The notes under the pieces: model-generated
Told to the model about the DNA's origin: nothing
The model's database searches: none
Seen by the model: the letters and a program-made list of their open reading frames with translations, nothing else
From: Octopus sinensis
Lineage: Eukaryota
Length of the DNA: 64,000 nucleotides
Assembly (NCBI RefSeq): GCF_006345805.1
Contig: NC_043015.1
Span: forward strand, 28,706,001 to 28,770,000
Direction of reading: 5' to 3'
Position numbers and translations under genes: made by a program
Shown here: positions 1-64,000 of the stretch, one piece after another
Position numbering within the stretch: the stretch's first letter is position 1
How the letters are laid out: the number at the start of each line of letters is the position of its first letter

Positions 1-16
1 GTTTTCCTTTAGTTGG

Positions 17-904
17 ATTGATTTCATTGGGAAGAATTACAAACATACTAAATGCTTTTCCTATATAAGGTAACTCAACAACTGTAGAGCTGTTGCTTAT
101 TTTTGTGCTAAAATTGTCTTTCTAGATGATGTTGCTTTTTATAGGAATATTTTATGCCATATTCTTTTCAAGTACACAGCATTAATAAGAACTAGAACCG
201 ACTGAGGTGTCAACTTCAAATTGTTAGGAGATCGGTAATTATGTTATTTGTGTTATTTTCAGCACAATCATTAAAACTGCTTTCAAATTTTGGTGCAAGG
301 CCAGCAATTTAATTGTAGGGGTAAATCAATTACAGCAACACAAGTGCTCAATTGGTACTTATTTTGTCAAACCCTAAAGGATGACAATGTCAACTCCAGA
401 ATGTCAAGATGGACAAATTGCTACTAAGTATTTTGCCCAGCATACTAACAATTCTAGCATCTTGTTGTCTTACAACATTGTAATTAATATTAATTCTTCC
501 TTTTCCAATATTTGTCATGAAGTCTACATTTTCAATATCTGAAAAGAAATTTTTTGCAATAATGTTCTTTTAGTCTCCTGAAATACGAAATTTTTCATTG
601 GCACTAAAACAATTGACTGAATTCAATGCAATAAGTTCATCTGAGTGTTTCAAAAGTGAAAAATATTCTTTAAAACCTCAAATTACAGGATCTGTATTTA
701 AAGTTATTTTCAAAATATTTTCAATTGTTTGGCAGAGTTTTGTCTTGCTCCAGAATAAACCATTGATAAAACGGTAGCAACATTGAATGGTGACATGAAA
801 ACATTTTCAACGGTTCCTGTAGACACAGCTTGAAAAAGACTCTTTGTACAATAATCAACTGAAGCAGCGAGGTTACCGAAGTCTTGTTTCTTTGCTTAGT
901 CCAT
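17..904 (-). pseudogene. Serpin pseudogene (older, inverted copy, truncated)
   Basis: Reverse complement aligns to the intact serpins from ATG (904-902). Codon 3 is TAA (MD*), with further in-frame stops, a 208-bp insertion (275-482), a ~50-bp deletion near 118, and homology ending at ~17 after ...LPNEIN. Confidence 0.9.
275..482 (-). mobile_element. Decayed SINE (family B-like) inserted in serpin pseudogene
   Basis: Interrupts the serpin alignment, is flanked by ATTAA at 270-274 and 483-487 (target duplication), and contains the GGTACTTATTTT...AGGATG core seen in family B. Confidence 0.7.
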
Positions 905-1175
905 ATTATTTCCGTGGCATCTAAAGAATATACAATATGAAGAGATGAAATGCAAAAGAATTTCCTGAAAAACAGTTCCTGTTCAATATTTCAAGAGAGT
1001 GTAAAACACACTAATGTGATCTAAGAATTCTGTATGAAAATGGTCTGAAATGATTTATGCAAAAACCCAAATTTTATTGTTTCCTAACTGTATTCTAAAT
1101 GTGATACATAATGTTCAAATCTATTTTGTAAATAATCACCGTATTTAAGCTAAAACATTTCAACATCATTTTAAG

Positions 1176-1432
1176 GTATGTGCCAAATGCCACATAAAGA
1201 ATGGAAGAAAGAAATGGTTATATTATTAAATCTTATAAATTTTTAATTATTTTAAAATCTATTTAAATCATATTGAGTGTTACCGTACAAAATATGTTCA
1301 TGTAAAAGTTAAATTTAAAGTTTGAACAGAAGAGATTTCAGACATTGCTTTCATAGATGTCTTCTACAATATACTGAAATGTTTGCCAGAATTTATTTTG
1401 TATATTTTCTTTTCATATTCTATATTCTCTAG
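1176..1432 (+). other. Putative 5' UTR intron of serpin (GTATGT...TTCTCTAG)
   Basis: A polypyrimidine tract plus AG sits 17 nt before the ATG, and an equivalent acceptor precedes every serpin copy. The donor AAG/GTATGT at 1176 is my guess. Confidence 0.45.
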
Positions 1433-1449
1433 ACACTATCGTATACGAT

Positions 1450-2603
1450 ATGGACTCAGCAGAGAAACAAGACATCGGTAACCTTGCTGCTTCAATTGAT
1501 TATTTTACAAACAGTCTTTATCAAGCTGTGGCTACAGGAACCAATGAAAATGTCTTCATGTCACCATTCAGTGTTGCTACTGTTTTATCAATGGTTTATT
1601 TGGGAGCAAGACAAAACTCTGCCAAACAGTTTGAAAATGTTTTGAAGATAACATCAAATCCAGATTCTGTAGCTTTGGCTTTTAAAGAATATTTTTCACT
1701 TTTGAAAAACTCAGATAAACTTGTCACATTCAATTCAGTGAATCGTTTGTATGCCAGTGAAAAATTCCCTATTTCAGAAGACTACAAGAACAACATGGTA
1801 AAATATTTCTTTTCAGATATTGAAAATGTAGACTTCATAACAAATGCTGAGAAGACAAGAATTACTATTAATGATTGGGTTAAGAATAACACAAATGACA
1901 AAATTACCGATCTGTTACCAAGTGGAAGTGTGACACCTCAGTCGGTTCTAGTTCTTATTAATGCTGTATACTTCAAAGGAATGTGAGCTGAAAAATTCCC
2001 AGAACAAGCAACATCATCTAGAAAGTTTTATTTAAGCTCTGACAAGACTGTATCTCATGATTTTATGTATATATCTGAAGATTTTAATACAAAAATACGC
2101 AACAACTATAAAGTTGTTGAGTTACTTTATATAGGAAAAGCATTTAGTATGTTTGTAATTCTTCCCAATGAAATCAATGGTCTTGCTGCTTTAGAGAAGG
2201 AGATTAATGCTCAATTTCTCAAAGACATTGTTGACAGAAAAGGATTTAAAATGATGCTTCTAGAATTAAATATGCCAAAATTTCATTAGAGAGTAGTTTT
2301 AAGTTGGGTGATGTTTTGAAAAAGCTTGGACTCCCTGATATTTTTGATCCTCTAAAAGCTGATTTATCTGGGATGACTGGTGGTGAGAAGAATATTTATG
2401 CCAGTGAAATGTTTCATAAAGCATTTGTTGATGTTAATGAAGAAGGAACGGAAGCTGCTGCTGCAAGTGGAATGGTGGTCTCAAATTATATGTCGAGAAT
2501 TGGGATGCAATTTGATGTCAATCACCCATTCACGTTTTTAGTTGTTGATGACCGAACTAAAATGATCCATTTCATTGGTAAAGTAACAGATCCTACAACA
2601 TGA
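1450..2603 (+). pseudogene. Serpin pseudogene (young; two lesions), RCL GMVVSNY-MS
   Basis: ORF pieces 1450-1986, 2065-2289 and 2304-2603 give a full serpin. W179 TGG is TGA at 1984-1986, and there is a 1-nt deletion near 2287 (TTTCATTAG vs TTTCGTTTAG). Hinge EEGTEAAAA and FDVNHPF are intact. Confidence 0.92.
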
Positions 2604-3149
2604 GATGATATTGCCCTGTCAAAGATTTCCCTCTTAGGGAATACTACATTGTATTATGTGGAGAATGTAACTGAACAAATTTATTTAGAATGGTTTTTTT
2701 AGTAAAATGACTTAGGACATCATAATTGTAACTGTGTAGAACCAAGGTCATATCTATTCAATGATATATTATAATACCACATTAATCTAAATCAATATTA
2801 TGAATTTGTATATGCCATACATTGACAGAAAATTTTGACACTTTTTAAAGTATCCTTTCTTTGCAAGTTTACTATTTTAACAATATATCTACTGTTGCCT
2901 GTAAACGTTATTTTCTGGTTGAATGAAGTGAAATCAATATTTGTATGCTTCATATTAATAAAGTATCTCAGTAAATATTCCATTATTTTGTATGTGTTCA
3001 TTGCATCTGGCTTTTATATTCTTTGTTTTAAATTTAGACATTCGAAATTTTTAAGCCCCCGTGTTCACCCTTCGTAATTATGTCTTGGATCTTGATAAAA
3101 TAATTACATTGTTTCAATAATTGTGGCATTACAAAACTTTTACACACCC

Positions 3150-3381
3150 GCATCGGTTGTCAAGCAATGCTAGGGGGACAAACACAGACACACAAACACA
3201 CACATACATATATATATACGACAGGCTTCTTTCAGTTTCCGTCTACCAAATCCACTCACACAGCATTGGTCGGCCCGGGGCTATAGCAGAAGACATTTGC
3301 CCAAGATGCCACACAGTGGGTTGAACCCGGAACCATGTGGTTGGTTAACAAGCTACTTACCACACAGCCACACCTACGCCT
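3150..3381 (-). mobile_element. SINE family A (tRNA-head composite with internal (TA)n(TG)n), partial
   Basis: Matches the ~430-480 bp element repeated about 20 times in the window (A-box TGGCTGTGTGGT, B-box GGTTCAGTCCC). Confidence 0.8.
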
Positions 3382-3563
3382 AATATTCCATTGTTCTCAG
3401 TTCATCTATTATCTGATAATTGTTTGGAGATTTTTAACATTCATAAATCCAACAAGTTATTTTATTCTTGTTTTGTTTTTCATCTAATTTTTTTGAAGCA
3501 GAATTACTCAACGTCCTTCATACTAACTCAACATTTTGAAATATTTATACAGAAATATATATA

Positions 3564-3940
3564 GGCGCAGAGTGGCTGTGTGGTAAGTAGCTTGCTAACC
3601 AAGCACATGGTTCCGGGTTGGGCAAGTGTCTTCTGCTATAGCCCCGGGCCGACCAATGCCTTGTGGGTGGATTTGGTAGACGGAAACTGAAAGAAGCCTG
3701 TCGTATATATGTATGTGTGTGTATATGTTTGTGTGTCTGTGTTTGTCCATCTAGCATTGCTTGACAACCGATGCTGGTGTGTTTACGTCCCCGTCACTTA
3801 GCGGTTCGGCAAAAAGAGACTGATAGAATAAGTACTGGGCATACAAAGAATAATTCCCGGGGTCGATTTGCTCGACTAAAGGCGGTGCTCCAGCATGGCC
3901 GCAGTCAAATGACTGAAACAAGTAAAAGAGTAAAAGAGAG
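3564..3940 (+). mobile_element. SINE family A
   Basis: Head GGCGCAGAGTGGCTGTGTGG through tail GAAACAAGTAAAAGAG. Confidence 0.85.
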
Positions 3941-4391
3941 AGTAACTCATAATAAAAATATGCATGCATGAGTGTGTGTGTGTGTGTGTGTACGTGTACA
4001 TGCATGCATGTATTTGTGTGTGTGTATATCTCTCCTATAACATCATGATTCTCTCTCACACACTGTCTTGCAACACAAAACACTTTAAGTCTTTGGTCCT
4101 CACGACACAGAACATTGACAAATTTTTTTCTTATCTGCTTCCCCTCTGACTAAGTAAACCTGTCTCCTATTTTCCCTTCTGGCGATCTGATACATTTCCC
4201 TGCTACCACCGTTCTTCCAGTCTTTCCATGCCTGTTTCTTTTCCCTAATGACCCTGTCAACTACATTGTTCCACCACCATGTTTCCTTGGGATGAAAGGG
4301 GACTTTGCACCATCTAGAGATCTAGTCAGTAGCCTCAAATGTTTATACAAATTTATTTTGTATATTTCTCTTCATATTCTATATTCTCCAG

Positions 4392-4567
4392 ATACGACTA
4401 TATACGAAGGAACGGAAGCTGCTGCTGCAAGTGGAATGGTGGTCTCAAATTATATGTCGATAATTGGGATGCAATTTGATGTCAATCACCCATTCACGTT
4501 TTTAGTTGTTGATGACCGAACTAAAATGATCCATTTCATTGGTAAAGTAACAAACCCCACGATATAG
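4392..4567 (+). pseudogene. Internally deleted serpin: acceptor/5' UTR fused directly to RCL-C-terminus
   Basis: TTCTCCAG-ATACGACTATATACGA joins AGGAACGGAAGCT (EGTEAAAASGMVVSNYMSIIGMQFDVNHPF...NPTI*). About 1 kb of CDS is missing, with GA microhomology at 4406-4407. Serpin 3' flank follows (4568-4740, 5900-6080, 6520-6710). Confidence 0.9.
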
Positions 4568-4782
4568 ATGATATTGTCTTGTCAAAGATTTTTCTCTTAT
4601 GGGATACTAGATTGTATTATGTAGACAACGTAACTCAGCAAATCCATTTACAATATTTTTGAGTAGAATGACTTAAACCATTATAGTTGTAATTGTGCAG
4701 AACCATGGACATATCTATGCAATGAAAGATTATAAGAATAGTTTTAATTTAGTTCTATATTTAAGAGATGAGGAATTAAATA

Positions 4783-4926
4783 CATTATTTACAATTGATG
4801 GATATTTGTCCTCATCTTGTTTGTTATTAACACAATGATTCGGCTGATATACCCTCCAGCCTTCATCAGGTGTCTTCGGGAAATTTCGAACCTGGGCTCT
4901 CATTCCTAAGGTATTTTGCGATTTTG

Positions 4927-4967
<41 letters not shown>

Positions 4968-5512
4968 GAGTGAGAGAGTAGTGCATGCCATCAAAGTGAT
5001 ACTAGTGTAGAATATACGAAGCCCAGTATACCCATCATGACTACCCGTCTGATAAGGGTACACTAGGCACATGCATCACAACCATATGTGTGCGACATGG
5101 TGATCTCATATCAAGATCAACAGCACATGACCTTGCAGGTGGGGCCCACTTAGAATTTTCTTCTGGTCGAGTAGCCCATCCAGCTCAAAAGGTCCCTGAA
5201 TAAGGGTTGTTTAAGGATGTTGAACGAAACACCCATGTTTCCAGAGGTGAATTATTCAAACCCTGAAGAGTCCCTCTCAACACATGGCTATGATGCTCCC
5301 CCACTACTTCTGCTCGTAATCAGAGATGCACATATCATCAGCCACTAAGGGACATGATCAACTGGTTGAGGTCAAACAACTGACAAGCAAATCTGTGGTA
5401 TTGAGCAGAATATTTTTGTAAGCCAATCTTTCATACCAAGACAAAACAATGTACATGATAACACTTCCAATCAGTTAAGATGAGAAGCCATGAGAGCCAC
5501 TGCCTGGTACTG

Positions 5513-5560
<48 letters not shown>

Positions 5561-5677
5561 GATTATTATTATTATTATTACTATTATTATTATCATTATT
5601 TAGGTCACTGCCTGGAATCGAACTCGGAATCTTGGAGTTAGTAGCCTGTGCTCTTAACGACTACGCCATATGCCCAC
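4783..5677 (-). mobile_element. tRNA(Ser)-headed SINE with hammerhead-like tail, copy 1 (split by 550-bp insert)
   Basis: Minus strand: GTGGGCATATGGCGTAGTCGTTAAG...CTACTAA...GTTCGATTCC head (5677-5602), then (AAT)n, then a body containing GACAC-CTGATGA-A-GGCTG...CAGCC-GAA (4874-4829). Confidence 0.6.
4965..5513. repeat. ~550-bp interspersed repeat bounded by (ATT)n; further copies at 31095-31555 and 31585-31668
   Basis: GAGTGAGAGAG...CATGCCATCAAAGTG...CAAGCAAATCTGTGGT is near-identical to the copy at 31.1 kb. Confidence 0.8.
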
Positions 5678-5889
5678 GTTCAATTCCAGGCAGTGGCCTG
5701 AATAATGATGATGATGATGATGATGATGATAACAACAACAGCAACATCGAAAAATACCTTAGGAATGAGAACCCAGGTTCGAAATTTCCCCAAGACACCT
5801 GATGAATGCTAGATAGAATATCAGCTGAAATGTGTTAACAACAAACAAGATGAGGACAAATTCTTGTCAATTGTAAATAACGTAAATAA
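5678..5889 (+). mobile_element. Same hammerhead-tailed SINE, copy 2 (head truncated), head-to-head with copy 1
   Basis: GTTCAATTCCAGGCAGTGGCCTG + (AAT/GAT/AAC)n + body with GACAC-CTGATGA...CAGC-T-GAAA-T-GTGTT (5794-5836); reverse complement of 4783-4925. Confidence 0.6.
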
Positions 5890-6110
5890 GTTTTAATTTT
5901 AATCAACATTATCAATTTGTATGTGTTGTACATTTACGGAAAGATATTACACTCTTGAACGTATCTTTTATTATTTTAACAATATACTTATTGTTGCCTG
6001 TAAACGTTATTTACTTATTGAATAAAGTGAAATCAATGCTTGTAAGTTTTATTTCTGTTTATATTAATAAAGCATCTCAGTAAATATTTAATCATTATTC
6101 TCTTTTTTCT

Positions 6111-6513
6111 CTCTTTTACTCTTTTACTTGTTTCAGTCATTTGACTGCGGCTATGCTGGAGCACCGCCTTTAGTCGAGCAAATCGACCCCAGGACTTATT
6201 CTTTGTAAGCCCAGTACTTATTCTATCGGTCTCTTTTGCCGGACCGCTAAGTGACGGGGACGTAAACACACCATGCTAGGGGGACAAACACACAGACACA
6301 CAAACACACACACACACACATACATACATATACATATATATACATATATACGACAGGCTTCTTTCAGTTTCCGTCTACCAAATCCACTCACAAGGTATTG
6401 GTCGGCCCGGGGCTATAGCAGAAGACACTTGCCCAAGATGCCAGCAGTGGGACTGAACCCGGAACCATGTGGCTGGTTAGCAAGCTACTTACCACACAGC
6501 CACTCCTGCGCCT
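6111..6513 (-). mobile_element. SINE family A
   Basis: Full reverse-complement copy inserted into the 3' flank of the deleted serpin. Confidence 0.85.
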
Positions 6514-7059
6514 ATGTATGTGTTAATTGCATCTGGCTTTTATTTTCTTTTAAATATAGACATTTGAAATTCTTGAGCCCTCATATTAACCTCAGGGATT
6601 TTAGTCTTGGATCTTGATTGAAGAATTCCATTGATTCTGTAATTTTGATGTTACAAAACTTTTGAAAAGTTAACAGCCAACACACTATATACATATAAAT
6701 ACCATGCATATGTCTAATTAATGCACTGTCTAATTAATAATTATTTCAAATTTTTGCCACAAGTGCAGCTTGAGGAGTCGGTATCAAGTCGATTACACTG
6801 ACCCCAGTGTACCACCGGTATTTATTTTATTGACCCCCAACAGAATGAAATGCAAAGTCGACCTCGGTGGAATTAGAACTCAGAATGTAGTGACAGGCGA
6901 AATACCAAACATTTCCCCTGGCACGTTAATGATTCTGCTAGCTCACTGCCTTAATTGCCGAATTAGTAATGTAGCAAAGTTGGCATTCTCAAAATAACAG
7001 AGAGAATGATTAATATATATTCTGGAGTGTTCTGTCTATAAGTGGAACAAGAATCATCA

Positions 7060-7420
7060 TCATCATCGTTTAACGTCCACTTTCCATGCTAGCATGGATT
7101 GGACAATTTGACTGAGGTCTGGTGAACCAGATGGCTGCACGAGGCTCCAATCTGATCTGCCAAAGTTTCTACAGCTGGATGCCCTTCCTAATGCCAACCA
7201 CTCCGAGAGTGTAGTGGGTACTCTTACATGCCACTGGCACAAGGGCCAGTCAAGTGGTACTGGCAACGGCCATGCTCAAATAGTGTTTTTTACGTGCCAC
7301 CTACACAGGTGCCAGTCCAGCAGCACTGGTAACGACCTTGCTTGAATGTTTTTTCATGTGCCAGTAAGGGCAACGCTGGCAACAATCACACTCAAAGGGT
7401 GCTTTTTACGTGCCGCCGGA
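7060..7420 (-). mobile_element. SINE family C ((GAT)n tail, internal ~58-bp VNTR)
   Basis: (CAT)n-CGTTTAACGTCC...GCTAGCATGG...GATGCCCTTCCTAATGCCAACCACTCC motif shared by about 12 copies in the window. Confidence 0.75.
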
Positions 7421-7769
7421 ACGGAAGGCAGTTTGCTGCTCTGGCAACGATCACACTTGTGTTCATTAATTATTTACTTAATTATTTTCTTAATTAATTA
7501 TTTACATGTGTTCATTAATTATTTACTTATTTCATGCATATATTGCTCCATATTATAAAAGAAGTTCGGGCGAGTATTAGTTAATGATTTTCCTTGCTAG
7601 TTGAAAAAAATATCTTTATTTATTACTAGCATTATGACCCATTATTGCCGGGTCATAGTGCTAGTGCATGTATATATGTGTATATATGTGTACATATTAC
7701 ATGTACATCTATATATATACATCTACACATAAAATACAAAATACAAAGTTATATCTTGATATCGCTAGT

Positions 7770-8340
7770 GATAACAACATTCAAAATATATAACAGACTG
7801 GAATTGTAGGCTTGTCTCTTGCAATTTCGATCAATTGTATCTTGTCCTCCCTCTTGTATAGCAGTGTGGCTACAATCCAGCCTACCTCTACTTCTGGGGG
7901 ACATTTTTAATTTTCATCTGGGACGTCCTACGTCCCAGATATAAAGGTAAAATAAAATATTTCCACTTTGCAAGGTTCGAGTCAAGTACTCCCTTGCACG
8001 CTCCGTTGACTCGAACCTTGCTTCTATTGTTGTGAATTTACTGCCTCTGGTTAGATATCTTTCATAGTCGCACCAAGACACTTTACGATGGTGCTTTCCT
8101 CCAGGTGTTCAAATCTTTTTTTTCTCTACATTGTATACTTTATAGACAATAGTCTTTTCTTTAATTTAATTTTTTATTTCGTTTGGTGGTGTTATCCTAG
8201 ATTCACCATCTTTGTCTGTGATCAATCCGAAATAGGTTTGTATTTCTTCCATTTTAATTTTAATGAGGTCGCGCCCGCCGACGGCTGCAGCGAAATTCAT
8301 TTTTGGACTTTCTTCTATCGAAGGCATTCTAACAAAAATG
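7770..8340 (-). pseudogene. Possible decayed LINE ORF1-like remnant
   Basis: Broken minus-strand reading MPSIEESPKMNFAAAVGGRDLIKI...KCPPEVEVGWIVATLL; resemblance to LINE ORF1 is from recall only. Confidence 0.3.
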
Positions 8341-9016
8341 CTTCCGTATAAACAGTGAAAATATTGTCAATTTCCCCAAACAGGGACACAATTCAATTTT
8401 TAAACAATAACCAAAGCCCCTTTTCCCAAAGAAGGAGGGTTACAGTTTACAATTATTTAACAAATGTAACACAACAACGTTTCCCTTACTAGGAACCAAC
8501 AAACGTGATAACAATAAACAATAATAATAATAATAACAACAATCCTTACGGTGAATCAAAAAGCAGTACGCAGTTGAAGCTATGGTCTTTTATGTATAAA
8601 AAAATAAACCAACAGCAGTACTCAGTAGTAGTGGCTGTTCGAGAAAACAGACATTACATGCAGCCAAACTTAATGCTAGCTAATTAGCAAATAATCTAAT
8701 GTAAAAGCCGTGGTAAATGGTATGTGCACAGCTCCATCTGGGCTATTCCAATACTGCACACTAATTTTATTTTTGAGTTATTCCCATTCATGTGAAATCA
8801 CTTATTCAAGTTCAAGTCATTGATGCAGTTTTATACCAACTGCTATTTTTACTTTTGTTATGTTACGATTATATTATACTTTAGTTTGATTGTAATTATT
8901 ACTTACTGCATATAATTCAATTGTTATTATTATCTCTAACTTTTATTGTTAAAGTGAAAGTATCTGACATAAAATAGAGAAATGTTTTTGTTTCACTTTT
9001 AACACGTAACACTGAA

Positions 9017-9498
9017 ATAGTGGAGAAGATATGATATTGCTATGGGCTCGCTCTAGGCAAGAAGTTGAACATTTTTTTGCCCATGAAACTACATGGACCC
9101 TAAGTAAGGCATGTGTATAATTTGAATGAAATTGGTTATGTACTTTTCAAGTTTAGGGAATCATAGTGGAGAAGATATGATATTGCTATGGGCTCGCCCG
9201 AGGCAAGAAGTTGAACATTTTTTTGCCCATTAAAAAAACATGGACCCTGATTAAGGCATGTGTAAAATTTGAATGAAATTGGTTATGTAGTTCTCAAGTT
9301 TTAGGGAATCATAGTGGAGAACATATGATATTGCTATGGGCTCGCCCAAGGCAAGAAGTTGAACATTTTTTTTGCCCATTAAAAAACATGGACCCTAAGT
9401 AAGGCATGTGTAAAATTTGAATGAAATTGGTTATGTAGTTCTCAACTTTTAGGGAAACACAGACAGACACACGTTCTCAGTTTTATATAGAGAGAGAT
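9017..9498 (-). mobile_element. Helitron-like 5' end with 3 x ~147-bp tandem minisatellite
   Basis: Units ATAGTGGAGAAGATATGATATTGCTATGGG start at 9017, 9163 and 9311. Minus-strand end TCTCTCTCTATATAAAACTG...GTCTGTCTGTG matches the other Helitron-like 5' ends. Confidence 0.6.
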
Positions 9499-10784
9499 TA
9501 TTATTTCTGGTTCATCACACATTATACGCCGAGATCGTTAATTAGTCTACCGTACACATTCTGGAGTCAACTGCAGTCTACGTGGTCGTCGGCAGAACTT
9601 CTTTTCTACTTTATGCTGCAGTTAACTTCTATTTTGCGCTATAGAAATTTTAAAACAAAAATGTTTCTCCCATTTTAACTCTATCAGCAAGGAACGAAAC
9701 TCGACATACTAATTACTTCACATTCATTGCCACGTCGCTCGAACTTTCCTCGCAAAGTCTCTTCATTATCGACGACATTCCATAGTTTTGTCATGCATTA
9801 TTTGAAAGTCAAATCACGGCAAAACTTCACCATGTAGCAGATTAAATTCTTTTTTTTTTTTCACTTCGTCTTTTTAGATAAAATAAGACAAGTTATTCAC
9901 ATTAACCGAATGTTTTGTATGAAATAAAATAATGGAAATTATTTATTATTAGCGTGTTCATTTTCGAAAACTTTCATTCTTTAAAAAACTTGGCTGACAT
10001 CAAAATCTAGATATGAGTCAAAGAGAAAACCCCTACGTGGTCAATAGACCAGCCAAATCTTCCTAAAATCATATCCTACCTTGAAAAATAAGAAAACGGT
10101 TAATTTCTGTATCAATCTAATAGGAGTGTCTGGGATAGCTATTTCTTTATTACCCACAAGGGGCTAAACACAGAGGGGACAAACAAGGACAGACATAGGT
10201 ATTCAGTCCATTACATCGACACCAGTGCGTAACTGGTACTTAATTTATCGACCCCGAAAGGATAAAAGGCAAAGTCGACCTTGGCGGAATTTGAACCCAG
10301 AACGTATCGCTGACGAAATACCGCTAAGCATTTCGCCCGTCGTGCTAACTTTTCTGCCAGCGAATCGGTTACTCCCTAGTTTTGTGGTGTTGGCAGTCGG
10401 TGTTATAGGATGTGATGAGCTAAGTGGTGCACTGGTGATAGATGAAGTGGGCGGAAGACTGCAGAATGCATGCGCAGCAGGAGTTTGTCAAGCAGGACAG
10501 TTCCAACATAGACGGGAAAGCGATAAGACGTGTAGAATTCGTGAAAGAGACCGCTGATTTCGAAGAGGTAAGGCCTTTTGTATTTCTTTCTCCCGTTGCT
10601 TCTTTTTCTGTTGTCTTCTTCATCCATCACACTACAAGTTTAATACCCGGCCACCAGAACAAGAAGAAAAAAGTTAACGAATCTGGAAAACAAAATTTGC
10701 GTAAACGAAACGGAGAGGAGGAGAGGACTTTCGGAAAATTCACACAATCCGATTTTTTCCCTCATAACTTTCAGGAGCCAATGG

Positions 10785-11632
10785 GGCAATGTTTCGTTTG
10801 TAGTAGCACGCTTGTAGCACGTTTCCGTCGATTTCCTCCGTCGATTTCCGTAAAAAAACATTTGAAGTAATGAGAACGAAAGAGACGAAGAGGAAGCGAT
10901 TTTATGACGAGGAAATTTCTTTTGAAGCTATGAAAGCATTGATGTACACGTGTGTGTGTGTTTGATGCGGTGTGGGAGACAGACAGTATGTTGTGTAAGT
11001 GAAGTGCTTCTGTTAGTGTGTGTGAAGAGACAGAGAGAGAGTAATGTGTGAAAGAGAGAGATAACTGAAATTTTTTACTCGATGTATGTATATATGTATG
11101 TATGTATGTATGTATGGCCGATTCAGTGTAATTTTTTACACATACTTACACACACACACACATACATAGATACATACACACACATACATACATGCAGACA
11201 TACATATACACATACACCGAGTAAAAAATTACTGAATCGGCCATACATACACACACACATACATACACACACACATACATAGATACATACACACACACAC
11301 ATACATGCAGCCATAAATCGAGTAAAAAATTTCAGTTATCTCTCTCTTTCACACATTACTCTCTCTGTCTCTTCACACACACTAACAGAAGCACTTCACT
11401 TACACAACATACTGTCTGTCTCCCACACCCCATCAAACACACACACACACGTACATCAATGCTTTCATAGCTTCAAAAGAAATTTCCTCGTCATAAAATC
11501 GCTTCCTCTTAGTCTCTTTCGCTCTCATTACTTCAAATGTTCCCGCAAAGCCATATGTAAAAAAAATAAAAGTTTTTTACAGAAATCGACGGAAACGTGC
11601 TACAAGCGTGCTACTACAAACGACACATTGCC
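10785..11632. mobile_element. Foldback/MITE-like element with ~300-bp imperfect terminal inverted repeats
   Basis: GGCAATGTTTCGTTTGTAGTAG... (10785-11085) mirrors ...CTACTACAAACGACACATTGCC (11319-11632); interior is (CATA)n with inverted sub-repeats. Confidence 0.8.
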
Positions 11633-11996
11633 GAAAAGGGATATCTTTTAATCAAATTTTATATAAATACCTTTCAAACAGCATAGATTAAGATTATAAA
11701 GAAATTTCTCGTGGAAAAATTTTTAAGGAGCAGGGAGAGGAGTTTCCGATCAAGAAGACCACATAAGTTTGAATTTCTCCCTTTTGACTGGGTTTTCCCG
11801 ATTGTTTTTCACCACAACCTTCGAAATGATGGGAAACATCTTGTTATGAAAAAATGGTTTGGAAAATTTATGATTTTTTTTTTTTACTCCTCATCCCCTT
11901 TAATGATTATACCAGTGGGCCACACGTGTGCTCCATTGGTGGGATGTGAGCATCAACAAAAAAATGTTAATTTAAATGTTTACCCCACCTGAATTG

Positions 11997-12513
11997 AGGC
12001 GGCGTGTGTGTAAGAAAACAAAAGAGCACGTAGTTGCGCTACATCCTGTTACAGGCACCACTACGGAATTAGCTGTCAGGAGGAAAGTAAAAGAAAGTGT
12101 GACTTCAATCTGACGTCACTTGTTTGTTTCCGTAGAACTTATCAAATTAAAAAATGCAAAGTTAATATATTTTCTGAAATTGCAAATTATTTAGAATATA
12201 AAAATATAATTTTCAACTGAGAGAATTTAATGAAATATAAAACAAATGCTTGTGTGTAAGGCGGCGTGTGTGTAAGAAAACAAAAGAGCACGTAGTTGCG
12301 CTACATCCTGTTACAGGCACCACTACGGAATTAGCTGTCAGGAGGAAAGTAAAAGAAAGTGTGACTTCAATCTGACGTCACTTGTTTGTTTCCGTAGAAC
12401 TTATCAAATTAAAAAATGCAAAGTTAATATATTTTCTGAAATTGCAAATTATTTAGAATATAAAAATATAATTTTCAACTGAGAGAATTTAATGAAATAT
12501 AAAACAAATGCTT
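11997..12513. repeat. 262-bp direct tandem duplication present only in unit 1
   Basis: AGGCGGCGTGTGTGTAAG starts at 11997 and 12259; unit 2 has a single copy (19927-20180). Confidence 0.9.
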
Positions 12514-12542
12514 TGTAGATACTTCTATTCTGTAACGTTTCA

Positions 12543-13465
12543 AATGCATGGGTATAGATGTTGAATTTGTTCCAATAACTTTCCAAAGATTTCGTCCTTA
12601 AATTCATAATGCCACATGAATTCAATGAGATGGGATTGAAGTAAATTTCGGGCTGTTCCATTTTCTCTTTTGTTACGATTCTTTACATGCTTCCATAAAC
12701 ATTCTATGTGGTTGGTTGTGGCAAATGTTACCGGATCAACAAAATTTATTGCCGGTGGCACATAAAATACACCAATCTGACCGTGGCCGTTGCCAGCCTC
12801 GCCTGGCACCTGTGCAGGTGGCACGTAAAAAGCACCCACTACACTCACGGAGTGGTTGGCGTTAGGAAGGGCATCCAGCTGTAGAAACATTGCCAGATTA
12901 GACTGGAGCCTGGTGCAGCCTTCTGGCTTCCCAGAACCCCGGTCGAACCGTCCAACCCATGCTAGCATGGAGAACGGACGTTAAACGATGATGATGATGA
13001 TGATGATGATTCACAGTCAAATGCCTATATCCTAGCTGATTGAGCGTATTATACGAACGCCAGAGGTTAGAAATTACAGTTGTACCAGGCTATATACGCT
13101 CTTGTATAATTTCTAAAAGAGTGTCCGCAGTCCGATCTTCCACTGCCACCAAATACCATCTTCTAGTATCCCTTTCCAAAGCACCAAAAACCCACTGCGT
13201 TTTAACCTGATGGCCAACATTATATTTTCTTCTAACAAACGCTCTTTCATCTATCTCTACAATTCAGTTTGGCCCTCCGAGCTTAATGTTTTGTGCAACA
13301 TAATATTCTGCACATATATCACAGCAAAAATTTCTCCAATCTATACGGCATTCCTGGGCTATTCCCTTTGCTAAATCTTCTTTTGCCCAATAATATAAAA
13401 TATCAATAATCTGCTCGCACTTTAACTTACTATTCTCTAGAAATGTTCCTTGAAGGATGTAGCCA
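12543..13465 (-). mobile_element. Merlin (IS1595/ISXO2-like DDE) transposase remnant, copy 1
   Basis: Minus strand: ...KLGGPN*IVEIDERAFVRRKYNVG...WVFGALERDTRR...TLLEIIQERI*PGTTVISNLWRSY...GYRHLTVNH[SINE]INFVDPVTFATTNHIECLWKHVK...HLIEFMW; two stops and a SINE C insertion at 12749-13011. Confidence 0.88.
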
Positions 13466-14036
13466 AAAAAAATTTGTCGGATGGCGTGATATGGTCATGT
13501 GGAAGGCCTTGCAGAAAAATGGTTTCAATTAGAAAAGGAGGATCTATTTCTTTTGAACGGCAGTTTTCAACACAATTTCTGGCTCTCTTGAGAAAATTGT
13601 AATTTGTAAGTTTAACGTAGTTTAATTTTTCAGATTTTAACCAATCAATGGCCTCTACTCAACACTGTTCATGAATTATTTCACCATGGTTAACAGCAGA
13701 TACAACCTGCGAGAACCTTCTGTACCAAGTAACCGGCTCTGCATAGTAGCCACAGCTTCACGCATGACATGTGCCTCAACTGGCTCTGCATTGCATTCTT
13801 CTAACGTCCTATTATAGACTCTTTCAATGCTCTGTACTTATCGCACACGCATACATCCACGTTTCTGCACACACATTATGTATACATGACGGCCTGTCTA
13901 TTATTATATATACATGACACACACACACAGACACACATGTTAACCTATCAATAAAATCTTTCTCTTAAACATTCTACTGGTTGTGTCTCTCTTTTCCTGC
14001 TGGCATTCATACTCATTCATCCTTTTTCCTATTTAT

Positions 14037-14421
14037 TGTAATCGACCGTGCGGCGTACTAAAGGAGACATTCTCGTCACCTCTCCTTCACACGGTCATGT
14101 GGTGTGTGCACGATTTGAATATAAAGGCACCTACCTTCTCTTCCTCGTGATGGAGACCCTTCTGTGGTAGCTAATCCTTCGACACAGCTCCAACCCGAAC
14201 ACTAAAGATAGCAGCTGCTCACCCAGACCCTTCGCCACCATCCTCACACGTCTTGTCATTTGGACGACCCACGTTGGAAAGGCCCAATTGACTGCTGCCT
14301 GCGCACGCCTGACAGCAGCCCTTTCCGGTTGCCCCAGCTTCCGGTCAACGCACCCAGCTGCTGACGTCATCCCACAGGTCATTCTACAAACTAAATATTA
14401 ACCATTGAGTCTAGGTTTACA
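14037..14421 (+). mobile_element. Solo-LTR-like segment (copy at 21684-22068)
   Basis: TGTAA...TTACA termini, 385 bp, GC-richer than flanks, AATATAAA at ~14119; no target duplication seen. Confidence 0.35.
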
Positions 14422-14967
14422 GGATCCGGTCTAGCTTGGTATTACACTAATTAGTTCAACATCACCTCCAGGCACATTAAGGCCTTTTTTGAGGATGTCA
14501 TTTTGTTGCAAGTATTTGACCAGGCTCTCAGCAGGTGGAGTATATCATTGTACTTGATACCTTATCTTACCATATATGCAAAAAATGAAAACTAAACCTG
14601 CTCCATTCAAATTTGTCTCTGAAATGCAAACATGGTTAAGTTCCAACATCATCTTATAAATGAAACTTTTAAGATATGTGCCAAATATCAGATAAATATT
14701 GGAGAAAAAAATGGTTATATTAATTAATCATATAAATTTTTAATTATTTTAAAAACTGTTTAAAACACATTAACTCTGTGTTATGTTAAAAATATGTTCA
14801 TGTAAAAGTTAAAATTAGAGTTTGATCAGAAGAGATTTCAGACTTTGCTTTTATAGATGTCTCTAATTACAGTAATGTCTAATAAAATATTTTGAAATGT
14901 TTGCAAGAATTTATTCTGTATATTTTCTCTTCATATTCTATATTCTCCAGATACTATCGTATACAAT

Positions 14968-16128
14968 ATGGACTCAGCAAAGAAACAAGACATCAGTAAC
15001 CTTGCTGCTTCAATTGATTATTTTACAAACAGTCTTTATCAAGCTGTGGCTACAGGAATCAATGAAAATGTCTTCATGTCACCATTCAGTGTTGCTACTG
15101 TTTTATCAATGGTTTATTTGGGAGCAAGACAAAACTCTGCCAAACAGTTTGAAAATGTTTTGAAGATAACATCAAATCCAGATTCTGTAGCTTTAGCTTT
15201 TAAAGAATATTTTTCACTTTTGAAAAACTCAGATAAACGCGTCACATCCAATTTAGTGAATCGTTTGTGTGCCAATGAAAAATTCCCTATTTCAGAAGAC
15301 TACAAGAACAACATGGTAAAATATTTCTTTTCAGATATTGAAAATGTAGACTTTATAACAAATGCTGAGAAGACAAGAATAACTATTAATGATTGGGTTA
15401 AGAATACCACAAATAACAAAATTACTGATCTGTTACCAAGTGGAAGTTTGACACCTCAATCGGTTCTAGTTCTTATTAATGCTGTATACTTCAAAGGAAC
15501 GTGGGCTGAAATATTCTCAGAAAGAGCAACATCATCTAGAAAGTTTTATTTAAGCTCTGACAAGACTGTATCTCATGATTTTATGTATCTATCTGAAGGT
15601 TTTAATTCAAAAATAAGTGACAACTATAAAGTGGTTGAGTTACGTTATATAGGGAAAGCATTTAGTATGTTTGTAATTCTTCCCAATGAAATCAATGGTC
15701 TTGCTGCTTTAGAGAAGGAGATCAATGCTCAATTTCTCAAAGATATTATAGACAGAAAAGGATTTGAAGGGTTGTTTCTAGAATTACGTATGCCAAAATT
15801 TCGTTTAGAGAGTAGTTTTCAGTTAGGTGAAGTTTTGATAAAGCTTGGACTCTCTGATATTTTTGATCCTCAAAAAGCTGATTTATCTGGAATGACTGGT
15901 GGTGAGAAGAATATTTATGCCAGTGAAATGTTTCATAAAGCATTTGTTGAAGTTAATGAAGAAGGGACGGAAGCTGCAGCTGCAACTGGAATGTTCGCGA
16001 TGGATTTGTCAGGCTATTTTGGTATGCCTATGGATTTTGATGTCAATCACCCATTCACATTTTTAATTGTTGACAACCAAACTAAAATGATCCATTTCAT
16101 TGGTAAAGTAACAAATCCTACAACATGA
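14968..16128 (+). CDS. Intracellular serpin (clade B/LEI-like), RCL TGMFAMDL-SG, predicted P1 Leu
   Basis: 386-aa intact single-exon ORF; NVFMSPFS, LINAVYFKGTW, MPKF, EEGTEAAAAT hinge and FDVNHPF signature; no signal peptide; acceptor AG at 14949-14950. Confidence 0.96.
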   Translation: MDSAKKQDISNLAASIDYFTNSLYQAVATGINENVFMSPFSVATVLSMVYLGARQNSAKQFENVLKITSNPDSVALAFKEYFSLLKNSDKRVTSNLVNRLCANEKFPISEDYKNNMVKYFFSDIENVDFITNAEKTRITINDWVKNTTNNKITDLLPSGSLTPQSVLVLINAVYFKGTWAEIFSERATSSRKFYLSSDKTVSHDFMYLSEGFNSKISDNYKVVELRYIGKAFSMFVILPNEINGLAALEKEINAQFLKDIIDRKGFEGLFLELRMPKFRLESSFQLGEVLIKLGLSDIFDPQKADLSGMTGGEKNIYASEMFHKAFVEVNEEGTEAAAATGMFAMDLSGYFGMPMDFDVNHPFTFLIVDNQTKMIHFIGKVTNPTT

Positions 16129-16934
16129 GATGATATTGCCCTGTCAAAGATTTCCCTCTTATGGAATACTACATTGTATTATGTGGAGAATGTAACTGAA
16201 CAAATTTATTTAGAATCGTTTTTTTAGTAAAATGACTTAGGACATTATAATTGTAATTGTGTAGAACCAAGGTCATATCTATTCAATGATATATTATAAT
16301 ACCACATTAATCTAAATCAATATTATGAATTTGTATATGCCATACATTGACAGAAAAATTTGACACTTTTTAAAGTATCCTTTCTTTGCAAGTTTACTAT
16401 TTTAACAATATATCTACTGTTGCCTGTAAACGTTATTTTCTGGTTGAATAAAGTGAAATCAATATTTGTATGTTTCATATTAATAAAGTATCTCAGTAAA
16501 TATTCCATTACTATGTATGTGTTGATTGCATCTGGCTTTTATATTCTTTGTTTTAAATTTAGACATTCGAAATTTTTGAGCGCCCGTGTTCACCCTTCGT
16601 AATTATGTCTTGGATCTTGATAAACTAATTACATTGTTTCAATAATTGCGGCATTACAAAACTTTTGGAAAGTTAACAGCCAATGTACCATATACATATA
16701 TATTCTCAAGGTAGCAAAGAGAATATATACCGTCTATTCTAGAATGTTCTATCTATAAGTAGAACAAGAATCAGTGAAGAAATTCCCATCTACTTTTCTA
16801 TTTTTGTTGCTGTTACTGAAATTCCAGTGATGGGGCTTCATTTAATATTTACAAACCAACATTTCCATTTAAAAAAATATTTGAAAATATTAAGCAAGAT
16901 GCAAACAAATCATCATCATCATGATCATCATCAT

Positions 16935-17480
16935 CATCATGCGTCCGCTTTCCGTGCTAGCATGGGTTGGACGGTTCAAACTGGGGTCTGGAAAGCCAGA
17001 AGGCTGCATCAGGCCCAGTCTGATCTGGCAGTTTTTCTATGGCTGGATGCCCTTCCTAACGCCAACCACTCCGTGAGTGTAGTGGGTGCTTTTTACGTGC
17101 CACCAGCACAGGTGTCAGATGGGGCTGGCAAACGGCCACGGTCGGATGGTGCTTTTTACGTGCCACCGGCACGAGGGCCAGGCGGGGCTGGCAACGGACT
17201 AAAAAATAAATGGTGCAAGCCCACCCAGGAGCAGTCAAATTTTCTAGAGTACAGTTGTTGCTGTATAGTTAAGAAGCCCTTCCTAATGCCAACCACTCCG
17301 TGAGTGTAGTGGGTGCTTTTTCCGAGGCCAGACGGGGTGGCGCTGGCAACGGCCACGTTCGGATGGTTCTCTTACATACCACCGGCACTGGTATCACAGC
17401 TGCAATTTCCATTGATGTTCATCAATTTCGATTTTGATTTTCACTTGCCTCAACAGGTCTTCACAAGCAGAGTTTTGTGT
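16935..17480 (-). mobile_element. SINE family C plus adjoining module (copy at 24590-25110)
   Basis: (CAT)n tail and VNTR units TTTTACGTGCCACC. Confidence 0.75.
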
Positions 17481-18237
17481 CCCTAGAAGGAAAGGTATGC
17501 ATAAGTGGATTGGCTACATCCCATGTTGAGGTCATGGCTTATGGTCTTACTTGGCCTCCCAGATCTTCTCATGCACAGCATACTTAAATATATATTTCTT
17601 TACTACCCACAAGGGGCTAAACACAGAATGGACAAACAAGGACAGACAAAGGGATTAAGTCGATTACATCGACCCCAGTGCGTAACTGGTACTTAATTTA
17701 TCGACCACGAAAGGATGAAAGGCAAACTCGACCATGGCGGAATTTGAACTCACAACGTATCGCTGACGAAATACCGCTAAGCATTTCGCCCGTCGTGCTA
17801 ACTTTTCTGCCAGCGAATCGGTTACTACCTAGTTTTGTGGTGTTGGCAGTCGGTGTTATAGGATGTGATGAGCTAAGTGGTGCACTGGTGATAGATGAAG
17901 TGGGCGGAAGACTGCAGAATGCATGCGCAGCAGGAGTTTGTCAAGCAGGACAGTTCCAACATAGACGGGAAAGCGTTAAGACGTGTAGAATTCGTGAAAG
18001 AGACCGCTGATTTCGAAGAGGTAAGGCCTTTTGTATTTCTTTCTCCCGTTGCTTCTTTTTCTGTTGTCTTCTTCATCCATCACACTACAAGTTTAATACC
18101 TGGCCACCAGAACAAGAAGAAAAAAGTTAACGAATCTGGAAAACAAAATTTGCGTAAACGAAACGGAGAGGAGGAGAGGACTTTCGGAAAATTCACACAA
18201 TCCGATTTTTTCCCTCATAACTTTCAGGAGCCAATGG

Positions 18238-19630
18238 GGCAATGTTTCGTTTGTAGTAGCAAAAAATTTCAGTTATGTCTCTCTTTCACACATTACTCTC
18301 TCTGTCTCTTCACACACACTAACAGAAGCACTTCACTTACACAACATACTGTCTGTCTCCCACACCCCATCAAACACACACACACACGTACATCAATGCT
18401 TTCATAGCTTCAAAAGAAATTTCCTCGTCATAAAATCGCTTCCTCTTAGTCTCTTTCGCTCTCATTACTTCAAATGTTCCCGCAAAGCCATATGTAAAAA
18501 AATAAAAGTTTTTTACGGAAATCGACGGAAACGTGCTACAAGCGTGCTACTACAAACGAAACATTGCCATTTCGGCAATGTTTCGTTTGTAGTAGCACGC
18601 TTGTAGCACGTTTCCGTCGATTTCCTCCGTCGATTGTCGATTTCCTCCGTCGATTTCCGTAAAAAAACATTTGAAGTAATGAGAACGAAAGAGACGAAGA
18701 GGAAGCGATTTTATGACGAGGAAATTTCTTTTGAAGCTATGAAAGCATTGATGTACACGTGTGTGTGTGTTTGATGCGGTGTGGGAGACAGACAGTATGT
18801 TGTGTAAGTGAAGTGCTTCTGTTAGTGTGTGTGAAGAGACAGAGAGAGAGTAATGTGTGAAAGAGAGAGATAACTGAAATTTTTTACTCGATGTATGTAT
18901 ATATGTATGTGTGTGTGTATGTATCTATGTATGTATGTGTAAGTATGTATGTATGTATGTATGGCCGATTCAGTGTAATTTTTTACACATACTTACACAC
19001 ACACACACATACATAGATACATACACACACATACATACATGCAGACATACATATACACATACACCGAGTAAAAAATTAGACTGAATCGGCCATAAATACA
19101 TACATACATACACATACACAGATACATAGATACATACACACATACATACATACATTCAGACATACATATACACATACACCGAGTAAAAAATTACTGAATC
19201 GGCCATACATACACACACACATACATAGATACATGCGCACATACATACACACACACATACATACACACACACATACATAGATACATACACACACACACAT
19301 ACATGCAGCCATAAATCGAGTAAAAAATTTCAGTTATCTCTCTCTTTCACACATTACTCTCTCTGTCTCTTCACACACACTAACAGAAGCACTTCACTTA
19401 CACAACATACTGTCTGTCTCCCACACCCCATCAAACACACACACACACGTACATCAATGCTTTCATAGCTTCAAAAGAAATTTCCTCGTCATAAAATCGC
19501 TTCCTCTTAGTCTCTTTCGCTCTCATTACTTCAAATGTTCCCGCAAAGCCATATGTAAAAAAAATAAAAGTTTTTTACAGAAATCGACGGAAACGTGCTA
19601 CAAGCGTGCTACTACAAACGAAACATTGCC
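18238..19630. mobile_element. Rearranged foldback element in unit 2 (stub-R-L-interior-R)
   Basis: 24-bp left stub (18238-18261), extra right arm (18261-18568), ATTTC, then a complete element at 18574-19630 flanked by TTTC on both sides. Confidence 0.8.
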
Positions 19631-20209
19631 TTTCTGGTGGAAAAATTTTTTAGGGAGCAGGGAGAGGAGTTTCCGATCAAGAAGACCACATAAGTTGGAA
19701 TTTCTCCCTTTTGACTGGGTTTTCCCGATTGTTTTTCACCGCAACCTTCGAAATGATGGGAAACATCTTGTTATGAAAAAATGGTTTGGAAAATTTATGA
19801 TTTTTTTTTTTTTTACTCCTCATCCCCTTTAATGATTATACCAGTGGGCCACACGTGTGCTCCATTGGTGGGATATGAGCATCAACAAAAAAATGTTAAT
19901 TTAAATGTTTACCCCACCTGAATTGAGGCGGCGTGTGTGTAAGAAAACAAAAGAGCACGTAGTTGCGCTACATCCTGTTACAGGCACCACTACGGAATTA
20001 GCTGTCAGGAGGAAAGTAAAAGAAAGTGTGACTTCAATCTGACGTCACTTGTTTGTTTCCGTAGAACTTATCAAATTAAAAAATGCAAAGTTAATATATT
20101 TTCTGAAATTGCAAATTATTTAGAAGATAAAAATATAATTTTCAACTGAGAGAATTTAATGAAATATAAAACAAATGCTTTGTAGATACTTCTATTCTGT
20201 AACGTTTCA

Positions 20210-21132
20210 AATGCATGGGTATAGATGTTGAATTTGTTCCAATAACTTTCCAAAGATTTCGTCCTTAAATTCATAATGCCACATGAATTCAATGAGATGG
20301 GATTGAAGTAAATTTCGGGCTGTTCCATTTTCTCTTTTGTTACGATTCTTTACATGCTTCCATAAACATTCTATGTGGTTGGTTGTGGCAAATGTTACCG
20401 GATCAACAAAATTTATTGCCGGTGGCACATAAAATACACCAATCTGACCGTGGCCGTTGCCAGCCTCGCCTGGCACCTGTGCAGGTGGCACGTAAAAAGC
20501 ACCCACTACACTCACGGAGTGGTTGGCGTTAGGAAGGGCATCCAGCTGTAGAAACATTGCCAGATTAGACTGGAGCCTGGTGCAGCCTTCTGGCTTCCCA
20601 GAACCCCGGTCGAACCGTCCAACCCATGCTAGCATGGAGAACGGACGTTAAACGATGATGATGATGATGATGATGATTCACAGTCAAATGCCTATATCCT
20701 AGCTGATTGAGCGTATTATACGAACGCCAGAGGTTAGAAATTACAGTTGTACCAGGCTATATACGCTCTTGTATAATTTCTAAAAGAGTGTCCGCAGTCC
20801 GATCTTCCACTGCCACCAAATACCATCTTCTAGTATCCCTTTCCAAAGCACCAAAAACCCACTGCGTTTTAACCTGATGGCCAACATTATATTTTCTTCT
20901 AACAAACGCTCTTTCATCTATCTCTACAATTCAGTTTGGCCCTCCGAGCTTAATGTTTTGTGCAACATAATATTCTGCACATATATCACAGCAAAAATTT
21001 CTCCAATCTATACGGCATTCCTGGGCTATTCCCTTTGCTAAATCTTCTTTTGCCCAATAATATAAAATATCAATAATCTGCTCGCACTTTAACTTACTAT
21101 TCTCTAGAAATGTTCCTTGAAGGATGTAGCCA
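20210..21132 (-). mobile_element. Merlin transposase remnant, copy 2 (duplicated)
   Basis: Essentially identical to 12543-13465, including the SINE at 20416-20678. Confidence 0.88.
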
Positions 21133-22615
21133 AAAAAAATTTGTCGGATGGCGTGATATGGTCATGTGGAAGGCCTTGCAGAAAAAGAGGATCTTTTCCT
21201 TTTGAACGGCAGTTTTCAACACAATTTCTGGCTCTCTTGAGAAAATTGTAATTTGTAAGTTTAACGTAGTTTAATTTTTCAGATTTTAACCAATCAATGG
21301 CCTCTACTCAACACTGTTCAGGAATTATTTCACCATGGTTAACAGCAGATACAACCTGCGAGAACCTTCTGTACCAAGTAACCGGCTCTGCATAGTAGCC
21401 ACAGCTTCACGCATGACATGTGCCTCAACTGGCTCTGCATTGCATTCTTCTAACGTCCTATTATAGACTCTTTCAATGCTCTGTACTTATCGCACACGCA
21501 TACATCCACGTTTCTGCACACACATTATGTATACATGACGGCCTGTCTATTATTATATATACATGACACACACACAGACACACATGTTAACCTATCAATA
21601 AAATCTTTCTCTTAAACATTCTACTGGTTGTGTCTCTCTTTTCCTGCTGGCATTCATACTCATTCATCCTTTTTCCTATTTATTGTAATCGACCGTGCGG
21701 CGTACTAAAGGAGACATTCTCGTCACCTCTCCTTCACACGGTCATGTGGTGTGTGCACGATTTGAATATAAAGGCACCTACCTTCTCTTCCTCGTGATGG
21801 AGACCCTTCTGTGGTAGCTAATCCTTCGACACAGCTCCAACCCGAACACTAAAGATAGCAGCTGCTCACCCAGACCCTTCGCCACCATCCTCACACGTCT
21901 TGTCATTTGGACGACCCACGTTGGAAAGGCCCAATTGACTGCTGCCTGCGCACGCCTGACAGCAGCCCCTTCCGGTTGCCCCAGCTTCCGGTCAACGCAC
22001 CCAGCTGCTGACGTCATCCCACAGGTCATTCTACAAACTAAATATTAACCATTGAGTCTAGGTTTACAGGATCCGGTCTAGCTTGGTATTACACTAATTA
22101 GTTCAACATCACCTCCAGGCACATTTAGGCCTTTTTTGAGGATGTCATTTTGTTGCAAGTATTTGACCAGGCTCTCAGCAGGTGGAGTATATCATTGTAC
22201 TTGATACCTTATCTTACCATATATGCAAAAAATGAAAACTAAACCTGCTCCATTCAAATTTGTCTCTGAAATGCAAACATGGTTAAGTTCCAACATCATC
22301 TTATAAATGAAACTTTTAAGATATGTGCCAAATATCAGATAAATATTGGAGAAAAAAATGGTTATATTAATTAATCATATAAATTTTTAATTGTTTTAAA
22401 AACTGTTTAAAACACATTAACTCTGTGTTATGTTAAGAAATATGTTCATGTAAAAGTTAAAATTAGAGTTTGTTCAGAAGAGATTTCAGACTTTGCTTTT
22501 ATAGATGTCTCTAATTACAGTAATGTCTAATAAAATATTTTGAAATGTTTGCAAGAATTTATTCTGTATATTTTCTCTTCATATTCTATATTCTCCAGAT
22601 ACTATCGTATACAAT

Positions 22616-23779
22616 ATGGACTCAGCAAAGAAACAAGACATCAGTAACCTTGCCGCTTCAATTGATTATTTTACAAACAGTCTTTATCAAGCTGTGGCTA
22701 CAGGAATCAATGAAAATGTCTTCATGTCACCATTCAGTGTTGCTACTGTTTTATCAATGGTTTATTTGGGAGCAAGACAAAACTCTTCCAAACAGTTTGA
22801 AAATGTTTTGAAGATAACATCAAATCCAGATTCTGTAGCTTTAGCTTTTAAAGAATATTTTTCACTTTTGAAAAACTCAGATAAACTCGTCACATCCAAT
22901 TTAGTGAATCGTTTGTGTGCCAATGAAAAATTCCCTATTTCAGAAGACTACAAGAACAACATGGTAAAATATTTCTTTTCAGATATTGAAAATGTAGACT
23001 TTATAACAAATGCTGAGAAGACAAGAATAACTATTAATGATTGGGTTAAGAATAACACAAATAACAAAATTACTGATCTGTTACCAAGTGGAAGTTTGAC
23101 ACCTCAATCGGTTCTAGTTCTTATTAATGCTGTATACTTCAAAGGAACGTGGGCTGAAACATTCGGAAAAAAAGCAACATCATCTAGAAAGTTTTATTTA
23201 AGCTCTGACAAGACTGTATCTCATGATTTTATGTATCTATCTGAAGGTTTTAATACAAAAATAAGTGACAACTATAAAGTGGTTGAGTTACCTTATATAG
23301 GGAAAGCATTTAGTATGTTTGTAATTCTTCCCAATGAAATCAATGGTCTTGCTGCTTTAGAGAAGGAGATTAATGCTCAATTTCTCAAAGACATTGTTGA
23401 CAGAAAAGGATTTCAAATGATGTGTCTAAAATTACATATGCCAAAATTTTGTTTAGAGAGTAGTTTTCAGTTGGGTGATGTTTTGAAAAAGCTTGGACTC
23501 TCTGATATTTTTGATCCTCTAAAAGCTGATTTATCTGGAATGACTGGTGCTGAGAAGAATATTTATGCCAGTGAAATGTTTCATAAAGCATTTGTTGATG
23601 TTAATGAAGAAGGAACGGAAGCTGCAGCTGCAACTGGAATAGTCATGACCTTCGCGTCAGCACAAATTTTTATAAATCGTATAGATTTTGATGTCAATCA
23701 TCCATTCACATTTTTAATTGTTGACAACCGAACTAAAATGATCCATTTCATTGGTAAAGTAACAAATCCTTCAACATAA
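22616..23779 (+). CDS. Intracellular serpin, RCL TGIVMTFA-SA, predicted P1 Ala
   Basis: 387-aa intact ORF with all serpin motifs; acceptor AG at 22597-22598. Confidence 0.96.
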   Translation: MDSAKKQDISNLAASIDYFTNSLYQAVATGINENVFMSPFSVATVLSMVYLGARQNSSKQFENVLKITSNPDSVALAFKEYFSLLKNSDKLVTSNLVNRLCANEKFPISEDYKNNMVKYFFSDIENVDFITNAEKTRITINDWVKNNTNNKITDLLPSGSLTPQSVLVLINAVYFKGTWAETFGKKATSSRKFYLSSDKTVSHDFMYLSEGFNTKISDNYKVVELPYIGKAFSMFVILPNEINGLAALEKEINAQFLKDIVDRKGFQMMCLKLHMPKFCLESSFQLGDVLKKLGLSDIFDPLKADLSGMTGAEKNIYASEMFHKAFVDVNEEGTEAAAATGIVMTFASAQIFINRIDFDVNHPFTFLIVDNRTKMIHFIGKVTNPST

Positions 23780-24556
23780 GCTGATATTGCCCTGTCAAAG
23801 ATTTCCCTCTTATGGAATACTACATTGTATTATGTGGAGAATGTAACTGAGCAAATTTATTTAGAATTGTTTTTAGTAAAATGACTGAGGTCATTACAGT
23901 TGTAATCGTGTAGAACCAAGGTCATATCTATTCAATGATATATTATAATACCACATTAATCTAAATCAATATTATGAATTTGTATATGCCATACATTGAC
24001 AGAAAAATTTGACACTTTTTAAAGTATCCTTTCTTAGCAAGTTTACTATTTTAACAATATATCTACTGTTGCCTGTAAACGTTATTTTCTGGTTGAATAA
24101 AGTGAAATCAATATTTGTATGTTTCATATTAATAAAGTATCTCAGTAAATATTCCATTATTATGTATGTGTTGATTGCATCTGGCTTTTATATTCTTTGT
24201 TTTAAATTTAGACATTCGAAATTTTTGAGCGCCCGTGTTCACCCTTTGTAATTATGTCTTGGATCTTGATAAACTAATTACATTGTTTCAATAATTGCGG
24301 CATTACAAAACTTTTGGAAAGTTAACAGCCAATGTACCATATACATATATATTCTCAAGGTAGCAAAGAGAATATATACCGTCTATTCTAGAATGTTCTA
24401 TCTATAAGTAGAACAAGAATCAGTGAAGAAATTCCCATATACTTTTCTATTTTTGTTGCTGTTACTGAAATTCCAGTGATGGGGCTTCATTTAATATTTA
24501 CAAACCAACATTTTCATTTTTAAAAAATATTTGAAAATATTAAGCAAGATGCAAAC

Positions 24557-24590
<34 letters not shown>

Positions 24591-25486
24591 TGTTTAGCGT
24601 CCGCTTTCCGTGCTAGCATGGGTTGGACGGTTCAAACTGGGGTCTGGGAAGCCAGAAGGCTGCACCAGGCCCAGTCTGGTCTGGCAGTATTTCTACGGCT
24701 GGATGCCCTTCCTAACGCCAACCACTCCGTGAGTGTAGTGGGTACTTTTTACGTGCCACCGGCACAGGTGTCAGACAGGACTGGCAAACGGCCACCAGCA
24801 CGAGGGCCAGGCGGGGCTGGCAACAGACTAAAAAATAAATGGTACAAGCCCACCCAGGAGCAGTCAAATTTTCTAGGGTACAGGTGTTGCTGTATAGTTA
24901 AGAAGCCCTTCCTAATGCCAACCACTCTGTGAGTGTAGTGGGTGCTTTTTACGAGGGCAGTCGGGGCGGCGCTGGCAACGGCCACGTTCGGATGGTTCTC
25001 TTACATACCACCGGCACTGGTATCACAGCTGCAATTTCCATTGATGTTCATCGATTTCGATTTTGATTTTCACTTGCCTCAACAGGTCTTCGCAAGCAGA
25101 GTTTTGTGTCCCTAGAAGGAAAGATATGCATAAGTGGACTGGCTACATCCCATGTAGAGGTCACAGCTTATGGTCCCACTTGTCCTGCCAGGTCTTCTCA
25201 TGCACAGCATACTTAAATATATATACATATCCATCTGGATATTATATGTAAAGTAAATACATCAGAAAAGGCAAAACTTCTGTTGTATTCATGCAGAAAT
25301 AATATCACATATGGACATGCTTGTTTAAAAACACAATTTATATCAGGCACATGAAGATTGTCCTAGCAGTGGTTGGTGAGAATGCTAAATGTGTTCATGT
25401 CCTGTTAGACATTGTTTTAATAATGGAAGGCAAGGTTTATGATATTGGAGGAATATCATCTCCTTCCATCATCTTTTTGTTCTTTA

Positions 25487-25846
25487 TGTAGTTCAGGCTT
25501 CCAGCAGGTGAAGAGAAAAGACTTCAATTATAAATGCTATTTACAACTGGTTTATTTACAGGAAAGGTAATGAAGGGTGCTGCTCTCAGCTGCCATCTTA
25601 AGCTCCGATAATGCGGGTGCAAATTGCCTCCAGCCAGTGGTGTGTTCAGCAAGCGCTGGTGTGTAGCGGCGCCAAAGAAGAGAGATTTGAAGAGGGTTTT
25701 CCCTTTATATAGTTTTCTATCACGAGCCTCGTTGTGATCTTACGCATGGCAAATGGATGCAGGTGAGGTCTCGCTCCCGTCTCGGAGATGGCAATGGCTG
25801 CCGTGAGATCTCATCCAATATGGCGCTGACTGCTTGTGCTGCTACA
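25487..25846 (-). mobile_element. Solo-LTR-like segment
   Basis: TGTAG...CTACA termini, 360 bp, minus-strand CTATATAAAG and AATAAA; no TSD found. Confidence 0.35.
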
Positions 25847-25873
25847 TTGTCAATGGCACATACTCATAGCCAA

Positions 25874-26545
25874 GGGAAAGGCAAAGGCACCGATACAGCT
25901 TGGCACCTGTGACGTCGCAACTCATTTCTACAGCTGAGTGAACTGGAGCAACGTGAAATAAAGTGTCTTGCTCAAGAACACAACACGCAGCCCGATCCGG
26001 GATTCGAACTCACAACCTCACGATTGAAAGCTCGACGCCCTAACCACTGAGCCATGCACCTTCTTAAATGAGGCAGAAATGCATCTAGCATACTTACCAC
26101 TTTGCAACTAGAACAATTTTCGTCTGCCTTCGATATATATATTGTATTTTTTAATGCAGCATGTTCTTATGAGATAAAATAATTTGAGATATACACAGCA
26201 GTAAATCAACCTTTTGTGATGTATTTACATTAAGTATGTGAAGGTGCATGGCTCATTGGTTAGAGCGTAGAGCTTACGATCGTGATGTTGTGAGCTCAAA
26301 TCCCGGACCGGGCTGCGTGTTGTGTTCTTGAGCAAGACACTTTATTTCATGTTGCTCCAGTTCACTCAGCTGGAGAAATGAGTTGCGATGTCACAGGTGC
26401 CAAGCTGTATTGGCCCCTTTGCCTTTCCCTTGGATAACATCAGTGGTGTGGAGAGGGGAGGCTGGTATGCATGGGTGACTGCTGGTCTTCCATAAGCAAA
26501 CTTGCCCGGACTTGTGCCTGGGAGAGTAACTTTCTAGGTGCAATC
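25874..26545. mobile_element. Head-to-head pair of tRNA-derived SINEs (family E)
   Basis: 25874-26063 (-) and 26240-26545 (+), with A-box TGGCTCATTGGTTAGAGCG and a B-box; ~190-bp inverted arms. Confidence 0.8.
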
Positions 26546-26651
26546 TCATGGTCTGCATGGCCCCTTGGACAAGTGTCTTCTACTATAGCCCGGGCCAACC
26601 AAAGCCTTGTGAGTGGATTTGGTAGACGGAAACTTAAAGAAGCCTGTCGTA

Positions 26652-26713
<62 letters not shown>

Positions 26714-27043
26714 TGTGTGTTTTTGTGTGTCTGTGTTTGTCCCCCTAGCATTGCTTGACAACCGATGCTGGTGTGTTTATGTCCCCGTCACTTAGCGGTT
26801 CGGCAAAATAGACCGATAGAATAAGTACTGGGCTTACAAAAAGAATAAGTCCCGGGGTCGAGTTGCTCGATTAAAGGCGGTGCTCCAGCATGGCTGCAGT
26901 CAAATGACTGAAACAAGTAAAAGAGTAAAAGAGTAAAGAGAGAGCAACCTCACTGAGGAAACAAAGAAAAAAGGGGGAATTAAGCAGCAAAAGATGGGGT
27001 GAGAAGGAGTAAGAGGTTTTACACCCCAGACCAAATGGCATGT

Positions 27044-28100
27044 TCAGCTGCACTCCACTGACATAACTGCAAAAGCATTGTCACAGAGAATGGCCAACAA
27101 TGCTCGCTACAACAGCCATACCACTTTGCTGGGTTCATTTTTCAGACGGGCCACTGCTTTCCTAATTTAGTGGAAGGAATTAGCAGTGAGGGGCCCAAGA
27201 ACACCGAAGGTCTTGATGGCAATCTGCACAAACAGACAGCAGCCAGTCAGGCTCATGCATTTGTTACACTTCCTCTCTTCTGCGTTATGGGCAGTAACAC
27301 TCATGTTTATGGGCCAGATGCAGCTAGAGAATGTAGCACATCATGTCCCAAATTAGGGATTTGGTTTTCCCCTATGGAAACCAATATACCATACCGTAAA
27401 TCCTCAAGTATAATCTGCACTTTTTACCCAAAAATTTAATGGTCAAAATCCCTAGTGCGTACTTTATACGAGAATAAAAATGAAAAATATTTTCTAAGCA
27501 ATGTCCGAGTCTCTATTTGCCATCCGGCAATGGTTATTCAGACACATTTTGTGATGTTGGGCACGAAAATACCTTAAGCTAAGCCTGAAAGCAATGAAGT
27601 CATAAAAGAATCATCCATAACTTGCAGTAAGCAACATTTATCGAAATAAAAGTATTTAGAACACAGAATAACATGTAATAAAAACAATTTGCAAACATAT
27701 TAACATCCCCATATAACAGTTAAGAACATCACCATTATTGTATTACGCATGTGCAGAAGTGTCTGTTCGACTAGGTGCTGCTGGTTTAATTACGCACGAC
27801 TCAAGTTAGAGAAGGAGTGCGTATTATACACAAGGTTTAGGTTTTTCAGAGGTACAGCCTCCTAAAAATCCCCTGCGTATTATACTCAAGGGCAGACTAT
27901 ACTCGAGGATTTACAGTATTCTGTTGGGGCACCTACCATCACCAGTCAAAACCTACTCTAGCTCCAGCAGTTGTGATGGAACAGTGAAGGCTCCTTCTGA
28001 TTCTATTGTCTATAATGGCATACCAGCAATTTCCAGAGAAACTGGTTAGAGTCAATAACATTGATGCTCAAATGGCCCTAACGATCCATCATTCAAAGAT
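27044..28100 (-). mobile_element. Decayed REL-endonuclease (CRE/R2-like) non-LTR retrotransposon 3' end
   Basis: Frameshifted minus-strand reading ...IRRSL...GDGRCPNR...GKTKSLIWD...AEERKCNK...FVQIAIKTFGVLGP...RALLAILCDNAFAVM, resembling the DGKRPDG...WD...AE..K..KY...F.P.A.ET.G...QRGNA pattern; split by the MITE at 27394. Confidence 0.6.
27394..27916. mobile_element. Tc1/mariner-superfamily (pogo-like) MITE
   Basis: TA-CCGTAAATCCTCAAGTATA ... TATACTCGAGGATTTACAG-TA: TIRs with TA duplication. Confidence 0.8.
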
Positions 28101-28129
28101 AATGAATGTGGTTCTAGTCATCACTACAC

Positions 28130-28171
28130 CCATCACCATCATCATCATTGTCGTTGTCATCGTCATCATCA

Positions 28172-28202
<31 letters not shown>

Positions 28203-28300
28203 CTTCTTCTTCTTCTTCTTCTTCTTCTTCTTCTTCTTCTTCTTCTTCTTCTCTTTCTTCTTCTTTTTTCTTCTTCTTTTTCTTCTTCTTCTTCCTCTGC
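28130..28300. repeat. (CAT)n/(CTT)n trinucleotide microsatellite
   Basis: Long (CTT)n run from ~28173. Confidence 0.95.
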
Positions 28301-29267
28301 TCTTCTTCCATTTTCTATCTTACAGTTATAAAAGGTGGCAATGCCTATGACCCTTTACATGGCTTCCATGACACGGATAGGAGGGAAGGAGAGAGAAAGG
28401 CACCATTCCAACTGAAGATCTCACCCAAATGTTTGCTAAAGAAGTAGCAAACACACTATAAGGTATCTGGTTTATCTGCCTCTCGGTTCATGTTAGGCAA
28501 GAAGTCGAAAATGTTTTTGGCCCACGATAATCCATGGACCCTATGTCACGCATGTGTAAGATTTCATTAAAATTGGTTGGGTGGATCTCAAGTTATAACG
28601 ACATAATAGACACACATCCTGTATTTCATATAAAGATTACTTAGACAAATAGTAGCAAAACCACAGACATATATGGTATGTATTTAGATATACATGTATG
28701 GAATATGTGCTGGCTGTTAACTTTTCAAAAGTTTTGTAAGACCACGATTATTGAATCAATTCTTTAATCAAGATCCAAGACTATATTACCAGAGATTAAC
28801 AAGGGGGCTCAAAAAATTGAAATATCTAAATTTAAAACAAAGCTAATAAAAGCCAGATGCAATTAACACATGCATTAAAATGGAGTATTTACTGAGATGC
28901 TTTATTAATATAAACAGAAACAAAACTTACAGGCATTGATTTCTCTTTATTTAACCAGTAAATAATGTTTACAGGCAACAATAAGTATATTCTTAAAATA
29001 GTAAACTTGCTAAAAAAAGACACTTTAAAAAGTGTCATATTTTTCTGTCAATATATGGCAAGTACAAATTCATAATATTGATTTAGATTAATGTGGTATT
29101 ATAATATATCATTGAATAGATATGACCTTGGTTCTACATAGTTACAATTATAATGTCCTCAGTCATTTTACTAAAAACAATTCTAAATAAATTTGTTCAG
29201 TTACATTCTCCACATAATACAATGTAGTATTCCATAAGAGGGAAATCTTTGACAGGGCAATATCATC

Positions 29268-30422
29268 TTATGTTTTAGGATTTGTTACTTTACCAATGAA
29301 ATGGATCATTTTAGTTCGGTTATCAACAATCAAAAATGTGAATGGGTGATTGACATAAAATTCCATCCCAATTTGTACTGACATTGCCATCGCGACCATT
29401 CCACTTGCAGCAGCAGCTTCCGTTCCTTCTTCATTAACATTAACAAATGCTTTATGAAACATTTCACTGGCATAAATATTCTTCTCACCACCAGTCATTC
29501 CAGATAAATCAGCTTTTTGAGGATCAAAAATATCAGAGAGTCCAAGCTTTTTCAAAACTTCACCCAACTGAAAACAACTCTCTAAACGAAATTTTGGCAT
29601 ATGTAATTCTAGATACATCATTTCAAATCCTTTTCTGTTTATAATATCTTTGAGAAATTGAGCATTAATCTCCTTCTCTAAAGCAGCAAGACCATTGATT
29701 TCATTGGGAAGAATTACAAACATACTAAATGCTTTTCCAATATAAGGTAACTCAACGACTTTATAGTTGTCGCTTATTTTGGTATTAAAATCTTCAGATT
29801 TATACATAAAATCATGAGTTACAGTCTTGTCAGAGCTTAAATAAAACTTTCTAGATTTTGTTGCATGTTCTGGGAATTTTTTAGCCCACGTTCCTTTAAA
29901 GTACACAGCATTAATAAGAACTAGAATTGATTGAGGTGTCAAACTTCCACTTGGTAACAGATCAGTAATTTTGTTATTTGTGTTATTCTTAACCCAATCA
30001 TTAATAGTTCTTCTTGTCTTCTCAGCATTTATTATGAAGTCTACATTTTCAATATCTGAAAAGAAATATTTTACCATGTTGTTCTTGTAGTCTTCAGAAA
30101 AAGGGAATATTTCACTGGCATACAAACGATTCACTGAATTGAATGTGACAAGTTTATCTGAGTTTTTCAAAAGTGAAAAATATTCTTTAAAAGCCAAAGC
30201 TACAGAATCTGGATTTGATGTTATCTTCAAAACATTTTCAAACTGTTTGGCAGAGTTTTGTCTTGCTCCCAAATAAACCATTGATAAAACTGTAGCAACA
30301 CTTAATGGTGACATGAAGACATTTTCATTGATTCTTGTAGCCACAGCTTGATAAAGACTGTTTGCAAAATAATCAATTGAAGCAGCAAGGTTACTGATGG
30401 CTTGTTTCTTTGCTGAGTCCAT
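29268..30422 (-). CDS. Intracellular serpin, RCL SGMVAMAM-SV, predicted P1 Met
   Basis: 384-aa intact ORF on the minus strand with all serpin motifs; acceptor TTCTCCAG just upstream of ATG; conserved 3' flank at 28680-29267. Confidence 0.96.
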   Translation of the reverse strand: MDSAKKQAISNLAASIDYFANSLYQAVATRINENVFMSPLSVATVLSMVYLGARQNSAKQFENVLKITSNPDSVALAFKEYFSLLKNSDKLVTFNSVNRLYASEIFPFSEDYKNNMVKYFFSDIENVDFIINAEKTRRTINDWVKNNTNNKITDLLPSGSLTPQSILVLINAVYFKGTWAKKFPEHATKSRKFYLSSDKTVTHDFMYKSEDFNTKISDNYKVVELPYIGKAFSMFVILPNEINGLAALEKEINAQFLKDIINRKGFEMMYLELHMPKFRLESCFQLGEVLKKLGLSDIFDPQKADLSGMTGGEKNIYASEMFHKAFVNVNEEGTEAAAASGMVAMAMSVQIGMEFYVNHPFTFLIVDNRTKMIHFIGKVTNPKT

Positions 30423-30573
30423 AGTCGTATCTGGAGAATATAAAATATGAAGAGAAAAAGTGTAAAATAATTTCCTGTATACATTTTCTGTTTAACATTT
30501 CGAAATGTATTAGACATTAACGGAATAGAAGACATCAATGAAAGCAAGGTCTGAAACCTCCTATGTTCAAACT

Positions 30574-30986
30574 CTTTCACTCTTTACTCTTTTTACTTGT
30601 TTCAATCATTTGACTGCGGTCATGCTGGAGCACCGCCTTTAATCGAGCAACTCGATCCCGGGATTTATTCTTTTGTAAGCCCAGTACTTATTCTATCGGT
30701 CTCTTTTGCCGAACCGCTAAGTAACGGGGACATAAACACACCAGCATCGGTTGTCAAGCAATGCTAGGGGGACAAACACAGACACACAAACACATACACA
30801 CATATATATATATACGACAGGCTTCTTTCAGTTTCCGTCTACCAAATCCACTCACAAGGCTTTGGTCGGCCCGAGGCTATAGTAGAAGACACATGCCCAA
30901 GGTGCCACGCAGTGGGACTGAACCCGGAACCCGGAACCATGTAGTCGGTAAACAAGCTACTTACCACACAGCCACTCCTGCGCCTA
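30574..30986 (-). mobile_element. SINE family A in upstream (intron-homologous) region of minus-strand serpin
   Basis: Full copy; serpin upstream homology resumes after 30990. Confidence 0.85.
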
Positions 30987-31538
30987 TGTGAATTTAACTT
31001 TTGCATGGACATCTTTCACATGCAATACACTCTCCGTATATTTGAAACAGTTTTTGAAATATTTGCGTATTTGACAGGATTAAGTAATATAACTAATTTT
31101 ATTATTATTGAGTGAGAAAGCAGTGCATGCCATCAAAGTGACACTGGGGTAAAATATACGAAGCCCAGCATACCCATCATGACTACCCGTCTGATAAGGG
31201 TACACCAGGCACATGCATCACAACCATATGTGCACGACATGGTGATCTCATATCAAGATAAACAGCACATGACCTTGCAGGTGGGGCCTAGTTAGAATTT
31301 TCTTCAGGTCGAGTAGCCCATTCTGCTCAAAAGGTCCCTGAATAAGGGTTGCTTTAGGATGTTGAACGAAACACCTATGTTTCCAGAGGTGAATTATTCA
31401 AACTCCAAAGAATCCCTCTCAACACATGGCTATGATGCTCCCCACTACTTCTGCTCGTGATCAGAGATGCACGTATCGTCAGCCACTAAGGGACATGCTC
31501 AACTGGTTAAGGTCAAACAACTGACAAGCAAATCTGTG

Positions 31539-31579
<41 letters not shown>

Positions 31580-31669
31580 TATTATTGAGTGAGAGAGCAG
31601 TGCATGCCATCAAAGTGACACTGGGATAAAATATACAAAGCCCAGTATACCCATCATGACTACCCGTCA

Positions 31670-32174
31670 AATCCCATCGTAACTGTTGAGGAACTAGCAG
31701 AGAAGCTTGGATTTGGTAATTCAACCATTCGTTGACACCTGCATGCCATTAGAGAATGACCATCTTTGGTTTCAAGAGGCAAAGAGTTCTTCCATCAGGA
31801 TAATATTCGGCCACATACAGCAAGGATGATATTCCAAAGGCTGGAAGCAGTTTGAATGGGAAACGATGCCCCACCCACCATATTCATCAAGCATTGCTCC
31901 ATCTGATTATCATTTATTCCACAGTCTTCAAAGTCATTTGAATTGAGAAAGTATGAATTCTGTAGATGGGGCCAGAACAGTAATGGAGGCGTATTTTTCA
32001 TCATGGACAAAGTGAATTTTGGAAGCGGGGCCTTGCAAGTCTACCAGATAGATGGAAGAGCATTGTAGAAAATGAAGGAAAGTATATTTTGAATTAAAAA
32101 AAGGACTTTGTTTATCTTAATTTTGAAAAATAAAAGAAGTATTAAAAAAATGCATTATTTATGGGATGACCCAA
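31670..32174 (+). mobile_element. Internally deleted mariner element
   Basis: NPIVTVEELAEKLGFGNSTIR*HL (HTH) fused to HQDNIRPHTA...WETMPHPPYSSSIAPSDYHLF...LPDRWKSIVENEGKY, then TIR ...TTATTTATGGGATGACCCAA-TA. Related end at 56139-56209 (-). Confidence 0.85.
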
Positions 32175-33144
32175 TACACACACACACACACACGTAGATA
32201 CATATATACACACAATGCCATATGTGTACATTTTCAAGTGTGTCTTTATATTTAAGGCGACACCTGAAAATTACAGGAAGCAGCATTTCACAAGAAATAT
32301 AAAGGCAATATACTCTTTCTTGCGAGACATTGAATTTTTTGGCATTCAGGTGAGAAATCTGATAGCCCCAGCTGACACACCTTGAGATAAAAGAAAGAGA
32401 GAGCAGATGAAGGTAGGAGTTGAATGATGCGGAGTAAAAGAAATTGCAGTAGGAAATTTAAATATCAAATTGTGTTTTTGTTTATCCGCTGTAAGAGAGA
32501 AAGAAATATAAAAAGACGGAAGTGTATATACCTGAGGCTGTTTGTTGTGAGACACAAGATAAGGCAATCAAGAATATAAGACAACTGATTACTTCTGCCA
32601 TGTCTGGATCGCTGTTAAAACTGTTAGAATGATAACCATGTAAATGGAAGATAATTTAGTCTTGGTATTACTAATTATATGAAATAAAACTAAATATGAT
32701 CTTCTTTTAATTAAAACCAGAAAGCAGCAATCAAAATTATATACGAAAACAGCTGTTTGTTGCTGCTATCTATTTCTGGAAGAAAAAAACAACCTTTAAG
32801 AACTTGACTAAGAGCTACTTTTAAAGCCAATGTGAAAAAATACAAAATGACCGAATGGACAAACTGTTTCTTCATAAAAATAGGAGAGGCAGTGGCTGTT
32901 ACTGCTGCTTCTGCTGCTGCTGCTGCTGCTGCTGGTGGTGATACTGTTGGTGATGATGACAATGACAACGATGATGATGAAAATGATAAACAGACATTAT
33001 GACAACAATGCTGACAAAAAGAAATGAAGTACTAAGACTAATTTATGGCAAGAAACATTTCGTTGTAATAATTTATTTATAGTCTTAACGAACTAAAGTA
33101 TTTTAGTTGAAAGGAAACATAAGAAGTCTGTGTTTTTATATATC

Positions 33145-33373
33145 TCTTTACTCTTTTCTACTCTTTTACTCTTTTACTTGTTTCAGTCATTTGACTGCGG
33201 CCATGCTGGAGCACCGCCTTTAGTCGAGCAAATCGACCCCCGGGACTTATTCTTTTTTGTAAGCCCAGTACTTATTCTATCGGTCTCTTTTGCTGAACCG
33301 CTAAGTGACGGAGACGTAAACACACCAGCATCGGTTGTCAAGCAATGCTAGGGGGACAAACACAGACACACAA

Positions 33374-33455
<82 letters not shown>

Positions 33456-33618
33456 GACAGGCTTCTTTCAGTTTCTGTCTACCAAATCCACTCACAAGGC
33501 ATTGGTCGGCCCGGGGCTATAGCAGAAGACACTTGCCCAAGATGCCACGCAGTGGGACTGAACCCGGAACCATGTGGTTGGTTAGCAAGCTACTTACCAC
33601 ACAGCCACTCCTGCGCCT
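33145..33618 (-). mobile_element. SINE family A
   Basis: Full copy with expanded (CA)n(TA)n. Confidence 0.85.
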
Positions 33619-33770
33619 ATCTATTTATTTACTTATTTATTTCTTTATTTTATTTGTTTCAATTGACTGCGTCTGGTGTTTTCATTAAAATTGACAATAA
33701 AATGACAGCTTAAATAGTCATAATTACAACACCTGTTCAGGTACTTGCCATTTTAACCAATAAAAGGAGG

Positions 33771-33802
<32 letters not shown>

Positions 33803-33941
33803 TAATGTCTATGTTCCTTGCTTACATAGGTTGGATGGATTTGACAAACAAGGAAGTATCAGCCAATATATTCAGTTATAGTTTGACTGAATTCCACATT
33901 ACTTAAAATTTTAGGAATGGAGAACATTTTCACATCTTCAG

Positions 33942-33978
<37 letters not shown>

Positions 33979-34210
33979 AATTATTGTATACAGTGCTCAG
34001 GTGCACCACAACTTGTCAAAAGTGCGTATGCAGTAATGTACAAATGTCTGGAAAGCGGACAGTGTCCTTGCTCACATAGGTTGGATGGATTGAAAAGGAC
34101 CCAATGAGTGAAGGACTGCGTTGTGCTCCAGTGTCTGCTAACTAAATGATTATTTACTCGGAGAATCCGGGTAACATACGAATGTCAATTAGTGACGGTG
34201 ATTGACTTAA

Positions 34211-34431
34211 CCCTTTAGCATTCAAACCCGCCATATCCGGCCAGAATATTTAACCTGTTTTATATAGAAACTGACCAGAGCTTGCTTCTTACCTCAGCCC
34301 TACCATGTCATTCTAAAACTCAAAAAACCACATCACTGCAATCTCTAAACTACAAGATAATACATGATTAATTCAAAACAATATAAATAGATAAACATCA
34401 CATTTGAGAGAATAATCTGAACACTAAAGGG
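34211..34431. mobile_element. piggyBac-type MITE
   Basis: TTAA-CCCTTTAGCATTCA ... TGAACACTAAAGGG-TTAA; truncated relative at 61789-61985. Confidence 0.85.
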
Positions 34432-34814
34432 TTAAAATTGAATCCCCATGAAACAAACGCAAAAATATATGTGATCTTAGGATGCATTTAGCAAGTTTTG
34501 CTCCAGGACACACATTTAGATTAAATTATTTAGTAAGTCTTTATTTGCTGCATCTTGCTTGTGCTATTCTCTCCAGATTACAGCAGATTATCAGGTGTAT
34601 TACTAGCAGAAAATATGTCTCAAAGAAAATCTTTTACATGTAGGACCATTATCATATGGTTCATGGCATCAACTGATAAATAAAAGATTTTCATTGGTGG
34701 ATCTGAAATCATGTGACTTTGTCCTTTTCACACTTAATTACAAGTCAAAGGCATTTAAGATGTGACAATCTTATTCATTTCTTTCAGATGTAGTCTATCT
34801 TATTTCTTTATTGC

Positions 34815-35215
34815 CCAGAAGGGGCTAAACATAGTGGGGACAAACAAGGACAGACAAAGGCATTAAATCAATTACATCGACCCAAGTGCGTAACTGGTAC
34901 TTAATTTATCCACCCTGAAAGGATAAAAGGCAAAATCAACCTTGGTGGAATTTGAACTTGGAACATAGCGACAGGCAAAATACCTATTTCTTTACTACCC
35001 ACAAGGGGCTAAACACAGAGAGGACAAACAAGGACAGACAGACGGATTAATTCGATTATATCGACCTCAGTGCGTAACTGGTACTTATTTAATTGAACCC
35101 GAAAGGATGAAAGGCAAAGTCGACCTCGGCAGAATTTGAACTCAAAACGTCGTGGTTGACAAAAGACTGCTAAGCATTTCGCCCGGCGTGCTAACGATTC
35201 TGCCAGCCCGCTGCC
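34815..35215 (-). mobile_element. SINE family B, dimeric
   Basis: Two tandem bodies ACCCACAAGGGGCTAAACAC...GGATGAAAGGCAAAGTCGACCTCGG followed by head. Confidence 0.8.
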
Positions 35216-35327
35216 TTCCAGATAGATATTAGTTTATCTGGAACACCATTGTTTGGTATATACACTTCGTTTCCTTATGATGGCCTGGGTTAATTTGAAT
35301 GAGATTCACTTCCTAAATTAAAATTCA

Positions 35328-36709
35328 AGGAGTGGCTGTGTGGTACATAGCTTGCTTACCGACCACATGGTTCAGGGTTCAGTCCCACTACGTGGCACCT
35401 TGGGCAAGTGTCTTCTACTATAGCCTCGGGCCGACCAAAGCCTCGTGAGTGGATTTGGTAGACGGAAACTGAAAGTAGCCCATCGTATATATGTATATAT
35501 ATGTGTGTGTATGTGTTTGTGTGTCTGTGTTTGTCCCCCAACATCGCTTGACAACCGATGCTGGTGTGTTTACGTCCCCGTAACTTAGTGGTTCGGCAAA
35601 AGAACCACTGGGGTCGATTTGCTCGACTAAAGGTGGTGCTCCAGCACGGCCACAGTCAAATGACTGAAACAAGGTAAAGAGTAAAAGAGTATCTTTAATG
35701 TTTCCTGAATCTGTTCATTTCTAAGCAGGTTTTTGACAGCGAAATTGGATTCAAACAAAATATCTAATTCAAAGAGATAGGTTTTGAGTTCAATACTTTA
35801 CTAATGCACAACCTTCAAATTTATTACCGAGAAAGATTAATCTTAAGGGATTGAATCACTTGTAAAATCTATGACTCTAGAATACCTTGGAATGTCATTT
35901 GTTTACAGTGGACAAGACAAGGTGCCAGCCATTTCCTAGGGGTCCATTGTTATTTAACATAATACAGAATTTAAAACTGGTCAATGAATCTGATTCCCTT
36001 GACACAAATTAATACTTCTTAAGAATAAAGAAACATAGGCGCAGGAGTGGCTGTGTGGTAAGTAGCTTGCTTACCAGCCACATGGTTCCGGGTTCAGTCC
36101 CACTGCGTGGCACCTTGGGCAAGTGTCTTCTACTATAGCCTCGGGCCGACCAAAGCCTTGTGAGTGGATTTGGTAGACGGAAACTGAAAGAAGCCTGTCG
36201 TATATATGTATATATATGTGTGTGTGCATGTATGTTTGTGTGTCTGTGTTTGTCCCCCTAGCATTGCTTGACAACCGATGCTGGTGTGTTTACGTCCCTG
36301 TCACTTAGCAATTCGGCAAAAGAGACCGATAGAATAAGTACTGGGCTTACAAAAAGAATAAGTCCCGGGGTCGATTTGCTCGACTAAAAGGCGGTGCTCC
36401 AGCATGGCCGCAGTCAAATGACTGAAACAAGTAAAAGAGTAAAAGAGTAAGAGTATAACAGCTGTCGGATTAATGACTCCGTTTTTATGGCTGCAATTGT
36501 GATATATCACTGAATATGCCTCCATGTGCACCTGTTTGTGATACATATACTAATATAAAATAAATTATGTCACAATTAAATAACAAGCTGTTAAAAGAAA
36601 AATAAATTCTCCAACAAACCAACAATCTACTACCTACTGGGAAGAAATAATGTAAAACAATATATATTTGTTTGGTCGTTTAAACACACACATATATATA
36701 TGTATGTTC

Positions 36710-36792
<83 letters not shown>

Positions 36793-37210
36793 ATGTATAT
36801 CCTAACGTGGCCTTGACTGGCTTCCGTGCTGGTGGCACGTAAAAAGCACCAACCAGTCGTGGTCGCTGCCAGACTCCCCTGGCACCCACTACACTGACGG
36901 AGTGGTTGGCGTTTGGAAGGGCATCCAGCTGTAGAAACACAGCCAGATCAGACTGGAGCCTGGCGCAGCCACCTGGCTTCCCTGACCCCAGTCGAACCGT
37001 CCAACCCATGCTAGCATGGAAAGCGGACGTTAAACGATGATGATGATGATAATGATGATGAATTACAAACATACTAACAATTATAAACATCCAATACAAA
37101 GTAACATGACAACTTTATTTCTTTACCTTCTTTTATACTAAAATTTTCAGAAATATACATAGTCATACACCTTTGATGAGTTGTAGTGCACCTGAGCACT
37201 ATGCAGAATT

Positions 37211-37263
<53 letters not shown>

Positions 37264-37469
37264 TGCTGTGTAGTTTAAAATAGTAAAGAACACAGGTGTA
37301 GGAGTGGCTGTGTGGTAAGTAGCTTGCTTACCAACCACATGGTTCAGGGTTCAGTCCCACAGCGTGGCACCTTGGGCAAGTGTCTTCTACTATAGCCTCG
37401 GGCCGACCAAAGCCTTGTGAGTGGATTCGGTAGACGGAAACTGAAAGAAGCCCGTCGTATATATGTATG

Positions 37470-37522
<53 letters not shown>

Positions 37523-37730
37523 GTATGTGTGTCTCTGTTTGTCCCCCCAATATCGCTTGACAACCGATGCTGGTGTGTTTACGTCTCCGTAACATAGCGG
37601 TTCGGCAAAAGAGACCGCTTACAAAAGAATAAGTCCCGGGGTCGATTTGCTCGACTATAAAAGGCGGTGCTCCAGCATGACCACAGTCAAATGACTGAAA
37701 CAAGTAAAAGAGAGTAAAAGAGAGAGAGAG
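35328..37730 (+). mobile_element. Cluster of SINE A copies (35328-35692, 36037-36452, 37297-37730) and SINE C (36815-37060)
   Basis: Family-diagnostic heads and tails at each position. Confidence 0.8.
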
Positions 37731-38157
37731 AGTAACACAGCGTAACTGAGGAAATTACGGATGCATGCAGGGGAGACAACTGTATTGGATTACGTAAAGG
37801 TCAATAACTACTAAATGTTTGGATGACGAGGTGGGGGTATTATTTTCGAATTTGCCTTTCATCCTTTCGGGGTCGATAAATTAAGTACCAGTTACGCACT
37901 GGGATCGATGTATTCGACTTAATACCTATGTCTGTCCTTGTTTGTCGTCTCTGTGTTTAGTCCCTTGTGGGTAGTAAAGAAATAAGTATTTCGTCTGCTG
38001 TTACGTTCTGAGTTCAAATTCCGCCGAGGTCGACTTTGCCTCTCATCCTTTCGGGGTCGATAAATTAAGTACCAGTTCCGCACTGGGGTCGATGTAATCG
38101 ACTTAATACCTATGTCTGTCCTTGTTTGTCCCCTCTATGTTTAGCCCCTTGTGGGTA

Positions 38158-38876
38158 ATAAAGAAATAGGTATTATTTGGAAACAGTTTAAACTAGATGT
38201 TTCTCGGGAAAAGTGTTCAGATCAGATATCAGAATGGCTGATATTAAAATTAGATTATAATAATACATGATAAACGAGAGAAGTAGTTTGCGATACTGCA
38301 GAAAAAAGAAAATAGGAGTGGCTGTGTGGTAAGTAGCTTGTTTACCAGCCACATGGTTCCGGGTTCAGTCCCACTGCGTGGCACGTTGAGCAAATGTCTT
38401 CTACTATAGCCTCGGGCCGACCAAAGCCTTGTGAGTGGATTTGGTAGACGGAAACTGAAAGAAGCCTGTCGTATATATATATATATTGGTAGACGGAAAC
38501 TGAAAGAAGCCTGTCGTATATATGTATATATATATATGCATATATATATATATATATATATACGACAGGCTTCTTTCAGTTTCCGTCTACCAAATCCACT
38601 CACAAGGCTTTGGTCGGCCCGAGGCTATAGTAGAAGACATTTGCTCAACGTGCCACGCAGTGGGACTGAACCCGGAACCATGTGGCTGGTAAACAAGCTA
38701 CTTACCACACAGCCACTCCTATTTTCTTTTTTCTGCAGTACCGCAAACTACTTCTCTCGTTTATCATGTATTATTATAATCTAATTTTAATATCAGCCAT
38801 TCTGATATCTGATCTGAACACTTTTCCCGAGAAACATCTAGTTTAAACTGTTTCCAAATAATACCTATTTCTTTAT
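38158..38876. repeat. 719-bp near-perfect palindrome centred on a (TA)n tract
   Basis: Arms of ~325 bp, one mismatch noticed; mirror ORFs 38250-38603(-) and 38431-38784(+) differ by one residue. Confidence 0.95.
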
Positions 38877-38879
38877 ATA

Positions 38880-38956
<77 letters not shown>

Positions 38957-38962
38957 ATATAT

Positions 38963-39459
38963 ACTAGCAGTATCGCCCGGCGTTGCTCGGGTTTGTAAGG
39001 GAAATAACTATATAAGCATTTTTAGAGAGTTACTTCCTTTATAGATGCCAATTCGGGCTTTCTTAGCCATTTCTGTTTTGGTGTCTTCAAGCCATGAAAT
39101 CATTGTTCTAAAAGAACGCTGGTCTCCTTCACAACGCATTACGACGTTGATTTCTTTACACTCCCTTCCCCACAGCTTCACGAGGGAGGGAAGGGGGTGA
39201 AGCAAACAGGTGCAGCTGTGAGCGTGGACGCCAACTCCGCCGCCATCGACACACGATGCATTTTATGCATTAAAATGGAATAAAAAATGATGTTAAATTA
39301 TTTTTAAAATCGTAGACTCACCGTTGACGCGCGCTAATAGTCAGACGGGCTCGATATGAATCACGACTATAAGATACCCGAATTTGGTTAAACTGCACCG
39401 CAAAATGTGGGAGTAGTTAGGAATCTAAATCGAAGGAGACAGACACTCACACAACTAGA

Positions 39460-39470
<11 letters not shown>
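38963..39470 (-). mobile_element. Non-autonomous Helitron-like element inserted in (TA)n
   Basis: Reverse complement of the 40334 family; minus-strand 3' end CCCGAGCAACGCCGGG...CTAGT. Confidence 0.75.
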
Positions 39471-39542
<72 letters not shown>

Positions 39543-39543
39543 A

Positions 39544-39591
<48 letters not shown>

Positions 39592-40333
39592 TGTGCGTGT
39601 CTGTGTTTGTCCCCCTAGCATTGCTTGACAACCGATGCTGGTGTGTTTATGTCCCCGTTACTTAGCGGTTCGACAAAAGAGACCGATAGAATAAGTACTG
39701 GGCTTACAAAAGACTAAGTCCCGGGTCGAGTTGCTCGATTAAAGGTCACCAACTTAGGCGCAGAAGTGGCTGTGTGGTTAGTAGCTTGTTTACCAACCAC
39801 ATGGTTCCGGGTTTAGTCCCACTGCGTGACATCTTGGGCAAGTGTCTTCTGCTATAGCTCTGGGCCGACCAAAGCCTTGTGAGTGGATTTGGTAGACGGA
39901 AACTGAAAGAAGCCTGTCGTATATATGTATATATATATGCGTGTGTGTGTTTGTGTGTCTGTGTTTGTCCCCTTAGCCATTGCTTGACAACCGATGCTGG
40001 TGTGTTTATGTCCCCCGTTACTTTGCGGTTCGGCAAAAGAGACCGATAGAATAAGTACTGGGCTTACAAAAGAATAAGTCCCGGGGTCGAGTTGCTTGAC
40101 TAGAGGCGTTGCTCCAGCATGGCCGCAGTCAAATGACTGAAACAAGTAAAAGAGAAAGAGGAAGAGATATGATTGTGCAGGACAGAGAAACTGTTTTGGT
40201 TGTACATAATAAACCTTTTGGATCTAGTCTGTTTGGCTGCCAGCATCAATTCTGTTCGAATTGATTTCATATTCAGTGCAATGATACACTTTTATATGAT
40301 AATTAACGACGTGAAAGTAATTTTCGCTATAAA

Positions 40334-41136
40334 TCTATATATATAAAACTGTAGTTGTGTGAGTGTCTGTCCCCTTCGATTTAGATTCCTAACTACTCCC
40401 ACATTTTGCGGTGCAGTTTAACCAAATTCGGGTATCTTATAGTCGTGATTCATATCGAGCCCGTCTGAGTATTAGCGCGCGTCTACGATGAGTCTACGAT
40501 TTAAAAAATAATTTAACATCATTTTTTATTCCATTTTAATGCATAATTTTTCGTGTGTCGATGGCGGCGGAGTTGGCGTCCATGGTCGCACCTGCACCTG
40601 TTTTTCTTCTTCCCTTCTTCCCTCCCTCGTGAAGCTGTGGGGAAGGGAGTGTAAGGAAATCAACGTCGTAAAGCGTTGTCAAGGAGACCAGCGTTCTTTT
40701 AGAACAACGACTTCATGGCTTGAAGACACCAAAACAGAAATGGCTAAGAAAGTAAGGTTGTGTGTCTGTCTCCTACGATTTAGATTCCTAACTACTCCCA
40801 CATTTTGCAGTATAGTTTAACCAAAACTGGGTATCTTATAGTCGTGATTCATATCGAGCCCTTCTGGATATTAGTTCGCGTCTACGATGAGTCTACGATT
40901 TAAAAAATAATTTACCATCATTTGTTTCCATTTTAATGCATTTTTTCGCTATTATATAAGGGAAGTAACTCTCTAAAAATGTCTACGATGAGTCAACGAT
41001 TTAAAAAAAAATTTACCATCATATTTTTTCCATTTTTAATGCATTTTTTTGCTATTTTTTTGGCTATAACTCTCTAAAAAATGCTTTATAGTTATTTCCC
41101 TTACAAACCCGAGCAACGCCGGGCGATACTGCTAGT
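40334..41136 (+). mobile_element. Non-autonomous Helitron-like element with internal duplication
   Basis: A/TC...CTAG/T termini with subterminal hairpin CCCGAGCAACGCCGGG. Confidence 0.8.
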
Positions 41137-41377
41137 CAATAAATAAAAAGTTATTAGCACTTAAAGTTTGAAAATTTTGATAATTTTAGCCAATCGTAAG
41201 CCACAGACACGTTCATGCCTATTTCAATAGTAAGAAGCGGAACAAATATACCAAGATGATACTAGAGGCATAAATAGATTTATTTTCTTTTTTTATTTCT
41301 TTTTTATTTTTGGTTAAATGGAATGTTTCAAATTTCAGGTTAAAGTTATCTCCCCTCACTGATCAAAAAATTGCATT

Positions 41378-41782
41378 GGATCTTTTCGGTTTGACCGGCA
41401 GTTTTTTCTAGCGGTGTCATATGAAATTGTCACCCATAATTATGACCCTAGTATCGATCTATTGCATTTCAATCTATTTTAGGGTTAGGGTTAGGGGTGG
41501 GGGGAAGGGTATCTTTTTTTCGTCAGAAATGTGAATAAACCCAATTTGTTTCTTAAACGAGGGACATTCATACGACACAGACTGTTTTTTAACTCAATAG
41601 ACGTCACTGATTGGTTGAAATTGAAGAAAAAACAAAAAATATCTTACAAACTATAGAATTTTCTCAATAACGCTAAGAGAAAAAGATGTTTTATAAACAC
41701 ATTCTACCAGAATACGATGTTTAAAAGTGTTTAGTTACGTGGAAATTATTTTTAAAAACTGCCGTTCAAACCGAAAAGATCC
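41378..41782. mobile_element. MITE with ~28-bp TIRs, ATT duplication, internal (TTAGGG)3
   Basis: GGATCTTTTCGGTTTGACCGGCAGTTTTT ... AAAAACTGCCGTTCAAACCGAAAAGATCC; related left TIRs at ~13540 and ~21189. Confidence 0.8.
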
Positions 41783-42741
41783 ATTATTTCTAGTCTAAGG
41801 TTAAATTAATCATGTATAAAATATATTACTCTTTTACTTGTTTCAGTCATTTGACTGCGGCCATGCTGGAGCACCGCCTTTAGTCGAGCAAATCGACCCC
41901 GGGAATTATTCTTTGTAAGCCCAGTACTTATTCTGTCGGTCTCTTTTGCCGAACCGCTAGGATATGGGGATGTAAACACACCAGCATCGGTTGTCAAGCG
42001 ATGCTAGGGGGACAAACACAGACACACATATATATATTTCTTTACTACCCACAAGGGGACAAACAGGGACAGACAAAGGGATTAAGTCGATTACATCGAC
42101 ACCAGTGCGTAACTGGTACTTAATTTATCGACCTCGAAAGGATGAAAGGCAAAGTCGACCTCGGCGGAATTTGAACCCTGAACACTTAACGGCAGACGAA
42201 ATACGGCTACGCATTTCGCCCAGCGTGCTAACGTTTCTGCCAGCTCGCCGCACATACGACAGGCTTCTTTCAGTTTCCGACTACCAAATCCACTCACAAG
42301 CCATGGGACTGAACTCGGAACCATGTGGTTAGTTAGCAAGCTACTTTCCACACCGCCACTCCTGCGCCTTGTGCTAACGTTTCTGCCAGCTCGCCGCATA
42401 TACGACAGGCTTCTTTCAGTTTCCGTCTACCGTCTACCGAAGCTATAGCAGAAGACGCAGTGGGACTGAACCCGGAACCATGTGGTTAGCTAGCAAGCTA
42501 CTTTCCACACAGCCACTCCTGCGCCTAGTATTATAGTAATATTTTTAAATGATATCGTGCGAACTCATATAACATTTTTGTTCTTTTGTTTGTCCTGTGT
42601 CGTCCCATTCTGTATAAGATCGTCCTGATCATAATAAAGATTTAATTTTTATCCAGTTGTCCATCCATAGTTTAAAAAAAAAAAAAAACCTTTCCTCCCA
42701 CCACCTCTTACCAATCCTCGCGATCGAGTTGGTACGTATCT

Positions 42742-42809
42742 ACTTCCGGTCGCAGTACGCAGGTCTGTGGGAATCGTTCTGCTTTGGAGGCTGTTGTCGT
42801 GTTTGGCGC
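42742..42809 (+). promoter_or_regulatory. ETS/GABP (ACTTCCGG 42742-42749) and E2F (TTTGGCGC 42802-42809) motifs at SKP2 5' end
   Basis: Exact consensus matches in a CpG-richer patch before the ATG; a second TTTGGCGC at 42994-43001 in intron 1. Confidence 0.55.
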
Positions 42810-42820
42810 TAAAATCAAAC

Positions 42821-42888
42821 ATGGTTAATGTGAAAGAAAGCAAAAAATCCAAGACTACCGCCCACGAAAAAGAAAATGCACCCAGTAG
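42821..42888 (+). CDS. SKP2: SKP2-like exon 1 (MVNVKESKKSKTTAHEKENAPS-R)
   Basis: ATG in AAAC-ATG-G context; donor AG/GTCGGT gives phase 2, matching exon 2. Confidence 0.65.
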
Positions 42889-43123
42889 GTCGGTATAGAA
42901 ATGTATTCAGTGACATCCAGTGAATGCTTTGAGCATCCTTTCATATTTTTTTTTTCATTAGATCTTCCAGAAAAATTAATCTGGTGTTTGTCTTTTGGCG
43001 CTTCGCTCTCTCATCGTTTTAATGTTATTTTTTTTTTGCTTAGGAATTTTTTGCTGTGTTTGTCATTTTCAGGCATAATTATACATACATTTTGCAAGTG
43101 TGTACCTACACATAGACGTGTAA

Positions 43124-43170
<47 letters not shown>

Positions 43171-43179
43171 TGCACCTTT

Positions 43180-43258
43180 ATAGATGAATAGATATGCAAT
43201 TACCAATATATGTATATGTGTACAGATTATATATATATATATATATACAGAGATGCAT

Positions 43259-43303
<45 letters not shown>

Positions 43304-44014
43304 GTGAGAGAGATCTGAACTGTATTAGCTGTATGTAAAGATATATATATATATACAGAGATGCATTATATATATATATATATATATATATATACGTGAG
43401 AGAGAGATCTGTACTGTATTTATTAGCTGTGTGTAAAATATATATATACAGAGATGCATTATATATATGTATGTATGTATATACGTGAGAGAGAGAGATC
43501 TGAACTGTATTTATTAACTGTGTGTAAAGATATATATATATATACAGAGATGCATTATATATATATATGTATGTGTGTATATATATATAATGGTTGTTTA
43601 CTGTCAACAACCATTATATCGCCCCACCACCGTACATATCTCTATGATTAATTTAGAAATTTAATATTTCTGATATATATATATATACGTGAGAGAGAGA
43701 TCTATCTAAACTGTATTTATCAGCTATGTGTAAAGATATATATATACATAAATGCATTATATATATGTATGTGTGTGCATATATATAATATACTTTGAGA
43801 GAGAGAGAGAGAGAGATCTGAACTGTATTTATCAGCTATGTGTAAAGATATATATATATACGTGAGAGAGAGAGAGATCTGAACTGTATTTATCAGCTGT
43901 GTGTAAAGATATATATATATATATATATACAGAGATGTATTGTATATACGTACATATATATATATATATATACGTGAGAGAGAGATCTGAACTGTATTTA
44001 TCAGCTATGTGTAA

Positions 44015-44051
<37 letters not shown>

Positions 44052-44067
44052 GATGCATTGTATATAC

Positions 44068-44136
<69 letters not shown>

Positions 44137-44344
44137 GATGCATTGTATATACGTATATATATATATATAATATATATATATACGTGAGAGAGAGATCTGA
44201 ACTGTATTTATCAGCTATGTGTAAAGATATATATATATACATACAGAGATGCATTGTATATACGTATATATATATATATACGTATATATATATATATACG
44301 TGAGAGAGAGAGAGATCTGAACTGTATTTATCAGCTGTGTGTAA

Positions 44345-44381
<37 letters not shown>

Positions 44382-44462
44382 GATGCATTGTATATATGTA
44401 TATATATATATATATACGTGAGAGAGAGAGAGATCTGAACTGTATTTATCAGCTGTGTGTGT
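43180..44462. repeat. Compound minisatellite (~10 units) in SKP2 intron 1
   Basis: Repeating AGAGATGCATT-(TA)n-CGT(GA)n-TCTGAACTGTATTTATCAGCT-TGTGTAAAG with variable (TA)n lengths. Confidence 0.9.
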
Positions 44463-45068
44463 AAAGCTGCTTAATGCGTCCTTCCCTGTGCGTAATCAGG
44501 TTAAAAGAAAATGAAAACCATATTACAAATGCAGCGGGAACAAATTAATAGGAGTTTATTAGTATTTTTTATTTCCTTTCCTTATTTTTCACAGTAATTA
44601 GCTAACACAAGGCTTGATTGGATTTGTATGATCCGAATTTCAAAATTAGTATAAATTTGAATATTCCTAGGAGCCACCAGGCATTATAGAATGTCTCTTA
44701 AAATTCTTGACATTTACGATGATACCGAATCTTTATTTAAGAGAAAATTCCCACCCTTTTCTTCATCTGTGCATATCATCGCATTCATCTGTTTGCTTTT
44801 TCGTAATTTTGTTGTCCAAACCTAAGATCAACCTTCATTGAAGAGACCCATTGATTAAAGGCATTCTAGTCGTGACTGCTATCTTTTGAATAAGGATCTG
44901 TTCAGATGATTTGAACAGAAATTGGCTGCTATTTCTTGCGTATCAAGTGACCACATAGCTGTTTCGTTGTCTTTCAAATACCAGATGTCAAGAAGTGGAT
45001 GGACATCTGCCGTGGATTATTAACCTATTGTTATTATTATTATATCAATATTATTTGGAATAAAAAAA

Positions 45069-45915
45069 GCGGCGAGCTTGGCAGAAACGTTAGCACGCCG
45101 GGTGAAATGCGTAGCAGTATTTTGTCTGCCGCTACGTTCTGAGTTCAAATTCCGTACTGGGGTCGATGTAATCGACTTAATCCGTTTGTCTCCTCTGTGT
45201 TTAGCCCCTTGTGGGTAGTAAAGAAATAGGTATTCGTCTGCTGCTACGTTCTGAGTTCAAATTCCGCTGAGGTCGACTTTGCCTTTCATCCTTTCGGGGT
45301 CGATAAATTTAGTACCAGTTACGCACTGGGGTCGACATAATCGACTTAATCCTTTTGTCTCCTCTGTGTTTAGCCCCTTGTGGGTAGTAAAGAAATAGGT
45401 ATTTCGTCTGCCGCTACGTTCTGAGTTCAAATTCCGCCGAAGTCGAATTTGCCTTTCATCCTTTTGGGGGTCTATGAAATAAGTACCAGTTTCGCACTGG
45501 GGTCGATGTAATCAACTTAATCCGTTTGTTTGTCCCCTCTGTGTTTAGCCCCTTGTGGGTAGTAAAGAAATAGGTATTTCATCTGCCGCTACGTTCTGAG
45601 TTCAAATTCCGCCGAGGTCGACTTTGCCTTTCATCCTTTCGGGGTCAATTAAATAAGCACTGGGGTCGATATAATCGACTTAATCCGTTTGTCTGTCCTT
45701 ATTTGTCCCTTCTGTGTTTAGCCCCTTGTGTGTAGTAAAGAAATAAGTATTTCATCTGCTGCTACGTTTTGAGTTCAAATTCCACCGAGGTCGACTTTGC
45801 TTTTTATCCTTCCGGGGTCTATGAAATAAATACCAGTTACGCACTGAGGTCGATGTAATCGACAAGCCCCTTCCCCAAAATTTTCAAGACCTTGTGCCTT
45901 ACCTAGAGTAGAAAT
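45069..45915 (+). mobile_element. SINE family B multimer (one head + 5 tandem ~170-bp bodies) with 22-bp flanking direct repeat
   Basis: Units start at ~45127, 45238, 45407, 45583 and 45754; AATATTATTTGGAATAAAAAAA at 45047-45068 and 45916-45937. Confidence 0.85.
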
Positions 45916-46190
45916 AATATTATTTGGAATAAAAAAATTTTTTTAATTTTTTTTTTTAAATACAGATATAATTTAGAAAGGATCTTGCCATTGAAATTTA
46001 TATTTATACAGGGAAGAGAATAATTAATAAATCCATACTGGTAGTGATATATATTTTTTAAAACCTCTGAATTTAATGTAATTCAATACTGATTATTCCC
46101 GTTGCTGTCCTTATGGATTTTATTGATTTCGTTAGGAATAGTTTTAATAAGTGTTTTAAATGGGACATTTTAAAATATATAATCTACAAA

Positions 46191-46571
46191 TCTTTATATA
46201 TAAAAGTGAGGTTGTGTGCTGTCTGTCTCCTACGATTTAGATTCCTAACTACTCCCACATTTTGCGGGGCAGTTTAACCAAAAGTGGGTATCTTATAGTC
46301 GTGATTCATATCGAGCCCTTCTGGGTATTAGCGCGCGTCTACGATTTAAAAAATAATTTACCATCATTTTTTTCCATTTTAATGCATTTTTTCGCTATTA
46401 TATAAGGGAAGTAACTCTCTAAAAATGTCTACGATGAGTCAACGATTTTTAAAAATAATTACCGTTGTTTTTTTTCCATTTTTTTTGCTATTTTTTGGCT
46501 ATAACTCTCTAAAAATGCTTATATAGTTATTTCCCTTACAAATCCGAGCAACGCCGGGCGATACTGCTAGT
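46191..46571 (+). mobile_element. Non-autonomous Helitron-like element
   Basis: A/TC...hairpin...CTAG/T; same family as 40334. Confidence 0.8.
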
Positions 46572-46696
46572 ATACATATAAAAATGTACAAGCAACCTGA
46601 TTGAATTTTTTTGTCGCCGACATGAAGAGAATAAGTTGTTAATCTATTCTGGAGTGTATAATTCGTTTGTGAGCATAGATTTCAATTTCTAGAGTT

Positions 46697-48966
46697 AAAT
46701 ACAAAATATTTGTTATTATAAAGTTTTTTTATGTTCTTTTTATTTTATTTGTCTATAGGCGCAGGAGTGGCTGTGTGGTAAGTAGCTTGCTTGCCAACCA
46801 CATAGTTCCCGGGTTCAGTCCCACTGCGTGGCACCTTGGGCAAGTGTCTTCTGCTATAGCCCCGGGCCGACCAATGCCTTGTGAGTGGATTTGGTAGACG
46901 GAAACTGAAAGAAGCCTGTCGTATATATGTATATTAACGGCGGTGCATCAGCATGGCCGCAGCTCTGAGCTGAAACTAGAGAAAAAATATATATGTATGT
47001 GTGTGTATATGTTTGTGTGTCTGTGTTTGTCCCCCTAGCATTGCTTGACAACTGATTCTGGTGTGTTATTGTCCCCCGTCATTTAGCGGTTCGGCAAAAG
47101 AGACCGATAGGATAAGTACTGGGCTTACAAAGAATAAGTCCCGGGATCGATTTGCTCGACTAAAGGCGGTGCTCCAGCATGGCCGCGGTCAAATGACTGA
47201 AACAAGTAAAAGAGTTAAAAGAGAGAGAGTATGTGGAACAGATATAAAACCTTTGTTGTGGCGGTCGTAAAACAGAAATTGGTGCTGGCTGATGAATCCA
47301 GTAATTTCATGGTTTGGTGTTAAATGATGAGTCAAGTAAATTTTATACTTCAGTTGCCAGCTGGGATGACGCCTGTTTTGTTGTTTATAAAACCATTTTT
47401 ACAGGTGAAAGTTCACTTATAGTACGTTAGTGTTAGATTCCAAATAGAAATCAGTTTTTTTGTTTAGGTTATTAAAAAACTGATTTACTATTAGGCTGTA
47501 CCTATGTATACATTTGTTTGTGTGTCTGTGTAGAAGTAATGTGGCCTAATGGTTAAGTTGGTGGAGTTAGTATTACAGAGTAAGAGCAGTGTTTCTCAAA
47601 GATGAAGTGTGGATTACTCCAGAATGGAACATATGTAAGTAACAATGGAAAAGGACTTACAATTAAGGTTTAAGTAAAATGTCTCTTTAATTTATACTAT
47701 CACTACAGGTTAGGGTTGACCTAATTTCCATTTAATTTAATCCAGTGCTAATATGCAACAACCAGGAATTGAGTTTAGAGCTTGATAGAATGTTTGTCAT
47801 TTATCTAATCCTGTGCCAGTGGTTAGGGCAGAGGGTTCGCGGTTTCGATTCTCAGACCGGGCATTGTGAGTGTTTATTGAGCGAAAACACCTAAAAGCTC
47901 CACGAGGCTCCGGCAGGGGGTGGTGATCCCTGCTGTACTCTTTCACCACTCTTTCTTCTGTTGGCCTGCTCGCTTAGCCAACAGCATGAGTCTCAAATAT
48001 AACTCATCTCTGAACGTGGCTTTACATTTTGCATTATGGAATACTCTTTTACTTGTTTCAGTCATTTGAGTGCGGCCATGCTGGAGCACCGTCTTTAATC
48101 GAGCAACTCGACCCCGGGACTTATTCTTTTTTTGTAAGCCCAGTACTTATTCTATCGGTCTCTTTTGCCGAACCGCTAAGTAACGGGGACATAAACACAC
48201 CAGCATCGGTTGTCAAGCAATGCTAGGGGGACAAACACACACACGCATATATATATATACACATATATACGACTGGCTTCTTTCAGTTTCCGTCTACCAA
48301 ATCCAATTTGGTCGGCCCGAGGCTATAGTAGAAGACACTTGCCCAAGGTGCCACGCAGTGGGACTGAACCCGGAACCGTGTGGTTGGTAAACAAGCTACT
48401 TACCACACAGCCACTCCTGCGCCTATGTTTAGATGCAATGACTTAAAATTTGTTAGCTTGAGTTAGACAAAGATTTTATGGCTGGATAAACCCTCACTAT
48501 GACACATGCACGAATGTGTGTGTGTGTGTGTGTGTATGTATTTTATTTGTTTCAGTCATTGGACTTTTTGGCCATGCTCAGGCACCACCTTGAAGGGTTT
48601 AGTCAAACAAATCAACCCCACTGAATTTTTTTTTTTTTTTTTTTTTTTTTTTGTCATTTCTGATACTTAATCTCTCAGTCTTTTTTGCTGAGAATTACGA
48701 GAATGTACATGTCGAGGGCTTATATACCACTATTTGGTGAACACTTATAAGCTTAAAGCTTGTAACTATTATTTACAGAAATATATATATATATATATAT
48801 ATAGGCGCAGGAGTGGCTGTGTGGTAAGTAGCTTGCTAACCAACCACATGGTTCCGGGTTCAGTCCCACTGCGTGGCACCTTGCGCAAGTGTCTTCTGCT
48901 ATAGCCTCGGGCCGACCAAAGCCTTGTGAGAGGATTTGGTAGACGGAAATTGAAAGAATCCTGTTG

Positions 48967-49005
<39 letters not shown>

Positions 49006-49480
49006 CTGTGTTTGTCCCTCTAGCATTGCTTGACAACCGATGCTGGTGTGTTTACGTCCCCGTCACTTAGTGGTTCGGCAAAAGAGACCAATAGAATAAG
49101 TACTGGGCTTACAAAGAATAGGTCCCGGGGTCGATTTGCTCGACTAAAGGCGGTGCTCCAGCATGGCCGCAGTTAAATGACTGAAACAAGTAAAAGAGTA
49201 TATATATCACCATGACCGACCAGGTCATCAGATGTTGTTACACATCGCCGGCCACAATGCGCTTTGCATTGTCTTAGCCTTGAAATGACGCCACCCCGCT
49301 GGCTAAGTGAGCAGGCCAACAGAAGAAAGAGTACAGCAGGGATCATCACCCCCTGCCAGAGCCTCGTAAAGCTTTTAGGTGTTTTCGCTCAATAAACACT
49401 CACAATGCCCGGTCTGAGAATCGAAACCGCGATCCTACGACCGCGAGTCCTCTGCCCTAACCACTGGGCCATTGCGCCTC
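46697..49480. mobile_element. SINE cluster in SKP2 intron 1: family A (46697-47228+, 48043-48424-, 48803-49199+), family D (47818-47985+, 49205-49480-)
   Basis: Family-diagnostic sequences; family D has tRNA-like GGTTAGGGCAG...GATTCTCAGACCGGGC. Confidence 0.75.
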
Positions 49481-49701
49481 TACATGAAATGATGTATATA
49501 TATATATATGAACTGATGTATATATATACATATCTCTCATTTCCAAATTTATGGTACAGTGATTCACATTGTGAAGGGGTTGCTGCTTTTAAATTGCTTG
49601 GTCTCAGAATATAAACTTGGCCAAGCTCTGTTGTGCAACCCTCAATTTTGATACACATTTGAGAGAGAACGTAAATTTTCTTTTAATTTTATGCTTAACA
49701 G

Positions 49702-49915
49702 AAAGCGTAAAGCCAGCGGTTCCCTACCAGGCCATCCTGCTTCAAAACAAAAAGAATCTTGGTTCATGGATTCGGAAAACTACATGTATAAAGAACTCGG
49801 TGTTGGCCCGTTAACAGACAACAGTCAAGATAGTAATTCCAACAGCTGCCCACTAAAAACATCTGTGGAAAAGACGCCAGCAACCCTAATATCCGACAAC
49901 TGCCAGGTTCCTGAT
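49702..49915 (+). CDS. SKP2: SKP2-like exon 2 (RKRK...SWFMDSENYMYKELGVGPL...VPD)
   Basis: TTAACAG acceptor, GTAAGT donor, phases 2/0; W..D...ELGV recalls the Skp2 N-terminal WDS...MGV motif. Confidence 0.75.
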
Positions 49916-49964
49916 GTAAGTTGAATTCAAAATTTTTGTTTACCTTTTACTTTTCATGTATTAG

Positions 49965-51812
49965 TTGTGATACCTGTGCCAGTGGCACGTAAAAAGCACC
50001 ATCCGAACATGGCCGATGCCAGCACCGCCTTGACTGGCTTCTGTGCTCGTGGCATGTAAAAAGCACCATCTGTATGTGGCCGATGCCAGCGTCGCCTTGA
50101 CTGGCTTCTGTGCTCGTGGCATGTAAAAAGCACCATCTGTATGTGGCCGATGCCAGCGCCGCCTTGACTGGCTTCTGTGCCAGTGGCACGTAAAAAGCAC
50201 CAACCGATCGTAGCCAATGCCAGCGCCACCTTGACTGGCTTCTGTGCCGGTGGCACGTAAAAAGCACCAACTGATCGTGGCTGCTGCCAGACTCCCCCGG
50301 CACATAAATAGCACCCACTATACTCATGGAGTGGTTGGCATTAGGAAGGACATCCAGCTGTAGAAACACTGCCAGATCAGACTGGAGCCTAGTGCAGCCT
50401 CCTGGCTTCCCAGACCCCGGTTGAACCGTCCAACTCGTGCTAGCACGGAAAACGGACGTTAAACGATGATGATGTGTGAACAGTCCCTGAAAATGGAACT
50501 GAGATATGAGATTTCAACCTACATAGGTTTAAAAAAAAAGAAGTTGTAATCTTCGCCATTGTTATCAGTTTGTCTTTTTTCTTTTCAGAAGCTCACTTTG
50601 CAATCACATGGTTTCAGGTTCAGTTCCACTGCTTGGCAACTTGAGCAAATGTCTCCTCCTATAGCCCCAGATAGACCAATGCCTTGTGAATGTATCTGGT
50701 CGACTGATACTAAAAGAAACCTATTGTGTGTGATTGTTTATTTTTATGTTCAGTTATAAAAAAAACAATTTTACATTAATCTGATGGGTTACTCTATACT
50801 TTGGTAGAATTTGTAGTTTGTGGTACCAGTGCCGGTGGGACATAAGAAAACCATCCGAACGTGGCCGTACCCAGCACCGCATCAACTGGCCTCCGTGCTG
50901 GTGGCACATAACAAACACATCTGAGCGTGGCCGTTCGCCAGCATCGTCTGGCACATAAAAAGCACCATCCAACCGTGGCTGATGCCAGCGCCACCTTGAC
51001 TGGCTTCCGTGTCGGTGGCACGCAAAAACCACCAACCAATCGTGGCCGTTGCCAGCCTACCCTCGCACCTGTGCCGGTGGCACGTAAAAAGCACCCACTA
51101 CACTCACGGAGTGGTTGGCGTTAGGAAGGGCATCTAGCTGTAGAAACACTGCCAGATCAGACTGGTGCCTGGTGCAGCCTCCTGGCTTCCCAGACCCCAG
51201 TCAAACCGTCCAACCCATGCTAGCATGGAAAGCGGATGTTAAACGATGATGATGAATACAAAATTAATTATTCTTCTACAGGAATAATATTGACAATGAG
51301 TCCAGCAATGACCAAAACTTTGAAGTTACTGCCAATAACATTCGTTTATGAATAATACATATGTGTTTGTGTTCGACAAACACACTGCTCAAAATCAAAA
51401 TCGATCAACATCAATGGAAATTGCAGCTGCGATACTAGTGCCGGTGGCATGTAAGCGAACCATCCGAACGTGGCCGTTGCCAGTGCCGCCCCAACGGGCC
51501 TCTGTGTAGGTGGCACGTAAAAAGCACCATCTGATCGTGGCCTATGCCAGCCTCGCCTGACCCCCGTGTCGGTGGTACGTAAAAAGCACCATCCGACCGT
51601 GGCCGTTTGCCAGCTTTGCCTGGCACCTGTGCCGGTGGCACGTAAAAAGCACCCACTACACTCACGGAGTGGTTGGCGTTAGGAAGGGCATCCAGCCATA
51701 GAAACATTGCCAGATCAGACTGGGCCTGGTGCAGCCTCCTGGCTTCCCAGACCCCAGTTGAACCGTCCAACCCATGCTAGCATGGAAAGCAGCACTAAAT
51801 GATGATGATGAC
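49965..51812 (+). mobile_element. Three SINE family C copies with expanded ~58-bp VNTR (49965-50475, 50820-51255, 51400-51812)
   Basis: Repeated GTGGCACGTAAAAAGCACC units ending in AAACGATGATGATG tails. Confidence 0.8.
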
Positions 51813-52857
51813 TGCTTGACAGCCGGTGCTGGTTTGTTTATGTGTCCATAACTTAGCAGTTTCACAAAAATGATCAATAAAGTACTTGGATTGATTTATT
51901 TGATTAAAACCCTTCATGCCAGTGCCTTTTAGTCAACCAAATCGACCCCAAGACTTATTCTTCGTTAGCCTGGTACTTATTCTATTGGTCTCTCTTGCCG
52001 AACCGCTAAGTGACAGGGACGTAAACACACCAGCATCGGTTGTCAAGCGATTTTGGGAGGACAAACATATACATACATACATACATCGCAATGGCCTAGT
52101 GGTTAGGGCAGCGGACTCGCGGTCGCAGGATCGCGGTCTCGATTCCTAGACCGGGCGTTGTGAGTGTTTTTTGAGCAAAAACACCTAAAAGCTCCACGAG
52201 GCTCCGGTGGGTGGTGGTGATCCCTGCTGTACTCTTTCACCGCTCTTTCTCCTACTCTTTCTTCTGTTAGCCTGCTCGCTTAGCCAGCGGGGTGGCGTCA
52301 TTTGGAGGCTAAAACAATGCAAACGCATTGTGACCAGCGATGTGTAACTACATCTGATAGCCTGGTCGGTCACGGTGATATATATATGTATATACATACA
52401 TACATACATATATATATGTACATACATATATATATATATACATATATCTATGTATATCCATACATACATATATATATATGTATATACATACATATATATA
52501 TGTATGTACATACATATATATATATATACATGAAGTGCTTCTTTCAGTTTCCCTCTACCAAATCCACTCACATGGCTTTGGTCGGCCCGAGGCTATAGCA
52601 GAAGACACTTGTCCAAGGTGCCATGCAGTGGGACTGAACCCGGAACCATGTGGTCGGTAAGCAAGCTACTTACCACACAGTCACTCTTACGCCTATATGA
52701 ATGTTGAATGATAATGGTGATCTGCAATTGCAGATTTATCTAACGAACGCTAACACAAAACACTAAAATGAATTCATTTGTAAAAACGAAACGAAATTGT
52801 TTTGATTTTGTGCTTGTATTAATATTATAGTAACCAGTGATTGTTAAATTGTTTCAG

Positions 52858-53002
52858 GCACCTTGCGTGATGGCCACCAGTCATCTTGTAAATAACTCTA
52901 ACAGCAGCAGCCCCCAGAACCCTCGTATTTTAAAGAGCTTGCCTCAGAGAGATGATGATTTCATTCGAAGGCGGAAGAAAGTTCTTTGTCGATCTGGTTC
53001 AA
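52858..53002 (+). CDS. SKP2: SKP2-like exon 3 (APCV...DDDFIRRRKK...GSS)
   Basis: TTTCAG/GTAAGT, phases 0/1; DDDFIRRRK parallels human DKDFVIVRRPK. Confidence 0.8.
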
Positions 53003-53258
53003 GTAAGTTACTATTCTTTCTATTATTTTAAAATCTATTTGCACATAAAGTCGTTCTTTGCCTTTATTTATCACAGTTTAACCCTTTCGTTACTATATTT
53101 ATTTTGAGATGCTCTGCTCCAGCATGGCCGCAGTCAAATGACTGAAACAATTGAAAGAGTAAAAGAGTATACATACATATATATATATGTTGTTTTTTTT
53201 GTTTGTTTGTTTTTTTACCATTTGTGAATTCTTAGACTTGTCAAATTCTTCGTTGCAG

Positions 53259-53367
53259 GTTTGGCTGAGTTGCTTCCTGACTTGGTTCTGCTGAATATCT
53301 TCAAATATTTGCCCAAAGTTGTACTTACCAAGTGTGCGCAAGTGTGTAAAAAATGGCAAAGAATCAT
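53259..53367 (+). CDS. SKP2: SKP2-like exon 4, F-box (LPDLVLLNIFKYL...CAQVCKKW)
   Basis: TTGCAG/GTAAGT, phases 1/2; canonical F-box motif. Confidence 0.9.
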
Positions 53368-54827
53368 GTAAGTAGCTAATGAAACACTTCGACCCTTTGT
53401 CCGATATCTTTTTCTAAATATTTTGAAGAATTCTTCCCAATATTAGAAATCTAAATAAATCCCATGTCTGGTGATCGCAAGAGGTTTTTTTTTTTTTGTT
53501 TTTTTGTTTTTTTTTTTTAACTTGTTTCAGTCATTTGACTGCGGCCATGCTGGGGCACCGCCTTTAGTTGAGAAAATCGAACCCCGGGACCTATTCCTTG
53601 TAAGCCCAGTACTTATTCTATCGGTCTCCTTTGCCGAACCGCTAAGTAACGGGGACGTAAACACACCAGCATCGGTTGTCAAGCAATGCTAGGGGGACAA
53701 ACACAGATACGCAAACATATACACACACACACACACATATATATATACATATATACGACGGGCTTCTTTCAGTTTCCGTCGACCAAATCCACTCACAAGG
53801 CATTGGTTGGCCCGGGGCTATAGTAGAAGACACTTGCCCAAGATGCCACACAGTGGGACTGAACCCGGAACCATGTGGTTGGTAAGCAAGCTACTTACCA
53901 CACAGCCACTCCTGCCATTCTAGGCATTTACACTAGACTCAATTAATATCTTTTATCTTTTACTTGTTTCACTCATTGAGCTGTGGCCATGCTGCAACCC
54001 CAGTAATTTTTTTTTTTAATCCTATTACTTATTCCATTTGGTCTCTTTTGCCAAACTGCTAAATTACAGTGGACGTAAACAAACCAACATCAGTTGTCGA
54101 GTGGTAGTGGAGGATGCAAGCGCGCACACACACACACACACATACATGACAGGTCTCTTTCAGTTTCTGTCTTACCAAAATCCACTCACAAGGCCATGGT
54201 TGGTCCAGGGCTAAAGTAAAAGATATTTGCCCGAGGTGCCACACAGTGGGACTGAACCCAAGACCATATGGTTGCGAGGCAAGCTTCTTACTGACACAGC
54301 CATGCATGTACCTAGCTGTGCTGGCAGAATCATTTAGAGTCTTGGATAGATTTCCTTGTGGTGTCTGTTCTGTGTTCAAATTCCTCCACAGTCAACTTTG
54401 ACTTTCGTCCTTTTAAGGTCATTTACGGTAAAACCTCAATCTGGTTCTATGGATTGGTAGAATTGTTAGTGTCAGTTTTGACTCTTTTTTTTTTTTATTC
54501 TGATGTCAATACCTGTGACGATACTGTGGGACCAAGTTATATTGACCTTGACTTTCCTTTGGACATCATTGAAGATGGTGGAGGAGTGCATGCATATACA
54601 CATGCACACACAAACTGTTCAAACCTGCAACTTTCATAAAAAAATTTTCAAGTACTGAAATCTATGGTTCAACTCTGACTATGGACAGGTGGGGGGGGGG
54701 GGCTAATTCTACCAAGAACTTGTGAGTCAGAGAATAACATCTGTAGATATTTTATTGTCCAGGGATTGTTATAACATTCTATGGAAGTGTTATCCGAAAT
54801 AAAATTCTCCTTTTCTTTTTTATTTAA

Positions 54828-55047
54828 CCCTTTCGTTACCAACCTGGCTGAAACCGGCTCTGGCTCTTTCGTACAAATGTCTTGTTTTCATAAATTTTGA
54901 ATTCAAATCTTCCACCAATCTTAGTCACAATTTATGTTCCTAACACTAGCTGAATGATAACTAAGTTATTTTACTAAATTCTTTGTTATATTTAAAATAA
55001 TTGGAAGAAACACAGAGCATCTCAACAGAAATACAGTAATGAAAGGG
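54828..55047. mobile_element. piggyBac-type MITE
   Basis: TTAA-CCCTTTCGTTAC ... GTAATGAAAGGG-TTAA; related end fragment at 53079-53117. Confidence 0.85.
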
Positions 55048-55112
55048 TTAACTGTTTAAGAATGTAAAAGAATTTGTTACTTCTTTAACCTTCTGCATAA
55101 TGTCATTTGTAG

Positions 55113-55227
55113 GGAATCCGAGTGTCTTTGGAAGCGCCTAGATCTTGGCAACAAAACATTAACCGAAGGAGTTCTTGGTCAGATTCTCAACAGAGGTGTT
55201 GTTGTACTCCGACTAACGAGAGCTGAG
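55113..55227 (+). CDS. SKP2: SKP2-like exon 5 (ESECLWKRLDLGNKTLTEGVLGQILNRGVVVLRL)
   Basis: TTGTAG/GTAAGC, phases 2/0; parallels human DESLWQTLDL...GRLLSQGVIAFR. Confidence 0.9.
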
Positions 55228-55574
55228 GTAAGCCTCATTATTTAATGTTACTGGCTTTCTTCATCTGGAACAAAGTATATTTATTAATTATTTTATTATT
55301 CTAGTTTATTTTTAACCTGATGAGTGGCTATATTTATATTGAAGTGATTTTACTACTACTATTAATTAATTTTTTTTACTATAATCATTTCTTAAATATA
55401 GCCACGAAACACGTGTCGTTATTCTACCAATTATATACGTTTTTATTATTTTTTTGCAATTTACTTAATCATCGGTATATTATTGATATTTTAATTTTAA
55501 TATTTCTATTATATGTAATTTTCTAGATGGTGTAATTTAATTGTTCATTTTGAATTGATAAAAGGTGTTTTTTT

Positions 55575-55609
55575 TCTAATTTATATATATATATATATAT
55601 ATAATAAAG

Positions 55610-55640
<31 letters not shown>

Positions 55641-55860
55641 GTGTATGTATGTATATATATGTATGTATGTGTATGTATGTATATATATGTATGTATATAT
55701 AATATATGTATGTGTATGTATGTATGTATGTATATATGTATGTATGTATGTATATATGTATGTATGTATATATATATGTGTGTATGTATATATATATATA
55801 TATGTATGTATATATATATAATATATATATATATATGTATGTATGTATATATATATTATG
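55575..55860. repeat. Degenerate (TATG)n/(TA)n microsatellite
   Basis: Directly visible simple repeat. Confidence 0.9.
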
Positions 55861-56056
55861 TGTTGGACCAATTAATTCCTACTCATTTTTTCCCTCTCCC
55901 TGCTTTTTTGGGTTCTCTCTCCACTTTTTTTCCCTCTCAACCCTTTCTGTCGAAAAGTGTAGTTTCAAAATGTCAAAGATTTTTCCATTCTTCCCAAATT
56001 AATACAGCTACTTGTTCCTTCATCTATCTTCATCTTTTTTGTTTTCTGTAAATTTG

Positions 56057-56120
<64 letters not shown>

Positions 56121-56876
56121 TATATGTGTGTGTCTATATATTGGGTCATCTCATAAATAATGTGGATTTTTTATACTTTCATTTTTCAAAATTAAGATAA
56201 GCAAAGTTCTACGGTTGCGTAGGAAGTCGGGGGACAAGAAACAGGAAGAAAGAGTGAGAGAAAGTTGGGGCGAAGGAGTAGAACAGGGGTCGCCACGCGC
56301 CCCCCCCCCCCCCCTACCGGAGCCTCGTGAAGCTTTGGGCGTTTTCGCTCAATAAACACACAGAGCGCCCGGTCTGGGAATCTATGGCTCGATGCCCTTC
56401 CTAACGCTAACCACTTCACAAAGTGTGCTGGGTGGTTTTTCACAGCACTGCACGAGCGCTTTTACATGGCGCTGCATGGGCTTTTCTATATGGTACCACC
56501 ACAAGTGCTTTACGCGACCCGAAGGATCGGTCTTAACACTTCTGCTGCGGAGCACGGGTCTTCCTGAGTATGGCAAGGCACCAGGTATTTCGGCCCTTCG
56601 TCATCTCACCTGAAAGGTTCAACGTCCTGAGGTTTGCTCTTCAGTATTTCATCCATACTTGATGTATGTATTTGTGTGTTTGTGTCCCTCTCTCGTACCT
56701 CACATGATAATTGTGAACGAATCACTTGATCCCAACGTTCTGGGGAATGTCTCGCCATGGAAGAATATTACCTTGCTTGGAAATGGGTAAGGATTGACTA
56801 GAGGAAGGGCATCCAGCTGTGGAAAATCTGCCTCAAACTCAATCAGACCTGTGCAAATGATAGGATGTGTTTCGAA

Positions 56877-57108
56877 GGCGGCGAGCTGGCAGAAACGTTA
56901 GCACACCGGGCGAAATGCTTAGCGGTATTTCGTCTGCCGTTGCGTTGTGAGTTCAAATTCCGCCGAGGTCGACTTTGCCTTTCATCCTTTCTGGGTCGAT
57001 AAATTAAGTACCAGTTCCACACTGGGGTCGACGTAATCGACTTAATACCTATGTCTGTCCTTGTTTGTCCCCTCTGTGTTTAGCCCCTTGTGGGCAGTAA
57101 AGAAATAG
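56877..57108 (+). mobile_element. SINE family B (monomer)
   Basis: GGCGGCGAGCTGGCAGAAACGTTAGCA...GGGCAGTAAAGAAATAG. Confidence 0.85.
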
Positions 57109-57158
57109 GATGTGTTTCATAAATTAATCTTTTGTTTGTTTTTTTTTTATTTTTTCAG

Positions 57159-57208
57159 ATATCTTCTCCAATCTACACTGGTCCAACTAGTGTCTTCAGT
57201 TCTACAAA
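57159..57208 (+). CDS. SKP2: SKP2-like exon 6 (ISSPIYTGPTSVFSST)
   Basis: Strong T-rich acceptor, GTAAGT donor, phases 0/2 bridging exons 5 and 7. Confidence 0.8.
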
Positions 57209-57567
57209 GTAAGTCATTTATTCTTTTACTTGTTTCAGTCATTTGACTGTAGTCATGCTGGAGCACTGCCTATCATTTTTTAAATTTTGCTTTTTTTATA
57301 TCCAACGGCAACCCTTTTCTACTAGCAATTACTGTAGCACATGTATACTTTTGAGACACGTGGTGTTTTGGTATGTGCAGCCAAAAAGACCAAAATATTT
57401 TCTCTATTGAGATACATCTACTGAATGACAATCTCTGATTATCTGTTGCACTTCAAAACCAACCATCCACAACATTTGTTCCGTCAGGCCGATGGATCAG
57501 CCTCAAAGTCCTTTCAGCTTGTATCACTTGGGCTGATCAGTCAGCCTGGGTGTCCTAAGAGGGTTAA

Positions 57568-58173
57568 TCTCTCTCTATATAAATGGCAAAATGTCTGTGT
57601 GTGTGTGTCCTTTATACAAATCCACAATTTTTCAGTTAGAGGGCTCGCACTTTCTATGGTCATTCAAAACCATCAAAGGATGGTCGTGCACATCTTTGCA
57701 TTTCCCCAGTCACCCAACAAAGCCACTAAAAAAATCAATAGCAGTGACTTTTTTGTGAATTTTCTATGCAAAACCCAATCAAAATGCCCGAAACTTGATA
57801 CGCCAATTGAATGCCAGCTAGCTGTATGTGATTGGTTGGAGATTTGGATAGTATTCACGTGTATGTGTGCACGCACGCAGCTGTATATGCATGCGAGCTG
57901 GCAGAAACGTTAGCATGCCGGGCGAAATGCCAAGCGGTATTTTGTCTGCCGCTACATTCTGAGTTCAAATTCCGCCGAGGTCGACTTTGCCTTTCATCCT
58001 TTTGGGGTCGATTAAATAAGTACCAGTTACGCACTGGAGTCGATATAATCGACTTTATCCATTTGTCTGTCCTTGTTTGTCTCCTCTGTGTTTAGCCCCT
58101 TGTGGGTAGTCAAGAAATATGTATATGCATGCACTAGCACTATGACCTGGCGTTGCCGGGTCATAGTGCTAGT
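57568..58173 (+). mobile_element. Helitron-like element with nested SINE B (57895-58118) and 41-bp terminal hairpin
   Basis: TCTCTCTCTATATAAATGG 5' end; ACTAGCACTATGACC...GGGTCATAGTGCTAGT 3' end; the same hairpin occurs at 7625-7665. Confidence 0.7.
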
Positions 58174-59271
58174 AACAACTAAATTATTTTGCCAAATTCT
58201 TCTTCATTCTTGAAAAGAATTGAAACAAAGGCAGTGTTATGGGAAAAATTCTTTCCGTGTCCTTTCTTTGAAGTGGCAGCTAGAAAGGGTTAGAGACTTC
58301 TTCCTTCGTCACCCACACAATATACTCTTTTGCTTGTTTCAGTCATTTGACTGCGGCCATGCTGGAGCACCGCCTTTAGTCGAGCAAATCGACCCCGGGA
58401 CTTATTCTTTGTAAGCCCAGTACTTATTCTATCGGACCCTTTTGCCGAACCGCTAAGTGACGGGGACGTAAACACACCAGCATCGGTTGTCAAGCAATGC
58501 TAGGGGGACAAACACAGACACACAAACATACACACACATATATATATATATATATACATATATACGACAGGCTTCTTTCAGTTTCCGTCTACGAAATCCA
58601 CTCACAAGGCTTTGGTCGGCCCGAGGCTATAGTAGAAGACACTTGCCCAAGGTGCCACGCAGTGGGACTGAACCCGGAACCATGTGGTTGGTAAGCAAGC
58701 TACTTACCACACAGCCACTCCTGCGCCTATGGAGATAAATTTAAGTGAGCGATGTCTCAAGCATTTTAATTGAATTTATTCCATATCAGCTTTTTATTTT
58801 AATGTTAGCCTTGTTTTGACATTTTATACATGTTGGCCTTGTGCCATCTTGTCTGTGATACTCTGAAGTCTTACATAACTACATCATCATCATCGTTTAG
58901 CGTCCGTTCTCCATGCTAGCATGGGTTGGACGGTTTAACTGGGGTCTGTGAAGCCGGAAGGCTTCATCAGGCCCAGTCAGATTTGGCAGTGTTTCTACGG
59001 CTGGATGCCCTACCTAACGCCAACCACTCCGTGAGTGTAGTGGGTGCTTTTTACGTGCCACCTGCACAGGTGCCAGACAGAGCTGGCAAACGGCCACGAA
59101 TCAAGCTAAAACACACCCTGCTTACTCTCCCCACCCAACCAATTAGCATCTTGTATATTTTCCCCTTTACCTCCTGAAGTAATTACATAACAAATTTATT
59201 CATGAAAATTGTAATTTTAAATGGTTGTACCTTGCCTTCTTGTGAACTAAATCTCTTTTTTTTACTTACAG

Positions 59272-59406
59272 GCTTTCTAAGCTGCAGTATTTAGACCTGA
59301 GTATAGCAAATATATCTGTGCAGGGCTTGGGTGAGATTCTGGCTAAGTGCCATGACTTGCGTAAATTGAGCCTTGAAAGTTGCGACGTCGACGATGCTGT
59401 GTGTAG
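59272..59406 (+). CDS. SKP2: SKP2-like exon 7, LRR (LQYLDLS...ILAKCHDLRKLSLE)
   Basis: TTACAG/GTAAGT, phases 2/2; parallels human VQHMDLS...ILSQCSKLQNLSLE. Confidence 0.9.
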
Positions 59407-62013
59407 GTAAGTAAGGCGGGGTGGGTAATTGTTTTACATGATATTCAGGCTCAGGTATGGCTATGTACTTAAGAAGCTTTATTTCCCAACTGTGGGTTCA
59501 GTCCCACTGTGTGGCACCTTGGGCAGGTGTCTTCTACAATAGTCCTGGGTTGAAAAAAGCCATCTGAGTGGATTTGGTGGACAAAAACTGAAAGAAGCCT
59601 GTTGTGTATATGTATATATGCATGTGTGTGTGTGCTCTCATTATGATTGTTGTAAATGAACAGATCATTATCATCTCGTTTAGCGTCCGCTTTCCATGCT
59701 AGCATGGGTTGGACGGTTCAACTGGGGTCTGGGAAGCCAGAAGGCTGCACCAGGCCCAGTCTGATCTGGCAATGTCTCTACAGCTGGATGCCCTTCCTAA
59801 TGCCAACCACTCCGTGAGTGTAGTGGGTGCTTTTTACGTGCCAGATGAGGCTGGCAAACGGCCACGATCGGATGGTGCTTTTTACGTGCCACCAGCACGG
59901 GGGCCAGGCGAGGCTGGCAAACGGCCACGATCGGATGGTGCTTTTTACGTACCACCAGCACGGGGGCCAGGCGAGGCTGGCAAACCGCCACGATCGGATG
60001 GTGCTTTTTACGTGCCACCAGCACGGGGGCCAGGCGAGGCTGGCAAACGGCCACGATCGGATTGGTGCATTTTACGTGCCACCGGCACGGGGGCCAGGCG
60101 AGGCTGGCAATGTACACACATACATACACACACATGATGAGCTTTCAGTTGCTGTCTACCAAATCCATTCACAAAGCTTTAGTTGACCCAGGACTATAGT
60201 AGAAAACCCTTGGTCAGGGTTCTGTACAATGGAACTGAACCCAAGACCATATGTTTGGGATGCAAGCTTTTCGACCCCATAGCTATGTGGGATCTGTACC
60301 TTACGAAAAGTCTTGCTTGTGCTGGCTGGGAATATCAGTGATAACTGGAAGAGGGCTAAACCTGCAATGGGCTGACATCCTATCCAGAGGAGAGACTCTT
60401 GTATTCTTGGTCACTGAAATCAGAGTGGGTTCCAGTCAAATCAGTTTGTATACTTGAAAATAAAATGAAAGAAAAAAATGTCTGTCACTGTCTATTTGGA
60501 TGAGATTATAGACAAAATCCCATTGCACATAGTTGAACACTACCTCTTGATCCTTGGGCACTTTTTTCTTTTTTTAGCAGAGTCTGTTATGTTGTAAGCA
60601 TTCAGGTCAAGAATATGCCCCTCCCTCCCTTCCTACCTACAAGTCTTGGAGGCCTTGTACAAGGCCATAGATACTGCCCCTATTTTCTAAGCAAGTAAAA
60701 TTTATTTTAAACTGGTCTTTGGAACATGACTCGCCAAAAGATTTGTGTCTTGAGAGTCATTGCACTAATAATAATAACATGCCTTGTTATGCACCGCTGG
60801 TCACAATGCATTTTCTTGCATTATTGTAGCTTTCAAGTGATGCAACCCTGCTGTATATCAACACCTGATAGTCTGGTTGATACAATCATCATCATCGTTT
60901 AACGTCTGCTTTCCATGCTGGCATGGGTTGGAGGGTTTGACAGGAGCTGGCCAAGCCAAAGACTGCACCAGACTGCTGGTGTCTGTTTTGGCACAGTTTT
61001 TTACAGCTGGATGCCCTTCCAAATGCCAGTGTAGACTGGAGCAGAGTGGGCTGCGTGCTTTTTATATGGCATGAGCACATGCGAGGTCAGTTTTGGCTTG
61101 GTTTTTACATCTGGATGCCCTTCCAAATGCCAGTGTAGATTGGAGCAGAGAGGACTGAGTGCTTTTTATATGGCATGAGCACATGCGAGGTCAGTTTTGG
61201 AGTGGTTTTTACAGCTGAATGCTTTGTACATGGCACCAGTACTGGCAGGGTCACCAAGTAACTTACAAGGCAAAGATTCTTTGAAAGGGGAGGGGGTGAT
61301 CTTGTGTCAAATGATGAAAGATTAAAGTGTGACAGAGAGACAAAGAGGCAAAAACAGGTGTCTTGTAGAGGAGGTACATACCCAGTCAGAGAGAGAGAGA
61401 GAGTGATCGAGAATGAGAATAAACAGGTGTGCTGCTGTAAAGGAGATACATAGTTACCTGGCCTATGCTTTGTGGTGTTGAAATAATTCCAAAAGTTTAA
61501 CTCTTTAGTGTTCGCATTATATATGTCTGTTGTATATATGTAGCCTGTCATATATATATGTATATATATATATATATGTGTGTGTGTTTGTGTGTCTCCC
61601 TAGCATTGCTTGACAACCGATGCTGGTGTGTTTACGTCCCCGTCACTTAGCGGTTCAGCAAAAGAGACCAATAGAATAAGTACTGGGCTTACAAAGAATA
61701 AGTCCCGGGGTCGATTTGCTCGACTAAAAGGCGGTGCTCCAGCATGGCCGCAGTCAAATGACTGAAACAAGTAAAAGAGTAGAGAGATTATTCTGCCAAA
61801 ATTAATGCCTCTTCATCCACATTGTTTTGAACTAATCATTCATTAATCTTGAAGCTATGAGATTTTGATGAGGAAGCTGCTAATATTTAAAATGATATTG
61901 TAGGGTTGGTGTGTGAGACCAGATCTGGCCAGTTTGACCATAAAACAGGCAGAATACTTTTGGCCGGTTTAAATGCTAAAGGTTTAATGAAGAGTTTATA
62001 TTATTCATTCCAG

Positions 62014-62112
62014 TTATATTGGTGAAAACAAACAGCTTGAAGTTCTGAATATGTGTATGACCAGAGGAATCACAGATAATGGCCTCATGCCTATTGCTTC
62101 CAACTGTAGAAA
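62014..62112 (+). CDS. SKP2: SKP2-like exon 8, LRR (YIGENKQLEVLNMCMTRGIT...SNCR)
   Basis: TTCCAG/GTAAGT, phases 2/2. Confidence 0.88.
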
Positions 62113-63534
62113 GTAAGTCAGTTCACCATTTATTATTTTTGAGTCTTCTATCATTACTGCAGTGATTTTTTTTTCCTATCTTCATTATTTGTGTCGTTAT
62201 CACCAAGTGTGGCTGTGTGGTTAAGATGTTCGCTCTACATCCACATATAGGCACAGGAGTGGCTGTGTGGTAAGTAGCTTGTTTACCAACCACATGGTTC
62301 CGGGTTCAGTCCCACTGCGTGGCACCTTGGGCAAGTGTCTTCTCCTATAGCCTCAGGTCGACCAATGCCTTGTGAGTGGATTTGGTGGACGGAAACTGAA
62401 AGAAGCCCGTCGTATATATGTATATGTATATATATGCGTGTGTGTGTTTATGTGTCTGTGTTTGTCCCCTAGCATTGCTTGACAACCGATGCTTGTGTGT
62501 TTATGTCCCCGTTACTTAGCGGTTCGGTAAAAGAGACCGATAGAATAAGTACTGGGCTTACAAAAGAATAAGTCCCGGGGTCGAGTTGCTCGATTAAAGG
62601 CAGTGCTCCAGCATGGCCGCAGTCAAATGACTGAAACAAGTAAAAGAGTATAGTTAAAAGTTCAATTCCACTGCATGGAACCTAGGGCAAGCCTCTACCT
62701 TAGCTCTAGGTGGACCAAAGCCATCATCATCATCATCATCCTTTAACATCTGTTTTCCATGCTGGCATGGGTTGGACGATTTGACCAGAGCTGGCAAACT
62801 ACACCAAGTTCTGGTCTGATTTGGCTTGGTTTCTATGGCTGGACGCCCTTCCTAATGCCAACACACTTTACAGTGTGTGCTAGATGGTACCAGTACAAAT
62901 GCTTTTAAATAGTGCTCGCATGAGAAAGCATATGGCCAGTACGGGGCACAAATCCATGGCATTCACGTTATCAGCGAATGGATTTAGTAAATGGAAACTG
63001 AATGAAGCCCATCGTGTGTGTGTGTGAAATTGTGAGTGAGTGTATGTATGCTTGTGTCTCTGTCTTGACATATGATTGTTGTAAACGATTGTCATTATCA
63101 TACAAACTGTGTGGTCAGATATGTTTTTCACACTGGAATCGAACTGCATCACTTGCACGATGGTAATGCTTGTTTACAATCATCACGTAGTATGAAGACA
63201 CAGGTACACACACACACACACACACACACAAACATATATATACATACATATATATGACGGGCTTCTTTCAGTTTCCGTCTACCAAATCCACTCACAAGGC
63301 TATAGTAGAAGACACTTGCCCAAGGTGCCATGCAGTGGGACTGAACCTGGAACCATGGGGTTCGTAAGCAAGCTACTTACCACACAGCCACTCCTACGCC
63401 TATGCTCGAAATGTTCAAAAACCTACTCTTTTTTTACCACCTTTACCGAGCATCAAACTAGTAAATTCCGTGTGTATGGCCTTGTTCTTTTGTTATTATC
63501 ATTTTTAATGTTTGATTGTTCAACTTTTAACATT

Positions 63535-63895
63535 CGATTTGACTGGGCATGGATTCACTGAAGCTCCGGCGTCTGGCTACGGACTTGGTAAACACCCACA
63601 AAGTTATCAACCACCTCACCAACAACAACACTGAACACCTTTTTGATTTCCATGTGTCTAACTCACGTGGACATGCCTACAAAGTCAGAAAACAACACAG
63701 CTCCCATGACTTTCAGAAACATTTTTCCACGCTCAGAGTTGCTGAAGCATGGAACAAACTGCCTGCGTCAGTTGTTGACTGCCATGACACTGCATCCTTT
63801 AAGGCCCTCATGCTTTCCGAAATCCGCCGAAACTACACCTGATTATACATACACTTTAGATGAGTTGTAGTGCACCTGAGCACTGTACACAATTA
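63535..63895 (+). mobile_element. CR1/L2-type LINE 3' end
   Basis: LGMDSLKLRRL...SRGHAYKVRKQ...FSTLRVAEAWNKLPASVV* then GATGAGTTGTAGTGCACCTGAGCACT and an (ATT)n tail; the same tail alone is at 37170-37260 and 33950-34020(-). Confidence 0.85.
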
Positions 63896-63939
63896 TTATT
63901 ATTTTTTTTATTTTACGATATATGCTGTTTCTTTTTCAG

Positions 63940-64000
63940 ACTGGAATCTTTAAATCTTGCGTGGACAGGACTCGAACAACACAGCCTTATGTATCTTAGC
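63940..64000 (+). CDS. SKP2: SKP2-like exon 9, LRR (LESLNLAWTG...), truncated by window end
   Basis: TTTCAG acceptor, phase 2; parallels human LDELNLSWC. Confidence 0.85.

What the first reader, a model, noticed from the sequence alone, without database searches (positions are those of the whole stretch)
2441..4567. Direct footprint of an RCL swap by gene conversion between an old deleted paralog and the 1450 copy
Seen: tract 4407-4551 matches 2442-2587 with one substitution noticed in ~145 nt (TCGATA vs TCGAGA), and both share private characters (TFLVVDDRTK vs TFLIVDN[Q/R]TK in the three intact genes). Yet the 3' flank of the fragment (4568-4740) is clearly diverged (roughly 20% by eye), while the 1450 flank groups tightly with the intact genes. 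Inference: the 1450 gene received its RCL-C-terminal tract from the older lineage, so dead copies could act as a donor library of bait loops, loosely like pseudogene-templated diversification of avian Ig.
Basis: partly seen in the sequence, partly recalled or inferred. Interest (0 to 1): 0.75.

Follow-up and report, generated by a model that had tools for sequence, protein, structure and literature searches.

The report
Gene-conversion patch in an octopus serpin pseudogene
In a tandem cluster of octopus protease-inhibitor (serpin) genes, a dead gene copy carries a short bait-loop patch copied from a different, still-living gene lineage; this is a clean but ordinary case of gene conversion, not evidence that dead copies act as a loop library.

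Summary
Window 2442-2587 and 4406-4551 differ at 1 of 146 bases, while the 3' flanks differ by 19.7% (105/532).

The window is Octopus sinensis chromosome CM016877.1, a large serpin array.

- **The fragment at 4406 is not an old paralog.** It belongs to a segmental duplicate (window 3381-9308+) that is about 98% identical to the locus of an intact gene I call G6. G6 encodes XP_029647969.1, which carries the VVSNYMSR loop. The fragment has a 996-bp in-frame deletion. A full-length version also exists in the same assembly.
- **The 1450 copy is the mosaic.** It matches G6 at every site from 2373 to 2588. About 25 diagnostic sites (2467-2550) separate this patch from the eight other copies. On both sides the copy reverts to background type. 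A permutation test gives P<1/5000.
- **Polarity.** The O. bimaculoides ortholog of G6 has the same loop type and the same flank type, so the patch went into the 1450 copy.
- **The 1450 copy is dead.** It has an in-frame TGA at 1984-1986 and a 1-bp frameshift near 2284. O. vulgaris shares both lesions, the patch and the fragment's deletion, so all predate that species split and none is a misassembly.

The donor cannot be assigned between G6 and the neighbouring copy. The "donor library" idea is unsupported.

The parts
1..905 (-). F: old serpin pseudogene. It lies head-to-head with copy A, carries an insertion and runs off the window start.
   Evidence: Alignment and blastn. The same head-to-head F|gene unit recurs beside G2-G5 in L001.
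1433..2603 (+). A: the serpin body exon called the '1450 copy'. ATG at 1450, stop at 2601-2603, YAG acceptor at 1430-1432. It is a pseudogene.
   Evidence: ORFs broken; alignment; Pfam Serpin on both pieces; acceptor context.
1984..1986 (+). In-frame TGA in A where all other copies have TGG.
   Evidence: The same stop is present in O. vulgaris A'.
2283..2286 (+). 1-bp deletion (frameshift) in A: TTTCATTAG against TTTCGTTTAG in the other copies.
   Evidence: The same frameshift is present in O. vulgaris A', and the P0139 gene model reads the shifted frame.
2373..2588 (+). Run of complete identity between A and the intact gene G6 (216 nt). The conversion tract is at least 2467-2550 (84 nt) and at most 2354-2590 (237 nt). 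It encodes RCL positions P8 onward, the VVSNYMSR loop and FDVNHPFTFLVVDDRTKMIHFIGKVT.
   Evidence: Mismatch list; diagnostic-site table; permutation test; trees; eight-sequence comparison.
2591..3141 (+). 3' flank of A. It is background (C/D) type, not G6 type.
   Evidence: 2.7% from C, 19.7% from B; A groups with C in an NJ tree.
3381..9308 (+). Segmental duplicate of the G6 locus, about 98% identical to L001 40722-46920. A SINE-like insertion at 3555-3943 is absent from G6.
   Evidence: 4406-9000 against L001 42353-46920, 50 mismatches in 4601. (99.3% to O. vulgaris L007 over window 17-9308).
4334..4405 (+). B, 5' part: polypyrimidine-CAG acceptor and the first 15 nt of a G6-type body exon, encoding (D)TTIY.
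4406..4567 (+). B, 3' part: hinge, RCL and C-terminus through stop TAG (4565-4567). It is joined to the 5' part by a 996-bp (332-codon) in-frame deletion with 2-nt GA microhomology. The T at 4461 is private to this copy.
   Evidence: Pfam Serpin positions 320-370.
4552..6665 (+). 3' flank of B, G6-type, interrupted by an inverted-repeat element (4739-5889) and a SINE-like element (6093-6511). Both are also present at the G6 locus.
14968..16128 (+). C: intact serpin body exon, 386 aa.
   Evidence: (P0014).
22616..23779 (+). D: intact serpin body exon, 387 aa.
29268..30422 (-). E: intact serpin body exon, 384 aa. Its signal-peptide leader exon lies at 32533-32601 (-).
   Evidence: (P0148, 410 aa).

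Best explanation
**Setting.** The window is part of a large tandem array of serpin 'body' exons in Octopus sinensis. Each body has its own hypervariable reactive-centre loop (RCL).

**The event.** Copy A (1450-2603) is structurally a background-type unit: it pairs head-to-head with an F pseudogene and has a C/D-type flank. It received a short interlocus gene-conversion tract, at least 84 and at most 237 bp (2467-2550 up to 2354-2590). The tract came from the G6 lineage, which is the conserved, signal-peptide-bearing serpin whose predicted P1 is Tyr (loop VVSNYMSR).

**What the fragment is.** The fragment at 4334-4567 (B) is a young duplicate of the G6 locus lying 2-3 kb downstream of A. It later lost 332 codons through an in-frame deletion with 2-nt microhomology.

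**Donor.** The donor was either this neighbouring copy, most plausibly while still full length, or G6 itself. The two are ancestrally identical in the tract.

**Timing and consequence.** The conversion, B's deletion and A's two disabling lesions all predate the O. vulgaris / O. sinensis split. Today both A and B are dead, so the event is a neutral footprint of the frequent conversion that shapes this array.

**Shown.** The mosaic, its limits, its statistical support, its polarity, its presence in a second species, B's derivation from a G6-type locus, and A's lesions.

**Inferred.** The repair mechanism (double-strand-break repair or synthesis-dependent strand annealing), the donor's identity, the order of conversion relative to A's death, and P1 = Tyr by hinge counting.
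For: **The mosaic in A.**
- A and B differ at 1/146 in the tract against 19.7% in the flank (Fisher p = 4e-11).
- A and G6 have no mismatch from 2373 to 2588. About 25 sites between 2467 and 2550 have A = G6 against 7-8 of the 8 other copies. A reverts to background at 2353 and 2591.
- In a GENECONV-like test, A and G6 share a run of 47 consecutive polymorphic sites. The global permutation P is <1/5000, the strongest fragment in the family.
- In NJ trees the tract groups (A,B,G6) at 99.5% and (A,B,G6,Ob2) at 100%. The 3' flank groups (B,G6) and (B,G6,Ob2) at 100%, with A beside C.
- A sliding-window scan puts A nearest G6 only in 2350-2599.

**Polarity.**
- O. bimaculoides P0017 (Ob2) has the loop VVTNYMLRIGMQ, the NPTI tail, the leader exon and a G6-type 3' flank.

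**B derives from a G6-type locus.**
- Window 3381-9000 is about 98% identical to L001 40722-46920, including shared transposon insertions and minus 996 bp.
- A full-length B'' lies next to A'' in L008.

**A second assembly agrees.**
- O. vulgaris L007 is 99.3% identical to window 17-9308. It has the same stop, frameshift, tract and deletion junction.

**A's unit is background type.**
- A's unit (17-3141) is collinear at 92-93% with the F|G units of G2-G5.
Against: - The donor cannot be identified. G6, G6 of O. vulgaris, B, B of O. vulgaris and B'' are identical in the tract except for singletons.
- Polarity rests on one outgroup locus.
- The O. sinensis assembly around the cluster is suspect. 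The window's content occurs twice as a 100% identical inverted copy, and a third 99.5% version exists. 'Paralog' and 'allele' therefore cannot always be told apart.
- L001 is only 97.8% identical to the O. vulgaris region, against 99.3% for the window. This is unexplained.
- The deleted-B lineage has 5 fixed differences from G6 in 180 nt of flank but none in 146 nt of tract. This may mean further homogenisation that I did not resolve.
Confidence: 0.85

Rival explanations
1. The already-deleted, dead fragment B was the donor, and dead copies serve as a reservoir of bait loops for other genes, as in pseudogene-templated diversification.
For: - B is the nearest carrier of the tract. It is 2-3 kb downstream of A in direct orientation in both species.
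- The ancestral B (as seen in O. vulgaris) is identical to A in the tract.
Against: - An intact gene (G6 = P0018) carries the identical tract.
- A full-length version of B exists, so the donor need not have been dead.
- If B was already deleted, it offers at most 25 nt of homology 5' of the first diagnostic site (2442-2466).
- The recipient A is dead in two species.
- The only loop unique to dead copies (F-type) is not found in any live gene retrieved.
- Only one such tract was found.
Confidence: 0.07
2. Reverse polarity. The tract arose in A and was copied into the G6 lineage, and so into G6, B and B''.
For: The three derived sites behind the VVDD residues (2534, 2541, 2550) are absent from O. 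bimaculoides Ob2. They therefore arose after that split, and their place of origin is not directly observed.
Against: - Ob2 already has the same loop type joined to a G6-type flank, the NPTI tail and the leader exon.
- This direction would need transfer into a lineage that already had this loop, or several transfers.
- A is a pseudogene.
Confidence: 0.04
3. A is originally a G6-type gene. Its 5' body and 3' flank were overwritten by two long conversions from background copies, leaving the tract as a remnant.
For: The array shows other mosaic fragments and species-wise clustering of the body exons, so long conversions do occur.
Against: - A's whole 3.1-kb unit, including the head-to-head F pseudogene, is collinear with the G2-G5 units. 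The G6 locus lacks that structure.
- This needs two long events instead of one short one.
Confidence: 0.03
4. Assembly or polishing artefact. One copy's loop was overwritten by reads from the other.
For: The O. sinensis assembly contains a perfect inverted duplicate of this region and an allele-like third version.
Against: The independent O. vulgaris assembly (GCA_951406725.2) has the same A tract, the same B junction and the same flanks at 99.3% identity.
Confidence: 0.01

Closest known systems
Interlocus gene conversion with reactive-centre hypervariability in tandem serpin clusters: mouse Serpina1/Serpina3 (Spi-1/Spi-2); Hill & Hastie 1987; Ohta 1994; reviewed by Ohta 2010 (PMC3966226)
   Same: - A tandem serpin array in which each copy has its own RCL.
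- The gene bodies are homogenised; here they cluster by species.
- Short conversion tracts are detectable.
- Conversion at the reactive centre has long been proposed as a source of variation.
   Different: - Here the transferred piece is the RCL itself and the recipient is a pseudogene, so no selected product is visible.
- The organism is a cephalopod.
- I did not find the array described in the papers I searched (titles and abstracts only).
Pseudogene-templated diversification of avian immunoglobulin V genes
   Same: A short templated patch is copied from a neighbouring homologous copy into another copy.
   Different: - The avian system is somatic and programmed, uses many pseudogene donors and has a functional recipient.
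- Here there is a single germline event, fixed in two species.
- The donor lineage is alive and the recipient is dead.
Mutually exclusive RCL cassette exons of insect serpins: Manduca serpin-1 exon 9 (Jiang et al. 1994, cited in PMC3966226)
   Same: Fragment B starts at the hinge and encodes only the RCL plus C-terminus. It is preceded by a good splice acceptor and is in frame with the leader.
   Different: - B is a deletion derivative of a whole body exon. Its 5' end is the start of the body exon, and a full-length version exists in L008.
- The octopus array alternates whole bodies, not RCL cassettes.
Clade B / leukocyte elastase inhibitor-like serpins (Pfam PF00079); best solved relatives are antithrombin and SERPINB3/B4
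   Same: - Full-length Serpin domain.
- Inhibitory-type hinge EEGTEAAAAS.
   Different: - The proteins are secreted via a separate leader exon.
- P1 = Tyr for the G6-type loop is inferred only by counting from the hinge.

Membership tests
Serpin (PF00079) | Full-length match to the Serpin domain profile above the gathering score | tested here: met
   C scores 363.9 bits and P0018 (G6) 368.6 bits. The A pieces score 149.5 and 105.1 bits. The B fragment scores 45.2 bits over profile positions 320-370.
Serpin (PF00079) | Inhibitory-type hinge (P17 Glu, small residues at P12-P9) followed by an exposed RCL | tested here: met
   EEGTEAAAA(S/T) is present in all copies. It aligns to the antithrombin hinge. 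Inhibitory activity itself is not testable here.
Interlocus (ectopic) gene conversion tract | A near-identical segment between paralogs, bounded on both sides by diverged sequence | tested here: met
   A and G6 have 0 mismatches in 2373-2588. A is background type at 2353 and from 2591 onward. A and B differ at 1/146 in the tract against 19.7% in the flank.
Interlocus (ectopic) gene conversion tract | Phylogenetic incongruence between tract and flanks, significant against permutation | tested here: met
   NJ bootstrap trees. A permutation test of polymorphic sites gives global P <1/5000.
Interlocus (ectopic) gene conversion tract | Polarity established with an outgroup or ortholog | tested here: met
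   O. bimaculoides Ob2 has the same loop type together with a G6-type flank. This rests on a single outgroup locus.
Interlocus (ectopic) gene conversion tract | Identified donor copy | tested here: inconclusive
   G6, B and B'' are ancestrally identical in the tract.
Pseudogene-templated diversification (avian Ig type) | The donors are non-functional copies that hold sequence absent from functional genes | tested here: not met
   The identical tract is carried by the intact gene G6 (P0018) and by its O. vulgaris counterpart.
Pseudogene-templated diversification (avian Ig type) | The recipient is a functional, expressed gene | tested here: not met
   A has an in-frame stop and a frameshift upstream of the tract, shared by two species.
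Pseudogene-templated diversification (avian Ig type) | Repeated use of many donors | tested here: not met
   Only one RCL-bearing tract was found. The F-type dead loop has no live counterpart among the retrieved genes. The sample is limited to the loci fetched.
Mutually exclusive RCL cassette exon (insect serpin-1 type) | A stand-alone exon that encodes only the RCL and C-terminus and arose as a duplicated cassette sharing common upstream coding exons | tested here: not met
   B's 5' end is the acceptor plus the first 15 nt of a whole body exon. A 996-bp deletion relative to G6 and to B'' explains its shape.

The most novel reading that the evidence does not exclude
The octopus serpin array may work as a 'one leader, many bodies' locus. 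A single signal-peptide exon would be spliced to any one of a dozen complete serpin body exons. Short conversion tracts would move bait loops between bodies, including through silent ones. Fragment B keeps its acceptor and reading frame, so it could even yield a secreted 52-residue RCL/C-terminal peptide. On this reading, A and B would be intermediates in an ongoing loop-shuffling system rather than debris.
Probability: 0.08. Interest if true: 0.55.

Novelty: new member of a known kind. Interest (0 to 1): 0.22.

Why it matters
- It is a well-resolved example of a short interlocus conversion tract: both edges are bracketed, polarity is set by an outgroup, and a second species confirms it. It lies in a cephalopod serpin array that I did not find described in the papers I searched.
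- It shows that RCLs can be moved between paralogs as a unit.
- Both partners visible in the window are dead, so the event has no demonstrable functional consequence and does not support a pseudogene 'loop library'.
- The broader array is probably more interesting than the footprint itself. It has a shared leader exon with alternative whole bodies. Its bodies evolve in concert, while the loop and 3' flank stay orthologous between species.

Tried and rejected
- **Direction from within the window.** I tried to decide direction from non-RCL sites of the tract. With 6-7 differences in about 110 nt, similar to C against E, the test has too little power. I dropped it in favour of external loci.
- **A-private substitution rate.** I used it to date the tract. 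The expectation was 1.8 substitutions and 0 were observed (P = 0.17), which is uninformative.
- **O. vulgaris P0020 locus (L005).** I tested it as a possible pre-conversion ortholog of A. It is only 92% identical and is not the ortholog. The true ortholog is in L007.
- **First protein search.** The search with A's 99-aa C-terminal ORF missed P0018. The full-length query found it.
- **Leader exon for the + strand copies.** No leader exon for A-D was found in the window; only E's leader is there.
- **Rejected readings.**
  - RCL cassette exon: B has a full-length version.
  - Single unequal crossover: there are two breakpoints.
  - Misassembly: O. vulgaris agrees.
- **Files.** L002, L003 and L006 were not written to the script folder. 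I compared L002 and L003 with DNA alignment only and did not analyse L006.
Full report
**What is in the window.**
The sequence is eukaryotic, AT-rich and full of SINE-like repeats and microsatellites. It holds six serpin copies.

| Copy | Coordinates (strand) | State |
|---|---|---|
| F | 1-905 (-) | old pseudogene, head-to-head with A |
| A | 1450-2603 (+) | pseudogene |
| B | 4334-4567 (+) | fragment |
| C | 14968-16128 (+) | intact |
| D | 22616-23779 (+) | intact |
| E | 29268-30422 (-) | intact |

A is not intact. It has TGA where every other copy has TGG (1984-1986), and a 1-bp deletion near 2284. Protein searches place the window on Octopus sinensis chromosome CM016877.1 of assembly GCA_006345805.1.

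**Checking the observation.**
- A 2442-2587 and B 4406-4551 differ at one base in 146 (A 2497 G, B 4461 T).
- B's 3' flank continues through two transposon insertions. It differs from A's flank at 105/532 positions (19.7%).
- A's flank differs from those of C, D and E by 2.7%, 4.5% and 11.4%.
- The contrast between tract and flank is highly significant (Fisher p = 4e-11).

**What the fragment really is.**
A full-length query found an intact O. sinensis protein, P0018. It is XP_029647969.1, 'leukocyte elastase inhibitor isoform X3', 413 aa. It carries exactly the VVSNYMSR loop, the FLVVDD residues and B's NPTI tail.

Its locus, L001, lies on the same chromosome and holds seven more body exons, which I call G1-G7. 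P0018's body is G6. Three points tie B to it.
- Window 3381-9000 is about 98% identical to L001 40722-46920, with 50 mismatches in 4601 nt. The match includes the same inverted-repeat element and the same SINE in the 3' flank.
- The window differs by one extra SINE (3555-3943) and by a deletion of 996 bp, which is 332 codons, in frame, with a 2-nt GA microhomology.
- A further O. sinensis locus, L008, has the same F-A block at 99.5% identity, followed by a full-length G6-type body (B'') in B's position.

B is therefore a young, internally deleted duplicate of a living gene's locus, not an old paralog. Its flank looks 20% diverged from A's because it is G6-type.

**The mosaic is A.**
- Against G6, A has no mismatch from 2373 to 2588.
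- At about 25 sites between 2467 and 2550, A and G6 share a base that 7 or all 8 of the other copies lack.
- At 2353 and from 2591 onward, A carries the background state and G6 its own.
- The tract is therefore 84-237 bp long.
- In a GENECONV-style permutation of polymorphic sites, the A-G6 fragment is a run of 47 sites. It is the strongest in the family, with global P <1/5000.
- NJ trees put (A,B,G6) together in the tract at 99.5% bootstrap. In the 3' flank they put (B,G6) together at 100%, with A beside C.
- A sliding-window scan shows A nearest G6 only in 2350-2599.
- A's 3.1-kb unit, with its F partner, is collinear with the G2-G5 units. The G6-type piece is an insert, not a remnant.

**Polarity.**
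The O. bimaculoides protein P0017 has the leader peptide, the loop VVTNYMLRIGMQ and the NPTI tail. Its locus, L004 (body Ob2), has a G6-type 3' flank. It groups with G6 and B in both the tract and the flank at 100%. The loop and the G6-type flank have therefore belonged together since before that species split, and A is the recipient. The three substitutions behind the VVDD residues arose later in the G6 lineage and travelled to A with the loop.

**Age, and the misassembly question.**
The O. vulgaris read-through gene model P0139 strings the bodies G5'-G6'-X'-A'-B'-next on one strand. Its DNA, L007, matches window 17-9308 at 99.3%.
- A' differs from A at 3 of 1427 bases. It has the same TGA, the same frameshift and the same tract.
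- B' has the same deletion junction, and G where window B has its private T.
- The conversion, the deletion and A's death therefore all predate the O. vulgaris / O. sinensis split. The tract is not an assembly artefact.

**The donor.**
Eight sequences were compared in the tract: three versions of A, G6, G6 of O. vulgaris, B, B of O. vulgaris and B''. They are identical except for three singletons. G6 and the neighbouring copy therefore cannot be told apart as donor. Proximity favours the neighbour, at 3 kb against about 16 kb in O. vulgaris. Homology favours a full-length template, because a deleted B offers at most 25 nt upstream of the first diagnostic site. This step is inference.

**The 'donor library' idea.**
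It fails on its defining points.
- The loop exists in a living gene.
- The recipient is dead.
- Only one such transfer is seen.
- The one loop confined to dead copies (F-type TAVIREG*YFHQHT*) has no live counterpart among the genes retrieved.

Gene conversion together with selection at serpin reactive centres is a long-standing idea (Hill & Hastie 1987; Ohta 1994; reviewed in PMC3966226). This is a new, clean example of a known kind.

**Context worth noting.**
- **Splicing.** Each body exon is preceded by a polypyrimidine-YAG acceptor 9-17 nt upstream of its ATG. A single leader exon (L001 10001-10070, GT donor) is annotated as spliced alternatively to G1, G2 or G6. E has its own leader at window 32533-32601 (-).
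- **Evolution.** The body exons cluster by species, while the loop and 3' flank keep orthology. This indicates concerted evolution of the body. Several other conversion-like fragments are significant.

**Caveats.**
- The O. sinensis assembly holds a perfect inverted duplicate of part of this window and the allele-like L008 block.
- L001 is only 97.8% identical to O. vulgaris.
- Copy number, and whether copies are paralogs or alleles, are therefore uncertain.

Noticed in passing
window 12968-15500; L002 and L003 (CM016877.1 28549139-28554299 reversed and 28718968-28724128 forward): Two places about 170 kb apart and in opposite orientation on the O. sinensis chromosome are both 100% identical to the window over 2533 nt, non-coding DNA included. 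This is either a very recent large palindrome or a false inverted duplication in the assembly.
   Followed up: partly
L008 13953-20885 (CM016877.1 28606003-28635048, reversed) against window 17-6367: This is a third F-A-B block. F''-A'' is 99.5% identical to the window, but the B position holds a full-length G6-type body that is 99.1% identical to the G6 locus. That body has a 1-bp frameshift after GMQ (NCBI model XP_036367082.1). It could be the undeleted allele assembled as a separate locus.
   Followed up: partly
L001 10001-10070; window 32533-32601 (-); acceptors at window 1430-1432, 4388-4390, 14948-14950 and 22596-22598: A single signal-peptide leader exon is annotated as spliced alternatively to three different complete serpin body exons (G1, G2, G6). 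Every body exon in the array keeps a polypyrimidine-YAG acceptor just upstream of its ATG. This is alternative splicing of whole bodies, unlike the RCL-only cassette exons of insect serpins.
   Followed up: partly
window 4334-4567: B's 996-bp deletion is in frame and keeps the splice acceptor. If spliced to a leader, B would encode a secreted peptide of about 52 residues: DTTIY plus the hinge, RCL and C-terminal strands. The O. vulgaris model P0139 includes this piece as an exon.
   Followed up: no
window 2576-2584 and the same position in every body exon (CATTTCATTGGTAAAGTAACA): A conserved GGTAAAG lies about 20 nt before each stop codon. The O. vulgaris read-through models (P0138, P0139) use it as a splice donor to join one serpin body to the next (...KMIHFI|DTTIYD...). 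This is probably an annotation artefact, but the site is conserved in all copies.
   Followed up: no
alignment of A, C, D, E, G1-G6, Ob2 and Ob3 (window 1450-2353 equivalents): The two O. bimaculoides bodies cluster together, apart from all ten O. sinensis bodies, in the coding body. In the RCL tract and 3' flank, Ob2 instead groups with G6 and B. This suggests concerted evolution of the body with the loop and flank escaping it. Other significant conversion-like fragments are G1-G6 (2258-2466 equivalents, P = 0.001) and A-E (1621-1757, P = 0.013).
   Followed up: partly
window 2372 and 2589: The identity run between A and G6 is ended on both sides by substitutions private to A (G where every other copy has A). 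It is not ended by G6-versus-background diagnostic sites. 2589 changes Asn to Asp in the KVTNPT tail. These could be chance, or mutations made during the repair event.
   Followed up: no
window 4552-4738 against L001 42499-42685 and L008: The deleted-B lineage (window plus O. vulgaris) has 5 fixed differences from G6 and B'' in 180 nt of flank, but none in the 146-nt tract. About 4 would be expected. This hints at later homogenisation or past constraint.
   Followed up: no
L001 34001-49409 against L007 2283-17652: The O. sinensis G4-G6 region is only 97.8% identical to the O. vulgaris region. G6 against G6' has 38 differences in 1417 nt. The window's F-A-B block, by contrast, is 99.3% identical between species. 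Possible causes are unequal orthology, deep haplotypes or conversion.
   Followed up: no
L001 28670-29252 (-); window F (1-905, -): The F-type pseudogenes carry their own dead loop (EEGTEATAVIREG*YFHQHT*) together with a G6-like NPTI tail. No live gene with this loop was retrieved.
   Followed up: partly
window 3142-3386 and 3555-3943; 4739-5889; 10135-10434 against 17588-17887: An inverted pair of SINE-like elements lies between A and B. A 1.15-kb element with terminal inverted repeats and microsatellites lies in B's flank and is shared with the G6 locus. C and D sit in a 7.65-kb tandem repeat unit.
   Followed up: no

Follow-up and report, generated by a model that had tools for sequence, protein, structure and literature searches.

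A 64,000-nt stretch of Octopus sinensis DNA (CM016877.1, ~28.706 to 28.770 Mb; hereafter, the window) lies within an array of tandemly and inversely duplicated serpin genes that spans at least 200 kb, with more than 12 additional serpin bodies located near the window on CM016877.1. The array copies are nearly identical to each other outside the bait loop and two adjoining surface patches. The region is probably one part of a large array of inhibitory serpins, secreted and/or intracellular, shaped by duplication, exchange between paralogs, and selection. At high identity, the family is restricted to octopods, in agreement with the lineage specificity proposed in an earlier note on this DNA.

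Each serpin body corresponds to one exon downstream of a conserved phase-1 splice acceptor, and its frame runs uninterrupted through the hinge to the stop codon, with no intron at the hinge. The copies and exons identified in the window are as follows:

17-904, minus strand: degraded serpin body, recovered as tblastn pieces in three frames and extending past the window start
1433-2603, plus strand: C1, pseudogene (acceptor AG at 1431-1432, ATG at 1450)
4392-4567, plus strand: internally deleted serpin remnant, with an acceptor and the linker 'DTTIY' joined straight to 'EGTEAAAASGMVVSNYMSIIGMQFDVNHPF...NPTI*'
14951-16128, plus strand: C2, intact body exon whose ATG at 14968 opens a 386-aa frame, the linker DTIVYN lying in frame after the acceptor
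22599-23779, plus strand: C3, intact body exon of 387 aa (ORF 22616-23779, PF00079 match)
29268-30430, minus strand: C4 exon 2, linker DTT plus a 384-aa body (ORF 30422-29268)
32533-32601, minus strand: coding part of C4 exon 1, a signal-peptide-like leader (MAEVISCLIFLIALSCVSQQTAS) found by tblastn and 100% identical to the leader of O. vulgaris P0006

The earlier note counted four full-length copies, all in frame, but only C2, C3, and C4 are intact. C1 is an old pseudogene: a TGG->TGA nonsense codon at 1984-1986, together with loss of 1 bp near 2285, ends its frame after 178 aa. O. vulgaris apparently has both lesions, as an identical bridging junction (VYFKG-IIKYAKISLESSF) occurs in its P0126 model; an intact twin of C1 with the same loop (A41360/P0005) is found in L001. 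P0126 also contains the remnant at 4392-4567, in which direct fusion of the linker to the 3′ portion implies that codons 1 to ~331 are absent, and the 3′ flank of this remnant is collinear with L001 42353-47229 (98% identity). Its interpretation as an alternative hinge-to-stop exon was rejected, since it is a deletion derivative in which the 5′ acceptor and linker of the body are retained. The degraded copy at 904-17 has accumulated several frameshifts and a stop in codon 3 ('MD*AKK') and shares 55 to 77% amino acid identity with the intact copies; comparable degraded inverted copies occur between bodies in L001. This copy, the remnant, and the signal-peptide exon of C4 had all been missed in the earlier note.

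The C4 leader ends in a phase-1 donor (G|GTATAT), followed by an intron at 32532-30431, and is the sole leader exon within the window. Searches of the window and of the preceding 13.8 kb of L005 found no leader exon for C1, C2, or C3 on the strand of these copies. As in C4, a hydrophobic leader exon is present in the array members P0005 and P0129. The phase-1 acceptor of each body exon could accept a short signal-peptide exon, and the products so equipped would be secreted. Gene models in L001 connect one leader exon to three 413-aa products ending at three bodies (isoforms X1, X3, and X4), and those of O. bimaculoides L007 use one leader with bodies 2 and 3 in two separate annotations. As predicted by these models, a leader exon appears to be shared by alternative whole-serpin terminal exons in part of the array, a layout that would resemble that of lola. 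No transcript contig with exactly these proteins is on record.

Profile searches and structural modeling placed the window proteins among inhibitory-type serpins, as the earlier note had anticipated. The match to Pfam PF00079 (Serpin; E ~1e-108) covers profile positions 4 to 370 of 370, and C2, C3, and C4 score 362 to 373 bits against a cutoff of 27. The AlphaFold model (pLDDT 92, pTM 0.90) is disordered (pLDDT <50) only at residues 337 to 350, and Foldseek aligned it to native MENT, SERPINB3 (SCCA1), antithrombin, and SERPINB1 with TM-scores of 0.87 to 0.91, i.e., to the native serpin fold. The hinge EEGTEAAAA, invariant in all window copies and in nine array paralogs, conforms to the inhibitory consensus (P17 Glu, P15 Gly, P14 Thr/Ser, and small residues at P12 to P9). 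Hinges, bait loops, and the downstream FDVNHPF/FYVNHPF motif map as follows:

C1, plus strand: hinge 2439-2465; loop VVSNYMSRIGMQ at 2475-2510, predicted P1 Tyr; motif from 2511
C2, plus strand: hinge 15958-15984; loop FAMDLSGYFGMPMD at 15994-16035, predicted P1 Leu; motif from 16036
C3, plus strand: hinge 23606-23632; loop VMTFASAQIFINRID at 23642-23686, predicted P1 Ala; motif from 23687
C4, minus strand: hinge 29432-29406; loop VAMAMSVQIGME at 29396-29361, predicted P1 Met; motif 29360-29340

All these elements had been quoted correctly in the earlier note and were located in frame; the positions that it attached to the loops (1450, 14968, 22616, and 29268) are actually ends of reading frames. 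The P1-P1′ pairs that it predicted (Y-M, L-S, A-S, and M-S) were reproduced by a count of 17 residues starting at the first Glu of the hinge. The predicted P1 Leu of C2 aligns onto a column that we take to be the P1 position of SERPINB3/B4.

To quantify variation, we compared nine intact paralogs over 18 loop codons and 336 scaffold codons. No other segment varies nearly as much as the bait loop, whose differences are enriched in amino acid changes beyond chance expectation. Loop dN was 0.59, compared with a scaffold dS of 0.084 (scaffold dN, 0.023; dN/dS, 0.28), and minimum changes were 46 nonsynonymous to 5 synonymous in the loop versus 56 to 48 in the scaffold (Fisher p = 2.7e-6). Enrichment of nonsynonymous loop changes over the neutral expectation was modest (binomial p = 0.03). 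Synonymous divergence is also higher in the loop (pS, 0.34 versus 0.08), and dN/dS within the loop is therefore only ~1.3. The loop is not the sole hot spot, since sliding-window counts of changes delimited two further hypervariable patches (C2 coordinates):

15499-15537, plus strand: patch 1, aa 178 to 190, WAEIFSERATSS
15748-15807, plus strand: patch 2, aa 261 to 280, IDRKGFEGLFLELRMPKFRL

In the AlphaFold model, patch 1 (dN/dS 5.2 among the nine paralogs) comprises the terminal part of strand s3A plus the loop toward s4C, and patch 2 (dN/dS 1.9) maps to strand s2C, these being strand names that we assume from standard serpin topology; both lie on sheet C, adjoining the bait loop. Against the neutral expectation, the patches reached only p = 0.06, and their p-values are optimistic because the patches were delimited post hoc.

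Loop differences would be meaningless here if the window copies other than C4 were exon-2-only duplicates that had lost leader and promoter and were drifting unexpressed. C1, the remnant, and the degraded copy are compatible with such decay, as is the result of the search for plus-strand leader exons. C2 may itself be decaying, since it carries an unusual P226R change within the conserved ELPY motif, where 91% of 94 distant serpins have Pro; nonsynonymous and synonymous changes outside the loop in the C2 lineage (10:3) do not differ from the neutral expectation. Nonetheless, C2 and C3 retain 386- to 387-codon frames, intact acceptors, in-frame linkers, and poly(A) signals (in C2, ~319 and ~354 nt past the stop), the scaffold dN/dS is 0.28, and differences cluster in three surface segments instead of being evenly spread. 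Similar leaderless copies (P0002, P0003, and P0132) have gene annotations at NCBI. We therefore regard generalized decay as unlikely.

Evidence of exchange between paralogs came in part from C2 and C3, which reside on two ~7.6-kb tandem units identified by self-BLAST:

10140-17595, plus strand: unit carrying C2
17593-25224, plus strand: unit carrying C3

The noncoding flanks of both units are ~99.7% identical, with 8 mismatches across 2.7 kb upstream in a per-100-nt profile, whereas mismatch spikes between C2 and C3 are confined to the 3′ half of the coding region, and 23 of ~100 nt, plus an indel, differ in the loop window. Given this flank identity, point mutation alone fails to explain the unrelated loops. 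C3 is a mosaic, whose 5′ part resembles C2 and P0002 and whose 3′ part, including the loop, resembles P0002, and its patch 1 is nucleotide identical to that of P0003. The four-gamete test was failed by 34% of informative site pairs, and the PHI permutation test for recombination was significant (p = 0.001). Along the C2 lineage, changes are overrepresented relative to the flanks, whether synonymous (p = 0.01) or nonsynonymous (p = 1e-5). A search for a donor of the unique loop and other unique substitutions of C2 found none, and exchange is thus inferred for this copy, not demonstrated. Collectively, the mosaic tracts, the PHI test, and the raised synonymous divergence of the loop point to paralog exchange, combined with diversifying selection, as the forces that shaped the loops. 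Raised synonymous divergence in the loop is, according to Ohta (PMC3966226), the hallmark of conversion with subsequent selection. The near-invariant scaffold reported in the earlier note stems from very recent duplication and paralog exchange, not simply from strong constraint.

The earlier note had implicitly assumed accelerated point substitution only, i.e., that positive selection fixed single-base loop changes after duplication, without paralog exchange. Strong enrichment of nonsynonymous changes in the loop and patches is expected in that scenario, the C2 and C4 loops can be linked by stepwise codon changes (GCG, ATG, and TCA occur in both), and codons for the same amino acid differ in the loop at only ~2x the scaffold rate (0.097 versus 0.049). 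However, divergence of ~0.2% per lineage in the flanks and ~23% in the loop windows would demand ~50 to 100x the neutral rate. The parallel excess of synonymous changes, the explicit C3 tract identical to P0003, and the recombination test further render this scenario quite improbable. Allelism or an assembly artefact, with C2, C3, and an inverted twin of C2 as haplotypes or misjoined contigs that carry divergent alleles under balancing selection, is still harder to credit: 99.7% flank identity falls within the heterozygosity range and the chromosome has two copies of C2, the inverted one, 170 kb away, matching the window at 100% identity over 3161 nt, so that the assembly may hold false duplications, but the window has no N gaps, internal rearrangements distinguish the C2 and C3 units in self-BLAST, the homologous region of O. 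vulgaris also has at least three tandem units, and many further tandem bodies occur in L001.

Comparison with other octopuses revealed both conservation and turnover of loops. O. vulgaris P0006 (410 aa) is the C4 orthologue; both have the same loop, and their scaffolds are 97.3% identical. The loop types VMMALSAQIGM(D/E) and VV(S/T)NYM(S/L)RIGMQ occur in O. bimaculoides as well. In contrast, the flanks of the O. vulgaris unit that occupies the C2/C3 position have diverged by only ~2%, yet its loop is unrelated. Since some loop types are kept between species, diversification, as proposed earlier from loop hypervariability, is episodic and not uniform.

In the model of duplication, exchange, and selection, the repertoire would arise by repeated tandem duplication, with a very recent 7.6-kb event giving rise to C2 and C3. 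Short-tract exchange between paralogs, by gene conversion or unequal crossing-over, would homogenize scaffolds and flanks while shuffling variant loop and patch modules, and selection would retain amino acid differences at the protease-contact surface. Some copies would decay, as exemplified by C1, the remnant at 4392-4567, and the degraded inverted copy. If expressed, the array serpins would act as suicide-substrate inhibitors: a protease would cut the exposed bait loop at P1-P1′, and the hinge EEGTEAAAA would then insert in sheet A, trapping the enzyme. Specificity would be set by the loop (predicted P1 Leu in C2, Ala in C3, and Met in C4), probably with a contribution of the two neighboring sheet-C patches. 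The protease classes suggested in the earlier note may be among the targets, and immune, digestive, or venom self-protection roles are conceivable.

The combination of a near-invariant scaffold and a variable loop has precedent in rodents, insects, and ticks but apparently has not been described so far in cephalopods. Hypervariable reactive centers characterize the rodent Serpina1 and Serpina3 (Spi-2) clusters (Hill & Hastie 1987; Ohta 1994, both cited in PMC3966226), and woodrats have tandem SERPINA3 duplicates (PMC12646145). The octopus array shares with the rodent clusters tandem paralogs with highly similar scaffolds, loop-focused nonsynonymous divergence accompanied by raised dS, and paralog exchange, and gene conversion plus selection is the explanation given for the rodent genes as well. 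The clusters do not share common descent, since the octopus proteins are ~35 to 40% identical to any vertebrate serpin; unlike the rodent genes, they have single-exon bodies, two extra variable sheet-C patches and, judging from gene models, one leader exon apparently common to part of the array.

Many bait-loop variants also derive from one locus in insect serpin-1-type genes such as Manduca serpin-1 (Jiang et al. 1994, cited in PMC3966226) and PpSerpin-1 (PMC10513286), whose C-terminal RCL exons are mutually exclusive. Forms with and without signal peptide generated by N-terminal alternatives and splicing in phase 1 with an 'extra G' are further similarities. However, only the last 40 to 50 residues are alternative in the insect genes, with splicing at the hinge, whereas the octopus repeated unit is the whole 384- to 387-residue body. 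An insect serpin-1-type gene was therefore rejected, each octopus body being an uninterrupted frame to the stop. Expanded serpin clusters of ticks and parasitoid wasps (PMC13116602, PMC10735303) are likewise lineage-specific tandem expansions with divergent bait loops; these are tied to secretion into a host.

SERPINB3 and SERPINB4 (2zv6, 4zk0), which stem from a recent duplication and differ in their P1 residue (PMC4136820), are the closest solved structures. SERPINB3/B4 and SERPINB1 resemble the octopus serpins in length (~385 aa), lack of body extensions at the N or C terminus, ov-serpin-like hinge, and TM-scores of ~0.9. Identity to SERPINB1/SERPINB3 is only 32 to 35%, not above that to antithrombin, and the proteins are thus not orthologous. 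At least some octopus members have a signal-peptide exon (C4, P0005, and P0129 carry a hydrophobic leader), whereas clade B serpins have none, and clade B (ov-serpin)/SERPINB1 orthologue status was rejected on both grounds. The NCBI name 'leukocyte elastase inhibitor' (SERPINB1) on the octopus genes is an automatic label, and the function that it implies is putative.

The four bait loops matched the wording of the earlier note exactly, and all of the motifs that it quoted were found in frame, with FDVNHPF/FYVNHPF located 12 to 15 codons 3′ of the hinge in the window copies. Its account of four full-length in-frame copies held for C2, C3, and C4, which are unbroken serpin frames by reading-frame listing and tblastn, but not for the copy at 1450 (C1), where nucleotide alignment revealed a nonsense codon at 1984-1986 (TGG to TGA) and, near 2285, a 1-bp deletion. 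The finding is real and well supported, with one of the four copies misdescribed and two further pieces overlooked:

14968-16128, forward strand: C2, 386 aa
22616-23779, forward strand: C3, 387 aa
30422-29268, reverse strand: C4, 384 aa
2439, 15958, and 23606, forward strand, and 29432-29406, reverse strand: hinge EEGTEAAAA
904-17, reverse strand: overlooked frameshifted serpin copy (tblastn)
4392-4567, forward strand: overlooked, internally deleted serpin body, codons 1 to ~331 gone

In the last of these, the linker DTTIY, behind a splice acceptor, runs straight into 'EGTEAAAASGMVVSNYMSIIGMQ...NPTI' and the stop codon; an insect-style alternative RCL exon was ruled out here, the piece being an internal-deletion remnant of a whole body. 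The window from 33 to 64 kb held interspersed and simple repeats only, with no more serpin pieces.

C2, C3, and C4 match the Pfam Serpin profile across its entire length (E ~1e-108). The nearest proteins come from Octopus sinensis, O. vulgaris, and O. bimaculoides, as models named 'leukocyte elastase inhibitor-like' (86 to 100% identity), followed by Argonauta (71%), and non-cephalopod proteins all stay at or below ~43%. The AlphaFold model of C2 (pLDDT 92, pTM 0.90) superposes on native serpins with TM-scores of ~0.9, and only the bait loop (residues 337-350) is disordered in it. With P17 set at the first hinge Glu, a count of 17 residues yielded the P1-P1′ bonds Y-M, L-S, A-S, and M-S, in agreement with the earlier note. 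The C2 Leu falls on the alignment column that we take to be the P1 of SERPINB3/B4. By the same 17-residue rule, predicted P1 residues across the array are Tyr, Leu, Ala, Met, Phe, and Cys; the absence of Arg and Lys suggests chymotrypsin- or elastase-like rather than trypsin-like targets.

Exact-protein look-ups placed the window at ~28,706,001-28,770,000 of O. sinensis chromosome CM016877.1 and revealed it to be just a fraction of a far larger serpin array:

28.637-28.690 Mb, opposite orientation: locus L001, seven additional serpin bodies
28.585 Mb: serpin paralog P0002
2.6 kb upstream of the window: serpin paralog P0003
Window 13968-17128 and, ~170 kb away and reversed, CM016877.1 28,550,139-28,553,299 (locus L002): C2 and its inverted twin

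This second C2 copy, at 28.551 Mb, matches the window at 100% identity across 3161 nt; it represents a very recent inverted segmental duplication or else an assembly artefact. Next to P0003, two long reading frames (815 and 353 aa) occupy 125-3992 (reverse strand) of locus L005, ~10 to 14 kb upstream of the window start, and may belong to a transposable element.

To locate the differences between paralogs, we compared nine intact O. sinensis bodies, i.e., three from the window, four from L001, P0002, and P0003.

Substitution rates by region among the nine intact bodies (C2 numbering)
Scaffold: dS 0.084, dN 0.023, dN/dS 0.28
Bait loop, 18 codons: dS 0.45, dN 0.59, dN/dS 1.3
Patch 1, aa 178-190: dS 0.035, dN 0.183, dN/dS 5.2
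Patch 2, aa 261-280: dS 0.059, dN 0.114, dN/dS 1.9

The RCL ratio lies only modestly above 1, synonymous divergence being raised there as well. Tree-free minimum-change counts gave 46 nonsynonymous to 5 synonymous changes in the loop versus 56 to 48 in the scaffold (Fisher p = 2.7e-6), and the nonsynonymous excess in the loop also exceeded the neutral expectation of 79% (p = 0.03). The two patches, whose limits were set post hoc, accumulated 27 nonsynonymous and 2 synonymous changes (p = 0.006 and 0.0015 versus the scaffold; p = 0.06 versus the neutral expectation). In the C2 model, patch 1 corresponds to the last part of s3A plus the loop running to s4C, patch 2 to s2C, and a smaller variability peak at aa 201-215 to s3C; all three are assigned to sheet C, at the bait-loop pole. 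Judged by serpin topology, the patches are candidate exosites that may contact the protease.

C2 and C3 lie in tandem 7.6-kb units (10140-17595 and 17593-25224) that differ at only 8 positions in the 2.7 kb upstream and at 4 in the first 500 nt of coding sequence. Mismatches per 100-nt window then rise to 5 in patch 1, 11 in patch 2, and 23 plus an indel in the loop, and fall again to ~1% 3′ of the stop codon. Such 99.7% identical flanks around unrelated bait loops offer an unusually clean view of duplication, paralog exchange, and selection combined. At a background of ~0.2% per lineage, a loop divergence of 23% would be unreachable by point mutation. Several lines of evidence indicate exchange between paralogs. 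C3 is a mosaic, whose 5′ part and loop-containing 3′ part differ from P0002 at just 2 and 7 sites (versus 25 and 42 for P0003) and whose patch 1 has the same nucleotide sequence as that of P0003. The four-gamete test failed for 34% of informative site pairs outside the loop, and the PHI permutation test supported recombination (p = 0.001). Finally, synonymous divergence is raised in the loop (pS, 0.34 versus 0.08). In the C2 lineage, both synonymous (p = 0.01) and nonsynonymous (p = 1e-5) changes exceed the flank-based prediction; because no donor for the states unique to C2 was found among the array copies compared, we infer exchange in this copy indirectly. Ohta described a joint rise of dN and dS in a variable segment as the mark left by non-allelic conversion with subsequent selection, and applied this to serpin reactive centres (PMC3966226); the octopus loop displays exactly this pattern. 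Exchange between paralogs is the mechanistic component added here to the account in the earlier note.

The alternative that ancient loops sit on a merely homogenised scaffold is only partly supported. Some loop types are indeed old, since O. sinensis and O. bimaculoides share VMMALSAQIGM(D/E) and VV(S/T)NYM(S/L)RIGMQ. However, codons for the same amino acid differ only ~2 times as often in the loop as in the scaffold, and long-loop members differ even between O. sinensis and O. vulgaris. In the O. vulgaris unit at the C2/C3 position (locus L006), the flanks are just ~2% diverged, the loop, DIGCLMCDDYFLNCMD, is unrelated to that of C2 or C3, and patch 1 also peaks in divergence. The C4 loop is identical in the O. 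vulgaris model P0006, with scaffolds that differ at 2.7% of residues. Diversification is uneven, so that the short-loop types are old and maintained, and the long-loop clade (C2, C3, P0002, P0003, and P0132) is in the midst of turnover. Neither species nor loop type neatly groups the scaffold identities, which fits birth-and-death evolution plus exchange.

Every body carries a polypyrimidine tract and CAG directly 5′ of its ATG, an in-frame linker after the CAG, DT(I/T)(V/I/K)Y(N/D), reduced in C4 to DTT without loss of frame, and poly(A) signals 317 to 362 nt past the stop codon. The search for leader exons by tblastn and two DNA motifs covered the window, L001, and the array loci L004 and L005, on either side of a 2.7-kb gap between L001 and L005. 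In this DNA, it returned a single leader in L001 and that of C4, and none for C1 to C3. DNA-level analysis of L004 and L005 took in 1.36-kb segments. The relevant exons are as follows:

32601-32533, reverse strand: C4 exon 1, coding MAEVISCLIFLIALSCVSQQTAS and ending in a phase-1 donor
L001 10001-42514 (28.647-28.680 Mb, O. sinensis): leader and several complete bodies in the same orientation
L007 10001-29819 (O. bimaculoides): leader and several complete bodies in the same orientation

With its own leader, which is 100% identical to that of P0006 and, by eye, a putative signal peptide, C4 is a two-exon gene encoding a probably secreted 410-aa serpin. Exact-protein transcript look-ups returned only genome contigs for C2 and the O. 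sinensis paralog P0005, and no match for the 384-aa C4 body.

L001 contains exactly one leader exon alongside its seven bodies, and the annotation joins it to three of them, giving three 413-aa products named as isoforms of one gene. Likewise, separate annotations in L007 join one leader to the second (P0004) and third (P0008) bodies; at both loci, the layout is that of gene models. We put forward, as a tentative and rather doubtful reading, that a single promoter and signal-peptide exon are spliced mutually exclusively to several whole-serpin terminal exons kept alike by exchange, with C1 to C3 as cassettes. Each terminal exon would encode an entire serpin and bring its own poly(A) site along with a bait loop and exosite patches of its own, and the layout would be conserved across the three species O. 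sinensis, O. vulgaris, and O. bimaculoides. Frequent terminal-exon exchange would recombine loop and patch modules while scaffolds stay alike, and C1 to C3, which keep the acceptor, in-frame linker, and poly(A) signals and have no leader of their own in the DNA searched, would be extra cassettes of a shared-leader unit. In insect serpin-1, hinge-to-stop exons repeat, whereas in the octopus whole bodies do; the layout would extend the same trick to whole domains and, if true, add a new way of encoding serpin diversity.

An invariant GGTAAAGT occurs at window 16099-16106 and 23750-23757, with equivalents in every body, where it spans the codons Gly-Lys-Val 9 codons before the stop. It resembles a phase-1 5′ splice site, in the same phase as the leader donor, and the O. 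vulgaris models P0125 (571 aa) and P0126 (1736 aa) link successive bodies through it ('...MIHFI|DTIIYDMDS...'). This chaining is probably a predictor artefact because the first body would lose strand s5B.

The C1 nonsense mutation creates GTGAGC, which together with CTTCTAG at 2257-2263 bounds the interval 1983-2263. Removal of this hypothetical GT...AG interval bridges both lesions and restores the frame, giving a 290-aa product too incomplete to be a serpin, as ~94 core residues are missing from it. The resulting junction, VYFKG-IIKYAKISLESSF, is exactly that in P0126, which also includes the 'DTTIYEGTEAAAASGMVVSNYMSRIGMQ' remnant; the C1 lesions and the 4392-4567 remnant would thus be older than the split between O. 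sinensis and O. vulgaris. The function of C2 is uncertain because codon 226 (window 15643-15645) carries P226R in the ELPY motif, a change found in C2 alone; all other octopus paralogs retain this Pro, as do 91% of 94 distant serpins.

The variation pattern of the octopus array is that of the rodent Serpina1/Serpina3 clusters and of tick and wasp serpin expansions, and the window alone mainly carries this textbook pattern over to cephalopods. Our literature search found no paper on a hypervariable-loop serpin array in cephalopods. The sole report of octopus serpin expression that it found concerns the O. vulgaris 'Serpin B10' transcript induced by Aggregata infection (PMC5736919); membership of this transcript in the array family was ruled out, its reverse primer matching nothing in the window. 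The octopod posterior salivary (venom) gland expresses expanded, gland-specific serine proteases (PMC7656900), which are plausible candidate targets of the array. An equally dynamic inhibitor repertoire would be their natural counterpart, in self-protection or in immunity against parasites.

Much of the window is occupied by two repeat elements, and an Rfam scan of the window returned zero matches, with no family for either element. The first, an interspersed repeat of ~400 bp (75 to 95% identity, both orientations), occurs at 3142-3944, 6100-6520, 26553-26942, 30568-30990, and 33148-33620 and at >20 further sites up to 63404; the second, of ~250 bp, occurs, e.g., at 7053-7315, 12750-13010, and 16912-17194. 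Long AT/TATA microsatellites lie at 43909-44416 and 55582-55861, and 63- to 67-bp tandem repeats at 49974-50290, 51502-51653, and 59840-60110.
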